Assembly (NCBI GenBank): GCA_965263035.1
Contig: OZ253580.1
Location: forward strand, 2,080,001-2,144,000
Length of the DNA: 64,000 nucleotides
Reading direction: 5' to 3'
DNA from: Acidobacteriota bacterium
GTDB taxonomy: Bacteria > Acidobacteriota > UBA6911 > RPQK01 > JAJDTT01
Shown: positions 1-64,000 of the stretch, in pieces
How positions within the stretch are numbered: the stretch's first letter is position 1
Layout of the letters: each line of letters begins with the position of its first letter
Made by a program: the position numbers and the translations under genes
Notes under the pieces: model-generated
What the model was told of the DNA's origin: nothing
Databases searched by the model: none
The model's input: only the letters and a program-made list of their open reading frames with translations

Positions 1-7
1 TGTTGCG

Positions 8-1699
8 GTGAAAGCCGACCGCCTGCTCGCGCTCTACGACCGCGTTGCGGACGCGCCGGACGCCGTTGGCCGCCTGCGCCGGTTCGTGCTGGATCTCGCC
101 GTGCGGGGGAAGCTCGTGGAGCAGGATCCGGCGGATGAACCGGCGTCGGAACTGCTGAAACGGATTGCGGCCGAAAAGGCGCGAATGGTGAAGGCGCGGG
201 AGATCAGAAAACCCCGCAATTTGTCGAACGGCGAGGACTTGGTGGCACCCTTCGAGATTCCGGCCACTTGGTGCTGGCGCCGCCTCGATACCATTGGAGC
301 AATCGTCGGTGGTGGCACACCATCTGCTGGCGATCCCAGGAACTTCTCGGAACCGGGAGAGGGTATCGCATGGCTAACACCGAAAGACCTCGGCGGTTAC
401 GGCAACCGATACATTGAACGCGGCAGCCGCGATCTATCGGCGAGAGGCTTGCATTCATCGTCGGCCACGCTCATGCCCGCAGGAACCGTCCTCTTTAGTA
501 GCCGTGCGCCGATTGGTTACGTGGCAATCGCGGCAAACCCAGTTGCGACGAATCAGGGGTTCAAATCCGTCATCCCGTATGTGTCTGATTGCTCTAGGTA
601 CGTCGCTTTGGCGATGCAGACATTCGCGCCTGAAATCGAGGTCAACGCGCCGGGCACGACATTCAAGGAGGTTTCAGGAAGGATCGTCTCCGGCGTGCCT
701 TTCCCGCTTCCACCCCTCACCGAGCAGCACCGTATTGTCGTCAAGTTCGACGAACTCGTGGCTCTTTGCGAGCGGCTGGGAGAAGCGCGCACCGCGCGTG
801 AGGACACCCGCGACCGGCTCACCAAGGCTAGTCTGACCCGTCTGAACGCACCCGACGTAGACGTGCCGACATTTCGTTCTCACGCACGTTTTGCCGTCGA
901 TGCCCTGCCCGCGCTGACCGCCCGTGCCGATCAGGTCAAGCACCTGCGCCAGACGATTCTCAACCTCGCCGTGCGGGGAAAGCTGGTGGAGCAGGATCCG
1001 AACGCCACTCCAGTAGGACCCCTATTGGCGCACCAGAGGATACCGATTTCGGATTCGAAATGGTTTGAAATCCCTGCGTCATGGGCTTGGGTAAGTGTCG
1101 GAGCGGTGGCCGAATCACGCCTGGGTAAAATGCTCGACAAAGCCAAGAACACAGGCAGCCCGCGAAGATACCTGAGAAATGCCAACGTCAGATGGTTCGA
1201 TTTCGATCTGTCGGACGTTCTGGAAATGAGATTCGAAGACACGGAGCTTCCGGAGTTTTCGCTCCGACCGGGGGACGTGCTGATTTGCGAGGGGGGCGAA
1301 CCAGGTCGAGCTGCCGTATGGGATGAGCGCGAGGACGACATCTACTTTCAAAAGGCGATTCACAGAGTTCGTTTCTTGGACATCGTAGATGGTCAGTACT
1401 TCGTGGACGCGCTTCGATCCAGTGCCGATGATGGGCGGTTAGCAGAGTATTTCACTGGGACCACAATTAAACACTTCACGGGCACGGCCTTACGGGCGTA
1501 TGTGTTCCCGCTGCCACCCGTTGCTGAGCAGCGCCAAATCGTCGCCAAGGTCGATGAACTCATGGCGCTCTGCGATCGTATGGAGGCCGGTCTCGCTGCC
1601 GAAAATGGCACCCGCGGTCGCCTTCTCGAATCCCTTCTTCATGACGCGCTGGCATTCGCCACATGCGAAGCTGGGACCACCAAGAGGTTTGAGGGATGA
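8..1699 (+). CDS. hsdS: Type I restriction-modification specificity subunit
   Basis: Two TRDs, each followed by PLPP(L/V)xEQxxIVxKxDEL; repeated LAVRGKLVEQDP conserved regions. Confidence 0.93.
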   Translation: MKADRLLALYDRVADAPDAVGRLRRFVLDLAVRGKLVEQDPADEPASELLKRIAAEKARMVKAREIRKPRNLSNGEDLVAPFEIPATWCWRRLDTIGAIVGGGTPSAGDPRNFSEPGEGIAWLTPKDLGGYGNRYIERGSRDLSARGLHSSSATLMPAGTVLFSSRAPIGYVAIAANPVATNQGFKSVIPYVSDCSRYVALAMQTFAPEIEVNAPGTTFKEVSGRIVSGVPFPLPPLTEQHRIVVKFDELVALCERLGEARTAREDTRDRLTKASLTRLNAPDVDVPTFRSHARFAVDALPALTARADQVKHLRQTILNLAVRGKLVEQDPNATPVGPLLAHQRIPISDSKWFEIPASWAWVSVGAVAESRLGKMLDKAKNTGSPRRYLRNANVRWFDFDLSDVLEMRFEDTELPEFSLRPGDVLICEGGEPGRAAVWDEREDDIYFQKAIHRVRFLDIVDGQYFVDALRSSADDGRLAEYFTGTTIKHFTGTALRAYVFPLPPVAEQRQIVAKVDELMALCDRMEAGLAAENGTRGRLLESLLHDALAFATCEAGTTKRFEG

Positions 1700-1808
1700 A
1701 GTACTTGGCCCGGGAGGGCACGGAGGGGACACACTCTAACCAGGAGCTTGACTACTGCGGTGCGCCCCACGTCCGGCCCAGCCGGGATGGTGTCGCGAGG
1801 ATAAGGCC

Positions 1809-2957
1809 ATGATCCGCGTCCCGGTGCCCCCCGAGATGCTTCGCTGGGCCTGCGAACGTGCTGGCCACGACGTGGCGCACGTTGCGGAGCGCATGCCGCA
1901 GCTTCGGGCTTGGGTCCGGCGCGAGAGACAACCGACGCTGAAGCAGCTGGAGAACCTAGCCAAACTCACGCATACGCCCTTCGGCTACCTGTTTCTGCCC
2001 GAGCCTCCCGACGAGCGCCTCCCGGTTCCTGACTATCGCACCGTGGCGGGCTCCGCCGCAGCCAAGCCGAGCCCCAACCTGCTGGACACGCTGTACACGA
2101 TGCAACGCCGACAGATTTGGCTGCGGGAGTCCCTCGTCGAGAACGAGGCGGAACCACTGCCCTTCGTGGCAAGCGCCAGGCTTGCCGATGAGTCGGGCGA
2201 TGTGGGGCGGGAAATGCGACGGGCGCTCGGCCTCGATGGTGGATGGGCCGCGGGAGTCCGCAATTGGCAGGACGGGGTGAGCGAGCTTCGTCGTGCGATC
2301 GAGCAACTGGGTGTGATGGCGGTGATCAACGGTGTGGTGGGGAACAATACCCATCGGCGGCTGAGCGTGGAGGAGTTTCGCGGCTTCGCGCTCACCGATC
2401 CCTACGCGCCGCTGATCTTCGTGAACGGCGCGGATGCGAAGTCGGCGCAGATGTTCACGCTCGCTCACGAGCTGGCGCACATCTGGCTCGGCACGGAGGG
2501 GCTTTCGGGCTTTGAAGCCCTACTCCCCGGCGGTACGGACGTGGAGGACTGGTGCAACCGGGCCGCGGCGGAGCTCCTCGCACCAGCACAGGAGCTCAGA
2601 GCGCGCTGGAGGGAAGTCAGGCGGGAGGCGAGCCCCTTCGAGGCGCTCGCCCGGGCGTTCAAGGTGAGCCCCGTGGTCGCCGCCCGGCGAGCTCTCGACC
2701 TGAATCTCGTTGACCGAAGCGCCTTCTTCAATTTTTACGAGCGCTACGTCAATCAAGAACGCAAGGGGGGGACGAAGCCGAGCGGGGGAGACTTCTACAA
2801 CAACCAGAACACGCGTGTCGGCGAGCTGTTTGCGATCCAGGTTCTGCGCGGAGCGATGGAGGGCCGGATCGGATTTAAGGAAGCCTATGATCTCACAGGG
2901 CTGCGTGGTGGAACCTTCCAGAAGTACGCTAGGAGGCTGGGGATGGATCTCCCATGA
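1809..2957 (+). CDS. XRE-HTH + ImmA/IrrE family metallo-endopeptidase
   Basis: N-terminal HTH (PTLKQLENLAK); FTLAHELAHIW HExxH motif. Confidence 0.9.
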   Translation: MIRVPVPPEMLRWACERAGHDVAHVAERMPQLRAWVRRERQPTLKQLENLAKLTHTPFGYLFLPEPPDERLPVPDYRTVAGSAAAKPSPNLLDTLYTMQRRQIWLRESLVENEAEPLPFVASARLADESGDVGREMRRALGLDGGWAAGVRNWQDGVSELRRAIEQLGVMAVINGVVGNNTHRRLSVEEFRGFALTDPYAPLIFVNGADAKSAQMFTLAHELAHIWLGTEGLSGFEALLPGGTDVEDWCNRAAAELLAPAQELRARWREVRREASPFEALARAFKVSPVVAARRALDLNLVDRSAFFNFYERYVNQERKGGTKPSGGDFYNNQNTRVGELFAIQVLRGAMEGRIGFKEAYDLTGLRGGTFQKYARRLGMDLP

Positions 2958-3478
2958 TGATGGATCGGACCTACCTCGTCGATTCGGATGTATTCATCAC
3001 GGCGAAGAACCTATATTACTCGTTCGACATCTGCCCCGGCTTTTGGAAGAGCGTGCTTCATCCCCACCGGGAGGGCCGAGTCTTCAGCGTCGACAGGGTT
3101 CGCGGCGAACTACTCGCGGGTCGCAAGACGGAGGATCTCGTCCGGTGGGTGAGGGACGAAGTCCCGGAAGGGTTCTTCGTCCCAGTGGACACCGACGTGG
3201 TGGTGAGTGCCTATACGGACGTCATGATGTGGGTTCAGCGCCATTCGAGGTATTTTGACCATGCAAGGGCGAAGTTCGCGACCGGTGCGGACGGTTGGCT
3301 CGTCGCCTACGCACAGGTTCACGGCACCACCGTCGTGACGAACGAGCAGAGTGCTCCGGGGTCCAGGAAGGAGATCAAGCTCCCCGACGTATGCGATCAG
3401 TTCGGAGTGCGGCGCGACAACACGTTCGCCATGCTTCGGGCACTAAACGTCCACTTCGATTGGGCGGGAGCGGGCTGA
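2954..3478 (+). CDS. DUF4411 family PIN-like protein
   Basis: YLVDSDVFI..YYSFDICPGFW, ADGWLVAYA, VVTNE, IKLPDVC motifs; overlaps the upstream ImmA/IrrE gene by 4 bp. Confidence 0.85.
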   Translation: MMMDRTYLVDSDVFITAKNLYYSFDICPGFWKSVLHPHREGRVFSVDRVRGELLAGRKTEDLVRWVRDEVPEGFFVPVDTDVVVSAYTDVMMWVQRHSRYFDHARAKFATGADGWLVAYAQVHGTTVVTNEQSAPGSRKEIKLPDVCDQFGVRRDNTFAMLRALNVHFDWAGAG

Positions 3479-3714
3479 GAGATCGTGTCATTTCGTGCTG
3501 CCTCGATCCGGGGCCCGCAGGTTGGTGGCGGCTTCCTCCGAACCTCGTCCGCGGGTTCAACCGAGAGCGTACTGCCCCTCGCTGCCGTCGCGTCGCTCCC
3601 CGACCCCCGAGATGCAGTCCAAGCAACTCCGTCCTCGCCACCCGCTCGAGGCCCCGCTGGCGGTACGACCGGACAGCGCGTGGGCCCGATTCGATCCGGG
3701 GGGATCGGTCATTC

Positions 3715-3930
3715 CCTAGAGAACTTGGAGTTCCGCAACCATATGCCACGGCTCTCCAAGGCCGACGCCCTGGGCTCGCTGATCGAGAAGGTCACCTCGC
3801 CCGAAGTCAACCTGAATCCGATCCTGGTGATGGCCACCGACGGCGCGGTCAAGCATCCTGGGCGCGATAACCACGGCATGGGCACGGTTTTCGAGGAGCT
3901 AATCCGGCACTCAAACCAGGAGAACCTCGA
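3715..3930 (+). pseudogene. Fragment of type I R-M methyltransferase (HsdM) N-terminal domain
   Basis: LENLEFRNHMPRLSKADALGSLIEK...DNHGMGTVFEELIR resembles HsdM_N; no methyltransferase motifs follow; boundaries approximate. Confidence 0.7.
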
Positions 3931-4083
3931 ATTGGAGTTCCCGCGTGGCGCGGGGAGGAAGTCCGTGGTTCTCCGATATCAAATCAATCAAAGGAGTGGA
4001 GGAATTGACGTGCACAGGAGTTACAACGACAACCTCATCCGAGAAGCTATCAACATGACCGCTACTAGGTCGGAGGCACGACG

Positions 4084-6111
4084 ATGAGACTGACTCATGT
4101 GCAGGTGCAGAACTATCGCTGTGTCCGTGACACAGGGTGGTTCGAAGTGGAACAGGCCAAGACGATTCTGGTGGGGCCGAACGAGGCGGGTAAGACTGCC
4201 GTGCTTGAGGCGCTTCAGCAGGTCAATCCCTCCGCAGGAGTGAAGGAGTTCGACGCTCTGCGCGACTACCCACGCAAGCTCTACAACGCCGACATCCAAT
4301 CGCAGAAGCGAGATCCCAGCGAGATTCCCGTCGCGTCCGCTCGGTTCACGCTTGAGCCGGACGACCTCGCTCGGCTACCCGAGGGGTTCTCTTCCACCAC
4401 GGAGTACGGCTGTACGCGGCACCTCAACAATGAGCTAACGCAGTGGCTCGAAGGCAGTCCGGAGCTGGTCGTGTTCAGCGAAGAGATTCGGAAGGACCTG
4501 GTGCGTCTTGCTACGCATGTCGACAAGCGTGCCGCCGAAAACGAAGCAAATGACGGGCAGGGGCTCCGCGCAGATCTCGACAATGTCATCGCTGACTGGC
4601 AGGTTGGGAAAACCACGATCGCTGGCAATCGTGCACCTGCGTTGAGGAACTGGCTCGACTCGGCCCTCGAGTTCGTCGACGAGAGCGATGTAGCCCAGGA
4701 TCAACTCCACACTCGCCTCCTCGGTTACACACGGATACCCGAGCAGCGCGACGCAGCCCTCGCAACGCTCAATAGTCGGCTGCCGGTATTCGTCTACTTC
4801 AACAACTATTCCCGGGTTCGTCCCAATATCCACCTGCGCCACTTCGCCAACCGCGTCGATCAGGGCCGCCTTGACGATGACCGCTATGACTACGGCAACC
4901 TGTGCTTGCTCAAGCTGCTTGGCTTCGACGCCCAGGAACTCGCTAATCTCGGAGACGCCTCTGATCCGGGTGAGGATCAAGAAGCATTCGAGCGATACCG
5001 TAGCCAACTCGACAAGCGCAGCTTCAAGCTCAACGCAGCCAGCGTTCGCCTCACCGGCGAAATCCGATCAATCTGGAACCCCGATCCGACTTGTGCTGAA
5101 TCCGATACGGTGCGGATACAGGCCGACGGCCAGTACCTCAAGGTGGTGGTCGAGGACGAACTTGGCGTTCAGATCGAAGTCGACCAGCGCTCCGCCGGAT
5201 TTCAATGGCTTCTGTCGTTCTTCGTTGTCTTCTTCGCCGAAGCCGAAGACGCTCACGCCAACGCCATCCTGCTGCTGGACGAGCCGGGGCTGAGCCTCCA
5301 TGGCCTCAAGCAGCGTGAATTCCGCCAGACCATCTCACGACTCGCCGAAGGCAACCAGACTATCTATACGACGCATTCGCCCTTCCTGGTCGGACCCGAG
5401 GAACTTGATTTGGTCCGCGTGGTGGAGATGACTGACCGCGACGACGGCACCAAGGTGCACACGACCGTCACTGCCAGCGACCCGGCCGCGCTTCTGCCCC
5501 TACAGGAAGCCCTTGGGTACGATCTCGCTCAGAGTCTGTTCACCCAGCAACGCAACCTGGTTCTGGAAGGCCTCACGGACTTCTGGTATTTCGAGGCCAC
5601 TGCGCAACTGTTGCGCGACGCCAACCTAGCCGACCTCAACCAGAAGATCGCTTTGCTCCCTGCGAAAACCGCGGGCAAGGTTGTGTACTTCGCCACGATC
5701 CTTCATGCCAACAATCTCAAGGTGGCCGCTCTGCTGGATTCCGATAACGCGGGCGACCAGGCTGCCAAACAGGAAACACTGATCCACACTCTCGGGAACA
5801 AGAGTATCCTCCGAACCGGGGATGTTTGCCCCGGCACGATCACCAAGCCCGAGATCGAGGATATCCTTCGCAACACGCTCGTTGCCATGGCCCAATCCGA
5901 GCTGGACTGGGATGTGACGGAAGTGGCCACCCAGCATCCCCAGCGACCGATAGTCGATATCTTCACGGCTGAGATAAGCGGCTTCTCCAAGTACCGACTC
6001 GCCAAGGCGTACCTTCGCTGGACGCGTGAGCACAGCGCCGCAGACCTCACAGAAGACGAACGCAGCTCATGGGTGAAACTCATCAAACGAGTGAATCGAG
6101 CGCTTAGGTAG
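4084..6111 (+). CDS. OLD-family ATP-dependent endonuclease (ABC ATPase + TOPRIM)
   Basis: Walker A GPNEAGKT, Walker B LLLDEPG, TTHSPF, TOPRIM LVLEGLTD and LLDSD. Confidence 0.88.
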   Translation: MRLTHVQVQNYRCVRDTGWFEVEQAKTILVGPNEAGKTAVLEALQQVNPSAGVKEFDALRDYPRKLYNADIQSQKRDPSEIPVASARFTLEPDDLARLPEGFSSTTEYGCTRHLNNELTQWLEGSPELVVFSEEIRKDLVRLATHVDKRAAENEANDGQGLRADLDNVIADWQVGKTTIAGNRAPALRNWLDSALEFVDESDVAQDQLHTRLLGYTRIPEQRDAALATLNSRLPVFVYFNNYSRVRPNIHLRHFANRVDQGRLDDDRYDYGNLCLLKLLGFDAQELANLGDASDPGEDQEAFERYRSQLDKRSFKLNAASVRLTGEIRSIWNPDPTCAESDTVRIQADGQYLKVVVEDELGVQIEVDQRSAGFQWLLSFFVVFFAEAEDAHANAILLLDEPGLSLHGLKQREFRQTISRLAEGNQTIYTTHSPFLVGPEELDLVRVVEMTDRDDGTKVHTTVTASDPAALLPLQEALGYDLAQSLFTQQRNLVLEGLTDFWYFEATAQLLRDANLADLNQKIALLPAKTAGKVVYFATILHANNLKVAALLDSDNAGDQAAKQETLIHTLGNKSILRTGDVCPGTITKPEIEDILRNTLVAMAQSELDWDVTEVATQHPQRPIVDIFTAEISGFSKYRLAKAYLRWTREHSAADLTEDERSSWVKLIKRVNRALR

Positions 6112-6122
6112 GAGGGTGCTAA

Positions 6123-6385
6123 GAAAGGCCTGATTAAGTCAGCGGCCCTCCCGATAATTCTTCCTTCGTCATTGAGTGGAGTGATCGAGGATGGAGCAGC
6201 AGACGTTCGCAGATCTGGAATACGAGGCCAAGAAGCGGGTGACCCGTCGGGAGAAGTTTCTGGCCCGGATGGAGCGGTTGATTCCGTGGGAGCCGTTGGA
6301 GGCACGGATTCGGCCCTTTTACCCGAAAGCGGGGCGGGGGCGACGTCCCTACCCGTTGGCGACGATGCTGCGCATCCACTGCGCA
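6123..6385 (+). mobile_element. IS5-family element, truncated 5' fragment
   Basis: End GAAAGGCCTGATTAAGTC; transposase N-terminus [38 protein letters not shown] breaks off; near-identical copy at 23029. Confidence 0.85.
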
Positions 6386-6519
6386 CACGCCACTACGGTC
6401 TGCGCTAAAATGGAGTGATCGGAGAAAAACTGACCCGCCAGAGCAGTGGAGCACCTCATAGTGCCCGTTTGCAGTAACCCCGCGCTATTCGGAGCACTCC
6501 CTCATCGTTTTTCGGGGAT

Positions 6520-6738
6520 GTGAAAGGTGATGTCGTGTTCAGGAAAGTAGTCGGCGCGTTCCGCGCCCCGAAGCGAATCCCATCCTCGACGGAAGAGTCT
6601 AAGCGGGCGATCGCCAGGGACGTGGTGCGACGCACCGCAACCGGGAACGTCCGTCTGCAACTCGGCAACTTTGTCACCAAGGAAGATCTGAACCGCCAAT
6701 ACGAGCGCGTTAAGACATTTCGGTTCATCGGTGACTGA
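6520..6738 (+). CDS. Small basic hypothetical protein
   Basis: 72-aa ORF overlapping the start of the next gene. Confidence 0.55.
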   Translation: MKGDVVFRKVVGAFRAPKRIPSSTEESKRAIARDVVRRTATGNVRLQLGNFVTKEDLNRQYERVKTFRFIGD

Positions 6739-7312
6739 TTCACACATCGCCGAGTTGCGACGCCTGTACGAGAAGGCAGACAGCTTCGCTCGTGAGGTTG
6801 GCGAGTTGCGTAGCGAGGTGCCGATACCCGCCATCAACGAGCTGCGGTACGTTGGCCACCACCTTCTACAGTCCATCGACGACGACGGAACGATCGACAT
6901 TGAGTCTCTCGGTAAGGCAAAGAGCCACTGTGAGCGGGCTATGTACGAGGCCGCCGAAGCCGGGATCATGTTCTGCCTAGACTCAATCAAGGACTTCGGA
7001 AAAGACTACAGCGACATCGTGATCAGCGAAGTGATTCAAGACTATCCCCAGCGACTAGCAAGGGTGCAACAGACCCTGGGTACGATCATCAAGGGAAGGT
7101 CCGACCGCGACTCAGTGGAGACTCACGTCGATGCGTACATGGAAGAGTTTTGCGTGGTGCGCGACACTCTCCGAGTGTGCGACGCGAGCAGGGATGACCT
7201 CAACGTCAAAAGAAAGCAACAGATCCGGGAGCATCGGCGATTCGTGACCCGCATGCTGGGTTTGCTCCTGGGCGTTCTCATCACCCTACTGGGCATTATT
7301 CTATCAACGTGA
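6731..7312 (+). CDS. Hypothetical helical protein with C-terminal TM helix (HEPN-like motif)
   Basis: NELRYVGHH motif; hydrophobic C-terminus LGLLLGVLITLLGIIL. Confidence 0.7.
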   Translation: MTDSHIAELRRLYEKADSFAREVGELRSEVPIPAINELRYVGHHLLQSIDDDGTIDIESLGKAKSHCERAMYEAAEAGIMFCLDSIKDFGKDYSDIVISEVIQDYPQRLARVQQTLGTIIKGRSDRDSVETHVDAYMEEFCVVRDTLRVCDASRDDLNVKRKQQIREHRRFVTRMLGLLLGVLITLLGIILST

Positions 7313-7353
7313 ATCCTAGCCGATCGCGCGTCCGGGATCCATGGACATGGCCG

Positions 7354-8337
7354 TCAGACGGAAATCCGTTCGACGAGGTTGCGGGAGACGCGCCTTCGGC
7401 GCCGGTCGTAGATCTGGGTGGTGCGGGGGTGGGCGTGACCGGCCAGGTACTGGACGTCCTCGAGCGGCACGTTCTGACTGAGGAGATCCGTGACCACCAG
7501 GACGCGGAACGAGTGGGGCGAGAGGATCTTCGGCAACCCGGACGCCCGCAGCCGGCGCTTGAGCATCTGCTGCACGGCGAGAGGCGACATCGCCCGATCG
7601 GTGAGCGGGCTGGAGCGTCGCTGCCCGGCCCGATACAGCGGCGAGGCCTGGGGCGCGTCCTCAAGCCCGGCCCCCTCGAGGTAGGCCGAGATCCACTCGT
7701 CGAGATCATGGCGCACCGGGATCTCCCGGACCTTTCCTCCTTTTTCCGCAAACTGCAGCGACCGGTGGTTGCCGTTGTCGCGAAGATCCTGCATCCGGAG
7801 CCGGCTGATGGCCCCGACCCGGGCGCCGGTGTAGATGAGCGTCCCGAGGACCGCCCGGTCCCGAAGACCGAACACACTATCCGTCTTGATGGAGGCGAGG
7901 AGTTGACGCGCTTGGGCGACACTCACCTCGGGCGTCCGGCCCTCCCCGAAGGGATGGCGCACCCCCCGGACCGACTGAAACGGATTCAACACCGCCGCGT
8001 GCCGGGCCACCAGGGTATCGAAGAAGTGGCGCAGTCCGGCGAGGGCCTGGTTCTGGGTGGGGGCGCCACCGGGAAGCTCGTCCAGGAACCGGCCGGCCAG
8101 GCCGGGCGTGACCTGGTGCAACTCCAGCCCCTCGTCCTCGCACCAGGTGAGGAACCGGCTGACCTGGCGGGCGTAGGCGGTTCGCGTATGGGGGTTGGAG
8201 ATCCGCGCGGAGAAGAACTCGTCCGCAGCGAGGCAGGCGCTCGCGCCGGCCCTCACGAGAATGTCCGGGAAGGCCCCTTGGAGGTCCTTTTCGTCCGGCG
8301 AATCGTCGGTTCTGAGGGCGAGGTCGGTGTCGCTCAT
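7354..8337 (-). CDS. Tyrosine recombinase (XerC/D-like, stand-alone)
   Basis: RDRA..YTGAR, EKGGK, HSFR, LAGHA..TTQIY catalytic residues; SAM-like N-domain. Confidence 0.93.
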   Translation of the reverse strand: MSDTDLALRTDDSPDEKDLQGAFPDILVRAGASACLAADEFFSARISNPHTRTAYARQVSRFLTWCEDEGLELHQVTPGLAGRFLDELPGGAPTQNQALAGLRHFFDTLVARHAAVLNPFQSVRGVRHPFGEGRTPEVSVAQARQLLASIKTDSVFGLRDRAVLGTLIYTGARVGAISRLRMQDLRDNGNHRSLQFAEKGGKVREIPVRHDLDEWISAYLEGAGLEDAPQASPLYRAGQRRSSPLTDRAMSPLAVQQMLKRRLRASGLPKILSPHSFRVLVVTDLLSQNVPLEDVQYLAGHAHPRTTQIYDRRRRRVSRNLVERISV

Positions 8338-8341
8338 AGTA

Positions 8342-8369
8342 GCTACGTATAATATCCTTTATCGTACTC
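8342..8369. other. dif-like 11-6-11 recombination site A
   Basis: GCTACGTATAA TATCCT TTATCGTACTC, 4 bp upstream of the recombinase ATG; 19-bp identical inverted copy at 38116-38134. Confidence 0.65.
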
Positions 8370-8573
8370 TAGCCCCCGCCCCTGACTCCCCCGTTCCCGG
8401 CGGCGGCCCCTTCTTTCTCAATCCGGTGATCCCATCGGGGTCAAAAACGAGCCCAAGACCCGATCCGCCGAGTCGGTGGCCCTTTCTACAATTCGGCCAG
8501 AAGGAATTCTCCCGCATCAGTCAATACTGTTGCAGGCGCTATCGTCTACCTGGAGGCCTCCAGGGACAAAATT

Positions 8574-8601
8574 ACCGCCGATAATTCTAGTTAACGGGTA
8601 C
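8574..8601. other. dif-like 11-6-11 site F overlapping the matrixin stop codon
   Basis: ACCGCCGATAA TTCTAG TTAACGGGTAC; right arm matches site E. Confidence 0.45.
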
Positions 8602-10308
8602 GGTGGAAAAAACACGCCCCGTGAACCGGAGCCCAATCATCGAAAAATCCGAATGGGCGGAGGACCGGACCTTCAGGAGATATACAATCCCCGAGACCGG
8701 AGGCGGAGAAATCAGCTCGTTGACGAATCCGGCTACGTTCGAGTGCGCCGCCACGGCCACGGATCCTGTGCCTACCGTACGACCCGCCGAGTCCTGCAAT
8801 GTGAGGTCATAAGTTCGCGAGAGATTCGTATTGTTCGCAATCGCCAGCCCGAGTTGAGCTCCGTCCCGACCGTCAACGATGATGCTATAGCTTGAGGACT
8901 CAACCTCCGTCGGAAACACCGTAGCTTCTGCGACCTTCGTTCCGAATTTGTCATAGGATGAATAGGTGAGTTGGCCGGATACAAGTGTGTCACAGTCTAC
9001 CGTTGCATAGCCGGTCTGGATTCGGCCAGTGCCCGTCGTTCTTGCCGACACGAAGCTACTGCCTGGAACGGTCACCGTGAACAAGGATGATCTTCCGTAA
9101 CCTCCAAAGTTCGCGTCCATGCCGTACAATTTCAGGCGGCAGATGGCGTCGCCACTCCTCGTGCGTGTCAGCGAAATCGTGGTTCGATAGAATGCGCCGT
9201 CGCTGAGAGCTCCAGTGGCAACCTGTGGGAATATCATGAGCGCGTTGTCATTGTTGGGAGGGAGAGGGGGATTCGCGGTTTCGAGGTTCCAGTTGAGGAC
9301 GATGTTGCCCGTTGCAGTTCCACTGCTGCCACTGAAACCGGCGACTCGAAACCTGTAGACTGTCCCCGCTGTCACGTCCAGGATCACACGGCTTTGCAGT
9401 CCGACGTCATCATCGCTTTCCGCAAGTGTCCTCAGCGCATTGACCCTCGTTCCCGTGTACACACCCAGAGTCGTGTCGAAACTGCTGGCCACCGTGTCAA
9501 CCGTCGCCGTCCCGCTCGAAATAGGGCGCCATTGCCACCACACTGACGAGGCCCCCTGGCCCGGTTCACCAGTCTCTACGGTGGCTCCGACGTTGCTGCC
9601 GATCGTCCTTCCCGTCGGCCCCGAAATCGCTAGTGCGTTCGAAAACATGTCGTTCGGCGGCCGGGTTTCTCCAGGCGGCGGCCGGGTTTCTCCGTATAGC
9701 TCGGCGACCCCGGCAATATCATCGACTTGTGGCGCTACGATGGTGCTTCCGAGGCGCTGGAATGTGGCCATGATGGCGGGGACATCGTCCTCGTGGTCCA
9801 GCCCAAGTGCATGGCCGAGTTCGTGTACGGCGAAACGGCGGAAGTCCACTACCCCCACCCAGTTGCCTGTCCCATACGGACCATCATAGACGTTCCAGGA
9901 ATACGCATTGTTGAAGTGAATATTTGATTGGAGCTTTCTTCCTTGCCTCGACCACCAAGTCGTATAAGCAACGATATTTTCACCAAAGGCATCACCACAA
10001 ACATCGCTCGCAAAACCCACTCCATTCTCAAAGTCTCCGGCGCTGGTTTGTGTCGGGAGGCCGTCACATGGATTCTCGAAAGTGTCGCGCCTTATCCTGA
10101 ATGCGAAAATGGTCGCGGCATTCCAGCGGCCCATCGCTTGCTCGAAGGCCGTATTCCACAAACCATCGGCCCCGGGTAGGTCCACGTTAAAGGTTGTAGT
10201 CGCGGAAGGCCACCTATGGTCGTGGAGGACATAGGCTTTGACCGCCGCCGCAAAGATGACGGCCAAACTCAACATCATCCACACTAGCAGTACAGACGGG
10301 CTCCTCAA
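8587..10308 (-). CDS. Secreted matrixin (M10)-family zinc metalloprotease with PPC-like and C-terminal beta domains
   Basis: Signal peptide; HELGHALGLDH; Met-turn AIM; PPNDxF...SVWWQW domain. Confidence 0.88.
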   Translation of the reverse strand: MRSPSVLLVWMMLSLAVIFAAAVKAYVLHDHRWPSATTTFNVDLPGADGLWNTAFEQAMGRWNAATIFAFRIRRDTFENPCDGLPTQTSAGDFENGVGFASDVCGDAFGENIVAYTTWWSRQGRKLQSNIHFNNAYSWNVYDGPYGTGNWVGVVDFRRFAVHELGHALGLDHEDDVPAIMATFQRLGSTIVAPQVDDIAGVAELYGETRPPPGETRPPNDMFSNALAISGPTGRTIGSNVGATVETGEPGQGASSVWWQWRPISSGTATVDTVASSFDTTLGVYTGTRVNALRTLAESDDDVGLQSRVILDVTAGTVYRFRVAGFSGSSGTATGNIVLNWNLETANPPLPPNNDNALMIFPQVATGALSDGAFYRTTISLTRTRSGDAICRLKLYGMDANFGGYGRSSLFTVTVPGSSFVSARTTGTGRIQTGYATVDCDTLVSGQLTYSSYDKFGTKVAEATVFPTEVESSSYSIIVDGRDGAQLGLAIANNTNLSRTYDLTLQDSAGRTVGTGSVAVAAHSNVAGFVNELISPPPVSGIVYLLKVRSSAHSDFSMIGLRFTGRVFSTVPVN

Positions 10309-10889
10309 GGTAGGCGGCCAGAGTATCGACGGACCGCCTGCTTGAACTGGAACACCGTTACGGCAGCCGGTGACCTTCCAGCTTTGTCTAGAGATAGCCC
10401 GCGCGCGATTCCATCACTCAATCTTTCGGCTGGCAGCTGATCGTCGGAGCTCAGTCCAGTCACAATGCGTCTATTCCGAGTGGCCATGATTCGTTGACCA
10501 TTTGATTCAAGGATCAAGAAGTGGCCCTGGTCCATGCCGTAGAGTGGATTGACCTGAAAACGTTCCAGCGATTCTACAAAGTAGATGCCCATCTCTCCTG
10601 GTTTTGGCATCGTTGAATCCGCAACATGCAGGCTGATCTCATCGACCGTGCCCCCTAGGAACCGCAGCGTGATTTTCGTTTGGCTGTAGGCGCCTTTGAT
10701 CACGTCAAACACGCGAAACGTGACGTAGGTGTGAATATTGGTTTGATTGGCATCGAAAGTCGAAGTCACGCCGATGACTTCACCTTCGAAAATAAGTTGG
10801 GAAGATGTGGAGAGTTGTTTCAGGCTGACCGCCAAGACGCTGGAAGAAGCTGCCGCGTCCGCACAGACACAGAGTGTCAGTGCAATCAT
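10305..10889 (-). CDS. Secreted hypothetical protein (possible protease propeptide-like partner)
   Basis: Signal peptide; IFEGEV..IHTYVTFRV..GGTV pattern; overlaps the matrixin start. Confidence 0.65.
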   Translation of the reverse strand: MIALTLCVCADAAASSSVLAVSLKQLSTSSQLIFEGEVIGVTSTFDANQTNIHTYVTFRVFDVIKGAYSQTKITLRFLGGTVDEISLHVADSTMPKPGEMGIYFVESLERFQVNPLYGMDQGHFLILESNGQRIMATRNRRIVTGLSSDDQLPAERLSDGIARGLSLDKAGRSPAAVTVFQFKQAVRRYSGRLP

Positions 10890-11027
10890 GACAATGAAGC
10901 GCTTTCTAATCGACTATGTCCCCCGCGCTGAACCGCCCCTGATTTTCTGAACAGAGTGAGGTCATAGTAAATCAATCTGCTGAATTATTCGCAATGCTCG
11001 GATGCGCCGCCAGGTAGGCTCCCCTAG

Positions 11028-12786
11028 CCCGGAAATCTCAACAGAAAGATAGATAAAGGCCGAGTATTCTGCTATAAGTGTTGTGATATCAATAACTTAC
11101 AAAGCAGAAGGAACGCGACCTTATGAACGCAGAGTGTACCAGAACAAAGCTCAGATTTCAGGGCCTGGACGGACGGGACGTCGTGGGCCGGTTCGACGGT
11201 GGCGAGATTACCTCTGACGCCGGTGGCGTGCTCTTGCGCGAAGTGGAGCAGCGGACCCGGATTCTGGGCCGGCTGAGCGAGTGCTTCACCGACTATCGAG
11301 ACCCGGATCGAGTCGAACACCCGGTGGAGGCGTTGATCAAACAGCGGGTGCTGGGGCTGTGCCTGGGCTACGAGGACCTCAACGACCACGACGAGTTGTG
11401 CCGGGACCGGCTCCTGGCGCTACTGTGCGACCGGGACGACCTGACGGGGGAGTTCCGGCGCGTGGAGTCGGATCGAGGCAAACCGCTGGCAGGCAAGAGC
11501 ACCCTGAACCGACTGGAGCGGACTCCGTTGGAGGGACCGGAGGGCGCGTACAAGAAGATCGTGGCCGACCCGGCGGGGATGGACGAGCTGCTGCTGGAGG
11601 TGTTTGTGGAAGCGCATCCGGAGCCCCCGGAGGAGGTGATCCTGGACGTGGACGCCACGGACGATCCGCTGCATGGGAAGCAGGAGGGACGGTTCTTCCA
11701 CGGCTATTACAAACGCTACTGCTACCTGCCGCTGTACGTCTTCTGTGGGGAACATCTGTTGTGTGCGCGGCTGCGCACGGCGGATCGAGGCGCGGCCCAC
11801 GGGGTGGTGGCGGAGTTGGAACCGATCGTGAGGCGGCTGCGTGAAGCGTGGCCCCAGGTGCGGATCACGGTTCGAGGGGACAGTGCCTTCTCCAACGACG
11901 AGTTGATGGTCTGGTGCGAGAAGGAAGGGATCGATTACGTCCTGGGGTTGGCGCAGAACGATCGGCTGAAGCGGAGGATCGCGACCCGGATGGAGACCGT
12001 CCGGCAGTTGCAGCGGGTGATCGGGAAGGCGGTGAGGCAGTTTCAGGAACTACGCTACCAGACGCGGGACACGTGGTCGTGCGAGCGTCGGGTGGTGGCG
12101 AAGGTGGAGCACCTGCCCCGGGGAAAGAACCCGCGATTCATCGTGACTTCGGTCCCGGTCCAGGAATGCGATGGGCGCAGATTGTACGAGGAGGTCTACT
12201 GCGCGCGGGCAGACATGGAGAATCGGATAAAGGAACAGCAGCTGGGTCTGTTTGCGGACCGCACGTCGACCCGGAAGCTGGCGGGGAATCAACTGCGGTT
12301 GTATTTCTCGGCGTTCGCCTACGTGATGATGGAGACGTTGCGACGGGTGGGACTGGCAGGGACGAAGCTGGCGCGGGCGCAGAGCTGGACGCTACGGGTG
12401 AGATTGCTGAAGATCGGGGCACAGGTCCGGATCACGACGCGCAAGGTCTGGCTGTCGTTTTCCGAGAGCTACCCCCATGCGGGGTTGTTGCAGACGGTTC
12501 TGGCGCAAGTGCAAGCCCTCCCGCTTCGCTGTTAGCGAGAACAAGCCCTATGGAAGACGCCCGGTTGGGAGTCCGCGGGACGGACTCTGCCCTGGAATCG
12601 GCTCTTGGGGGAGAAACGTCGCTCATGAGTGCCGGTGGGAGGTCAAATGCCCCTGCGCATCGCCGGATTTCGGCTTTCGTCACCGCATTCGGGTCGGCCA
12701 GACGGCTCTCGAATTCATGTAGATAAGAAAACCACTGAAATGCTGTTAAACCAACTGATTATCGTGTCGGTGTTGAGAAATGGGGG
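11028..12786 (+). mobile_element. IS1380-family insertion sequence, complete
   Basis: Imperfect TIRs CCCGGAAATCTCAACA / TGTTGAGAAATGGGGG; flanked by CTAG/CTAA. Confidence 0.85.
11123..12535 (+). CDS. IS1380-family DDE transposase
   Basis: FDGGEITSDAG, LDVDATDDPLHG, RGDS, MENRIKE motifs. Confidence 0.95.
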   Translation: MNAECTRTKLRFQGLDGRDVVGRFDGGEITSDAGGVLLREVEQRTRILGRLSECFTDYRDPDRVEHPVEALIKQRVLGLCLGYEDLNDHDELCRDRLLALLCDRDDLTGEFRRVESDRGKPLAGKSTLNRLERTPLEGPEGAYKKIVADPAGMDELLLEVFVEAHPEPPEEVILDVDATDDPLHGKQEGRFFHGYYKRYCYLPLYVFCGEHLLCARLRTADRGAAHGVVAELEPIVRRLREAWPQVRITVRGDSAFSNDELMVWCEKEGIDYVLGLAQNDRLKRRIATRMETVRQLQRVIGKAVRQFQELRYQTRDTWSCERRVVAKVEHLPRGKNPRFIVTSVPVQECDGRRLYEEVYCARADMENRIKEQQLGLFADRTSTRKLAGNQLRLYFSAFAYVMMETLRRVGLAGTKLARAQSWTLRVRLLKIGAQVRITTRKVWLSFSESYPHAGLLQTVLAQVQALPLRC

Positions 12787-12870
12787 CTAAGAAAAACCGG
12801 CGATGGCTTGTGAAGCCTAGATTCAATTTGAATTGCCCCCCCATGGTTCCCATCCCGTCGAGGAAAGGAG

Positions 12871-13821
12871 ATGATTAGGAAATCTGCTATGAATCATCCG
12901 AAGCGCGAAATTACTGAGCCGACTCGCCGCAACATCGCTGATGAGTTGGACCTGCATGGTGTAGCTCCCTACGGTCGGCTGGACGAAGTACAGTTCTTCT
13001 CGAGAATATTCAATCTGGAGGAGTTACCAACACGTGATTACCGCAGGCACCAATTCCCAGATATGGCGGCTGATCTTTGGCAGCACCGGGTTAACAACCT
13101 CGACTGGGACGACGGTTGGTGGTGGACGGATGACCGTCTGAATTTGCTACGCGGGTCCGATGAGACGTTCCTGCGCTTCCTTGCGGAGATGGTTCATCCT
13201 ATCGTCCGTCCTGATGAGGCAGAACGGGAACTCTGTCTTGAGGTCTTCAATAGGAACTTGTCGGCAGAAGGTTGGGAGATCGGCGCCGTGAGCCGAGTCG
13301 GTGCCCATCGAATCTACGGTGGACGACGCCTTGAGCAGATGCCCCACGCCGTTACTGCCGAGGCCAGAGAGCTGGCCCAAACCCTAGGTGACTATGTCAC
13401 CCGACAGGTTACGCGCATGGAATTCGCCATCCCCAATGATCCCCATCTTGCTATCGGCACGGCAAAAGAATTTGTCGAGACCATTTGTAAAACGATCCTT
13501 GAAGAGCGCGGAATCAACATCTCGGAGAACGAGGATTTTCCTGGTTTGGTGAGACGGGCGGTGAGGAGCCTGCCGATTGTTCCCGCCAGTATTGATGACC
13601 GGAACCGGTGGGAAGGGACCATTACTCGGCTAGTGAATAACCTTTCGTCTCTAGGCAGCAGCCTTGCGGAATTACGCAATGCGTTCGGCACGGGCCACGG
13701 TCGAACGGCCGCGCATATAGGCCTCGATGTCCACCATGCACGACTCGCGGTGCGGATGGCGACTACAGTTGGTGTGTTCATGTATGAGGTGCATGAGAGG
13801 AATCCCAGTTCCGCCCAGTGA
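12871..13821 (+). CDS. Abortive infection protein (AbiJ-NTD + Abi_C/HEPN)
   Basis: FLRFLAEMVHPIVR N-domain; AIGTAKEFVETICKTIL and ELRNAFGTGHGR C-domain. Confidence 0.85.
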   Translation: MIRKSAMNHPKREITEPTRRNIADELDLHGVAPYGRLDEVQFFSRIFNLEELPTRDYRRHQFPDMAADLWQHRVNNLDWDDGWWWTDDRLNLLRGSDETFLRFLAEMVHPIVRPDEAERELCLEVFNRNLSAEGWEIGAVSRVGAHRIYGGRRLEQMPHAVTAEARELAQTLGDYVTRQVTRMEFAIPNDPHLAIGTAKEFVETICKTILEERGINISENEDFPGLVRRAVRSLPIVPASIDDRNRWEGTITRLVNNLSSLGSSLAELRNAFGTGHGRTAAHIGLDVHHARLAVRMATTVGVFMYEVHERNPSSAQ

Positions 13822-14852
13822 GTTGCTATTCCGACACCCTTCTTAGGGGAACTATCAAGGGAAGTTGATAGGATCCAAAAGATAGTATGAAAACACCTTG
13901 TGAACATACTTAAGCCGGCTTCCTGCTATGCACGAATCTGGGGTCATCCAATTCATAGACGGACGGGCGACCCCTTCGGACGCACCAAAAACCTTGTGCC
14001 CATCACACCTCCAAACGACATGCACTACTTCAATTCCCCGGATTCGTGATGTTCTCCAACCTCCGAATCAGGACGTAATTCACCTCCCGAGCCGGCTGTC
14101 CCGGCCTGCGTTTTGCAATCTGCATTCATGGTCGCCAGCGGGTCGTCCTCTTGGCGCGGGTCCGAATCCTTCTGTTGCTTTGCTGTGGCAAGAATCCAGT
14201 AGGGATTGAATTCTCATTTGCTAGGAAACCCTCTAAGGCTCCGATCTGGTTCGCTGTCTAACGCTGTCCACGTCTTTTCCATGGCTTGACCGGATGGACG
14301 GTCCACTCGTCATGTCCCACTCCCCGGCTGGCGTTAGCATCTGGTGCCCGTGATCAACAGTGATCGGTAACAGGACTTCTCCGTTTCGGATAAATTCGCG
14401 CTCTAATGCACTCAGGGCAGATCGAGTCAGCACCCGCGCTGGCCTCTTGACCCGCTAGCTTTTTTCGCGAAGGCCCTGGTTCGCGGCGTGGGTCGCCGTG
14501 TTGGGCAAGCTGTGGAACCTAGTGTTGGCATCCGACACGGTGGCCTTTGTCTTCCGTCTCGCCGGCGCTGGGGGCCGGACGTCAGGTTGGACTCCGGACT
14601 CGCTTGGTGCTCTCACCGCCGGGGTCGAGTTCTATCGCATCGAGCCGCCTAGACTACGCGCCCGCAACCGCGTCCGCTAGTCCATGTTCGTAATGGTTGC
14701 CTGTAACACATCGATGTCAATAGGTCCCGACCCGGAGTCGTTGGCTGCCCCCCCCTGCGACCCGGTTTGGTCGCGCCCGGGTCCGAGCCTCAGGAAGCCA
14801 AGTGTGCCAGAGGCTGTGGCCCATCCTGCGCATTGAAATTAGCTCTTCCCGT

Positions 14853-17447
14853 CTATCTGCGGCGCCTCCGAATGGTGGTAAGCCAATCATCAAGCGCGGC
14901 GATATCCGCCTCGAGAGACGCAGGCTCCGGGATGTCCGCACGCGCACCTGCTGCCTGGTCGTGGCCCGGCAGCCATCTCGAGCACTTCGTCATCGCGGTC
15001 TCAACTGCCCTGCAGTCCTGTACTGCAATGTCCGCGATCACAGTGACATGCTGCGTTTGCACGCCGGGCCTGTAGCGTTCCACGACGCCGCCGAGAAGCA
15101 CTTCTTCAAGGCCGCGCTCCCATGCCTCCCGTAGCAAACCATAAATAAAGCTGGCCTCCTTTTCGTAAGCAGCTTGATGACCGTCGCGGTGGAGCTTCTT
15201 GGCCTGCTGGAGCAATTTTCTCAGATGGCCGACGCGTTTCGAAACTTTGAGGGCTACCCACGGCAGTTCTTCGACGCAGACGCCCGCGCCTATTGGGAGA
15301 TTCCTTACATGCTGGTCGAGTTGTGCAACGCCCTTGTCCTCGGAAAATTGCTTGAGAAGGAGTAGGAACATCACATCGTGCGTGAAGACAATGACCTGCC
15401 TTGCCTTCGCCTCCTCCACCAATCGGCGTGCGACGCCCTCTCGCCACTTATAGTCAAGCGAGGACACAGGGTCATCGAACACAATCCCTGAAGGATCGTC
15501 GGCAGTGCTGAGTTCCGCGAAGAACGCGGCGATGGATAGGCAGCGCTGCTCTCCCTCGCTGACCACCTTCGGCAATTCGACGCCGGGGGCACGCGTGAGG
15601 ACAAGCTTGTGGTACAGAACACCCTCAGCTCCACCGGCTTCGTCTAGTTCGACTTCCACGTGCCGGAAACCAAGTCTTGAAAGCTCGTCCCGAAAACTCT
15701 GCTTGAGTTTCTGCGTGACCACCTCGCGCGTGACCGTGGTGCTCTTCCTCGTAATCGCCTGGGTCTTGGTATCGTCGATGCACAGGCCATAGGCGGCGTA
15801 CCTGCTCTTGCGCTCGATCTCATCGAGGACAAGCTGCATGTGCCGTGCGAGTAGCTTGCGGGCGCGCAGTTCTCGAGCTTCCACGCTTAGCCGTTTCCGT
15901 TTTTCGTCGACGGCGCTTGTACGCAGTGTCTCCGCTCGCTCCGTGATCTGGCGTGCAACCGTGTTGATGGCGCCCCCGACGGAGGCTAGGGCTGGGCAAT
16001 CCCCGGCAAGGTCTCGATCCTCGCTCAATGCCGAAACGATAACCCGACGGCGCTCTTCGGCAGCTGCAAGCGCCGTCACGAAGGTGTCCGCCACGGCCTC
16101 ATGTTCGATACGAATATCTTCAATTGTTTCGTTAATGGACTCCGTCGAGACCTTGAGGTCCATGAAGTTCCTCCGGAGTTGCGCGACGGTTTCTCGGACC
16201 CGCCGGAGTTCCCGCTCGGTGGTCGAGGCTACAAACGCCTCGAATTGCTGGAGTCTGTGGCGGGCATCGTCGTCGAGATCCTGCTGGCAGAGCACGCAGC
16301 GCGCGCCGTTCTCCACGACCGGAAAAGGCTGCTTGGAATAGGCGGACTCCTGCGAAAATCGGTGGGCGGACTCCCAAAGCGCAGCCCAGGTTTCCGAACC
16401 CGTGCCAGCCAACATCCCTGTCTGGAAGGCAGCCGCCCGAAGTCTCTTCGCCGCCTCTCTCTTGCGGCGACCTTCCGCTCGGGCATTGAATGCCGTATCA
16501 ACAGCTTCCGCTGCCAGTGCCGCTTCCACAGCTTTGAAATGCCGGGCCAACCCTTCGACACGCGAGCCGCGAAGGGTGAGCTGGCGGATCAGTTTATTGG
16601 GATCGCTTGCTTGCAGGTCCAGAAGTGACCTTTCCAGCAGTGTGAGACGGGATTCTTCCTCCGCCGAGAGATGTGCGAGCGCCTTCACTGTCTCTGGCTT
16701 GGTGAGCGAAGTGATGTTCGCCAGCAATCTTGCGACAGCGGTTCCTTCCGGTATTTGGGATTGCACGGTTGCAAGGGCGCTTAAGGCCAAGGACTGTTGC
16801 TCTCTCTCAAGCTGAACTCGGATGGCCTTGCAAGCTCTGACCAGGTGGTCGAAGAGGTCAAGTCCAAAGGGCCGGAAGGCGACATCGGTCTTTTCCGTGA
16901 GGTAAACGGCGGCGCACCGTGCGTCAAACACGCTCACACGGGAGATAAACCCGTCCCCACCCTGACCGGCCCATTCGAATGGGTCGTACTCCGTGCCGAC
17001 TCTATACCTGATTGCCACGTCGGGTGTTGGCGGCATGGTCCCCGACACGACATTGCCGAGGATTTTCTCCTGTCCGCGGGCACGGCACGCGCTCTTGAGG
17101 ATGCGGATGTAGCCGGTCTTTCCGGCAGCGTTGTCGCCATAGACTACAGTGAGGTTCGGGCCGAAACTGAGGGTCTGGCGTTCCGCAAGGGCGTTCACGC
17201 CCCGGTGATGAAATATGGATAGGAGGGAGACCGGTGGAGTGGTGCCGCACCTATCCGGCACGTGATCCTTTGTGAGCGGTTTAGCTTCTTGCTGTTCGGC
17301 GAGACCGTGCGCAGCTTTGCAGATTTCCGCGAGCGCGCGAACGTCATCTTCGAGAAGCTCGCCGTTCACAACTAGGCGTCGTAGCGTGTCAGACTGCCAA
17401 GCGGGGCGGCCATGAGACCATTCGAAGATTTCTTGCAGGACGTTCAC
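14853..17447 (-). CDS. RloC-like ABC ATPase with zinc hook and C-terminal HEPN-like nuclease
   Basis: Walker A GDNAAGKT, coiled coil with CVLC hook, signature SEGEQR, Walker B VFDDPVSSLD, FTHD, C-terminal RWLPGH (Rx4H). Confidence 0.75.
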   Translation of the reverse strand: MNVLQEIFEWSHGRPAWQSDTLRRLVVNGELLEDDVRALAEICKAAHGLAEQQEAKPLTKDHVPDRCGTTPPVSLLSIFHHRGVNALAERQTLSFGPNLTVVYGDNAAGKTGYIRILKSACRARGQEKILGNVVSGTMPPTPDVAIRYRVGTEYDPFEWAGQGGDGFISRVSVFDARCAAVYLTEKTDVAFRPFGLDLFDHLVRACKAIRVQLEREQQSLALSALATVQSQIPEGTAVARLLANITSLTKPETVKALAHLSAEEESRLTLLERSLLDLQASDPNKLIRQLTLRGSRVEGLARHFKAVEAALAAEAVDTAFNARAEGRRKREAAKRLRAAAFQTGMLAGTGSETWAALWESAHRFSQESAYSKQPFPVVENGARCVLCQQDLDDDARHRLQQFEAFVASTTERELRRVRETVAQLRRNFMDLKVSTESINETIEDIRIEHEAVADTFVTALAAAEERRRVIVSALSEDRDLAGDCPALASVGGAINTVARQITERAETLRTSAVDEKRKRLSVEARELRARKLLARHMQLVLDEIERKSRYAAYGLCIDDTKTQAITRKSTTVTREVVTQKLKQSFRDELSRLGFRHVEVELDEAGGAEGVLYHKLVLTRAPGVELPKVVSEGEQRCLSIAAFFAELSTADDPSGIVFDDPVSSLDYKWREGVARRLVEEAKARQVIVFTHDVMFLLLLKQFSEDKGVAQLDQHVRNLPIGAGVCVEELPWVALKVSKRVGHLRKLLQQAKKLHRDGHQAAYEKEASFIYGLLREAWERGLEEVLLGGVVERYRPGVQTQHVTVIADIAVQDCRAVETAMTKCSRWLPGHDQAAGARADIPEPASLEADIAALDDWLTTIRRRRR

Positions 17448-17509
17448 TGATCTGGACCGGTTTTCAAAATATCATCATTGCGTGATTCTGGCCTCTGTTG
17501 CTGGCTTCC

Positions 17510-17538
17510 CTGTTCCCCGCACACGCGGGGATGAACTG
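17510..17538 (+). CRISPR. Solitary type I-E CRISPR repeat
   Basis: CTGTTCCCCGCACACGCGGGGATGAACTG, canonical I-E hairpin and 3' handle; no further repeat at 61-bp spacing. Confidence 0.7.
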
Positions 17539-17844
17539 ACGATTGGTCGTTGGTGGGTCAAAGCGTTTCGACAAGCCTCGCTACCTACTGGAACTCGACA
17601 AGGCGCCCGAACAGGTTGCAGGATGCGGTTGTAACTGTTCACGTGGATACCCCGCATGTCGGGTTTCCTGCTGAATACAACAGCCATGAACTCGGCAAGG
17701 GGTAGCGCCCCTCGCTTGTGGCGAATAGGCAGGGCCTCTCCGCGTCTGCGTGAATGGTTGCAAGGCCCGACACCTTGGGCGGGTCTTGAGCGCGAGCCCA
17801 GATCTGGGAGGGAAGCATGAATTCATGGGGGATTATATACGAAA

Positions 17845-18421
17845 CTAGTGTGGTGTCCCGGAAATACGAATGGATAATCTTTCGAGCTTGTCGAGGATGG
17901 ATTGAGCCGTGGCGGCCCACACGAAGGGTTTCGCCTCTTCATTGTATCGGTGCGTGAACTCTTCAATGGTCTTCACCAAGTGCCTCACGTTGCGGAACGA
18001 GTTGCGCTTGATCGCCCGCTGGGTAATCAAGCCGAACCAACGCTCGACTTGGTTGAGCCAGGAGGCGTAGGTCGGCGTGAAGTGTAAATGGTAACGGGAC
18101 CGCTTCGCCAACCAGGCCTTGACGCGTGGATGCTTGTGGGTGGCGTAGTTGTCGACCACCAAGTGGAGGTCCAGCTCCGCCGGCACCTCCTTGTCGATCA
18201 GCCTGAGGAAGGCCAGGAAGTCCTGGTGACGGTGACGCTTCTTGCATTGGGCGATCACGCGACCGGTGGCAATATCCAGGGCGGCGAAAAGGGTGGTCGT
18301 CCCGTGGCGGATGTAGTCGTGCGTATACCCTTGGACGTAGCCGAGACCGAGCGGCAGCGTCGGCTGCGTCCGGTCCAGGGCCTGGATTTGGGATTTCTCG
18401 TCGACGCACAGCACCAGGGCA
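17845..18421 (-). mobile_element. IS630-family transposase, 5'-truncated
   Basis: [32 protein letters not shown]; N-terminal HTH missing. Confidence 0.9.
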
Positions 18422-19106
18422 TGTAGGAACTATGGATCGGGAAGGCGCTCAAGCTCCATAGGAACAGGCAGAAGGCAAAGCTAGTCCTATTTTTCGGCGA
18501 TCCGAACGCACATGCCGATGACTCTATCCTCGAATCGACCAGGTGAGGTCTGTCTTCCGTGGGATGGGGAGCTTCCTCCCGGACAGCCCGCTCCGTGTCG
18601 GTTTACGGACGGTTCGGGTACTACGCCTTGCCGGTACTCCATCCGCGCCAGTATCGGCTTTCCCAGCGCCCTGGTTTGGAGGGCCTTCGGCGGACGTCCG
18701 GGACGCCCGCCGCATAAGTGTCGCTGCTTGATCCCGGGTTCTTCACTGCGTGCCCGCGTGCCTCGTCCATAGCACGGCCCGTTAACCCTCGCGCCCGTGA
18801 TACGTGCCCCGATAGTATTGATCCGATCCTTAGGTCAAGTTTTGAACCCGTCTTTGGGTCACAGTCCTGTTCAAATCCTGCATCAATCCCTCTTTATCAA
18901 CGACTTGACCCAAAGACTCCGTAGAAGGCCGTAGCGCGTATCGAAGGTGCTCAGGTATGCCTCACGCCCTCTGTGTCGATCTGGGGCCGTCTGGGAGCCG
19001 GGAATCCGCACCCCAGACTCCCGTCAAACCCCCATTCCGGCTCTCCGGGTTCGGGGGGGGGCGTCCATGGTCGTCACACGGGGACGATAAATTTTGGATA
19101 GCTTAG

Positions 19107-19860
19107 CAGCCCGTGGCAAAAGTCCGGGAAGAGCCAGATCTCTGAAATAAAATGACACTATGGCCATGGGAAAGAAACCGTCTGCGGGACGGCAACGGAA
19201 GATGTGGGTGGCGGCGGAGAAACTGCCTCGGAGTCCGGGGCATCCCTTCTACGAGCGGCTGAATCGGGTGCTGGAGAAAGCGGGGTTCGACGCTTTCGTG
19301 GAGGGACTGTGCGCGCGGTTTTATGCCGACGGGACCGGGCGCCCGAGTCTGCGCCCCGGACGGTACTTCCGGATGCTGTTGTTGGGGTACTTCGAAGGGC
19401 TGAACTCGGAACGGGCCATCGCATGGCGAGTGGCGGATTCGATGAGTGTGCGGGCTTTTCTGGACTTGGATCCGGAGGAGACGCCCCCGAATCACTCCAC
19501 CTTGTCGCGCACCAGTTCGGCACGGGAGGGTTGCGTCGGATCTTCGTCCGGGGCCACGCCAACGTGCGCAAGCGACTGCTGATCCATGTCTGCGGATTCA
19601 ATCTGGGATTGCTGCTGCGCCATCTGACGGGGGTGGGTACGCCCCGCAGTCTCCCGGGCCGCGGTCAGGCACGTCTTTTTACGCTTTTGGGGGCGCGAAC
19701 CGGTCGCTGGATCGGCTGGGATCGGCTCTGGGAGCGTTTCTGGGCGTCGATCCGGCCCGATTCACTGTTTTGGGCTCCTCGGATTCATCAATAAACCATC
19801 TCAACATCAACTCACAGAAAGAACATTAGTCGGAGAAATTGGGGTTTTTGCCACGGGCTG
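19107..19860 (+). mobile_element. IS1182-like element with internal deletion
   Basis: TIR CAGCCCGTGGCAAAA at both ends, TTAG duplication; DUF772-like N-terminus joined out of frame to transposase C-terminus (GLRRIFVRG..FNLGLLLR). Confidence 0.85.
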
Positions 19861-21193
19861 TTAGTCGACCTCTCCCTGCGAACAAACCAGGTCCAAAACA
19901 CCGTGTTGAATACGAAGAGCCTGCTAACTGCTTCGCAGTTAGCCCGGGTTATAGGCGACAACCCGATCCCACCATTTCCATCGAAAGTGAGCTTCCAGAG
20001 CGGGCCCAGAAGCCCCAGTTCGGAGCCTTATGCGTAGGCCACCAGACCGTGCGAACCGACAGACACATGGCCAAACGGGAGGCCAGTACAGGGGAGAAAA
20101 GTCCCACGGGAAAAAGAGAATTGGACCCGGGAGGGGTTGGAGGTGGAAACGGGTGCTGCAAAGTTGGGACGGGTAGGGGCATCCGAACGGGCCGTTCAGG
20201 TCTTGTCCGTGCTGGCTCAGGCCGCCAGTCCGTTGCCTGATTCGCTTCGACTGCCATGCTGTGTTTCAGCGGATGCCCCCCTCTACTTATAACTTTCTCA
20301 AACTCCAGGATGATTGATAGAAGAAAATGAACGGGGAGCCATACCCCCCTGAACCCCCTTACTCCAACTTTCCTGTTTTTCCCTTTCCCAACTGGAACAG
20401 GAACCGGGGCCGGGGCCGGGGAAAGAGGGGTAGGGGTACGAAAGACCCCGTCTGCCTCTCCTCCCTTCGGTCGGAAAGCCAGAGGGGAGTCAAGATCCTC
20501 GCGCGCACGCGAGAACCGGCTCCATCTGACTTCCCTTGGTCTTTGTCCCGCTAGATCAGGAATTGCCCGCTAGCGGCAGTCCAGCACGTTTCCGTGGCGG
20601 CGATTGTACCCGCGCACCCCTCCGGCCCTGGACCCAGCTTCGGGGCAGGACGACCTGTTTACCCGTTGCCTTGGGGCTGCCGTGCGCACCGTGAGGGTCC
20701 CGTAGTGCGCCGTCGATCCCGCTGTTGGAGATCGCCTTGATCGCGCCTGGCCCGCGCATAACCCACAACGACAGGCGCAAGACGAAACTGCACCCGGAAT
20801 TGAAGTGTTCCGTGAGTTGAGTCTCATCCTGCCTGGGATTCTAAATCCCTGGGGTGACAAAGGCAGGGCACGTAGAGTTTGGATGAGACTCCGTGGTGAT
20901 GGTCGTCGCGCCCTGCCCGACTCTCTGCCAACTGTAGCAGAATCCGGTGACGCGGTTTGCAAGGGAGACACCCCCGGCTCTGAGCCTTGGCCGGGGGGTC
21001 TTCGAGACCTGGTGAGCCTGACGACTCCCGCCCAAACTCCCAGACAGACCAAGCGGAAGAACGCCTCCAGGCCCCGCCAGAGTACCACGCCGAGGTTGAC
21101 ATACTGGATCGATAAGATGGTCGCCTTGCTGCTGATCGAAGTGTTTGAAATGGCTGATCCGGGACAAACGCCAAGCGCCTGTAAGGACTTTCA

Positions 21194-21832
21194 ATGAGCT
21201 ATTGGTGTTCCCTGGTTACTTCACTTTCCAAAGCGCCAAGCAGCGAAACGATTTGGACTGTCTTGGCAATTATGGCGTCGGCTTTGATTGCGGTGGGAGC
21301 TGCGTTCCTTTCGGCGTGGCTGACGATGAAGAACGCTCGCAAGCTTCAGGACCGCGAACGCAGGCGCGACGAAAAATCAGTCGCTGCGCTTGTAAGTGCG
21401 GATCTCTACGGAAAATTGAGTATGTTAGTCCGGTTGCTGCCGCGACTGAACTTGTCACACGTAGACGTAGAACGCCTGGGACGGAGCATTATTAACCTAG
21501 AACAGAGGCTAACTGGCAGAGTGGTTCTTGAAGCCGCGCTACCAAAATTGGGCTCACTGGGCCACCGAGACACTGCGAATTTGCTCGGTGCCTTCGATGG
21601 CCTTGCGCTTGTAGTAGATGAAGCGCGCCGAGTAGTTGAAGCGAGCCGCGTAACACCTGAACCGATTCCTGTGGAATTGGTCACGCAAATGAAAGAAACC
21701 GCACACCACGTCGGTCTTGTTTTATTCTCGCTGTGGAGACGTTACGAAATAGACCGCCCCGGTCCTTTCGAAAAAACAGGGCTCGATCTGGAGTCACGCG
21801 GGCTTGAGTTCTTAAAGACTCTTGGGTTTTAG
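21194..21832 (+). CDS. Hypothetical membrane protein
   Basis: N-terminal TM helix followed by charged coiled coil; start uncertain. Confidence 0.6.
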   Translation: MSYWCSLVTSLSKAPSSETIWTVLAIMASALIAVGAAFLSAWLTMKNARKLQDRERRRDEKSVAALVSADLYGKLSMLVRLLPRLNLSHVDVERLGRSIINLEQRLTGRVVLEAALPKLGSLGHRDTANLLGAFDGLALVVDEARRVVEASRVTPEPIPVELVTQMKETAHHVGLVLFSLWRRYEIDRPGPFEKTGLDLESRGLEFLKTLGF

Positions 21833-21849
21833 GTGTGATGGAAGAACGC

Positions 21850-21936
21850 TGGTCCCCGGCGGAGGACCCGAACCTCCACGGGCCGAAGCCCACCAGATTT
21901 TAAATCCAGCGCGTCTGCCAATTCCGCCAACCGGGG
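21850..21936 (-). tRNA. tRNA-Leu(TAA)
   Basis: 87-nt cloverleaf: acceptor CCCCGGT/GCCGGGG, anticodon loop TTTAAAA, long variable arm, T-arm GGAGG-TTCGGGT-CCTCC, A73-CCA. Confidence 0.9.
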
Positions 21937-22201
21937 ACAGACATTTTCAGCTGGACTGTCAGCCGGGTTCCCCTATAATGGCTGGTCAATTATTGAGAAT
22001 CGATTGCCAATCCTGTGGTGTGTGTTGGGTCCAGGGCCTGTTAGTCCTGGTAAATGGAACGATTCGGGAGATAATGCAGTCCTCAGCATTTTTTGGGCGT
22101 CGGTTCGAAATCCTATCTTTTTGAACCCTAGCCCCCCAGGAGGGGGCAGGTCAGCTTCTCTTGGACCGTAGAACCAGAGAAACCCTCCGATATCTCCCAG
22201 A

Positions 22202-22229
22202 AAGTCCGTTAATTTCAGTTATTGGAAGG
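22202..22229. other. dif-like 11-6-11 site D
   Basis: AAGTCCGTTAA TTTCAG TTATTGGAAGG; 18-bp identity with site E. Confidence 0.55.
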
Positions 22230-22488
22230 CCTCCAGAGTGCGGAGAGGGGCAGCGTCGTGAAGTTCAGTGCGGATGTCCCGCGACTCGGAACGGATGGAC
22301 CGGGGTCGGGAACTCTGGGCTGCGGAGGAGGAATCGGATCCCACAAAATGCGGCGCTACACGCTTGAGAGTCCGGGCGGTTGCCCGGAGCGTGGCCTCTT
22401 GGCGCCGGCCGGGAATCGGTGTCGGTAAAGTACGTTACCCACAGAGTAATTTTGGCTGGGCAAGGATGTCAAGAGGAGGGAACCGTCA

Positions 22489-22962
22489 ATGGCTATCTGG
22501 CAAGCGATGAAAGGGGCCAACGAAAACCCAAAGCAGGAGTGGATTTGCAACGATCTCCGGCATCAGCACTTCAGCGAGGACACAGGCCGCCGGTTAAGGA
22601 AGCATGTGAAGAAAGGTGACCTCCTGCTGATTTACTTCCCCGGGCGCGTGAACAGGGTCTACATGGGTCTCCAGAGGGCCGCCGAGGATGGGCCGCGTGT
22701 GTTGGAACCTGCGGTTCCAGGGGCAGTTGACTGGCCCTGGGGACTCCGGGTGGAAGGCCATTGATGGATTCCGGTCCGACGGTTGGGGATCAGCCTCCAC
22801 GAATCGGCAATCTATTTCCCGAGAAGACCTCAAATAGTTCGATCTGGTCTGGCGCCGGTGGATCACTGGGGCTCCAGGTCGTCGATCCAAACGCTCATCG
22901 ATGAGATCCGAGAGCGAGGTAAAGACCCTTCGACTTGGAAAACGTGGCCGAGATCCCTCTGA
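22489..22962 (+). pseudogene. EVE/PUA-like protein gene interrupted by in-frame TGA
   Basis: Strong RBS; VKKGDLLLIY motif; frame stays open for 65 codons after TGA at 22762. Confidence 0.45.
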
Positions 22963-23028
22963 CTCGAAAAATCGAGGCCGTAGGCGGCCTGTGTTGGACG
23001 ATCTCGACCGTACCAAGGGTAGGCTTAA

Positions 23029-23192
23029 GGAAGGTCTGATTAAGTCAGCGGCCTTCACGATAATTCTTCCATCGGCATTGAGTGGAGGGATAGAGGATGG
23101 AGCAGCGGACGTTCGCAGATCTGGAATATGAGGCCAAGAAGCGGGTGACCCGTCGGGAGAAGTTTCTGGCTCGCATGGAACGGTTGATTCCA
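23029..23192 (+). mobile_element. IS5-family fragment (second copy)
   Basis: GGAAGGTCTGATTAAGTC end and [24 protein letters not shown]; truncated. Confidence 0.85.
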
Positions 23193-23258
23193 TCGTCCCT
23201 GCGGATAACTCCGCCCCCTTTACTACGGCTCAGACTCTGGACTACCTGGTCACGCTCC

Positions 23259-26009
23259 TTATCTATTCCTGAGACATTCTCTCTGGAATCGGCACCATCG
23301 GGAGGGTGGTGAAGATCCGGTTGTCGGCATCGAGTTCCACGGCCACTCCGGTGAACCGGTCCGGTGCCATGCAGCGCACCGAACCCACGAAATCCGACGT
23401 ATCGGTGCGGGTGATATCTCCTCGATGTACCGGGCCTCCTGTCCATTGGCCTCCAGAGGGATCGCCACCGATTCGAGCACGGCGCCGTCTTGCATCAATT
23501 GGCAGCTCACCACCATCGCTTCCTCTCCCAGGTTGTGGATCGCCGCCGCGGTATTGATTCCTCCTGCCTGGCGGCGAGCCGGGAAGATCGCATCCCGGAC
23601 GGGTAGACTGACTCCCACCCCGGCGACTCCGATCTCCGGACTGTCAAAGCGCAAGACCCCACCTATGGGACCGTCCGCCAGGACCCGAACCGAGCCGGTC
23701 ACCAACGGCCCTCGTCCATGGGTCGAGATCGTGAGTTCCCCCAGTGGGGCAACGTCCGTCTGAACGGTCAGGGCTCCATCCGCGCGGACCTCAAGGTCTT
23801 CCCCGGCGTCCACCACCAGTTCCGGGGCAATGAGATCGCCCTGCTTGTCGAAAAAGTAGAGGGCCGGCTGGATGGGGGTGGCCGCAACATTCACGATCAC
23901 GATCTCAGACGTGGTACCGGCCCCATTGGCGAAATGCGCGAAGTCCAGGGCGTCGTCGCAGCGGTCCCGCTCCATGCCCGGCCGCAGCTGCCGTCCGGCA
24001 ACCTGGGCCTCAAAGCCCGCCTCGCACGGTGCCGCCGTCCGCCCAAACCGCGCCATCAAAGCCTGCGGCAGCGGGTCGCTGTTCCTGATCGTTCCGGTCG
24101 CCTCCGCCCTCGTGATGGAGAGCGTCTGGGACGTGTCATCGCACAGCCGTGCATTGCTGATCTTGACCTTCACGGTCTCGCCGTCGTCGTTCACCGAGTC
24201 GTCGATGATGCGGACGAAGGGCTTGTCCACCCGTTTTCCGATCTGCATCCAGTACGTGGCTTTCGGGAACTTGAGGTAGTCCATTCCTTCCGTGGCGGTG
24301 CCGCCCGAGATGGTCTCGAAGTCGTAACACACATAGTCGTCATGCTTCCGCGAGAGCCTGACTCTGAAATCGAGCCACCCGTCGTCCTCGTCCCCGGTCG
24401 CGTCTTTGATCCCAATGGTCAGACCCGGCACGTTGGTCGTGGTGGTCGGCGGCGCGGTGATCGTTCCCGTCGCCTCGGCGGTCGCGATGTTGAGCACCCT
24501 AATTACGTTGCCGTAGGCATCGAACTCGCGCGCGTTGCTGAGCCTTACCATCACCGTCTCGTCGTCGTCCTCGTCCGCGTCCTCAATGAGCGCGAAGCCC
24601 ATCTGCGTGGTCGTCTCTCCATACGGAATGACGTGGGTGTAGACGTGCGGCCAGTAGTCGACGCCTTCGGTGGCGGTGCCTCCCGAAGTAGTCTCAAAGT
24701 CGACCTTCACCGTGTGCGGCGAAGCTGGTGAGAGCGTGACATCGAACAGGAGGTGGCCGTCGTTCTCGGCGGCGCTGGCGTCCGCGATCGAGAGTCTCGG
24801 TGGCGAGCTCCCCAACACGAGACTGACCCTGACTTCCTGGCCGTCCGGCCAGACCAGGTCGGGGGGCAACTGGCCGGCGGGATAGTGCCATAAATCGCCC
24901 CTGCTGCCGTCATCCGACTCCATGTCCGTTGTAAACGTGCGCTCGCCAACGGTGACCACCGTGCCGCGCGGCACACGCGGGAAGGAGCCGAAGTAAAAGT
25001 AAGCACGGGACAGTTCCTCATAGGTGTGCACCGTCCAGACGTTGAAGTTTTCGCCGCCGTATTCGATCTGGTCGTCGTCGAGCGAGCCGAACTTGTCATA
25101 CTCATACCCGACCAAACGGCCGTCGCCTTCGGCGTCTGCCACCGTCATCGTCGCGCACCAGTCGTTGACCGCGGGACAGGGGCCCGGCAACACCACCACT
25201 GTCACTGTCCCGTTCCGGGGATACGCGTCGCTCGTGAGCGGGCCCTCGGCGTGGCCCCGGGAGTCGGTGACGCTCACCTTCACCTTGATCTGCTTGCCCA
25301 GGTCGGACGCGGTCAGCGTGTAGGTTTCGGAGGTCGCCCCGGGGATGTCGGTGTCGGTGGAGCCGTCCACCCGCACCCACTGGTAGGTGAACGTGGGGGT
25401 CGTCGGCAGCCCATCCAGGTCCTCGATGTCGTCCGTCGCCGCCGTCAGCGTCTTGCCCACCTGCCCCCCACCGGAAATCGTCGGCTGGCCGGTGGCGGGA
25501 GCGTCGGTCACAACGAGCGACACGGCGACGTCGGTCCCGGCAGTCCAACTCAGGGTGGTGTTATTCCACTTCCATTGAGTCTTGCCGCCGTTGATCTGGT
25601 TGGCCTCCTTCAGAACGAATTCCTCGCCGTCAATCACCAGTGTCAGACCCTGTGTGGCGGCTGTGGCACCCGTATTGAGCCTAAATAGCAAGACGCTGTT
25701 CTTGGTAAAAAATTTAGTGACCGCGTAGGTCGTCCCGTCATCGGTGAAGTCGTCGCTCAACGTGTTCGAGTTGCTGCATTTTCTATTCCCCGTCGAGCTG
25801 TTGTCACAGCCCAACGGTACGGGGGTCCCTGAGAATGTGGTCCTCGGCGTCAGCGTGGCCGTCCAGATTGTGGTCTGGGCTTGCGCGGGGAGGGCCGCGG
25901 CAAACAGCATGGCGAAAGCCAGGAGGAATGTGGCTGCTAGGGTGTGCCGCGCGCGGGACTCTGGCGGATTTACGCTCGGTCCATATACGACACGTACGTC
26001 GTCACGCAT
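23259..26009 (-). pseudogene. Chimeric surface protein (Ig-like + two Calx-beta-like repeats + C-terminal beta domain), frameshifted near the 3' end
   Basis: Signal-like LLAFAMLFAAALPAQAQ; ATGQPTISG..YQW domain; two SGGTATEG.DY repeats; shifted frame near 23415 gives ..RIFTTLPMVPIPERMSQE*; start uncertain. Confidence 0.7.
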
Positions 26010-26454
26010 CTCCTTAACCAATCCAGTTTCGGCATACCTCACGTGCGAATAAGTCAATAAGAGCTCATTGCTTCCGACATCAACACCCGTGTCAACCTGT
26101 TCGCGTGGCTGCATACTCAACGACCCCCCGTGGCTGAAAAAAGAACCTGCTGTTCCAATGACCGTATTGGCGTCTCCGGCGGCGAGGTATCGGTCACCTC
26201 GACGGTGCCGGTGCCCCGGCACTCTCCCGTGGAACTCCCGCCCGTGCGGCCAACGTTGTCAGCCAGCGACCGCCTCTCCTGCGACCGTTCCAGGGCAAGG
26301 CCATCGTCGAACTCTTATTTTTACTCTCAAGAATTGGACATACTTAGCGTAAATTGCGGCCTGAGTCCCTACCAATTTGGTAGTTTAGATTTGGGAGAAA
26401 AAGGAAGCGGCCGGGAACCGGGCCGCCCCGCTGAGAACGCTGGCAGCCCTACGG

Positions 26455-27600
26455 TTACCCGAACTCGGCGATCGACAGCACCAGCCGCACCAGGTCCGCC
26501 TGCCGGGAGACGGGTTGTTTCTGGTAGATTTGCTTCAGGTGCCAATAGATGGAGCCTGGGGTGCGCCCCGTGGCCTCGGACAGGTCACGGACGCTCTTGC
26601 CTTCCGCCAACCAGACCGCTACCTGGCTCTCCATCGGCGTCAGCCCGAGGGTCCTGGCCACCAAATCGGGGTCGACACGATGCTGGCTCCCCGGCTCGAC
26701 AATCAGGACCAGCGCGGCGACATTCCGCGCTCCGTAGTCCGGTTGGGGAACACCGACGGGTTTGACGTGCACCACGAACGGCGGCAAGCCGGACGGGCGG
26801 TGGAGCAGCATCGACCCGCTGACCGTGACGGCGACGGAGGCCGGCAGCGCGTCAGCCACCAACCCCTCGAGGCGGAGCTGGTCGTCCGGATTGCGGGCAC
26901 CCAGGACCCCATCCCGGTCCGACAACCCATCGCCGTGTCGAAGGATGCTACGGGCGCGGCTATTCGCTTCCATGATCTGCCCACGCCGGTCCAGGTGGAG
27001 AACACCGATCCGAGGGTTATCGAGCAGGGCGGCCACGGTCGTTTCGTGCGCCTCGGCGCGGACCAGCGCCTGCCGGACGCGGATAAATTGTCGAATATGG
27101 GGCATTAGCGCTTGGACCATCGCGATCTCGGAAGACCCCCAGCCATCCGAGGCGACGGGATCAGCGAGAGACCAAGTCATGCGAGAGCCCCCCGGCCCGT
27201 CCAGGAGCACGTTCAAGCCATTCTGATACTTGGACCGGAGTAATGCCTCGTTGTAGGTACGCGAGGTTTTCAACTCCTCGGACGTGTACAGGTCTTTAAT
27301 ATGCACCAGACGGCTGGCGGGCAGTTGCAACTGGCGCGGTATGGCTTCGTTGATGGGATGGTAGACTTCGAGGTACTCACGCTCCAGATCTTCGCGGCGC
27401 TGCCCTCGGTAGTAGAGCCCGACGAAGAGCGCCCGGACGTCGTCCTTCGGGCCTTCGCCGACCATGAGGGCGTTTCCCGTCAGGTTACAAGCCTCGTCGA
27501 TCAGCGCCGAGGTGGCCGGCCAGTGGGCATCGTCGAGCATGGCGTTGTACAACGACGCCAGGATGCGCTCGAACGTGTCTGGGTCACTCATGACGGTCAT
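26455..27600 (-). CDS. PAS + LuxR-type HTH transcriptional regulator
   Basis: LGLTPMESQVA..GKSVRDLS..HLKQIYQK..RQADLV. Confidence 0.88.
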   Translation of the reverse strand: MTVMSDPDTFERILASLYNAMLDDAHWPATSALIDEACNLTGNALMVGEGPKDDVRALFVGLYYRGQRREDLEREYLEVYHPINEAIPRQLQLPASRLVHIKDLYTSEELKTSRTYNEALLRSKYQNGLNVLLDGPGGSRMTWSLADPVASDGWGSSEIAMVQALMPHIRQFIRVRQALVRAEAHETTVAALLDNPRIGVLHLDRRGQIMEANSRARSILRHGDGLSDRDGVLGARNPDDQLRLEGLVADALPASVAVTVSGSMLLHRPSGLPPFVVHVKPVGVPQPDYGARNVAALVLIVEPGSQHRVDPDLVARTLGLTPMESQVAVWLAEGKSVRDLSEATGRTPGSIYWHLKQIYQKQPVSRQADLVRLVLSIAEFG

Positions 27601-27854
27601 TCCTTCAGCAACGCCAGGCTGAACCGTACAGAAGCACTCGCCATATGCACGGCCCACTGTCCACGACACCGGAGCCTGACGGGTGAAGGTCGCAGAGGGG
27701 TTTCTTGCGGTGGAATTATAAAATGGGTCACTGACCTAACCGACAGGTCCCCTCCCTTGTTTCCCACCCCAATGGGCTCACCGGGTGGGGATAGAAGAAG
27801 ACGGAGCAGGATCGCGGCTGGCGCTGGAAACGGGGGCGTCAGGGACGTGGTTTA

Positions 27855-28011
27855 GATTACGATAAAGTGCAATTATCGTATCCTGATCCCTCCTGACGGG
27901 GACAGGCCGTCTTCTTCTGACCCGTGTTTCCGGTCGGCTTGGGGCTGATTCGCACCCCCCGGCACCCTCCCTTTTTCCAGAGAACGTCCGTTAATTTCAG
28001 TTAACGGACGT
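27855..28011. other. Composite recombination-site unit (site C, 7-bp core; site E, 6-bp core)
   Basis: TACGATAA AGTGCAA TTATCGTA and the perfect palindrome ACGTCCGTTAA TTTCAG TTAACGGACGT; linker similar to 22130-22200. Confidence 0.55.
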
Positions 28012-28054
28012 AGAGTGTCCATCGGGGGAGCCCGACCAAATCAGAGCGGCGAGG

Positions 28055-28997
28055 GGCCCATCCCCGCCTGTGCGGGGGAAACAAGTTCGGAATACTCTGC
28101 AACAACCTGCACACCGGTCCATCCCCAACTGTGCGGGGGAAACCCCGTCGTTGACTTGCTACTTCAGGACGCGTCAGGTCCATCCCCAACTGTGCGGGGG
28201 AAACAGTCATGCGTTCCCCCATGATCTCGGCAGCGTGGGTCCATCCCCGCCTGTGCGGGGGAAACTCTCATGTGTCTTCCTCCATGCGCTCAAGCCGCGG
28301 TCCATCCCCGCCTGTGCGGGGGAAACGCGAGACGGCTATCGATGACTTCACCGACGTGGGGTCCATCCCCGCCTGTGCGGGGGAAACTCTTCCTGGGAGT
28401 GCCGGAGGACGAAGACGACAGGTCCATCCCCGCCTGTGCGGGGGAAACTCACCGTAACGGCTGTAGGGAGTGAACGTGTCGGGTCCATCCCCGCCTGTGC
28501 GGGGGAAACTCACCGTAACGGCTGTAGGGAGTGAACGTGTCGGGTCCATCCCCGCCTGTGCGGGGGAAACGCCATCCCGAGAGAAGACTTCGACCGGATA
28601 GAGGGTCCATCCCCGCCTGTGCGGGGGAAACTCAAGCCGCTTGTTGATCGAATCGAGGATGAACGGTCCATCCCCGCCTGTGCGGGGGAAACGGATACTG
28701 CCCGTAGAGATTGGGAATCTATAACGGTCCATCCCCGCCTGTGCGGGGGAAACGTCCCGCCGCTTGCTCGGCCTCATCCCTGAAGGGGTCCATCCCCGCC
28801 TGTGCGGGGGAAACAGTTCGAATTTCACTTAGTTCCCATGTTGGAAAGGTCCATCCCCGCCTGTGCGGGGGAAACACCGAACGAGTGGGACGCTTGGACT
28901 TCGCTGACGGTCCATCCCCGCCTGTGCGGGGGAAACTATCTCGTTCCGGACAACGGTTCGGTTGTTCAGGGTCCATCCCCGCCTGTGCGGGGGAAAC
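28055..28997 (-). CRISPR. Type I-E CRISPR array, 16 repeats / 15 spacers
   Basis: 28-bp repeat GTTTCCCCCGCACAGGCGGGGATGGACC with 61-bp period and 33-bp spacers; variant repeats at the left (trailer) end. Confidence 0.98.
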
Positions 28998-29062
28998 CCT
29001 TAGAGTCGAACTCCAAGGGTTCTTTCACTTGTGGGGCGTTCCAGCTGCGCCGTCCGTGTGGG

Positions 29063-29365
29063 TCAGCTGCGCGATTCTCGTCTTACAACATACAAGCCGT
29101 CGTATTCGACCAGGTCCTTTGGGGGTTCTCCCAGCGTCAGCACTCCCTGCCGCTCGGCGGTCTGCGGAGCGGCCCAGGTCATCACAACCGAGCCTTGGCC
29201 GTAGTATGACCACCATTCATCCAGCACTCTCCAGACGCGCTTGCGAACGGCCATCGTCATGTCAGGCTGCGTATAAACGCCCGGCGCAAGCTCCAGCATG
29301 CACGAGGCGAGAAATCCCCGAAACCGGGTCGGTACATCACAAGTCACAATCACGCACATTGGCAT
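29063..29365 (-). CDS. cas2: CRISPR-associated endoribonuclease Cas2 (I-E)
   Basis: RFRGFLASCMLELAPGVY..GEPPKDLVEYDG. Confidence 0.95.
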   Translation of the reverse strand: MPMCVIVTCDVPTRFRGFLASCMLELAPGVYTQPDMTMAVRKRVWRVLDEWWSYYGQGSVVMTWAAPQTAERQGVLTLGEPPKDLVEYDGLYVVRRESRS

Positions 29366-30221
29366 TGAGCAGTTCCTTGATCCGATCGATCATCCGTGAG
29401 ATCAGCTTGCGCCGCCGAAATTCTCTCCCGGCGATACGGCGGACATGCCGTTCCAGTGGCACTGACGCATCGCGTTCATAGGCGCGCACGGCCCTGAACG
29501 CGACCGGCAGGGTCACGTCGCCCCGGTAGAGATCGGCAATATCGAGCACGAAGGCAATGCTTGCATCCTCGTGAATAAAGCCCAGCTGTGGCAGCGCACC
29601 GACACCGGTTACGGCTACCGTGGCCGCGGCTTCGATGGCCGTAGCGGCATGATTGATGGCTTGGTTCGGCAAATCGGCCGCCAGGGGATCAGCGCGGTCG
29701 TAGCGCCTACCTTTCCACTCTATTCCATACTGTTGGGCGATCGTTTTATAGAGCACCCGCATGCGCACACCCTCAATACCACGCAAGGCATTCAGTTCAC
29801 GGTGGGGCAGAACTTCGCCCAGTCGCCAAGCGTACAAAAGGCGGGCAATAGTGATTCGTGTTTCCGGATCTGCCCAGATGCGGACCTGGCGTCTGGCGAC
29901 AGCGGAGTCGCCTGGTCCGAGCGGAGGTGCGGTGTAGGCGCGAACGCCGTCCTCGCCGACCGCTATCAAGCAGGTGCTATGCCGGGCACAGAGCCGAAGA
30001 GCGTCGTGGCTTACCGTGCTGCCTGGCCCCAGCAGCAGAATGGATACCATCTGAAATGGAATGGCGTAGTCACCCGGCTCCAACTCACCACCGCCGGCGG
30101 TTTGGAACCGAAGCGTGCCACCTTCAACTGTCAAGTGCCCGCGCGAGAGCCAGATTAGGCCATGGCGGTCGGCATGCGGTACGCGTGCAGTATCGAGTCC
30201 TAAACGGCCTGGTAGTACCAT
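29337..30221 (-). CDS. cas1: CRISPR-associated endonuclease Cas1 (I-E)
   Basis: LLGPGSTVSHDA, LRGIEG, LGFIH..FVLDIADLY. Confidence 0.97.
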   Translation of the reverse strand: MVLPGRLGLDTARVPHADRHGLIWLSRGHLTVEGGTLRFQTAGGGELEPGDYAIPFQMVSILLLGPGSTVSHDALRLCARHSTCLIAVGEDGVRAYTAPPLGPGDSAVARRQVRIWADPETRITIARLLYAWRLGEVLPHRELNALRGIEGVRMRVLYKTIAQQYGIEWKGRRYDRADPLAADLPNQAINHAATAIEAAATVAVTGVGALPQLGFIHEDASIAFVLDIADLYRGDVTLPVAFRAVRAYERDASVPLERHVRRIAGREFRRRKLISRMIDRIKELLNANVRDCDL

Positions 30222-30244
30222 GCCAGCATCGTCTCACTTGCGTC

Positions 30245-31111
30245 TCAAGCCGGCCTGAGCAGCAACATGCCGAAGCCGAAACCACAATGTCGGCCGATGC
30301 CACCAGCAAGGAGGTCCAAAAAGGCCCCTGGCTCGGCGATCTCCAGCAGGCCGGTGAAATGGACATCCGGTCGAGTCAACCACTGAGCGGAGCGGTTGCC
30401 ATTGAAGTTACGCGGACGACGCATTAACCGAACGGACCGGTACGACTCGACCCGTACCGAACCCTGTATCAGATTGACAACTTGCGCCCGGTCTCCCTTG
30501 GCTGCAAGCCACTGAGCGAGCCATTCAACATAAGTTTCTGCTCGCGTGGGGGGTCGTTCGCCCCTCTCCAGTGCTCGGATTGCGGCAAGCTGGTGGGCGT
30601 CTACCTCCTTGCCCTTGCTCAACGTCGTCGTCCGGCGCTTCGAGTTATACGGCGTCACGAGCGGATTCATCAGACGTCGCACCGGACAAGCGCGGAGGTC
30701 GAAACGTAAACGCAGATCTTTTGGCCAATGAGTCGGCATCGGCTTGGAACCTGCGCGTTCCCAATCGATCATCGTCGACAATCCCTTGTTGTCGAGTTGG
30801 GCCAGAGTTTCCAGCGTCTCCATCGGGGCCCGGGCGTAGCCAAGCAGATCCATTACGCCGGCGCGGTTCGCAGCTGCACGGCGGCCAGCACGTTGTCGCT
30901 CGCGCTGGCCCACAGGGGACCAGTAAAAGGGTCTCGGCGCTTGTCCACCGAAGAGACCGGCTAGCGCGGCATGCACGGCGTAACCGATCTCTGCGCTCCG
31001 GGGTCGACCACTGCCGTCACCGGGTGGAACCTGGAGATAGCGCCGACGAAGCGCCCAGCTCGTGAAAGCGCGGAGTTCCAATGGCAAACGGATGAGATGA
31101 AGATTCGTCAT
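30245..31111 (-). CDS. cas6e: Cas6e/CasE crRNA endoribonuclease
   Basis: C-terminal GIGRHCGFGFGMLLL glycine loop; operon position. Confidence 0.93.
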   Translation of the reverse strand: MTNLHLIRLPLELRAFTSWALRRRYLQVPPGDGSGRPRSAEIGYAVHAALAGLFGGQAPRPFYWSPVGQRERQRAGRRAAANRAGVMDLLGYARAPMETLETLAQLDNKGLSTMIDWERAGSKPMPTHWPKDLRLRFDLRACPVRRLMNPLVTPYNSKRRTTTLSKGKEVDAHQLAAIRALERGERPPTRAETYVEWLAQWLAAKGDRAQVVNLIQGSVRVESYRSVRLMRRPRNFNGNRSAQWLTRPDVHFTGLLEIAEPGAFLDLLAGGIGRHCGFGFGMLLLRPA

Positions 31112-31890
31112 TCCGCATCCTTCGCAACCGTGTCTTGCAAGGTCAACCTCCCCGCCATCACGACACGCTCGCCGCCGTGCAACTGATTCCTCCAGTCACG
31201 CTGATCAGTAACGCGATAGGTGGAGAGGCGTTCTTCGGGTGACAAGGTGCGTTCATCCGCTATCGGCCACTCAGCCGCCAACTCAGCCGCACTTTCATCA
31301 CCAAGAATTTCTCTCCAACGGTCAGGGAATCTGACAGGTACTTGGGTAAGAGCGCACTTCAGACTCTTTGTATACTCGACAATTCCGATGACCATACGCG
31401 TCGACGGCAAGCAGGACTTGCGGCCGATGAAAAGCGGACGGGCGGGTGCGTCGAGGGCTTCGGCGAGGTTGCTGAGCGTCGGGGTTTCGTCCGCCGGAGA
31501 CAGCGAAATCGCCGCCAGCACACTGGCGTCGGCACGGTAGCGACGAAAACGGATATGGGTGCCGTAGCGCGCGTCCGTGCTACCGGCACGATGTTCCGGA
31601 TGGCCGCGTGTGGTCCAGCTTGGCGAACGGAGGTGCGCTTGACCCAGGTCAACCGTCTGGTAGTCCTGTACCTCCTCGCCCTCGCAAACCAGTGCGCTGG
31701 CCAACGACAGACGATCTTGCAGCGCCTGAAGTCGGTCGAAGTCCCCGTGTCTGTAGCCGAGTGCGTTCGCGAGCAGGCCGGTGACTTGGCTGATGGTCGG
31801 GAATCGCCCTGTCGGCCCGATCTGATCCACTTGGGGGCCGCCGAAGCTCATTAACGGAGCCTGTAGATGAACGATGAGCGTCGCTTGCAT
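31108..31890 (-). CDS. cas5: Cas5e/CasD
   Basis: LQAPLMSFG, FPT.S..GLLANALG, DYQTV, LFIGRKSC. Confidence 0.95.
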   Translation of the reverse strand: MQATLIVHLQAPLMSFGGPQVDQIGPTGRFPTISQVTGLLANALGYRHGDFDRLQALQDRLSLASALVCEGEEVQDYQTVDLGQAHLRSPSWTTRGHPEHRAGSTDARYGTHIRFRRYRADASVLAAISLSPADETPTLSNLAEALDAPARPLFIGRKSCLPSTRMVIGIVEYTKSLKCALTQVPVRFPDRWREILGDESAAELAAEWPIADERTLSPEERLSTYRVTDQRDWRNQLHGGERVVMAGRLTLQDTVAKDAE

Positions 31891-33074
31891 CAGGCTGCGT
31901 CCGGAACCTCACCGACGTAAGAAGCGGCCCAGCAAGCGAGACCATCCAGCGTCACGCGATCGCCGGTGTGATCGGGTACGGGTTCAATCATCGTAGCCAG
32001 TCTCCGGTCTTCGTGCGCGCCGTACATGCCGTCATAGCGCCGCAGGTAGTCACCGATCGCAGCGACTGTCTTCTCCTGCGCTTTCATTTTGCGAACCGGT
32101 TTCATGAACGCGTTTGCCAACGTGCGCGGTTGGTGTTCCCCGACTTCTCCCAGCACGAACTCGGCGCAAGCATAGGGAGCCGTCGCTCCCAGCTTTGCCC
32201 CCGGCGAGACGGTCGCGATCAGATGGATCAACCGGCGTAAAACCTCTGCTGCCAGCGCGCGGTCTTCCGACAGGTTGCTGACCAGCTGACGTAGATCAAC
32301 GACGACATAGGAGTAGAACAGGCCGCTGGTCAGCTCACTGGTATTGATATGGCCGGAACCGAGTTCGCCCTCGGCGGTGGCCAAGTCATCCAAAGCCGAG
32401 AAATAATCTGGTTCGGCCTCTTCGGCGTGTACGGTGAAGCTGTGAGCGACGTGCACGGCGGCATCGCTACGAGCCATCACGTCGGACGTCACCATTCGGC
32501 CGAAGAGCGAGGCATCCAACCCGGCGCCAAGACGCAGAGCCTTCAAGTTGTCGCGTTTCTTCCTGTCCTTGAAATAGGCAGCGACTGCCTTGGCCACGTC
32601 GTCAGCATCGCCTTGGGCAAGCTCCGTGGCCAAGGTAGTAAGAAAGGTGATTTCTGGTGGGCCCAGTACGATGACTTGCTCCGTATGCAAATCCGCAAGA
32701 AGATCTCCTCCTGTTTTGGCGGCCTGCTTGTCCTTGCGAGCCTGTTTGGCCTTGATGCTTTCGCCGAGTACGGCAGAGCGAATCGGCGTGAGGACGTTGA
32801 AGATCTGCTCTTCCGACAGGTGCTGTTTCTTTAGCCGGCCCGCAATCTCATCACTGAACACGCGCCGGGAGCGGACGGATCGGCCAGAGCCCAGATCCTG
32901 CAACGACCACTCACCCGTTGCCTCACGCCAGTGTCGCTTCAGGCACTGGGACGAGACACGGATGCGATCGCAACCGCCAAACGGCAGACGCTTAGCCCGA
33001 CCGATATCATCGCGGTTCAGGAGCGTAGCGGAATACCCGGTGAGGGTGTGAATTTGTAGGAAACGAGGGTTCAT
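31890..33074 (-). CDS. cas7: Cas7e/CasC backbone
   Basis: LNRDDIG, RVSSQCLKR, LFGRM, DYFSALDD, PRTLANAF. Confidence 0.96.
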   Translation of the reverse strand: MNPRFLQIHTLTGYSATLLNRDDIGRAKRLPFGGCDRIRVSSQCLKRHWREATGEWSLQDLGSGRSVRSRRVFSDEIAGRLKKQHLSEEQIFNVLTPIRSAVLGESIKAKQARKDKQAAKTGGDLLADLHTEQVIVLGPPEITFLTTLATELAQGDADDVAKAVAAYFKDRKKRDNLKALRLGAGLDASLFGRMVTSDVMARSDAAVHVAHSFTVHAEEAEPDYFSALDDLATAEGELGSGHINTSELTSGLFYSYVVVDLRQLVSNLSEDRALAAEVLRRLIHLIATVSPGAKLGATAPYACAEFVLGEVGEHQPRTLANAFMKPVRKMKAQEKTVAAIGDYLRRYDGMYGAHEDRRLATMIEPVPDHTGDRVTLDGLACWAASYVGEVPDAA

Positions 33075-33111
33075 GGTTGTTTCTGCTCCTTAGAAAATTT
33101 GAATCCGCGAA

Positions 33112-33684
33112 CTAGGATTGAGTGGCTTGAGCACGGAAATAGTCACGCGCCAGTTGGTGGATGGTGAATTCGGTTTGAATGCCCCTGTTCCGGGACTGAC
33201 CGAGCAACAGGCGAGCGGGCTGTACCCAGTTGGCCGCGCTGACGCCTTTTCGAGCGAGCCAGACTCCTGCGGTGCGTACCTCACGAGCCAGGTTCTCGCC
33301 TTCAGCGCGCAGCAATCGAACGAAACGATCTTCGGAATAGCCTGATTCAGCCAGCGCGGTCCCGAACGGCCGGTCGAACGAATGCGGGTTCGGCGCCATC
33401 TGGACCATCGCGCGGATCAGGGCCGCCCAGGCCAAGTCGACGCGTCGGTCAGGTCGGCCCACTGGTTCGCGCCACTCCGGCGGCACAACATCATTGGTCA
33501 AGTAGAGCCTCCAAAACGCCGGCGGCAACTCGCCACGCGAGATACGGCGAAGCTCGGCCAACTCTCCGGGGCCGATCCTGTCGGCATTCAAACGGTACGA
33601 AATAGTGGCGATCACTTGGCCTAAGCGCCGCGGCTCGGCCGGGTCATTTGAGATTGGCTTTCCAGCCACAACTTCCGTGCTCAC
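33112..33684 (-). CDS. cas11: Cas11/CasB (Cse2) small subunit
   Basis: LAELRR, SEDRFVRLL, LARDYF; position in operon. Confidence 0.88.
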   Translation of the reverse strand: MSTEVVAGKPISNDPAEPRRLGQVIATISYRLNADRIGPGELAELRRISRGELPPAFWRLYLTNDVVPPEWREPVGRPDRRVDLAWAALIRAMVQMAPNPHSFDRPFGTALAESGYSEDRFVRLLRAEGENLAREVRTAGVWLARKGVSAANWVQPARLLLGQSRNRGIQTEFTIHQLARDYFRAQATQS

Positions 33685-35249
33685 GAGGATCTCTCCTTCG
33701 AGTGTTGAGTGGGAAAGGCATCGGGCAGGTGCTTGCGCAAGCCACCGTACAGTACTGCTTCAGACTTGGCGCGAGCCTTCTCTCGCCGCGCACTGGGTGG
33801 CGACGTGCGGCTCCAAACCGCGTTCGCCAGCCTGACGGCTTCCTCCCGCAGAAATTGCTGCCAGCGACGGCTGGTTTCGTCGATGCCTTCGGTCGGCGCG
33901 GCGAACAGGGAATCGAAAAATCGCACGTCAATCGCACGATCGTATTTCGCCACGATCGGTGTGGCATCTCGTCTTTGGAAGTTGGGGTTTTCCGGGCCTT
34001 GCAGGTAGACAAGCACGGCCTGCCGCAGCACCCGTCGCGCCTCGCCGGCCAGGGAAACCATATTCTCCGAAAGTTTGGCCAACGGAAGCTTATTGTCCCA
34101 GTCATCTTCGTCGTCAGAGTCAAATAGCCTGACTGCCACCGAATACGACAGCGGGATGACACGTTCATGCAACCCTTCCGTTTTTCCCTGGCCTCGCACC
34201 AGCACCGTCATATGGATCTCAGAATCCTGTCCTCTCTCGCCAGGTAACTCCCTCAAAGACAGTGGTTTTGTCAACTCCCTGCGGTTGAACAAGATGCGTT
34301 GTGCCAAGCGGTAATCGAAGCCATTCGCGCTGACGGTAAGTGATGATTGGCCACCTTTCCCAAGATTGATCGGCACCCACGGGTCGCCCAAATTCCCTTT
34401 CAACGCCCGGGCCTGCACGCGGGTCTTGTTGGCAGGGAGCCCGAGCGCTCGAATACGCCCCTCCGGTCCGGTCGTCAGTCGCACTCGGCGACAGACTTCG
34501 ATGAAGTACGGATCTAGGTCACGCAGATTGAGTTGGACATCCGTATCCCAGTTCTGAAGCCAAGTGATCGCCAAACCCCCATCGGATCGGAAGAGGTCAT
34601 CGCTGACCCTCTCAAGCAGCTCCGAACGACGATTGAGGAGCATGCGTATGGATCGCACGATCCGCGGTCCCCATCGCGCGCTCGGCCGCCGATCGACGAG
34701 GACACGACTGGCTAGGCCTCCGTTCATTCGGGCAATGCCGGGATTTCGACGGCCGGAGTAGCCTTGGCTGGTTTGGAGTGTGACCAACGCGTAAAGCCAG
34801 GAGTGTGGTGCGGCGGCCGTTGCCTGAGCCTGTTTGCGGTCGTGGTTTTTGGCCGTCACCAGTACGTCGAGCGCGTCCGGTGTCTCTGCGACGAGCTTGA
34901 ATTGGTCGACCCTCTTCGTTGGCGGCTGAAGCAATGCTGGCTTGGACGCGTTCGCGGCCACCAGACTCCAAGCGGTGTCCGCACATTCGGGAGTCAACTC
35001 GGCCAGCGATGCCCGCCAGTCCTTCGAGGCACCGGGCAGATCTGTTCGGCCTACACGATGCAAAGCAATCGCGCCGAGCTGCGCCAGGAACTGATACCAG
35101 GCTTGCGCTTGGTGCGCGGTCAATCCGGGGAACGCGTCGACGGAATCGCTCACGAGTCGACCGAACAGCTCAGGCAACGTCACCGGGTCCGGTTCCCGCT
35201 TTCCATTGGACACAACTGGCACGAGTGCTTCGGTTAGTAAATCAAACAC
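33681..35249 (-). CDS. cas8e: Cas8e/CasA (Cse1) large subunit
   Basis: MFDLLTEALVP, LVTLQT..GYSG, FIEVCRRVRL, DPW, RGQGKT. Confidence 0.88.
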   Translation of the reverse strand: MFDLLTEALVPVVSNGKREPDPVTLPELFGRLVSDSVDAFPGLTAHQAQAWYQFLAQLGAIALHRVGRTDLPGASKDWRASLAELTPECADTAWSLVAANASKPALLQPPTKRVDQFKLVAETPDALDVLVTAKNHDRKQAQATAAAPHSWLYALVTLQTSQGYSGRRNPGIARMNGGLASRVLVDRRPSARWGPRIVRSIRMLLNRRSELLERVSDDLFRSDGGLAITWLQNWDTDVQLNLRDLDPYFIEVCRRVRLTTGPEGRIRALGLPANKTRVQARALKGNLGDPWVPINLGKGGQSSLTVSANGFDYRLAQRILFNRRELTKPLSLRELPGERGQDSEIHMTVLVRGQGKTEGLHERVIPLSYSVAVRLFDSDDEDDWDNKLPLAKLSENMVSLAGEARRVLRQAVLVYLQGPENPNFQRRDATPIVAKYDRAIDVRFFDSLFAAPTEGIDETSRRWQQFLREEAVRLANAVWSRTSPPSARREKARAKSEAVLYGGLRKHLPDAFPTQHSKERSS

Positions 35250-35338
35250 CGCTTATGTTTTCTCCTTGTTTCCCCATCTGCGACGCCCCCTCCAATGGGC
35301 GGACCTTTGATGCTCGTTCGCGAAGCTCACCTGACCTC

Positions 35339-35416
35339 GCGACCCCCGCATCTGCGGGGATGGACCCGCTGCCTGCTACGCGGTGCAAGCTTCCCCGTAT
35401 TGACGGGGACTAGGAA
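35339..35416 (+). ncRNA. Putative CRISPR-like mini-array (repeat - short spacer - degenerate repeat)
   Basis: R1 22/28 identical to the array repeat with intact stem and handle; ~21-nt spacer; R2 hairpin CCCCGT-ATTG-ACGGGG. Confidence 0.65.
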
Positions 35417-35436
35417 CAGCGGTGCTGTACCAACTC

Positions 35437-38055
35437 CTAATCACTTACGCGAACGAGCCCGAAGCGGTCGTACCGAAAATCATGCGATCCGAAGCGAAAT
35501 CGGATCGTATGCGAGCGGACATCAACGACCTCCACCTCTCCATCCTCTGTCGTCTCGCCGACCATCCAACCCGGTATGCTCAACGTACGCACCAACTGGC
35601 CGAAGGGGCCGAGGAGGGGTTCGGGCAGTTTCACGCGGTGGTCCTTGAGACCAAGACGCGTTTCGGCACGCTGATCCGAAACCGGCTGGTTATCGATCAG
35701 CGGTTCTTCCCAGCGGATTGCGACAGTATTGGCTCCCTGTCCCTCGGCCAACCTCTGGCCTTCCACGGATTGTAGATGTGTCGGCCAGATGCTGCCGAGC
35801 CGTTCGGCGTGGGCGTACAAGGCGGCATAATGAGTGGCAGTTTCAACGACCGCCCGGTTGTCGGCCGGAATGTGGATCTTTCCTCGAGCAACCAACCAGT
35901 CGCGGACGGCCAGAACACCAACGATGTTTTCGTAAACGCTGCCCAAGCCCAGCAATGTGCGCCCGCGCGGACTGCCAGTGCGCGAGTTCAAGGTGCCGGC
36001 AAGTTGCGCGGCCGTCGGCGCCAGCACAGTAATCCTCGCGTCTTCGAAACCAATCGGTCTGGGACGCTGGTGGCGGTGCAGACGACCGATGCGCTGTAGC
36101 AATACGTCGCCTGGTGCAATGTCGGTCACCAACCAATCCGCGCATATGTCGAGCGACTGCTCGGCCGTCTGTGTGGTTACTGCCACGACGCCGGATCGCT
36201 CTCCCTTGGGGAACGCGTTTTCCAGCGCATTATCAAGCAGTCGCCGGTCCTCTGGAGCGAATCGTCCGTGGTGCGGCGCAATCGTGCCCTCACAGCGCAA
36301 CAGACGAGTATTCCTCTCCTCCAGGCGTCGCACTGTCTCCTGCGCGTCGTCAACCCGGTTGCGAATGAACAGTACCGCCGCTCCCGCGGCCGCGGCGGCT
36401 TTGAGATGATCCAGCAGGACCGGGAAGTCAGATTCCGGATCGATCAACTCCACCACAACACTCTTTTCGCGTCCATCGCGGACCACCGACCGGAGAGGTT
36501 CGTCCGTGCGCTGCAACGAGGGATAGTGCAGCGCCGAAGCGTCCGAGACTCCGGGAACCGTGTGGGCCTCGATACGGCCAGCCAATAGACGCATCCGAGC
36601 TTGCGATCCCAGCGTTGCCGACATCAACAACGCATGCCCTCCGGACTTCGTGTGCTGGTTGAGCACGTTGCGCAACAGTGTCGTCATATAAGCGTCGGAG
36701 GCATGCACCTCGTCTATGCACAGCAGGAGGCGCAACATCGGGCCGGAGCGGAACGGAGCATGTCGCACGCGCAGTCCGCCCATCAAAACTTGATCGACGG
36801 TGCCCACCATCACCGCGCCGGAAAGATAACGCTTGGCGTTCTCCACCGCCCAAGTACGATCTCGGTCGGTTTCATCTGGCCAAAGAACGTCGTACGTGTC
36901 GGGCAGGGGCTGGCCTTCGTCCTCATCTACTCGAAGGTAGCCGGGCACCGCCAAACCTACTGGCGGAGTAGCTTCCCCGAACCAGCGCCGGAGCATGGCC
37001 CGGATGCGGCCGTGAATCTGAATAGCCGCTGCCCGGGTCGGTAGTGCGAAATAGAGGCCGTCGACCTGACCGGACTGGAATAGGCGCAGGAAGTGGATGA
37101 GTGCAGCCTCGGTTTTTCCGGAACCCGTTTCAGCCTCCAGTATTGTCGTTTGTCCCGGTTCGGGTAATGGCATGCTCAGCAACGCCTCTTGCGCGGGCCT
37201 GGGCCTGGTCAGGTCCGGGAAGAGTATCTTGAACTCCGCGACGAGTCCCCTAGCCGCATTTCGCGCGCGAGTCGGATCCAGCCACCGCCGCTTGATCAGA
37301 TCTGCTGCCTGCTGGCGGGCCCAAGGAATGCGAGCCTCCCCGGAAGGAATCGTTTTGTCCGGGCACAAGAACACCGTGGGGTCCGATCCAAGCCAGTCCG
37401 CGAGCGTGATCATGCCAGCGAGCGCATGCAGGAAGCGGGGGCTGTCCGGGAGCGTTTCATCGGGCTCGTCAGCGAATGCCTCCGAGAACATGTTCGTCAT
37501 GATCTGCGCAAGTTCAGAAAGAGCAACAAGCGGGTCGTATCCGTCGCGCTGCTGCCAGAGACTCGGGTCGGGCCGGGTCGACAGGTTGGCGGGGAGGCTT
37601 CCATGGTGGGCAAGCACCGCATTCCAAATCTCGACTTCCGCCTCCCAGTCCACATTCCAACGACGCCAAAGTGAAGCAGTGAGGGATTTACGCACCCGCT
37701 TGCGGAGCAAATAATGGCTACTGTGGACAGGGGAACCGCATAAGACGGACCATACTGGCTGGATGTGTCCACAGTCCGGCTTCCGGCGTTGCAAGCGCGC
37801 CTGGAAGCCGTGATTTGCCTTGCCCACATCATGGAGTCCGATGAAGAATCCGAGACGAGCGACATCGACATCCGAGAGATCGCGCTTGGCGAGTGCGCCG
37901 AGACGCGACGCCACCGTGGGCAATCGAAACAGTGTTTCGGCGACTGCGGCGACGTCGATCGAATGATCGACAAGACTGAGCCACCCGGACCGGGATTTTG
38001 CCCAGGCCCGTCCTGCTTTCTCCAATTCTGCCACTGCGTTGATCTCTGGCGCCAT
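35437..38055 (-). CDS. cas3: Cas3 HD nuclease-helicase
   Basis: HSIDV, LHDVGK, AHHG, LADWLGS, ETGSGKT, DEVH, SAT, QRIGRLHRH. Confidence 0.97.
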   Translation of the reverse strand: MAPEINAVAELEKAGRAWAKSRSGWLSLVDHSIDVAAVAETLFRLPTVASRLGALAKRDLSDVDVARLGFFIGLHDVGKANHGFQARLQRRKPDCGHIQPVWSVLCGSPVHSSHYLLRKRVRKSLTASLWRRWNVDWEAEVEIWNAVLAHHGSLPANLSTRPDPSLWQQRDGYDPLVALSELAQIMTNMFSEAFADEPDETLPDSPRFLHALAGMITLADWLGSDPTVFLCPDKTIPSGEARIPWARQQAADLIKRRWLDPTRARNAARGLVAEFKILFPDLTRPRPAQEALLSMPLPEPGQTTILEAETGSGKTEAALIHFLRLFQSGQVDGLYFALPTRAAAIQIHGRIRAMLRRWFGEATPPVGLAVPGYLRVDEDEGQPLPDTYDVLWPDETDRDRTWAVENAKRYLSGAVMVGTVDQVLMGGLRVRHAPFRSGPMLRLLLCIDEVHASDAYMTTLLRNVLNQHTKSGGHALLMSATLGSQARMRLLAGRIEAHTVPGVSDASALHYPSLQRTDEPLRSVVRDGREKSVVVELIDPESDFPVLLDHLKAAAAAGAAVLFIRNRVDDAQETVRRLEERNTRLLRCEGTIAPHHGRFAPEDRRLLDNALENAFPKGERSGVVAVTTQTAEQSLDICADWLVTDIAPGDVLLQRIGRLHRHQRPRPIGFEDARITVLAPTAAQLAGTLNSRTGSPRGRTLLGLGSVYENIVGVLAVRDWLVARGKIHIPADNRAVVETATHYAALYAHAERLGSIWPTHLQSVEGQRLAEGQGANTVAIRWEEPLIDNQPVSDQRAETRLGLKDHRVKLPEPLLGPFGQLVRTLSIPGWMVGETTEDGEVEVVDVRSHTIRFRFGSHDFRYDRFGLVRVSD

Positions 38056-38111
38056 CGTCGAATCTCAGCACGTTCTGTGCCGAGGTTCTATAAACTTGAG
38101 AGAGGCTTAAA

Positions 38112-38139
38112 GGGCACGATAAAGGATATTATACAACCT
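38112..38139. other. dif-like 11-6-11 site B upstream of cas3
   Basis: GGGCACGATAA AGGATA TTATACAACCT; shares ACGATAAAGGATATTATAC with the reverse complement of site A. Confidence 0.6.
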
Positions 38140-38512
38140 TATTTCTGGCCTAGATCTGGAACCGGAGGCCAGGATCCCGAGTTCAAGCTGATGGTTTGAT
38201 CCACCTAGTTGACAGCCCTGAAGGCCCTGCATCCAGCCGGGAAATCCGGGCATGGTCGACGATCGGCGGCTGGCGCTGAACACCCTGTCTTGAGTCCCTG
38301 GAGCCGTCTCGAACTCCGGATCCGCGCCGGTGAGGGACGTCCGCGGCGGTCTTGAGGCCGATGCCTTTCCCTGATGCTGCTAGCTGGAGGCCCAGTGCCG
38401 TCAAGAAGCCATGAGCCAGCATCAAGCTTCGGATGCGGTACGTGGCAGCGGCGTCCGGCGGCCTCGTAGTAACAATATCGGGAGGAATTTACGACTATTA
38501 CTAGTTTGTGGT

Positions 38513-38743
38513 TCAGAGAACTGAGCTACCTGCTTCGGCTCTGCTCCGTCCCTCGCCTGTTGCGACTGGTCTGGACTCAAGCCATTCGTCGATATCGGAC
38601 CTAAGCCAGCCAACGGCACGACTCCCGAGTTGAAAGGAAGACGGGAACTTACCCTGTTTTTGGAGTCGCCAAATTGTGGCTCGGCTGAGCCCGACTACTT
38701 GACAGACTTGATTTGCTCGGAGGATTTGCGGTTGGACGTTCAT
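38513..38743 (-). CDS. alpA: AlpA-family regulator / excisionase
   Basis: ILRANQV...GLSRATIWR..GKFP..LGSRAVGW. Confidence 0.9.
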   Translation of the reverse strand: MNVQPQILRANQVCQVVGLSRATIWRLQKQGKFPSSFQLGSRAVGWLRSDIDEWLESRPVATGEGRSRAEAGSSVL

Positions 38744-38923
38744 TCAAGGACTCCTTTCGTCGAAGCCATCTCCTTCGCAAATGGATGGCTTGCGTCGAGT
38801 TCTAGAGTCCTATCAAATGTCCGACCCTATCTGAGATCAGACACTAGAACCTGTAAACTTATCTTGTAACCTAAGCTTCGTAACCTTGTTACCTTCCATT
38901 TTCTCATACTTCTAAATGCGGTG

Positions 38924-40075
38924 TCAAGCGATATAATTCGCCCAGTGCCCCATCAATTCGCGTCGCCGCGCGAACATATCAGATCGAAAATAGGCGCCTT
39001 CAACACCCTTGACGGTGTGCGCCAGACAAGCTTCTGCGACTTCCCGCGCTGCCCCGGTGTCGCCACACCAATCTCGGAAACTGGACCGGAAGCCATGCGG
39101 CACCGCCGGGATGCCGTTTTCTCTGATGAGCTTGGAAATCGTCGAATCGCTCAACGTCCGCCCGCTCGGACTCGGAAACACCAGCCCGGAACCGTCCGCG
39201 AATTTCAACACCTCGTTAAGCACTTCGAGAGCCCGTTTCGACAACGGCACCCGGTGCTCCCGCCGGGTCTTCATGCGCTTGCCCGGTATGGTCCAAGTCG
39301 GTTTCGAAAGGTCCACTTCCTTCCACCGAGCGCCCCGAACCTCACCGGAGCGACAAGCCGTTAGCACAATGAACTCAAACGCAAGCACCGTGGCCCGGTA
39401 GGCACCCGACTGTCGAACTTTCTTAATCGCGGCCCCGACTTCACCATGCGGGAGGGCCCTATGGTGCTGGCGGCGAACACCGTTTTTCGGGAGAGCCGCC
39501 CCGATGACTTCTCCGGCCGGATTGTCTTGACGGTAGTTCTGGGCCACCGCCCATTTCATGACGGCGCCGATGCGTTGCCGCACCCGTCGAGCCGTCTCCC
39601 GCTTCTCGTTCCAGATTGGAAGGAGCACGGCCAGCACGTCAGCCGTCGTTATCTTGTCCACGCGCTTGCGCCCCAGTATCGGCATGGCGTAGTCACGGAG
39701 ACTCGCCCGCCATTGCGCCTCAGATTTGCCGCCGGGCCGCCACGTCGCCGCATGAATTCGGATGACCTTATCGGCGGCTTTCTCAAACGTCGGAATGCCG
39801 CCGCCGCGCGGGTCGCGTCCTTGGTGGACGGCCCGGCGGTTAACCAGCGCCGCGTTGCGAGCCTCGGCCAGCGTGACCACTGGATAGATGCCAAGGCCAA
39901 TGTTGAATGGCTTGCCGTTCATTCTGAGCCGCTGCGACCATGTTTTGGAGAGTCGCCCGGATGCGGTAGGCTTGACCAAGATGCTCAAACCATGCCCACC
40001 GCGCCCGTCTCCATACCGGCCCGGTCGGTTGATGGATCTAACGAAAGATGCCGAAAGTTGCTTGGGACGTTTCAT
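38924..40075 (-). CDS. P4-type tyrosine integrase
   Basis: Arm-binding domain (GRYGDG..GL, LGIYP.VTLAEAR); LTACRSGE, MK, HGFRSSF, LAH, AYFRS. Confidence 0.95.
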   Translation of the reverse strand: MKRPKQLSASFVRSINRPGRYGDGRGGHGLSILVKPTASGRLSKTWSQRLRMNGKPFNIGLGIYPVVTLAEARNAALVNRRAVHQGRDPRGGGIPTFEKAADKVIRIHAATWRPGGKSEAQWRASLRDYAMPILGRKRVDKITTADVLAVLLPIWNEKRETARRVRQRIGAVMKWAVAQNYRQDNPAGEVIGAALPKNGVRRQHHRALPHGEVGAAIKKVRQSGAYRATVLAFEFIVLTACRSGEVRGARWKEVDLSKPTWTIPGKRMKTRREHRVPLSKRALEVLNEVLKFADGSGLVFPSPSGRTLSDSTISKLIRENGIPAVPHGFRSSFRDWCGDTGAAREVAEACLAHTVKGVEGAYFRSDMFARRRELMGHWANYIA

Positions 40076-40199
40076 TTCGATATTATCTCCATTATCACTA
40101 TATTGGAGAGATTACACGAAACGGAGTGAAACGTCAATGGACATCAAAGATTTGATTATAAAAGAGTTAGGTGGACTTTCTGAGACGAATAGAAACTGA

Positions 40200-41330
40200 T
40201 CAAAACCCTATAATGGCGGACACCCGTTCCGCCACGATTTGCGCTTCCCCCGGCGCCAACGTCGCCGGGTTGAGAAGAATGCCGGCCGGCGTCTCCGCCA
40301 CGACGATGCTGGGGTCACCCTCCCACAGCTCCGCCATCACCGGCCCGGGGCTCTTGGCGATTCGTTCCGAGTCCCACTCCACAAGAGTGAACGGCAGCCC
40401 GTCGGGATGCACGGCCAATCCCGTCGATGCGGGAGGCGAGCCTCCCTTCCACGCCCGGACACCCGGCACCTGGGACAGAGTCTCGATCATGGCGTCGGAA
40501 AGCAGACGCCACCGGTCGAACATCTTCCGCTCGAAATCAGGCTCGGACCAGAGCTCCACGGCGGTCAGCAGCCCCACGATCTCTTCCTTGCCCACCTTCA
40601 TTGGGCGCCCCACCCCGTGGTTGGGGCTGCTGTTCATGGCGCAGGCCTCCACCAGATCCTTCCGGCCCAGGATCAGCCCCGAAGACTGGGGGCCCCGCAG
40701 ACCCTTGCCGCCGCTGAATATGGTGAGATCGGCTCCCAGCTTCCAGTAGTGGCTCAGGATCGAAAAGGGAGGAAACTCGGCCGCCGCATCCACGATCACC
40801 GGGACCCCGCGGGCATGCGCCAGTTCGATGACCTGATCGATGGGCAGATCGGTGGGGGGCGAATAGGCGGGAAAGTGAACGACGGCAACCGTCTGGGGAG
40901 TGAAGGCCGCCTCCAGATGCCACGGATACACACGATTGGCCAGACCGACGGGTACGATCCTGGCTCCCGCCAGCCGAATCATGAGCTCGTAGAAGTTGAT
41001 CTGCATCCTTTGGACGATGACCTCGTCCTTCATCCCGGCGGTGCCGGGCAACTGATGGACTCGCGCGTTGCTTGATCCCGCCATGCATGCGGCCACGGAT
41101 AGCGCGACGCCGGCGGCGGCACCATTGGTGACGTAACAGGCTTCGACCCCCGCCAGCTCGGCGATCCGGTTCCCCGCCTTCTCCAGCAGTTCCGGCATGC
41201 TGACGTAGGAACGGCCGGCCTCCCGCATCGCCGCCACCACCTCCGGGAGCATGATGGACCCGCCGATGGAGGTCCCGTTGGCGGCCGCGTTGATCCGTTT
41301 CCGCACACCCAAGTGGTCGTAAACGCCCAT
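40200..41330 (-). CDS. SelA-like / DgaE-family PLP-dependent enzyme
   Basis: INAA.GTSIGGS, VIVDAAAE, FSGGKGLRGPQSSG, GRPMKVGKEE. Confidence 0.85.
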   Translation of the reverse strand: MGVYDHLGVRKRINAAANGTSIGGSIMLPEVVAAMREAGRSYVSMPELLEKAGNRIAELAGVEACYVTNGAAAGVALSVAACMAGSSNARVHQLPGTAGMKDEVIVQRMQINFYELMIRLAGARIVPVGLANRVYPWHLEAAFTPQTVAVVHFPAYSPPTDLPIDQVIELAHARGVPVIVDAAAEFPPFSILSHYWKLGADLTIFSGGKGLRGPQSSGLILGRKDLVEACAMNSSPNHGVGRPMKVGKEEIVGLLTAVELWSEPDFERKMFDRWRLLSDAMIETLSQVPGVRAWKGGSPPASTGLAVHPDGLPFTLVEWDSERIAKSPGPVMAELWEGDPSIVVAETPAGILLNPATLAPGEAQIVAERVSAIIGF

Positions 41331-41460
41331 GGCTCTTCTCCCTTCCAAATCCCTTGCGTGAGTATAAGCCTCTATGATCGCTGCTGAGAAACAGGCCGGG
41401 GCGCCCCGGAGGGCGGACTTCCGGTCCACCATGCCTGCGTTCCGCCGTGCGCCGTCGGGA

Positions 41461-41541
41461 GTTCGGCGGCTGGAAACCGCCGTTCCCGTTCGGCGGCTGG
41501 AAACCGCCGCCCCTGTTCGGCGGTTGGAAACCGCCGCTCCT
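41461..41541. repeat. Three tandem 27-bp REP-like palindromes
   Basis: GTTCGGCGG(C/T)TGGAAACCGCCG x3 in a divergent intergenic region; related sequence near 61665. Confidence 0.8.
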
Positions 41542-41562
41542 GGCGCTAACATTGTCCATACC

Positions 41563-42762
41563 ATGAATCGTCGCTATTGGCTCCGCATGGGGGCCGCCGC
41601 GGGAGCTATCTTGGGTCTTGACTCCCTTTTCACCACCCAGCACACGAGCGCGGCCGCCGTCGGTCCCAACGACAAGATCAAAGTGACCAAGATCGAGACC
41701 TTCGTGCTGACCAACTCCTGGGTCTTCGTCAAGGTGTCCACCGACGCCGGGATCGTGGGCTGGGGCGAGATGCTCAAGGACGACGCCAAGGCCTGCGCCG
41801 CCGGGGCTCTGGAGGTCGGTGACTATCTGGTGGGCCAGGATCCCTGCCGGGTCGTGCACCACTGGCAGGCCATCCACCGCGGCGCCTTCTACCGCGGCGG
41901 TCCCATCAAGACGGCGATCCTGAGCGGCATCGACCAGGCGCTCTGGGACATCAAGGGGAAGGTCTACGGCGTCCCGGTCTACAAGTTGCTGGGAGGGCCC
42001 ACTCGGGACCGCGTCCGAGTCTATGGGAAAGTCAGCGAGGAGACCGGCGTCAATGCGATGAAGGTCGGTCCAAACGCCATGGGACGCGCGCCGACCAAGT
42101 ACATCGAAGGCCAGAGATTCGTGGATGCCGTGGTGGAGAACTTCCGGGCGCTGCGCGAGAAGTATGGAGACGGCGTCGACATCGGCCTGGACTTCCACGG
42201 CGCCGTTCAGCCGCCGACGGCCATGCTCCTGGTCAAGGCGCTGGAACCCTACAATCCCTGGTTCTACGAGGAGGTCGTGCAAGCGCTCAACGTGGACGTG
42301 ATGGCCGAGATCGCCGCCAAGACCCACATCCCGCTGGCGACGGGCGAGCGCATCTTCACCAAATGGGGATTCCGCGAGATCCTGGAAAAGCGCGCCGCCC
42401 AGATCCTGCAGCCGGACGTCTGCTACGCGGGCGGCATCACCGAGCTCAGGCTAATCGCCGGCATGGCCGAGGCGTACTACTCGCCTCTGGCGCCCCACAA
42501 TCCCAGCGGCCCAGTGTCGCAGGCCGCGAGCCTCCAGATCGCAGGGTGCATCCCCAACTTCATGATCCAGGAGCGCGGCGACGTGGAGCACGATCTGCTG
42601 GCCAAACCGCTGGCCCCGGTCAGGAACGGACACCGCCCGTTGCCGACGGATCCCGGTCTCGGCATCACCATCGACGAGGACAAGTTGATGGCGAGGGTCG
42701 GCGAACCCCGCGAGGGCCGGACCATTTACGATGCGGACGACGGGTCGGTCGTCGACTGGTAG
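41563..42762 (+). CDS. Mandelate racemase/galactonate dehydratase-like enolase-superfamily enzyme with Tat-like signal
   Basis: SGIDQALWDIKGK, LDFHG, EE, ATGER, QPD, APHN; N-terminal RR. Confidence 0.88.
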   Translation: MNRRYWLRMGAAAGAILGLDSLFTTQHTSAAAVGPNDKIKVTKIETFVLTNSWVFVKVSTDAGIVGWGEMLKDDAKACAAGALEVGDYLVGQDPCRVVHHWQAIHRGAFYRGGPIKTAILSGIDQALWDIKGKVYGVPVYKLLGGPTRDRVRVYGKVSEETGVNAMKVGPNAMGRAPTKYIEGQRFVDAVVENFRALREKYGDGVDIGLDFHGAVQPPTAMLLVKALEPYNPWFYEEVVQALNVDVMAEIAAKTHIPLATGERIFTKWGFREILEKRAAQILQPDVCYAGGITELRLIAGMAEAYYSPLAPHNPSGPVSQAASLQIAGCIPNFMIQERGDVEHDLLAKPLAPVRNGHRPLPTDPGLGITIDEDKLMARVGEPREGRTIYDADDGSVVDW

Positions 42763-42826
42763 TCCTCCCATCCCCGGGCCGCCGACCGCACAGCGGCTGG
42801 AGAGAACTCAAGACCGGAAAGAAACA

Positions 42827-44068
42827 ATGACCAAAGTGAACCTCTTGACCGCTGTTCCGTTCCTCCTTCTCATCCTTCCCGTCCAAGCCAAGGAAAAGCT
42901 CATGATCCTGAGCTGGGGGGACGTCATCTGGCAACACAAAGGGGAGGGGACGGCTCAACTCGACACTCCCGAAAAAGTGGCCGAGGCGGCCCGGATCTGG
43001 AAGGAGCGGGGAGTGGACCGGGTCCTGTTCCGGGCCGACGACTTCCGAGTCCTCCTCTTTCACCGCATCCGGCCCGGCTACAACAACGCCTACGCCCAGG
43101 AGTGGTTGGAGACGACCAAGCGAGCCTGGGAACAGGGGTTGCTGGAGGTCGCCGTCAAGGCCATCCACGAGCAGGGCATGAAGGTCGACATGTGGATCAC
43201 CATCTTCGATGAGGGGTGCCCGGAGCACGTTCTCTACAGCGATTCCGATTTTTTCTCCTGGCAATCGCATTTCACCCGGGAGAACCCGCACGTCCTCTCC
43301 GCCGACCGGTCTCTGACCGCCAATCAACGAAAAGTTCACTGGGGCGTGATGGAGTATGCCTACCCCGAGGTGAGGGGCTACATGCTGAGCGTGATCCGCG
43401 CTTTCTCCGATCCTCTGGATTTCGATGGTGTCTTCCTCAGCGTGCGCTCCCATTCGCCGCCTGCCGAACACGCCGACCAGTTCGGGTTCAACGAGCCCGT
43501 CGTCAAGGAGTTTCAGCGCAGATACGGCAGGAACATTCTCCAGACCAGCTTCGATCTGGAGAAGTGGCGGGAGCTCCGGGGCGAGTACCTGACCCAGTTT
43601 CTCGGTGAGGTGAAGGAGCACCTCCGGAAGAAGAGGCAGACCCTTTCCATCGGCGTGGCGCAGGGAGACCATATCGGTCCTCCTTTCGGCAACATGAAAC
43701 TGCAATGGCGCCGGTGGATCTCCGAGGGGATCATCGACTCCCTGGTGGTGGGTCATATCACCAACGAGAGAGCCCGTTATCCCAACCGCACCCAGAGAGC
43801 CATGGGGTACATCCAGAACCAGGAAGAGGACATGGGCCTTCCGCCCATCGAGGACGCCGTGCGTTTGAGCTACGGTCCGCTCTGCAAGCGTTTCGGAGTG
43901 GGCCTCTACCTGGCACCCGGAGGTTTCCGCATGAGCTTCCGCCATCCCGCCTACGGAAGAGGCTCGCAGACGCCCGAGGTCCGCAAGAGCCTCGACGAGG
44001 CGTTCGAGAAAGAGCCCGCCGTGACGGGAACCGTCCACAGTTATGGGTCGGTCATGGAAGAACGGTAG
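42827..44068 (+). CDS. Secreted GH10-like (GHL10/DUF187-type) TIM-barrel protein
   Basis: Signal peptide; AIHEQGMKVDMW, PEVRGY, DFDGVFL. Confidence 0.6.
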   Translation: MTKVNLLTAVPFLLLILPVQAKEKLMILSWGDVIWQHKGEGTAQLDTPEKVAEAARIWKERGVDRVLFRADDFRVLLFHRIRPGYNNAYAQEWLETTKRAWEQGLLEVAVKAIHEQGMKVDMWITIFDEGCPEHVLYSDSDFFSWQSHFTRENPHVLSADRSLTANQRKVHWGVMEYAYPEVRGYMLSVIRAFSDPLDFDGVFLSVRSHSPPAEHADQFGFNEPVVKEFQRRYGRNILQTSFDLEKWRELRGEYLTQFLGEVKEHLRKKRQTLSIGVAQGDHIGPPFGNMKLQWRRWISEGIIDSLVVGHITNERARYPNRTQRAMGYIQNQEEDMGLPPIEDAVRLSYGPLCKRFGVGLYLAPGGFRMSFRHPAYGRGSQTPEVRKSLDEAFEKEPAVTGTVHSYGSVMEER

Positions 44069-44107
44069 CGGATTCCTTCCGTCGGGCGCGGCGCCGGCCG
44101 AGCCCGG

Positions 44108-44833
44108 TCACCGCATGTCGGCGACCCGGGCCTCGATCCGGAGAACGTCCATGGAGAGCCGTCCCGTCACCTCTTCTCCTTCGGGAAATCCGATGAACGA
44201 GAAGCCGTAGCTCACACACTCCCGCAGCACCCGGTCCAGGCTGGCCGGGCCGGTCCAAGCCCAGGTTCGGGTCCATTTGGACTCGTCGTTCTCCAGGACG
44301 AAGGTATGGCGCTTGCCCCAGGTTCCCTGGGAAATGGGTAGGGGATGGTCCGTGAAGTGCCAGCGGTTGTTTCCGATGTGAGCCCAGAAGTAGCACTGGG
44401 CGCCCTTGAGGTCCAGGCCGTCTCCCCGGAGGTTCACGGAAATCCGCGCCCCGCGCAGATCCAGCTTGGGGCCGCCCACCCACCTGCGGTAGAAGATGAG
44501 GGCCAGAATGGAGTTGGGCTGCTCCGGCGTGTCGATTCTCCAGCGGGAGTCGTCGGTCCAGATGAATCCCGAACCGAAGGCGCCTCCCTTGGGTTCCCAG
44601 CTCACCGGGTAGAAGACGTCGGAACCGCTCTCGATGCCGCCGTCGTAGTCGTAGCTGTGCCAGCCCTCGCTCTTGCCCAGGCTGTCGAAACCGCTGTAGA
44701 GGATGAGCTTGGCTCCCGGCGGTCCCGGCTGGGAGGACATCCGCTCCGGACGGGAGGGCGGCCGGCATCCTCCCGCCAAACAGAGCAGGACCAGACAAAT
44801 CGCCCATCTGAGTCCACCCGGCTCGCGAATCAT
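44108..44833 (-). CDS. Hypothetical lipoprotein
   Basis: Lipobox-like LAGGC; Trp-rich beta domain. Confidence 0.65.
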   Translation of the reverse strand: MIREPGGLRWAICLVLLCLAGGCRPPSRPERMSSQPGPPGAKLILYSGFDSLGKSEGWHSYDYDGGIESGSDVFYPVSWEPKGGAFGSGFIWTDDSRWRIDTPEQPNSILALIFYRRWVGGPKLDLRGARISVNLRGDGLDLKGAQCYFWAHIGNNRWHFTDHPLPISQGTWGKRHTFVLENDESKWTRTWAWTGPASLDRVLRECVSYGFSFIGFPEGEEVTGRLSMDVLRIEARVADMR

Positions 44834-44849
44834 TTCCGCACCTCCATTC

Positions 44850-46310
44850 TCATCCCTGGAACGGCAGGACGGCCCACTTCTCGCCATGCCGCCGCAGCCA
44901 GGTGACCAGCTCTCCGCGCAACCGGTCCGTGACGCCCGCCAGAGCCGGGTCGCCGATCCGGTTGCGATGCTCGGTGGGATCGGTCTGCAGATCCCAGAGC
45001 TCGTTGGGACCGAATCCCTGGTTGCGCATCACGTACTTGTAACGAGGTTCCCGAACACAGCAGGTGTTTCCCAGATAGGCGTAGACGCGGTCTACCCACC
45101 CGGCGGGCCTTCGACCCTGCAGCAACGGCCGGCAGCTGCGGCCGCAATAGTTGCCCTCCCGCGGAAGCCGGATGTCCAGCAGATCGCAGAGGGTGGGGAG
45201 GACGTCGTAGAAGCTGACCAGTTCGCGGCGCACCGCGCCGGCCTCGATCCTTCCCGGCCAGCGCCACAACGTGGGAACCTTCAGGACCTCCTCGTACATG
45301 ACCGGCGGCCACGCCGCCTCCCCCTTGCTCCAGAGGCCGTGTCGTCCGTGCAGGTAGCCATTGTCGCCCACGAACAGCACCAGCGTGTTCTCGGCGAGCC
45401 CATTTTCATCCAGGTAGTCCAGCATCCAGCCGATCCTGTCGTCGAGGGCGGTGGTGGAGGCGGCGGCTCCCCGCATGTTGGTGACCGGATCGTCCATCAA
45501 ATCCGCCTCGCGCAGGGCGTCCCGGCGCTTGGGCTCGAAACCCACCGACTCGAAGTCCTCTTCGGCGTACATGTCGTAGTACTGCTGGGGATGACCCGCG
45601 TACGGGGTGTGCGGGTTGAAGTGCGACAGGGTGAGAAACCAGGGCTCCCGCCGGTTTCGCACCTGCTCCAGAAAACGGACCCCTTCCTGCTGGATGAGGT
45701 CGGCGATGTAGCCCTTTTCGGTCACCGGCTCCGTCCCCCGGAACATGTTGGGGTCCTGGTACCGGTTGGGCCGGTTCTGGGTGTACCAGAATCCGTATCC
45801 ATGTTGGGGCCGGCCGTTGTCTCCCAGGTGCCACTTGCCGCTGTGGCCACACTCGTACCCCGAGTCCTTCAAGAGGTCGGAGATGAAGATCTCCTCTCGC
45901 CAGCTCCGGGGAAGCCGCGCCTGTCCCTGAGGCGGATTGGCAATGGGCCGCGGCGTGAGCCAGTCGTGGATCCCGGTCTGGGGAGGAATCCGCCCCGTCA
46001 TCAGCGTGGCCCGGCTGGGAGAGCAGATGGGGGTGCAGACGAAACCATTCTCGAACCGGGTGCCACCAGCCGCCAGCCGATCGATGTGGGGAGTTCGGAT
46101 CACCCGATTGCCGTAACACCCGGTCATCCAGGCTGCCAGATCATCGGCGATGATGAGCAGGACGTTGGGACGCCGGTCCCGGCCCCGGAGCAGGGCGGGC
46201 GCCCCCAGGGCGGCCCCCGTCAAGACCCCGGCCGTCTTCAGGACGTCCCGGCGAGATCGCCTCCTAGCGTGGGCGGGCCTGTTTCGGCTGGGTCGAGGCT
46301 CTGAACTCAT
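44850..46310 (-). CDS. Sulfatase (Tat signal)
   Basis: PNVLLIIADD, CSPSR, GKWHLG, GDNG, WSKG; SRRDVLK. Confidence 0.93.
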   Translation of the reverse strand: MSSEPRPSRNRPAHARRRSRRDVLKTAGVLTGAALGAPALLRGRDRRPNVLLIIADDLAAWMTGCYGNRVIRTPHIDRLAAGGTRFENGFVCTPICSPSRATLMTGRIPPQTGIHDWLTPRPIANPPQGQARLPRSWREEIFISDLLKDSGYECGHSGKWHLGDNGRPQHGYGFWYTQNRPNRYQDPNMFRGTEPVTEKGYIADLIQQEGVRFLEQVRNRREPWFLTLSHFNPHTPYAGHPQQYYDMYAEEDFESVGFEPKRRDALREADLMDDPVTNMRGAAASTTALDDRIGWMLDYLDENGLAENTLVLFVGDNGYLHGRHGLWSKGEAAWPPVMYEEVLKVPTLWRWPGRIEAGAVRRELVSFYDVLPTLCDLLDIRLPREGNYCGRSCRPLLQGRRPAGWVDRVYAYLGNTCCVREPRYKYVMRNQGFGPNELWDLQTDPTEHRNRIGDPALAGVTDRLRGELVTWLRRHGEKWAVLPFQG

Positions 46311-46389
46311 AGGCAAGATCCCGGTCCGAACGTTACACTGGACGGTGTCTCCCGCCAAGGGCCTCAAGGAGTCTGGTACAAGTGAAGTC

Positions 46390-47907
46390 ATGAGCCGGAC
46401 GAACTTCAGTCCGCTTCCATTGCTGCTCCTGTGTTTCCTGTCCGGTTACGGAAACCCTTCCCCTGACGGAACCGTCATCGACGTCGGATCGAAGAAACAG
46501 CTCTTCATCGACGACCTGTTCATCGCATCCTGGCACGGCATCCGGCTGACTGTGAACCCGCCTCAAAAGACCCGGGAGCGGAACCTCGTACCCGACCCGG
46601 ATCGTCCCTGGGAAGCGGTCCGCGTGGCCTATCCCTGTACCGTCATGGAGGACCAGGGAAAATACCGGATGTGGTATGACGCCATGCACCACCGTCAACC
46701 GGAGGATCAGCTCCCCTACCGAGTCGTCTGCTACGCCGAATCGGACGACGGGATTCACTGGCGCAAGCCCATCGTGGGCGCCTTTGAGTTTCGGGGCTCC
46801 AAACAGAACAACATCTCGATTCCGACGGCTCCGGGAAGCGTGTTCATCGATCCCGACGCCCCGCCGGAGGAGCGTTACAAGTATTTCGGAAGAAACCGGG
46901 TGGCCATGCTGGAGGACCGGGTCGCCGGAGCCGGATCCTGGATCTACGCGTCCGCCGACGGACTCAGCTTCAAGCCGCTGTACGGAAGGCCGGCCACGCG
47001 CCAGATCAGCGACACCCACGACGTGGCTTTCTGGGACCCGGTCATCGGCAAGTACGCCGCCTACACCAAGTACGTCGGCCACTTCGATTCCCGGGGCGCG
47101 CTCGTGCGGCCGGAACTCCCCACCGGCGTCCGGAAGGGCCGGAAGATCTGGCGCATGACGACCGATCGCCTGGACCGGTGGCCTGCCGCCAGGATCGTCC
47201 TGGCCATGGACGCGGAGGACCGCCGGGACGCCGACTTCTACAACTCCGCCGCCATCCGGTACGCCTACGCCGATCGGGCCTATTTCGTCTTTCCCAGCGC
47301 CTACTACCACTTTGTGGGCGAGTCGGCGCGGCGCAACGACGGCCCTATGGACATTCAATTGGCGCTGAGCCGCGACGGTGTCCACTTTTCGCGCCCCTCC
47401 CGGAGTCCCTTCGTGCGAAGAGGCCGGGAAGGGTCCTATGACGGCGGTCACATGTACATGGGCCGGGGCATGCTGCGCCGGGGGGACGAGTTGTGGATGT
47501 ACTACGTGGGATTCGACTACACCCACGGCGACAGGGACGCGCTGGACCAGGGAGGCAACGGGGTGATCAGCCGGCTCGTCCTGAGGCTGGACGGCTTCGT
47601 GTCCGCCGACGCGGACTATGGCGGCGGAGAGATCATCAGCCGGCCGATCCGCTTCCAGGGCGACCGCCTCGAGTTGAACATGGATGCCGGAGCCGGCGGA
47701 TCGGTCCGGGTCGCGCTGCTGGATCCGGAAGGGGAACCGATCCCGGGCTACACCTTGGAGGAGTCGCACGTGCTGGGCGGAAATTCGGTCAGGCGTCTCG
47801 TGACTTGGCGGTCGGGATCGGATCTTTCCGCCCTCTCGGGGCGGCCGGTGCGCCTCCATTGGAAGCTCCGGGACGTGAAACTGTACGCCTTTCAGTTCCG
47901 GAACTGA
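46390..47907 (+). CDS. Secreted beta-propeller glycoside-hydrolase-like protein (GH32/43-like, Asp-box repeats)
   Basis: QLFIDD, YAESDDGIHW, SRDGVHF, LRLDGFVS. Confidence 0.7.
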   Translation: MSRTNFSPLPLLLLCFLSGYGNPSPDGTVIDVGSKKQLFIDDLFIASWHGIRLTVNPPQKTRERNLVPDPDRPWEAVRVAYPCTVMEDQGKYRMWYDAMHHRQPEDQLPYRVVCYAESDDGIHWRKPIVGAFEFRGSKQNNISIPTAPGSVFIDPDAPPEERYKYFGRNRVAMLEDRVAGAGSWIYASADGLSFKPLYGRPATRQISDTHDVAFWDPVIGKYAAYTKYVGHFDSRGALVRPELPTGVRKGRKIWRMTTDRLDRWPAARIVLAMDAEDRRDADFYNSAAIRYAYADRAYFVFPSAYYHFVGESARRNDGPMDIQLALSRDGVHFSRPSRSPFVRRGREGSYDGGHMYMGRGMLRRGDELWMYYVGFDYTHGDRDALDQGGNGVISRLVLRLDGFVSADADYGGGEIISRPIRFQGDRLELNMDAGAGGSVRVALLDPEGEPIPGYTLEESHVLGGNSVRRLVTWRSGSDLSALSGRPVRLHWKLRDVKLYAFQFRN

Positions 47908-47968
47908 GCCTTCTTCGGACGATCCGGCACGGGCGGGACTTCCGCGCCGCAAATCGGCCCCGCCAATG

Positions 47969-49393
47969 TCACGGCAGGAACTGGAGGGCGTAGAGATCGG
48001 CGTCCTTCAGCAAAAACCGGAGACGGACGGTTTTGCCGGACAGGGAGCTCAGATCGCTCGTCCCCTTCCAGCTCACGGCCTGTTCCACCGAGTCTCCGAA
48101 CAGCTCCCGGGAGTCCTGCAGCGAGTATCCCGGGATCGGGCGGCCCGTCTCGTCCTGGATCTCGACCCGGAGGCTCCCCGCGGCCGAGGTGGAGTAGTTC
48201 AGGACCAGGCGGGAGCCGCTGAAGCGAATGAGCCGTGTGGTCATTCCGCCGCCGGCCAGAGGCGCCCGTACCGAGACGAAGCCGTCCAGACGGTAGGTGT
48301 AACGCCGCAGGCGGCTGGCCGGCCCCGTGTAGTATCCCTCAGTGACGTAGATGGAAAGCTGATCCGGTTCGCCCGCTACGGACGAGGGAAGTGTGAGGAT
48401 TCCCCAGCCGATCATGTTGTTGCGGGTCACCCAGCGTTCCGGCTGAAGTCCGGGGCGGACGACCGCTTCTCCCCAGCGGTGGAAGTGAATGCCGTCCCGG
48501 CTGCTCATGAAGACCCCGTCCGAAACTCCTGAGAATTCCCGGTCCTGGTTTCTTTCGGGAACGAACCGTTTGGGAAACCCCAGATAGATGTGGGGAGCGC
48601 GGGCGTAGGGACGGATCTGGTTGGTGTACAGATGCTCCACCGGGGCTCCCGGATACTCCAGGAAGACCGGCTCGGTCCAGGTCAGGAAGTCGCGGGAGAC
48701 GGCGGTCTTGACGTCACGGACCCGCTGCCCCGCGGGATGGGTGCGCGCGCTCCGGAGATAACAGACGTAACGGCCCCTCAGACTGTCCCAGAAAGCCAAG
48801 TTCTGGGAGTCGAGGGTCATGTCCCCCTTGGGAATCACCGGCTCCTTGGCCAGGAGGGACCAGTGGATGCCGTCAGGCGACTTCAGGGCGTAGACGCCGT
48901 CGTCGCCCCGGGCGATCGACTTGTACCGGGCGTCAGGGGCGGCGGCCGGGTTGGTGTCCTTGAAGACCGCCATGGGATTCCGCTGTTCCGAGTCGGCCCC
49001 GGGGTCGTCCATCCAGACGATGTTGTTGGCGCGGGACCCTTCGTACTCGAACTGGCCCAGGTTGGGGCGGGTCCAGTGAATGCCGTCCCGGCTCTCGGCG
49101 TAGCAGACCAACACGTGCCGGACCTTCTGCCCCGGCTGGTAGTGCCGGCCCCCGTAGTACATGCGGTAGCGGTCGCCATCCCGGAACAGGGTGTGGTGGG
49201 CGGTGAGGTTCCCCTCCCAGGGAGCGTCGTGCACCAGGACCACCTCCCGGCGTTGGGGCTGGTGGAGCTGGAGGCGTGCGTCTCCGTTCAGCGAATGGAT
49301 CAGGAACCGGTCCACCAGAGGTTCCAGGCGGGAACCCAGGGCGATGGGCTCGGAGGGCGGCCCAGACGCCAACGCCACGGCGAAAACAGCCAT
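47969..49393 (-). CDS. Beta-propeller glycoside-hydrolase-like protein, paralog
   Basis: YAESRDGIHW, SPDGIHW, YRLDGFVSV; start uncertain. Confidence 0.7.
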   Translation of the reverse strand: MAVFAVALASGPPSEPIALGSRLEPLVDRFLIHSLNGDARLQLHQPQRREVVLVHDAPWEGNLTAHHTLFRDGDRYRMYYGGRHYQPGQKVRHVLVCYAESRDGIHWTRPNLGQFEYEGSRANNIVWMDDPGADSEQRNPMAVFKDTNPAAAPDARYKSIARGDDGVYALKSPDGIHWSLLAKEPVIPKGDMTLDSQNLAFWDSLRGRYVCYLRSARTHPAGQRVRDVKTAVSRDFLTWTEPVFLEYPGAPVEHLYTNQIRPYARAPHIYLGFPKRFVPERNQDREFSGVSDGVFMSSRDGIHFHRWGEAVVRPGLQPERWVTRNNMIGWGILTLPSSVAGEPDQLSIYVTEGYYTGPASRLRRYTYRLDGFVSVRAPLAGGGMTTRLIRFSGSRLVLNYSTSAAGSLRVEIQDETGRPIPGYSLQDSRELFGDSVEQAVSWKGTSDLSSLSGKTVRLRFLLKDADLYALQFLP

Positions 49394-49520
49394 GCAGACT
49401 CCGCCAGCAACCGACCGATGGCGGAATGAATTGAGGGGACCACCCCGGAATCGGACCATCTCGTTCCTAGCGGCACAGAATACGGGAAGGAAGGCGGCGT
49501 TGCATGTACAATTCCGAACC

Positions 49521-51044
49521 ATGAAGGATCTCTCGACTCGATCGCTGCTCTGGGCATTTCTGGCGGTTGCCGTTGCGTCTTACACGACCGGCGCCCCGGC
49601 GCCCCAACCGGAAGGGAGCTCCCCGGAGGTTCTGGAGATTGGAAGCCGCGTGGAGCTCTTCGTGGACCGGTATCTCATCGACGTCATGGACGATGTCGAA
49701 CTGGAGCTGGGGCAACCTCAGCCCCGGGAGAAGGTATTCCGGTTCGACCAGCCCTGGGAGGGCAACACGCCGGCTCATATCGCCATCTTCCGGGACGGCG
49801 ACGTCTACCGCATGTACTACCGGGGCAGCGCGAACAACGACTACATCATCCGGGAGGAACTGCTTCCGGGAGAAAAGATCGTTCCCCAGCATCCGAAAGT
49901 GAGTTGCTACGCCGAAAGCCGGGACGGCATCCGCTGGACCCGGCCCTCTCTGGGCCAGGTGGAGTTTCAGGGGTCCCGGGACAACAACATTCTGGACCTG
50001 GGGGGCGTTACCAAGTTCAATCCCTTCCGCGACGAGAACCCCGAAGCTCCCGAATCGGCCCGTTACAAGGGGATCGGCTTCTACCGGACCGTCCCCGGCG
50101 CCCCGCCCCACTCAAAGCAGAGAGGCTTGGTCCCCCTCCAGTCCCCCGACGGCGTTCACTGGACCTGGATGGCGCCGGAACCGGTCATCACCGACGGGTA
50201 TTTCGATTCCCACAACGTGGCCTTCTGGGACGGCGTCCGGGGCCATTACGTGGCGCTGTACCGAGACTTCGCCCACGGGGTGCGCACGCTCAAATACGCC
50301 ACCTCGAAGGACTTCGTTCAATGGACCCCGGGCCGGTGGGTCGACTACGGAGACGCCCCTCAGGAACATCTCTACACCAACGCGACGGTCCCGTATTTTC
50401 GCGCGCCCCACATCTACGTGGCCTTTCCCAAGCGGTTCGTGCCGTGGCGAGCCCCGCAGCATTACGACTACGCGAGCGCCACCGAGCGGCCGGGGCTCTC
50501 CGAGGGGGTCTTCATGAGCAGCCGCGATGGTCTGCACTGGCATCGATTCCTGGAGGCCTTCATCCGGCCCGGACGGAACCGGCGGAACTGGATCCACCGG
50601 ACCAACTTCGTGGGCCGCGGAATCATCCGGAGTGCAGACGACGAGATTTCATTGTACGTGACCCGACACTACACCTATCCCAGTGTCCACATCCGGCGGA
50701 TGAGTCTGAGGCTCGACGGGTTCGTCTCGGTCAGTGCCGGCCATCCCGGAGGCGAGTTCACGACGCGGCCCCTGATCTTCCAAGGGGAGAACCTGGTGTT
50801 GAACTACGCCACGGCGGCGGCGGGAAGCATTCAGGTGGAGATCCAGGATGCGGGCGGAAAGCCGCTGGCCGGCTTTGCCCTCCAGGACTCGATCCCCATC
50901 TGGGGAGACGAGATCGAGGGTGTGGCCCGCTGGCGCCGGGCCGACAACCGGGACCGGGATCAGCTCCGACGCGTGGCCGGGATGCCCGTGCGCCTGCGGT
51001 TCGTCATGACCGACGCCGACCTCTTTTCGTTGCGATTCCGTTGA
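49521..51044 (+). CDS. Beta-propeller glycoside-hydrolase-like protein, paralog
   Basis: Signal peptide; YAESRDGIRW, SPDGVHW, LRLDGFVSV. Confidence 0.7.
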   Translation: MKDLSTRSLLWAFLAVAVASYTTGAPAPQPEGSSPEVLEIGSRVELFVDRYLIDVMDDVELELGQPQPREKVFRFDQPWEGNTPAHIAIFRDGDVYRMYYRGSANNDYIIREELLPGEKIVPQHPKVSCYAESRDGIRWTRPSLGQVEFQGSRDNNILDLGGVTKFNPFRDENPEAPESARYKGIGFYRTVPGAPPHSKQRGLVPLQSPDGVHWTWMAPEPVITDGYFDSHNVAFWDGVRGHYVALYRDFAHGVRTLKYATSKDFVQWTPGRWVDYGDAPQEHLYTNATVPYFRAPHIYVAFPKRFVPWRAPQHYDYASATERPGLSEGVFMSSRDGLHWHRFLEAFIRPGRNRRNWIHRTNFVGRGIIRSADDEISLYVTRHYTYPSVHIRRMSLRLDGFVSVSAGHPGGEFTTRPLIFQGENLVLNYATAAAGSIQVEIQDAGGKPLAGFALQDSIPIWGDEIEGVARWRRADNRDRDQLRRVAGMPVRLRFVMTDADLFSLRFR

Positions 51045-51063
51045 ACCGGAATCTCGATCGAGA

Positions 51064-52539
51064 TCACAACGTCCAACCGGACCGGAATTCCCGCCGTAGC
51101 AGCGCGTCAGCCTCCGGAGAGTTGGTGACCCGCAGGTTATCGGCGTCCCAGTCGAGCTTGGCTCCGGAGCGGTAGGCAACGGCACCCAGGTTGACCGCCT
51201 CCGAGAGGGGGCCGGAATAGCCGAAGTGGCTGCTCGTTGGGCTCCCTGTCTTGCAGGCGGCGATCCACTCGGCACGATGGCCGACTTCAGCCGTTCGACG
51301 CCACTCCGGGTGATGCTTGTAGGCCGCCATCCACTGAGCGTGGCGGCCGATTTCCGCACCGATGGACGGGGGAATGCTCGGCTTGGGCGGTTCGAAGTTC
51401 GCGAATTTTTTCTCAGGCCAGAGCATCCGCTGGGGGTAGTTCACCCACAGCATTCCCTCGGTGCCCACGAAGACGCCCCAGGCCCAGTCGGGGAAGGCGT
51501 TTTCCGCAAAAACCGGCGGCGGTTGACTGCCTTGCGTCCAGGCCAGGGTGACCGGCGGCATCTCTCCGCGGGCCGGGAACCGGTAGCGGACCTGAAGCCG
51601 CTCAGGAACCGTCTCAGGGTGCGGTGGCGGCCCCTCGGCCTCCACCGAGATCGGATAGCGGAGATTCAGGGCCCAGAAGGCCAAGTTGAAGTAGTGGGTG
51701 GCGGCGTTGCCGAGACTGCCAGTCCCGAAATCCCACCAGCGCTGCCAGTTGCCGCCGCAACCGCGAGAATAGGTGGGGTGATAGGGGCGGTAAGGCGCCG
51801 ACCCCACAAATAGATCCCAGTGAAGCCCTTTGGGGACGGGCGGCGTCTCCGTCGGGCGATCGATCGTGCTGCGTCCCGAGCGGACCCAGATATGGCATTC
51901 CTCCACCTCGCCGATGGCTCCGCCGCGGATCAGCTCGACGATGCGGCGGAAGTTGTCCGAGGCGTGGATCTGGGTTCCCAATTGGGTCGCCACCTTCTGC
52001 TCGGCGGCTACCTTGGCCAGCATGCGGGCCTCGTAGACCGAGATGGCTCCCGGCTTCTCGCAGTAAACGTGCTTGCCGCGCCGCATCGCCGCAACACTGG
52101 CCGGCGCGTGGGTGTGGTCCGGAGTGGTCACCACCACGGCGTCGATCTCGCGGTCCAACTCGTCGAGCATCTGCCGGTAATCGTGGAACTTCTTCGCTCG
52201 CCCATAGCGGGCCAAGGCGGCCCCCGGAGGATTCCGGCGCTTGGGAGCCGAAGCCGCCGCCGACCGCTCGTCAGTGTCGCAGAGAGCGACGATGTTCTCC
52301 CCGGTCATCTCCGGACGTGAAGCCGGCTTGACTCTCATGCCCGACCCGTACTCCACGTTCTCCCCGGCCATGTGGGTGAGGTTCCACGCCCCCATGCCGC
52401 CGACTCCGACCACGGCGATGTTGAGCTTTTCGTTGGCAGGGTAGCCCCAGACCGAACGGCTGTCGCGGAGAATCACCAACCCTGCCGCGGCGCGGCCCGC
52501 AGTGCTGAGAAAACGCCGGCGCTTCCACTGGTTCGTCAT
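51064..52539 (-). CDS. Gfo/Idh/MocA oxidoreductase (Tat signal)
   Basis: RRRFL; GVGGMG; TPDHTH; HVYCEKP. Confidence 0.93.
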   Translation of the reverse strand: MTNQWKRRRFLSTAGRAAAGLVILRDSRSVWGYPANEKLNIAVVGVGGMGAWNLTHMAGENVEYGSGMRVKPASRPEMTGENIVALCDTDERSAAASAPKRRNPPGAALARYGRAKKFHDYRQMLDELDREIDAVVVTTPDHTHAPASVAAMRRGKHVYCEKPGAISVYEARMLAKVAAEQKVATQLGTQIHASDNFRRIVELIRGGAIGEVEECHIWVRSGRSTIDRPTETPPVPKGLHWDLFVGSAPYRPYHPTYSRGCGGNWQRWWDFGTGSLGNAATHYFNLAFWALNLRYPISVEAEGPPPHPETVPERLQVRYRFPARGEMPPVTLAWTQGSQPPPVFAENAFPDWAWGVFVGTEGMLWVNYPQRMLWPEKKFANFEPPKPSIPPSIGAEIGRHAQWMAAYKHHPEWRRTAEVGHRAEWIAACKTGSPTSSHFGYSGPLSEAVNLGAVAYRSGAKLDWDADNLRVTNSPEADALLRREFRSGWTL

Positions 52540-52842
52540 CGTTTCTTCTCCATCAGTATCCGGCCATTCCGTGAGAATCGACCTGGCCATCGGGTGAGTG
52601 TTGGAAATCCATTATGAAGGTGGCATGGAACTTGGACAACTCAGCAATATTGCTCCAACGCCCGGATCTGGGTCAATGGGCGTGCGGTTCTGGACTTTCC
52701 CCATTTGGGGGAACTCCTGACTTCCGGTTCCATAAGACTCTCCCGGCCGAGGCATACCGGGGGTCCGGAGGGCGCGTACTGCAAGATCGTATCGGTTCCA
52801 GCCGGGATTGACGCGCGGCCCCGTTTGGCCATGCCAAGCTAG

Positions 52843-53000
52843 CAGCCCGTGGCAAAAGTCGCCACGGCATCCGACCGTCCCTGCATCCCGGCGGACTGCG
52901 TTGCTATCGGCTCACATACTCCCGGTATGCTCCCTCATCGCGCCTGGTCCGGCGGGCGCAGGAACGGTCTCGGTGCTCGCGGGACTTTCACCACGGACTG
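52843..53000. mobile_element. 158-bp MITE (intergenic copy)
   Basis: Ends CAGCCCGTGGCAAAAGTC / GACTTTCACCACGGACTG; CTAG duplication; second copy at 62189. Confidence 0.88.
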
Positions 53001-53189
53001 CTAGGCGTTATAAAATGTCTTTCTGATGGTGATGCGTCTGCTGGGCCGGGCCAGAGGCGGGCCGACTCAGGAAACGATGCCCTCCCCTGGAGCAGCGCGG
53101 ATTCCGCTCTGGTCAGTGACTCCGGTAGGAACTCCGATGCTGCGTGGTTGATGGGAGAGAGGTTAGATTGGGCTGACGTGGAGGCCAAC

Positions 53190-53447
53190 ATGGGGACTAC
53201 CCGCAAGAATATCACCGTTACGGAGCAACAAGACAAATGGATCAAGGCGCAGATCGATGGCGGTGATTTCACCACTGACAGCGAATATATCCGCGATTTG
53301 ATCCGCCGCGACCAAGCCCGCCGGTCCGAGATGGATGCGATCCGGGGAGCGTTGATCAGGGGCGAAGAAAGCGGACAACCACAAGCGTTCAACGGCGACC
53401 TGTTCAAAGAGCAAATGGCCGCCAAACATGCCCGAAAAGTTCGCTGA
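53190..53447 (+). CDS. ParD-like RHH antitoxin
   Basis: RKNITVT..WIKAQI..SEYIRDLIR..GEESG. Confidence 0.88.
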   Translation: MGTTRKNITVTEQQDKWIKAQIDGGDFTTDSEYIRDLIRRDQARRSEMDAIRGALIRGEESGQPQAFNGDLFKEQMAAKHARKVR

Positions 53448-53730
53448 ATATCGATTAGCGCCGGAAGCCAAGCGCGACCTTGAAGCCATCTGGCTCTATA
53501 CGCTCGAAGAGTGGGGGCTGGAACAGGCTAATCGTTACACGGATGAATTGACGGACGTTTTTGCTCAACTTGCCGTTAGGCCGCAACTAGGAACAGCTTG
53601 CGATCACATCCGCACAGGGTACAGCCGCAGCAGGGTAGGGCGACACGTTGTCTATTACCGCATGACCGAATACGGAATTGCCGTGATTCGCATATTGCAT
53701 GATCGGGTGCTACCAACGCGGCACTTGTAG
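53428..53730 (+). CDS. ParE/RelE-family toxin
   Basis: YRLAPEAKRDLEAIWLYT...WG.EQA..Y; IRILH. Confidence 0.9.
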   Translation: MPEKFAEYRLAPEAKRDLEAIWLYTLEEWGLEQANRYTDELTDVFAQLAVRPQLGTACDHIRTGYSRSRVGRHVVYYRMTEYGIAVIRILHDRVLPTRHL

Positions 53731-53799
53731 GTGCCCAAGTTCCAGATTTTTCTGCATGAATCCGGTTGGGCGGACACAAGTGGATGCGTGAGACGGCAC

Positions 53800-53948
53800 A
53801 GGATGTGGCATTCATGCGCGGTCGCCATTCTTGTATTTCCTCGCTCACCGAGATCTTGAACGCTCAGAAACGAATCCTGACTCTGGACAGAGACTTTCAA
53901 ATCTATAGCCTCGCGGGTAAACGCTCCATTGAGGTCAGTCCATCGTAG
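53800..53948 (+). pseudogene. C-terminal remnant of a PIN/VapC-like gene
   Basis: RILTLDRDFQIY motif only. Confidence 0.4.
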
Positions 53949-54082
53949 CCCGCGATGACAGGCATCCGGAGCACCGGTTCCGGAAATACGCGCCGGTCGA
54001 ATGACCCGACATCTTCCATCGAGGGCTCTTTGCCATCAACACTCGACTCGGTGATTCTGCCAGGGGAACCGTATACTGAATC

Positions 54083-55783
54083 ATGCTCCGCATTCTTCTC
54101 CTGCTGAGCATCCGATTCTTGGACGTCGCCCCTGAGGCCGGCCTCGATTTCCGCCACCACAGCGGGAGTCCCGAGAAGAAGTACATCCTGGAGACCATCG
54201 GCGGGGGGGTCGCCTGGATCGACTACGACCGGGACGGCTGGCCCGACCTCTATCTGGTGAACGGGGGCAAGTGGGACGAGTTGCTGGCCGGCACGAGGTC
54301 CGTCTCCAACGCCCTCTACCGCAACAACGGCGACGGCACTTTCACCGACGTCACGGCCGGGTCCGGCCTCACTAGTCCCCATTGGGGTATGGGAGCCACG
54401 GTAGGCGACATCGACAACGACGGCTGGCCCGACCTCTACCTGTGCAACTTCGGTCCCAACATCCTCTACCGCAACAACGGCGACGGCACCTTCAGCGACG
54501 TTACCGCCGCCAGCGGTGCCGGGAACCCCCGCTGGAGCTCGTCGGCCGCCTTCAGTGACTACGACGGGGACGGCTGGATCGATCTCTATGTGACCAACTA
54601 CGTCGAATTCGACCCCCATTCCCCGCGTCCTCCCGAGTGCGGCTACCGGGGAATCACGGTCCATTGCGGCCCCAAGGAGATGGCAGCCGCCCCCGATGCG
54701 CTCTATCGCAACCGCGGGGACGGGACCTTCACCCAAATGACTTCCGAGGCGGGCATTGAGGTGCCGCCCGCCTACGGCCTCGGGGCCGTCTGGGGCGACT
54801 ACGACAACGACGGGGACCCGGACCTCTACGTCGCCAACGACTCCATGGCCAACTTCCTGTTCCGGAACCGCGGCGACGGACGTTTCCTGGACGTGGCGGC
54901 GCTGGGAGGCGTCGCCTACAACCAGGACGGCCGGGAACAGGCGGGCATGGGCGTGACCTTCGGCGACTATGATCGGGACGGCTTTCTGGATCTGTACGTC
55001 ACCAACTTCTCCGACGATTACCACACCCTTTACCGCAACCGGAGAGGAAAACTGTTTCGGGACGTCACCTACGCCGCGGAGGTGGCCTTCCCCAGTTGGC
55101 AGTTCCTGGGATGGGGGGTCCACTTCGCCGATCTGGACAACGACGGCTGGCTCGACCTGTTCGTTTCCAACGGGCACATCTACCCGCAGGTGGACGGCTA
55201 CGAGACGGGCACCCGCTTCGCCCAGCGAAAGCTCCTGTTTCGGAATCAGGGGAACGGAAAGTTCCGGGAGACGGCCGGGGAATGGGGCGAAGATCTCTCG
55301 CGGCCGTGGTCCAGCCGGGGCGCGGCCTTCGCCGACTTCGACAATGACGGCGATCTGGACGTGGCCGTCAACAACCTGGACGCGCGCCCCTCGCTCTTTC
55401 GCAACGAGGGTGCCGCAAACGCCGGACACTGGCTGAACCTGGCTCTGGAGGGAGGACCATCAAATCGGAGCGCCATCGGCACCCGCGTCATTCTTCAGAC
55501 CGGCTCCTGGAGCCAGTTGCAGGAGGTCCAGGGAGGATCCAGCTACCAGGCCACCAACGACTTCCGGCTCCATTTCGGCTTGGGAGAGTTGACGGAGGTA
55601 AAGCAATTGGTCGTCCGGTGGCGAAGCGGAGCGGTACAAACCTTCGAGGGGGTCGCGTCCGATCTCCATTTTCGTCTGGAGGAAGGCGGGAAGCTTGAAC
55701 CCCTTCCCCTCAAGGGACGAAAGGTGCGCGGCAGAACGTACTCATCCCGTACTGACGGTAGCGATACGGGACCCGCTCAATAA
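54083..55783 (+). CDS. CRTAC1-family protein (FG-GAP repeats + ASPIC/UnbV)
   Basis: Multiple DxDxDGxxDL repeats; RSAIGTRV, RLHFGLG. Confidence 0.93.
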   Translation: MLRILLLLSIRFLDVAPEAGLDFRHHSGSPEKKYILETIGGGVAWIDYDRDGWPDLYLVNGGKWDELLAGTRSVSNALYRNNGDGTFTDVTAGSGLTSPHWGMGATVGDIDNDGWPDLYLCNFGPNILYRNNGDGTFSDVTAASGAGNPRWSSSAAFSDYDGDGWIDLYVTNYVEFDPHSPRPPECGYRGITVHCGPKEMAAAPDALYRNRGDGTFTQMTSEAGIEVPPAYGLGAVWGDYDNDGDPDLYVANDSMANFLFRNRGDGRFLDVAALGGVAYNQDGREQAGMGVTFGDYDRDGFLDLYVTNFSDDYHTLYRNRRGKLFRDVTYAAEVAFPSWQFLGWGVHFADLDNDGWLDLFVSNGHIYPQVDGYETGTRFAQRKLLFRNQGNGKFRETAGEWGEDLSRPWSSRGAAFADFDNDGDLDVAVNNLDARPSLFRNEGAANAGHWLNLALEGGPSNRSAIGTRVILQTGSWSQLQEVQGGSSYQATNDFRLHFGLGELTEVKQLVVRWRSGAVQTFEGVASDLHFRLEEGGKLEPLPLKGRKVRGRTYSSRTDGSDTGPAQ

Positions 55784-55896
55784 GAAGGCACTCGAACAAG
55801 CTCCGCCATTCCACCGCTTCCTGGGAGTCTCTTTCGTGCCACGAACCCTCCAATGAACCCGTATTCCGACTGATACTCGCTTCGTGTAACAGAGTC

Positions 55897-56151
55897 TCAC
55901 GTATAAGCGGGGTGCGGTTCGGCGGTGGTAATCCGAACGACATGGACGCCATCAACACATTCTACTTCTGTCACTGCTGATTGGATCGCGTCGGCCCGGG
56001 TGGCCGCTTCGCGGTCAAAGTCCAGATATTGGATACCGTCGGTCCGACCAACCGTCGCGTCGTCGCATCCCGCTTCGAACAACGCGTCGATGAACGCATC
56101 ATCCTGCAGGTCGGGGCCATCGACAATCAGTGTGAAATGGTGGATTGGCAT
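55897..56151 (-). CDS. Small acidic protein, putative HicB-like antitoxin
   Basis: FTLIV..LFEAGCDDA..LDFDREA; downstream of a HicA-like gene. Confidence 0.6.
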   Translation of the reverse strand: MPIHHFTLIVDGPDLQDDAFIDALFEAGCDDATVGRTDGIQYLDFDREAATRADAIQSAVTEVECVDGVHVVRITTAEPHPAYT

Positions 56152-56172
56152 CTATGGTTCCTCTCGTACTTT

Positions 56173-56406
56173 TCACTCCCATTCGTGTGGGCAACGTCTG
56201 ATGGCACGCCGTAGTTGGTTGGCATGAGCACCAGCATTGCGGGGAGTGGACCAGATCGAGACTTGGCACCCCGAGCGACTGGTCTCTCCGCATCGCATCA
56301 CACCCCAACGATGCCCGGAGGGTGTGGGCGTCACCGTCCAGTCGGCCACCTCGGCTTCGGCAAGGGCGCTCTCAACGTCCTTCTTCGGGTGTCTCGCCCT
56401 GGCCAC
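56173..56406 (-). CDS. Small basic protein, putative HicA-like toxin
   Basis: HPKKDVESAL..GHRWG..C..SIWSTPRN. Confidence 0.6.
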   Translation of the reverse strand: MARARHPKKDVESALAEAEVADWTVTPTPSGHRWGVMRCGETSRSGCQVSIWSTPRNAGAHANQLRRAIRRCPHEWE

Positions 56407-56611
56407 GTTTCCCCTGCCAGCAACTCAGTTCCGCAATTGATGGCGGGAAAAATCGTTCGTCTTCATCTTACCCGCTGGGCCGTGCAGTTTCTTCAACTTC
56501 CAGGTTCGGTGAGGGGGATCCGGTGAAAGGCAGAACCGTTAGCGATCATCCCGGGTCCGGCCTGTTGCAACGCCGCCTCGACTGTGATTGATTGCCGGTA
56601 GAGGAGACCCC

Positions 56612-57892
56612 ATGAACGGCGTCACCGCCTTCGTCTTTACCGCCGTCTTCCTGGCGGGACCGCTCCGGGCGCAGGCGCCTCGATTCACGGAACACCTGAT
56701 CCAGGACGGCTACACCTACACCTACGGAGTCGCGGCCGGTGACCTGGATGGCGACGGCGACGTGGACCTGACCAGCGCCGACGCCTTCGGACACGACTCC
56801 CTCTACTGGTTCCAGAACGACGGGACCGGGAACTTCACGAGATTTCTCATCCAGAAGGACGATCCCGAGCGGCTGGAACGCCATTCCCTGGGGGACGTCG
56901 ACGCCGACGGGGATCTGGACCTGGTCATCGTCAAGAACCTGTACGGCGACCTTCTCTGGTTCCGGAACAACGGGACGCCCCAGGACGGGAAGCTCTGGCA
57001 GAGGGTCGTCCTCACCCAGGGCATGCCCTACGCCTACGACGTGGTGCTGGGCGACCTGGACGGCGACGGGGATCTGGATGCGGCCGCTTCCGGCTGGAAG
57101 GGGAGCCACTTCTACTGGTTCGAGAATACCGGATGGCCCGGTCGGGGAGGCTGGCCCAGGCACGGAATCGAGAGCAACATTCGCGGCCGTGACAACGGAC
57201 CCTCCAGGACCCGGACCATGCGGGCCGGAGACTTCGATGGGGATCGGGATCTGGACCTTCTGGGGACGGCACCCGACGCCGACCTCATCATCTGGTATGA
57301 GAATCGGCGCTCCACGGCGACCGAGGCGTCCTGGCCGCGCTTGAGGACGGCGCCCGTGGTCTGGACCAGGCATGTCGTGGACGATCGCACTCGCTATCCT
57401 ATCCACGGACAGCCGGTGGACATGGACGGCGACGGCGACCTGGACATCCTGATGGCCATGGGAATGCACGGGAAGCCCGGAGACGCGACCACCCATCAGA
57501 TCGCGTGGTACGAGAACAACGGGACCCCGGCGGCAGGCGCCTGGCCCAAGCATTTGGTCCGCGACGGCTTCCAGGACGCTTTCGAGGTCGTGGCGGGGGA
57601 TCTGGACGGCGACGGCGACCTGGACGCGGCGGCCACTTCGTGGCGGTCCCCAGGGCGGGTGGCGTGGTTCCGGAATCACGGGCGGAGGGGTGAACCCTGG
57701 TCCATGCACCTCCTGAAGGAAAACTGGCGGAGCGCCAATCAGATCCTGATCGCCGACCTGGACGGCAACGGCCGCCTCGACGTCGTGGCCTGCGCCGAGA
57801 AGGGCACCCAGGAACTGCGTTGGTGGCAAAACCAGGGTCCGTCGCCGAGGGACGATCCGCCGAGCCGCTCCCAGGCCAGCGGATCTCAATGA
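56612..57892 (+). CDS. Secreted FG-GAP/VCBS repeat beta-propeller protein
   Basis: Seven DLDGDGDxD-type repeats; signal peptide. Confidence 0.9.
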   Translation: MNGVTAFVFTAVFLAGPLRAQAPRFTEHLIQDGYTYTYGVAAGDLDGDGDVDLTSADAFGHDSLYWFQNDGTGNFTRFLIQKDDPERLERHSLGDVDADGDLDLVIVKNLYGDLLWFRNNGTPQDGKLWQRVVLTQGMPYAYDVVLGDLDGDGDLDAAASGWKGSHFYWFENTGWPGRGGWPRHGIESNIRGRDNGPSRTRTMRAGDFDGDRDLDLLGTAPDADLIIWYENRRSTATEASWPRLRTAPVVWTRHVVDDRTRYPIHGQPVDMDGDGDLDILMAMGMHGKPGDATTHQIAWYENNGTPAAGAWPKHLVRDGFQDAFEVVAGDLDGDGDLDAAATSWRSPGRVAWFRNHGRRGEPWSMHLLKENWRSANQILIADLDGNGRLDVVACAEKGTQELRWWQNQGPSPRDDPPSRSQASGSQ

Positions 57893-60714
57893 AAAGTCCT
57901 GCTCCTGCGACCCGCCCCGCTCCGGTTCTGCTCGGCCTTGTCCTGGCCACGCTGGGTCTCGGCTCTTCCCTGCCGGGACAACCGGCCAGATTTTCCGAGC
58001 ACCTGATCCTCGACGGCTACACCTATGCCTTCGGCGTGGCTGCCGCGGACCTGGATGGCGACGGCGACGTGGACCTGACCAGCTCCGACGCCTTCGGACA
58101 CGATGCCCTCTACTGGCTGGAGAACGACGGTTCCGGAAACTTTCGGCGGCATTACATCAGTAGAGACGACCCCGAACGCCTGGAGCGCCATGTGGTGGGC
58201 GACGTCGACGGCGATGGCAACCTCGACGTCGTGGCGGTCAAGAACCTCCATGGCAACCTGCTTTGGTTACGAAACGGCGGGACCCCGCAGGACGGACGAC
58301 TGTGGCAACGTCTGGTCATCACCCGGGCCATGCCCTACGCCTACGACGTGGACCTCGCCGATCTGGACGGGGACGGAGATCTGGATGCGGCGGCTTCGGC
58401 CTGGAAGGGGAGCCACTTCTTCTGGTTCGAGAACCGGGGGTGGCCCGGAACCGGAGGCTGGCCGCGGCATCCCATCGAGGACGACCTGCGTGCACGGGAC
58501 AATGGCCCCGCCCAGACCCTGACCATTCGGGCGGCCGATTTCGACGGGGACGGGGACCCGGACCTGCTGGCCACCGTCCACGAGGCGGATCTGGTGGTCT
58601 GGTACGAGAACCTGGGAAGCCGCGGCCGCAGGAAGGTGTCCTGGAAGCGGCACACCGTGGACGCGGCGACGCCCTACCCGGCCCACGGGCAGCCGGTGGA
58701 CCTGGACGGCGACGGCGACCTGGACATTCTCATGGCCCTTGGGATGCACGCGGAGCCCGGCGACGCCAGAACCCATCAGATCGCCTGGTATGAGAACACG
58801 GGGGCACCGGCGGCGGGCGTCTGGCCCAAGCACGTGCTGGCCCAGGGTTTTCAGGACGCCTTCGAGGTTGTGGCCGGTGACCTGGACGGCGACGGCGACC
58901 CCGACGCCGCGGCCACCTCCTGGCGGTCCCCCGGCCGTGTCGCGTGGTTCGAAAACCCGGGCGTCCGAGGCCGGCTCTGGCGGACCCAAGTCCTGAAGGA
59001 GGATTGGCGCAGCGCCAATCAGGTGCTGCTGGCCGACCTGAACGGCGACGGGCGGCTCGACATCGTGGCCGGCGCCGAGCGGGGGAGCCAGGAACTGCGC
59101 TGGTGGCGAAACGAGGGTCCGGAGAATCCGGAATCGGAGGCGGCAGGCGGCGACCGGAAGAGAGAGGACCGGACCCGCCGGAGAGACGGCATCCCCGAGC
59201 CGCCGGCTTCAGGGCCGTTCCGGGATCTGGACGACGCGATCCTGGGGGACGCCGTCATCGTCCAAGGCAAAGAGCTGTTCATCGACGATCACATCATCCA
59301 GGAGCTCAGGGGCGCCCGCAAAGTCCTGAAGCGGGCCGTGAAACACCCCGACAATCCCCTGCTGGTTCCCGACCGGCCCTGGGAGACCCAGAAGCTCAAC
59401 CGCGGCGCGGTCCTCTACGACGAGCCGGAGGGGATCTTCAAGATGTGGTACCCCTACTTCATCAAGGAGGAGAAGACGGCGGACGGCTGGGAGATCGAAG
59501 GCGTGCTGGGCTACGCCACCTCCCGGGACGGGCTGGTCTGGGAAAAACCGATCATCAACACCCGTGACGGGAACAACCTCACCGACGCTCCCGTCCACGC
59601 CAATCCTCCGGCCGTCTTCAAGGATCCGGTGGACCCCGATCCCCGACGCCGCTACAAGATGATGTACGGTGACGTGGACCCCAAGGTCCGAAACGGGTGG
59701 GCCACCTTCGTCGCCTACTCGCCCGACGGCATCCGCTGGACGCCGGAGGCCTTGAATCCGGTCGTTCCCCACAGCGATACCATCTCTTCCACCCATTGGG
59801 ACGCGCGAGCGGGCAACTACGTGACCTACCTCCGCTTCGGGCCGCCCAACATCCGACTCATCGCCAGAACCCAGAGCGAGGACTTCGTCCACTGGTCGCC
59901 GAAGCTCACCGTGATCCGCCGGTCCAAGATGGACGAACCGTCGGCAACCCAACACTACGGAATGAAGATCATGCCCTACGCAGGGGTCTACATCGGATTT
60001 CTGGAGGCCTACCACGGCCAGACCAATGAACCGATCCCGGCGAACAAGTTGTGGATGGACAAGGCCGACACCCAGTTGACCTTCAGCCGCAACGGCCTCA
60101 CCTGGACCCGGGTCGGCCCCCAGGGCGCCATCCCGCATAACCAGCTGGAACAGGGAGGGCGCGACTGGGGGAGGATCGCCCGGGAAGCCACCGTCCTCCC
60201 CTACGGCGAGCATGGGCAGGACTGGGACTGGGGCAGCGTCTACGCGTTTCAACCTCCCCTCGTGATCGGCGACGAGATCTGGATCTACTACCTGGGAAGC
60301 ACCACCCGCCACGGGGGCGTCCGGCACCACGGCGACTCGGAGTCGAGCGGGGTCGGCTTGGCCAGGTTGCGGTTGGACGGTTTCGTCGCCGTCGAGGCCG
60401 CGGACAGGGGAACCCTCACCACCAGGCCCCTCGTCTTCATCGGCGACGAGCTGGAGGTGAACGCCGACGCCGAAGGCGGGACGATCCGGGTGGAAGTCCT
60501 GGGTCCCGACGGAAGGGTCATCGAGGGATTCGGCCGGATGGACTGCAAGCCCCTCACGAGCGACAGCGTCCGGCACGTCCTGGAGTGGAACGGGAATCGG
60601 GACTGCCACCTGATCCAGGGCCGGCCCATCCGATTGCGATTCCACCTCAAGAGGGCGGAACTGTACTCGTTTACGCCCAGGATCCGGCATATTCGGTACC
60701 TGCCGACGCGCTGA
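57889..60714 (+). CDS. FG-GAP repeat domain fused to a beta-propeller hydrolase-like domain
   Basis: N-half is a close paralog of the upstream gene; C-half has ELFIDD, SRDGLVW, LRLDGFV. Confidence 0.85.
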   Translation: MKSPAPATRPAPVLLGLVLATLGLGSSLPGQPARFSEHLILDGYTYAFGVAAADLDGDGDVDLTSSDAFGHDALYWLENDGSGNFRRHYISRDDPERLERHVVGDVDGDGNLDVVAVKNLHGNLLWLRNGGTPQDGRLWQRLVITRAMPYAYDVDLADLDGDGDLDAAASAWKGSHFFWFENRGWPGTGGWPRHPIEDDLRARDNGPAQTLTIRAADFDGDGDPDLLATVHEADLVVWYENLGSRGRRKVSWKRHTVDAATPYPAHGQPVDLDGDGDLDILMALGMHAEPGDARTHQIAWYENTGAPAAGVWPKHVLAQGFQDAFEVVAGDLDGDGDPDAAATSWRSPGRVAWFENPGVRGRLWRTQVLKEDWRSANQVLLADLNGDGRLDIVAGAERGSQELRWWRNEGPENPESEAAGGDRKREDRTRRRDGIPEPPASGPFRDLDDAILGDAVIVQGKELFIDDHIIQELRGARKVLKRAVKHPDNPLLVPDRPWETQKLNRGAVLYDEPEGIFKMWYPYFIKEEKTADGWEIEGVLGYATSRDGLVWEKPIINTRDGNNLTDAPVHANPPAVFKDPVDPDPRRRYKMMYGDVDPKVRNGWATFVAYSPDGIRWTPEALNPVVPHSDTISSTHWDARAGNYVTYLRFGPPNIRLIARTQSEDFVHWSPKLTVIRRSKMDEPSATQHYGMKIMPYAGVYIGFLEAYHGQTNEPIPANKLWMDKADTQLTFSRNGLTWTRVGPQGAIPHNQLEQGGRDWGRIAREATVLPYGEHGQDWDWGSVYAFQPPLVIGDEIWIYYLGSTTRHGGVRHHGDSESSGVGLARLRLDGFVAVEAADRGTLTTRPLVFIGDELEVNADAEGGTIRVEVLGPDGRVIEGFGRMDCKPLTSDSVRHVLEWNGNRDCHLIQGRPIRLRFHLKRAELYSFTPRIRHIRYLPTR

Positions 60715-60765
60715 AATGATCCGCAACTTGAGACGACTTTCGCAAATCGGAGACGGGTAGAGATC

Positions 60766-61563
60766 ATGAATCTGGAAAAAGCGCTAATACACTTGAAGTT
60801 GGACGGATGGTGCGTTCTGCAAGGGATCATTCCTCCGTCCCAGGTCGGAGACATCCGCCGGAGCGTCCGATCGGCGGTCGAGTCCAGTGGGGGCTCGGCC
60901 AGGATTCAGGGCGTGGGCGCCCGGACGGGGCTGCTGGCGTTCGATCAGTCCTTCAGCCCCTATCTCGCCGACCGCCGAATGTTGGATATCGCCGAAGCTC
61001 TTCTGGGGAAGCCGGTTCGGATCTCCTTCACCACGGCCATCATCAACTATCCGGGGAACGAGCGGGGACGCTGGCACGCCGACTGGCCCTTCAATCAGAA
61101 CAGCGCAGGACACATCCCCGCGCCCTACCCGGACATGGTCGCCCACCTGACCACCATCTGGATGTTGTCGTCCTTTTCGTCCGCGACGGGGGGCACTCTG
61201 GTCGTGCCCGGGAGCCACCGGTCCTCCAACAACCCCACCGGTGACAACGGCGTCGATCCCTCGCGCCCGTATCCCACCGAGATACACGCCGCCGGACGGG
61301 CCGGTAGCGTGCTGATCTTCGACAGCCGGCTCTGGCACTCGACGGCTCCCAATCGGAGCGACCGGCCCAGGGTGGGAATGGCGGTCCGCTATGCCCCCTG
61401 GTGGCTCAATCTGGACATCCTGAGGCCGGGCTCGATCGAGCGCATCCAAATGGTGGACGAGCCCGGGCGGGACGAAAACGAACAGGTCCCGGTTCCGGCC
61501 TCGGTCTTCGCCTCTCTGCCGGAGCAGGTCAAGCCGCTCTACCGGCACTGGGTGAGCGACTAG
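60766..61563 (+). CDS. Phytanoyl-CoA dioxygenase (PhyH)-family Fe/2OG enzyme
   Basis: WHAD, VVPGSH, LWH..PNRS..PR. Confidence 0.9.
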   Translation: MNLEKALIHLKLDGWCVLQGIIPPSQVGDIRRSVRSAVESSGGSARIQGVGARTGLLAFDQSFSPYLADRRMLDIAEALLGKPVRISFTTAIINYPGNERGRWHADWPFNQNSAGHIPAPYPDMVAHLTTIWMLSSFSSATGGTLVVPGSHRSSNNPTGDNGVDPSRPYPTEIHAAGRAGSVLIFDSRLWHSTAPNRSDRPRVGMAVRYAPWWLNLDILRPGSIERIQMVDEPGRDENEQVPVPASVFASLPEQVKPLYRHWVSD

Positions 61564-61741
61564 CAGGGGCGCCCCCTTGTGGGCGGCCTCCTTCGTCCTC
61601 TGAGGAAGGATAACTTTCCAGCCGCCCTTCCCCTCCTGCCAAATTGCAGCCTCGGGAGTTCGAGGGCTGGAAAGCCGCCGCTTCCAGGCAGCCTGATCCT
61701 TGACGCCAAGCGTCTGTCATCGGATATGATGCCGGCACCTC

Positions 61742-63373
61742 ATGCGGCGCCTGCCCTGGTTCCTGGTAATCCTGACCGCACTCCTGGCGTGCGCTCCGCC
61801 CGCCGCCGAACGGCCCAACATCGTCTGGATCGTTTCCGAGGATCAGTCGGACCACTACGGACCCTACGGAGAGACTCTGGCCAAGACCCCGAACATCGAC
61901 CGGATGGCAGCGGAGGGAGCCGTGTTCACGCGGGCGTTCGTCACGGCTCCGGTCTGTTCGCCGTCGCGCTCGGCCCTGATCACCGGGATGTACCAGACGA
62001 CGATCGGAGCGCACAACCATCGAAGCGGCCGGGGAGTTGTGAAGATCCTACTTCCCGGCGAGGTGGCGCCCGTCCCCGCGCTTCTGCGCCAAGCGGGCTA
62101 TTTCGTGTCCAACGGCGATTTCAGGGACCCGGGCGAGCCGGTCGAGGGCAAGACCGACTACAACTTCCAGTTCGACCAGGACCTCTACCAGCCCGTGGCA
62201 AAAGTCATCACGGCATTCGACCGTCCCTGCATCCCGGCGGACGGCGTTGCGATTCGGGCACATACTCCCGGTATGCACCCGAATCGCGCCTTGTCCGGCG
62301 GGCGCAGGAACGGTCTCGGTGCTCGCGGGACTTTCACCACGGACTGCTACGACGGCGCCGACTGGGCCGGACGCGCCGGGGGACAGCCGTTCTTCGCCCA
62401 AGTCCAGCTGCGGGGCGGAAAGCGGCGAAACCAGCGGACGCCGGCCCCCCTCGAGGGGGTCCGGACCAACGGCGTCTCCCCCGAGACCGTCGAGTTGCCC
62501 CCCTACTATCCCGACCATCCGGCGCTGCGCACGGACTGGGCCCAATACCTGGAGTCCATCGAGCACGTCGACTGGGAGGTGGGCCGGATCCTGGAGCGCC
62601 TCCAGCGGGAGGACGTTGCCGGGAACACCGTGGTGTTCTTCCTGACGGACCATGGCGTGAGCCATGCCCGCGGCAAGCAGTTCCTCACCGAGGAAGGGAT
62701 CAAGATTCCACTTATCGTGCGGGCTCCGGGCCGGATCGGTCCCGGCACGGTCCGCCGGGACCTGGTCGCCCACATCGACGTGGCGGCTTCCACGCTGGCC
62801 TTCGCCGGCATCCGGATCCCGGCGTGGATGGAAGGACGCCCCCTCTTCGGACCGGACGCCGAGCCCCGCGACTACGTGGTGTCGGCCCGAGACCGCTGCG
62901 ACGAAACGGTCGACCGCATCCGTAGCGTGCGCACCGAGCGCTATAAATACATCCGCAATTTCGTGCCGGAGCGCCCGCACCTGCAGCCGAACCGCTACAA
63001 GGACGGCAAGGCCGTCATCCGGGCGTTGCGGGAGATGGAGGCCGGGGGCTCGCTGTCGCCGGAGGGGGCGGCGATGTTCTTCCAGCCCCGCCCCGAGGAA
63101 GAGCTCTATGATCTCGAGTCGGATCCCCGGGAGCTGCGAAACCTGGCCGGGGAAGAAGAGCATGGGACGACGCTCGCTTCGATGCGGACAACCCTGGCGA
63201 GCTGGATCGAAGAAACCGGGGACCGGGGACAGGTGTTCGAGACCCCCGAGGAATTCGATTCCGACATGGCCGTCTATCTTGGGGGCCGGGCCGGACCTCA
63301 GCAGGAGATCCTGAAACGCAATATCGCCGGCGTGGAGGCGTGGCGGAAAACCCGTACGGACGCCGACCCCTGA
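61742..63373 (+). CDS. Sulfatase with an in-frame 54-aa MITE-derived insertion
   Basis: PNIVWIVSED, CSPSR, GKTDYNF, TDHG, RDRCDE. Confidence 0.92.
   Translation: MRRLPWFLVILTALLACAPPAAERPNIVWIVSEDQSDHYGPYGETLAKTPNIDRMAAEGAVFTRAFVTAPVCSPSRSALITGMYQTTIGAHNHRSGRGVVKILLPGEVAPVPALLRQAGYFVSNGDFRDPGEPVEGKTDYNFQFDQDLYQPVAKVITAFDRPCIPADGVAIRAHTPGMHPNRALSGGRRNGLGARGTFTTDCYDGADWAGRAGGQPFFAQVQLRGGKRRNQRTPAPLEGVRTNGVSPETVELPPYYPDHPALRTDWAQYLESIEHVDWEVGRILERLQREDVAGNTVVFFLTDHGVSHARGKQFLTEEGIKIPLIVRAPGRIGPGTVRRDLVAHIDVAASTLAFAGIRIPAWMEGRPLFGPDAEPRDYVVSARDRCDETVDRIRSVRTERYKYIRNFVPERPHLQPNRYKDGKAVIRALREMEAGGSLSPEGAAMFFQPRPEEELYDLESDPRELRNLAGEEEHGTTLASMRTTLASWIEETGDRGQVFETPEEFDSDMAVYLGGRAGPQQEILKRNIAGVEAWRKTRTDADP
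62189..62346. mobile_element. 158-bp MITE within the sulfatase CDS
   Basis: Same ends and length as the 52843 copy; CTAC duplication. Confidence 0.9.
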
Positions 63374-63520
63374 CCGCAGGGCAAACCGTTCGGACCCCGG
63401 CTCCGCATTCCTCACCGGGGCGCCATGCAAGCTGAAGAAAAATAGTATCCTCAGTCCCTTACGGATGATTAGCCGAAGCGCTTCAAACCTGCTCCCCGCC
63501 CAGGGAGGCGGGTCAGAGGA

Positions 63521-64000
63521 ATGAAGGGTCCGCGCCACCTTCCGCTGTGGTTGGTGCCGGCGGCGACCCTGTCCCTGGCTCAAGCCCGAGGCGGCGCCCA
63601 AGCCGCGGCCGCAACGGCGGCGTACGCCGAGAGCAGCGGACTCCACTGGATCGACGGAGTCATCATCGCCGCCTATGCCTTGGGCATGATCGCCCTGGGC
63701 TGGTACTACCGGAAACGCCAGAAGAACCTGGACGAGTACTTCGTGGGCAACCGGACCATGAACCCGGGGCTCATCGGAGTCTCCATGTTCGTGACCCTGT
63801 TCAGCACCATCTCCTTCCTGGCGACTCCCGGCGAAGTCTACGGAAAGGGGCCCGTCATCCTGACCTCGTCCCTCTCGATCCCCTTCTACTACCTCATCGT
63901 CGGCTATCTGATCGTCCCGGCCTACATGCGCTTTCGGGTGATCAGCGCTTATGAACTGCTGGAACAGAAAAGGGGCTTGAGCGTTCGCATGCTGGGAGCC
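63521..64000 (+). CDS. Sodium:solute symporter (SSS), runs off the window end
   Basis: Manual translation: LHWIDGVIIAAY..DEYFVGNR..STISFLATPGE. Confidence 0.88.
   Translation, partial: MKGPRHLPLWLVPAATLSLAQARGGAQAAAATAAYAESSGLHWIDGVIIAAYALGMIALGWYYRKRQKNLDEYFVGNRTMNPGLIGVSMFVTLFSTISFLATPGEVYGKGPVILTSSLSIPFYYLIVGYLIVPAYMRFRVISAYELLEQKRGLSVRMLGA

Follow-up and report, generated by a model that had tools for sequence, protein, structure and literature searches.

The window, that is, the whole 64,000-nucleotide stretch that we analysed, carries a gene for an Xer-like simple tyrosine recombinase of 327 aa (rec; 7354-8337, minus strand; PF00589 and PF02899), together with a matrixin-domain protein (8587-10308, minus strand; PF00413), a 5 kb module (22900-27857, minus strand) that holds a LuxR-type gene (26455-27669) and a Calx-beta protein (23259-26222), and a CRISPR array (28055-28997) with a type I-E-like cas operon (29063-38055), the two spanning 28055-38055 on the minus strand. 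A P4-type integrase module (38135-40235, minus strand) has its int gene at 38924-40075 and its right repeat at 40219-40235.

Seven inverted-repeat sites had been picked out in this DNA by the original prediction, and all seven are there; they fall into two related families, T1 and T2. Site A (8344-8366, plus strand; TACGTATAATATCCTTTATCGTA) is a T1-type palindrome at the start of rec, an attI-like position. Six nucleotides lie between it and the recombinase ATG; the adjacency foreseen holds and the distance of 4 bp does not, having come from a slightly wider drawing of the site. The remaining six sites are on the minus strand. Site F (8577-8598) has hybrid T2/T1 arms, and its spacer does contain the matrixin stop codon (8587-8589, minus strand). 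Site G (22101-22126) is a diverged palindrome of the family, yet by alignment it takes the T1 slot of a T2-linker-T1 unit formed with site D (22205-22226), which is T2; the idea that G is a tRNA fragment was dropped, as ARAGORN and Rfam give a tRNA-Leu at 21850-21936 only. Site C (27858-27880; T1) is a perfect 8-7-8 palindrome of spacer class TTGCACT, and site E (27984-28011; T2), adjoining the CRISPR trailer, is the perfect 11-6-11 palindrome that had been described. Site B (38112-38134; T1) is separated by 56 bp from the start of cas3 (38055), close to the ~57 bp predicted, and homology to a second P4-integrase module begins in its spacer. A and B have the 19-mer ACGATAAAGGATATTATAC in common, with zero mismatches and on opposite strands, just as D and E share GTCCGTTAATTTCAGTTA in direct orientation, both as anticipated; within the window, the orientation of A is opposite to that of B, C, D and E. 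An eighth site, of a type that we call T1'' (GGGTAACGTACTTTACCGAC; 22421-22442, minus strand), had been missed and sits at a three-way homology junction. The sites had also been paired into three composites, of which G-D and C-E are indeed like units, and A-F is not the same unit, its T1 being inverted versus its T2 and its linker ~210 bp long. The conserved linker of the T2-linker-T1 unit is ~105 bp long (27881-27983, minus strand, in C-E) and 98% identical to a copy at 6.157 Mb.

Two site families and their recombinase

Across the 6.2 Mb genome, T1 (TACGATAA-N6/7-TTATCGTA) occurs in ~26 copies and T2 (TCCGTTAA-CTGAAA-TTAACGGA) in ~27. The arms read CGATAA in T1 and CGTTAA in T2, hybrid sites exist, and arms of 8-11 bp with spacers of 6-7 bp give palindromes of 22-28 bp. 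Chance origin is ruled out by the T2 pattern in the window (3 matches versus 0.04 expected), by the genome-wide recurrence and by a reversed-pattern control, which yielded 0 matches across 41 genomes. The T1 spacers form classes (TTGCACT, AGATCAA, ATATAC/ATATCC and CGTACT), and the spacers of B and its partner at 2929666 are unlike at three of four positions; between sites that differ, two-strand exchange of the classical kind is therefore not to be expected. The asymmetric T2 spacer, CTGAAA, is retained in 8/8 congeners. Among 400 cells scored for T2 arm pairs, 38 are broken and 1 is compensatory; as judged from these alignments, T2 is conserved as sequence and not as a hairpin. We rejected an RNA hairpin or terminator as the identity of T2 on this lack of covariation and because no terminator was called.

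Genome-wide, sites are grouped in co-oriented arrays. In the arrays at 6.146-6.194, 3.684-3.693 and 6.02-6.04 Mb every site lies on the plus strand, and platforms of recombinase and T1 at 3.684, 6.020 and 6.146 Mb are followed by these all-plus arrays; at 6.146 Mb, the recombinase is divergent from the co-oriented array and the cargo that its sites bound. T1 and T2 sites also stand singly in many cases, and the T2-linker-T1 unit is also found in congener G004. At each locus examined outside the genus a single site was found, and the arrays may be a lineage-specific outgrowth. Of 301 genomes in the phylum, just 4 have the family palindrome. Of the 114 metagenomic copies of the exact palindrome, 81 lie beside varied genes with no adjoining recombinase. 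Exact T2 had 0 matches in JGI metagenome contigs.

What kind of enzyme is rec, and how closely is it tied to the sites? Aligned to XerD (1a0p), it conserves the motifs around the catalytic residues, and with a SAM-like N-domain, a catalytic domain with active-site motifs and no arm-binding domain it is a simple tyrosine recombinase. Its scores against the XerC, XerD and IntI NCBIfam models are far under the cut-offs (53.2 bits against TIGR02249, cut-off 265; 19.9 against NF011946, cut-off 435), and a search of the whole genome for IntI gave a best TIGR02249 score of 78.7 bits, also below 265. By these profiles, rec is neither IntI nor the host XerC/D. The recombinase had been predicted to be non-IntI, physically tied to the site family and stand-alone; the profile scores and the sites beside the gene copies uphold the first two points, and the last falls, as the genome has 4 intact copies, 1 split copy and 2 copies at ~62% identity, plus fragments. 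Each copy with an intact 5' end has a T1-type site 6-7 nt before its ATG: T1 at six loci (the 4 intact copies, the split one and the 6146 fragment) and T1'' in its place at both ~62% identity copies. The site at the start of rec is kept in 5/5 relatives' loci examined, and of 35 homologue loci inspected, 27 have a palindrome with at most 2 mismatches just upstream of the gene. The palindrome arms read ACGATAA in the clade of Acidobacteria type and TAGACAA in that of Planctomycete type, and homologues in other phyla have their own clade-specific palindrome at the same position; site and recombinase clade, as far as these alignments tell, covary across phyla. The basic unit, present in several phyla, is ~1.05 kb of palindrome directly ahead of a recombinase gene; it stops at the stop codon, with no second site at its far end. 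No recombinase gene consistently abutting T2 was found, and T1'' and T2 flank a recombinase copy at 5.708 Mb. Homologues at 40-57% identity are on 136 plasmid records, one of them beside a ParDE pair.

Homology switches and cargo

With a T1 flank counted as shared at a score of at least 80 out of 250, 25 pairs among 32 T1 sites in G000 share one flank, and the other flank is at most 18 in 22 of them; for T2, 14 pairs in G000 share one flank, the other being at most 26 in 13. The switch in homology is precise in the spacer of B, on the outer margins of C-E and at the T1'' junction. At B, window 38118-40234 matches 2929668-2931784 at 98.6%, and the opposite flank is unrelated. Between the C-E unit and 6156834-6156989 identity is 98%, and the homology stops at the outer edges of the T1 and T2 palindromes. 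At the T1'' site, window 20968-22439 matches 2.914 Mb at 99% and 22423-22899 matches 6.157 Mb at 96%, and where the two matches overlap is the site itself. The same is seen between species: at one orthologous locus the T2 downstream flank is common to G000, G006 and G007 (294-334 of 400), and upstream of it G007 has instead the flank of another G000 array (312 of 400). In another genus, loci L050, L051 and L053 break within the palindrome spacer. Gene blocks, giant surface proteins and an entire CRISPR-Cas locus among them, differ between loci and between species exactly at the sites, and these switches in homology support the original proposal. Assembled (Logan) contigs showed no recombination product, be it a circle, an inversion or a deletion. 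The one clean joint in them, 22896->27856 (in X1, X7 and X8), is explained most simply by the paralogous locus at 6.157 Mb and is not counted as evidence of recombination; two further joints, 27886->27988 and 27926->36377, with short sides (21-22 nt), were disregarded, and stretches of X1 and X2 that lacked cover were given no weight.

The cargo named earlier (the matrixin, the Calx-beta protein with the LuxR-type gene, and CRISPR-cas) does sit between sites. B (T1) and E (T2) enclose CRISPR array and cas operon as a single module, and the paralogous locus at 6.157 Mb lacks the 5 kb module between T1 and a gene, X; modules can be as large as 10 kb and hold several genes. Ahead of LRR genes, T1 has a conserved 20-bp flank and a leader, and these genes have in common a C-terminal domain of ~230 aa that lies just before T2. 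The post-T1 leader, ~190 nt long (8367-8560, plus strand) and ending in an RBS-like GGAGG, is homologous to 6 other post-T1 stretches. Compensatory pairs in its fold are few (4/49), and no Rfam family was found in the T2-linker-T1-leader unit at 6.157 Mb (L019 13700-14800).

Possible roles of the sites

The sites are probably double-stranded, dif/lox-like core recombination sites of Xer-like simple recombinases that bound reassorted cargo modules. The linkage of site and gene, their covariation, the mosaic junctions, the arrays, the free orientation of the cargo, the conservation of T2 as sequence and the retained XerD motifs all point this way. The reading is weakened by the unlike T1 spacers, by a recombinase unit that has no second site, by T2 sites that no recombinase consistently adjoins and by the single site per locus outside the genus; the T1 flank and leader, and T2 sites 11-60 nt past stop codons, weaken it too, as they would also fit regulatory ends of expanding paralogs. 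It is from sequence that we infer that rec would cut these sites, by what type of reaction, and with what present-day activity. The original proposal, a recombinase shuffling cargo between sites, keeps its site-bounded modules and its breakpoints and gives up its stand-alone enzyme. As we picture it, the ~1.05 kb pair of palindrome and recombinase is the basic unit, whose sites have multiplied into T1 and T2 in this genus. The order is T1, the ~190-nt leader, cargo, T2, the ~105-bp linker and the next T1, with co-oriented arrays beginning at a recombinase/T1 platform. Recombination between like sites could then excise, insert or swap the intervening DNA, which would reassort cargo among the arrays and the integrative islands, the items moved being large LRR surface proteins, proteases, the Calx-beta/LuxR module and a complete CRISPR-Cas locus.

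Could T1 and T2 instead be the two ends of a regulon, an operator or promoter with 5' UTR and a 3'-end signal, spread by duplication of LRR genes, with rec autoregulated? The conserved leader with its GGAGG and the common C-terminal domain before T2 suit this unlikely reading, as does the site at rec, which overlaps the necessary position of the rec promoter. T1 is ahead of a same-strand gene at 15/26 sites, usually by ~120-190 nt, and 18/27 T2 sites have a gene before them on the same strand, with T2 starting 11-62 nt past the stop codon in at least 8 cases; by the same counts, which rest on a crude home-made gene caller, the gene is on the opposite strand at 10/26 T1 and 9/27 T2 sites, and cargo in either orientation does not agree with a purely promoter/terminator function. 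At A, B, C, E and F, neither a sigma-70 consensus promoter nor an intrinsic terminator was called; we set aside T1 as a sigma-70 promoter for want of a consensus match, which is weak evidence from a scan of one promoter type. The regulon also sits poorly with the single compensatory cell among 400 in T2, with exact homology switches beside DNA as unrelated as the P4-integrase module, the recombinase and CRISPR-cas, and with the covariation of site and recombinase clade across phyla. It is quite unlikely that the T2-linker-T1 unit (~150-250 bp) is a MITE-like non-autonomous element from a recombinase-bearing parent and not a cassette border. That homology of the 98% identical C-E pair ends at the outer palindrome edges would agree with such an element, the unit's presence in G004 likewise, and the recombinase between T1'' and T2 at 5.708 Mb has the layout expected of a full-length parent. 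However, T1 and T2 are not mutual inverted copies, solitary T1 and T2 sites are numerous, an empty site for the unit was not found, and gene X accompanies the 98% pair at both loci, in keeping with a segmental copy and a 5 kb insertion at T1.

Use of the sites by the host XerC/XerD, with the adjacent recombinase irrelevant, is very unlikely. The precedent would be the pdif modules of Acinetobacter, in which genes bounded by dif-like Xer sites are reported to be reassorted between replicons (PMC6449649, PMC13141974, PMC12907356). Modules between Xer-type sites and 11-6-11 architecture are common to both, the arms (8-11 bp) and spacers (6-7 bp) are of Xer type, and the genome has a XerD above cut-off at 947975 and an XerC-like gene. 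It also has one canonical dif-like site, at 5,875,249 near the skew maximum, which has an ATAA...TTAT core in common with ours. But that dif is asymmetric for XerC/XerD and the arms of our sites are symmetric; a single, separate dif versus ~50 copies likewise excludes T1/T2 as the chromosomal dif. Moreover, a dedicated recombinase adjoins the site in several phyla, multi-copy here, and different recombinase clades have different sites; the family palindrome is in just 4/301 phylum genomes; and our sites are chromosomal and co-oriented, whereas pdif sites alternate in orientation. The least probable candidate, and a highly improbable one, is a multimer-resolution module of palindrome and recombinase, left by integrated plasmids or islands, the other sites being decayed. 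Cre/loxP is such a plasmid resolution pair of recombinase and site. XerS/difSL is described as a single-recombinase Xer module with its site next to the gene (PMC2731167, PMC1914069). The plasmid-borne homologues, the ParDE neighbour and the single site per locus outside the genus would accord with a module of this type, but ~50 well-conserved sites, among them a class whose spacer is kept in 8 congeners, are no remnants of decay, order and shared orientation characterize the arrays, and the 81/114 metagenomic palindromes without recombinase have varied neighbours. In contrast to both known pairs, we see at least 4 intact rec copies and not a single terminus site, with host XerD/XerC and a canonical dif present besides and ~50 further sites bounding cargo. 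In the vsa/vpma systems of Mycoplasma, an Xer-like recombinase switches surface antigens by inversion of inverted sites around one promoter. Sites in the conserved 5' region of surface-protein genes, near an Xer-like recombinase gene, are a likeness; our arrays are co-oriented in contrast, and their cargo includes CRISPR-Cas, which is not a surface antigen.

If the sites are indeed recombination sites, a close parallel in organization is the integron, which likewise has a tyrosine recombinase gene with its own site at the 5' end, a primary site facing a co-oriented cassette array (as at 3.684, 6.020 and 6.146 Mb) and varied cargo of no fixed orientation. Identity with integrons is ruled out by integrase type, rec being far from IntI (53.2 bits versus 265), and by site type, short sequence-conserved double-stranded palindromes versus structured single-strand attC; two alternating site classes, modules to 10 kb, a conserved leader and a multi-copy platform are further differences. 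We tentatively suggest, as a possibility short of even odds, a second, independently evolved gene-capture platform with an Xer-like recombinase, an attI-like T1, double-stranded T1/T2 modules and a ~1 kb seed shared across phyla; a literature search at the level of abstracts found no description of this T1/T2 system. If rec acts at the sites, integron-like capture would not be limited to IntI and attC, and a plain Xer-like enzyme and sites of lox/dif type would suffice. We are also drawn by what would follow: modules the size of CRISPR-Cas could be moved and surface LRR proteins diversified in a poorly known phylum; a 327-aa enzyme with 22-28 bp sites would be a defined pair of interest as a recombination tool; and metagenomes could be searched for exchangeable gene modules with a new marker.

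The surrounding island

Everything described for the window lies within an island of 49.8 kb, which has a P4-type integrase and direct repeats of 17 bp, a context that the original prediction had not noticed. The integrase is of the arm-binding type (PF13356, PF22022 and PF00589), and the 17-bp repeat is found only at window positions -9587 to -9571 and 40219-40235. The island site is empty in all 5 congeners examined (G001-G005); window 12871-17447 has no match in 5 congeners, a result that is not independent of the absence of the island. An integrase at one end, flanking direct repeats and absence from relatives are as in P4-type integrase islands generally, the difference being that the att repeat of the island is unrelated to T1/T2. 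T1 site B is the boundary between the integrase module and the exchangeable cargo.

Two palindrome families and their arrays

All seven dif-like palindromes of the original prediction lie where it placed them: A (8344-8366), F (8577-8598), G (22101-22126), D (22205-22226), C (27858-27880), E (27984-28011) and B (38112-38134). As it claimed, A and B have a 19-mer in common, with 0 mismatches and on opposite strands, D and E have an 18-mer in common in direct orientation, E is a perfect 11-6-11 palindrome, and the matrixin stop codon falls within the spacer of F; C is, in addition, a perfect 8-7-8 palindrome. The observation is confirmed, and it is enlarged by fuzzy searches and nhmmer, which recover two site classes throughout the source genome (G000, a single contig of 6.198 Mb and 62% G+C, with the window at C1:2080001-2144000). 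T1, TACGATAA-N6/7-TTATCGTA, has ~26 copies there and T2, TCCGTTAA-CTGAAA-TTAACGGA, ~27; their half-sites differ at two positions, and F and the sites at 6149195 and 3685493 are hybrids. In the window the T2 pattern has 3 matches against 0.04 expected. T1 spacers fall into the classes TTGCACT, AGATCAA and ATATAC/ATATCC, and because these differ, a non-classical route would be required for exchange between one class and another; a variant, T1'', has the arms TACGGTAA.

Clusters of these sites lie at 0.155-0.164, 2.088-2.118 (the window), 2.914-2.930, 3.139-3.142 and 3.684-3.693 Mb, and again at 5.17-5.25, 5.547, 5.656-5.661, 5.708-5.712, 6.02-6.04 and 6.146-6.194 Mb, with a recurring layout: T1 with a conserved 20-bp flank, a ~190-nt leader, cargo, T2, a ~105-bp linker and the next T1. 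G occupies the T1 slot in such a T2-linker-T1 unit; a tRNA piece as the identity of G was ruled out. Within each of the arrays at 3.68, 6.02 and 6.15 Mb, all sites share a single orientation. The leader between T1 and genes for LRR proteins is conserved at window 8367-8560 and six other loci; an Rfam search of one T1-leader unit (6.157 Mb) matched no family, and covariation in the leader is slight. With up to two mismatches, T2 occurs in all eight congeners (1-8 copies each, versus 23 in G000) and in none of 32 genomes outside the genus, and the reversed-pattern control gave no matches. The exact T1c form was confined to G000 in our search, and the congener G004 has a T2-linker-T1 unit whose spacer is AGATCAA. 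One canonical dif-like site was found in G000, at 5,875,249 (CGCATAA-TGAATA-TTATGTAAAC), near the GC-skew maximum; the terminus-proximal 5.2-6.2 Mb holds most T1/T2 arrays.

Homology breakpoints and cargo

Flank-sharing pairs, worked cases and an interspecies locus are evidence that T1 and T2 may serve as crossover points. Among 32 T1 sites, 25 of 496 pairs strongly share one flank, the other being unrelated in 22; for T2 (28 sites), 14 of 378 pairs share a flank, and the other is unrelated in 13. For example, window 38118-40234 matches 2929668-2931784 at 98.6% identity, the match beginning within the spacer of B, and the C-E unit matches 6156834-6156989 at 98%, with homology stopping at the outer edge of each palindrome. 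At a new T1'' site (22421-22442, minus strand), the left side (window 22423-22899) corresponds to 6.157 Mb at 96% identity, the right side to 2.914 Mb at 99%. Compared with 6.157 Mb, the window carries an extra 5 kb (LuxR-type and Calx-beta genes) immediately after T1. Between species, one T2 locus has a downstream flank common to G000 and the congeners G006 and G007, and its upstream flank in G007 is that of another G000 array; the remaining cross-species matches are less telling, as they involve a C-terminal domain that the LRR genes have in common. The sequencing data examined were contigs; one contig joint (22896->27856), considered as a recombination product, is accounted for by a paralogous locus.

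The array cargo consists mostly of LRR proteins that are large (760-2397 aa) and in some cases include PKD, S8 or M66 parts; Calx-beta, Ig-like and TPR proteins also occur. In the window the cargo comprises the matrixin, the Calx-beta/LuxR module and, between B and E, an entire type I-E-like CRISPR-cas locus. Gene orientation in the modules is variable, as judged by a crude gene caller. The CRISPR array (28055-28997) has 16 repeats, and the same spacer stands in two adjacent units (28421-28570). Contigs from other runs connect its repeats through differing spacers, and the content of the array therefore differs from sample to sample. Lone repeat-like sequences lie outside the array at window 17510-17537 and 35339-35366, one of them in the gap between cas3 and the following cas gene, and at genome positions 140353, 155561 and 5660583, of which the last two directly adjoin T2.

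An integron-like gene-cassette system, as originally proposed, is partly supported by the architecture and the breakpoints, but an integron proper is excluded by integrase and by site type; integron integrase is absent from the whole G000 genome. The nearest working analogues of the site system are integrons and Xer-dependent pdif modules; the basic unit has its nearest relative in a lone Xer-like recombinase paired with a neighbouring site. A literature search found no prior description of a T1/T2-recombinase system at the level of titles and abstracts.

The recombinase and its adjoining site

The recombinase (327 aa; window 7354-8337, minus strand) carries PF02899 and PF00589, aligns to XerD (1a0p, E 1.8e-15) with active-site motifs kept, and falls well short of the cut-offs for XerC, XerD and IntI; a separate XerD of the host passes its cut-off (382 bits), and a XerC-like gene is also present. 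G000 holds four intact copies of the recombinase (86-100% identical), one split copy, two at ~62% identity and five fragments. DNA homology among copies starts inside T1, ~50 bp 5' of the ATG, and ends ~10 bp beyond the stop codon; the unit has no second site.

Comparison across taxa indicates a long-standing linkage between site and gene, and the two covary. The site is kept at all five congener loci examined, and a palindrome (up to two mismatches) lies just 5' of the recombinase homologue at 27 of 35 loci from other taxa, reading TAGACGATAA-AGTATG-TTATCGTCTA at Acidobacteria-type and ATGATAGACAA-N6-TTGTCTATCAT at Planctomycete-type loci. Units of ~1.04-1.07 kb, measured from the palindrome to the stop codon, share 98-99% identity between different MAGs in which the flanks are unrelated, and at two loci of one genome (L050 and L053) divergence begins within the spacer. 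Exact copies of the 20-nt palindrome were present on 114 contigs from metagenomes, 33 with an adjoining recombinase and 81 without any recombinase match; the 102 usable on both sides form 81 left-flank and 65 right-flank clusters, the genes alongside are diverse, and each contig of at least 5 kb (n = 44) has a single palindrome. Within the phylum it is carried by just 4 of 301 genomes, which rules out a phylum-wide dif. Recombinase homologues (40-57% identity) occur in 136 plasmid records, one adjoining ParDE. MAGs of Candidatus Marinacidobacterales (loci L097-L123) have many scattered matches, several per genome, to the last ~50 residues of the recombinase only.

The island and other repeats

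In five congeners (G001-G005), the DNA of window -11393..-9571 immediately adjoins the core gene at 40239, the site being empty, which identifies a 49.8 kb insertion in G000. This island (window -9587..40235; genome 2070413-2120235) has at each boundary a copy of a 17-bp direct repeat, GACACCCGTTCCGCCAC, and these two are its sole occurrences in G000; a P4-type integrase stands at its right end (38924-40075), and site B, a T1, divides that integrase module from the cargo.

A tRNA-Leu(taa) gene with G and D (window 20968-22439) has a 99% identical duplicate at 2914429-2915901, which adjoins a ~62%-identity recombinase copy and is oppositely oriented relative to a second P4-integrase module. An insertion sequence (11018-12655, ~1.64 kb, 470-aa ORF) has ~17 genome copies at 93-98% identity, and the window has two more dispersed repeats, at 17845-18423 and 18416-20338. 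A 166-bp repeat (92% identity) at 6120-6285 and 23026-23191 also matches 5596011-5596093. Three tandem 27-bp units (GTTCGGCGGCTGGAAACCGCCG...) occupy 41461-41541; this motif recurs widely in G000 and all five congeners searched, and appears to be a family of short, dispersed palindromic repeats belonging to the genus. Finally, window 54200-59100 contains long Asp/Gly-rich repeat arrays inside large ORFs, which probably encode repeat-containing surface proteins.
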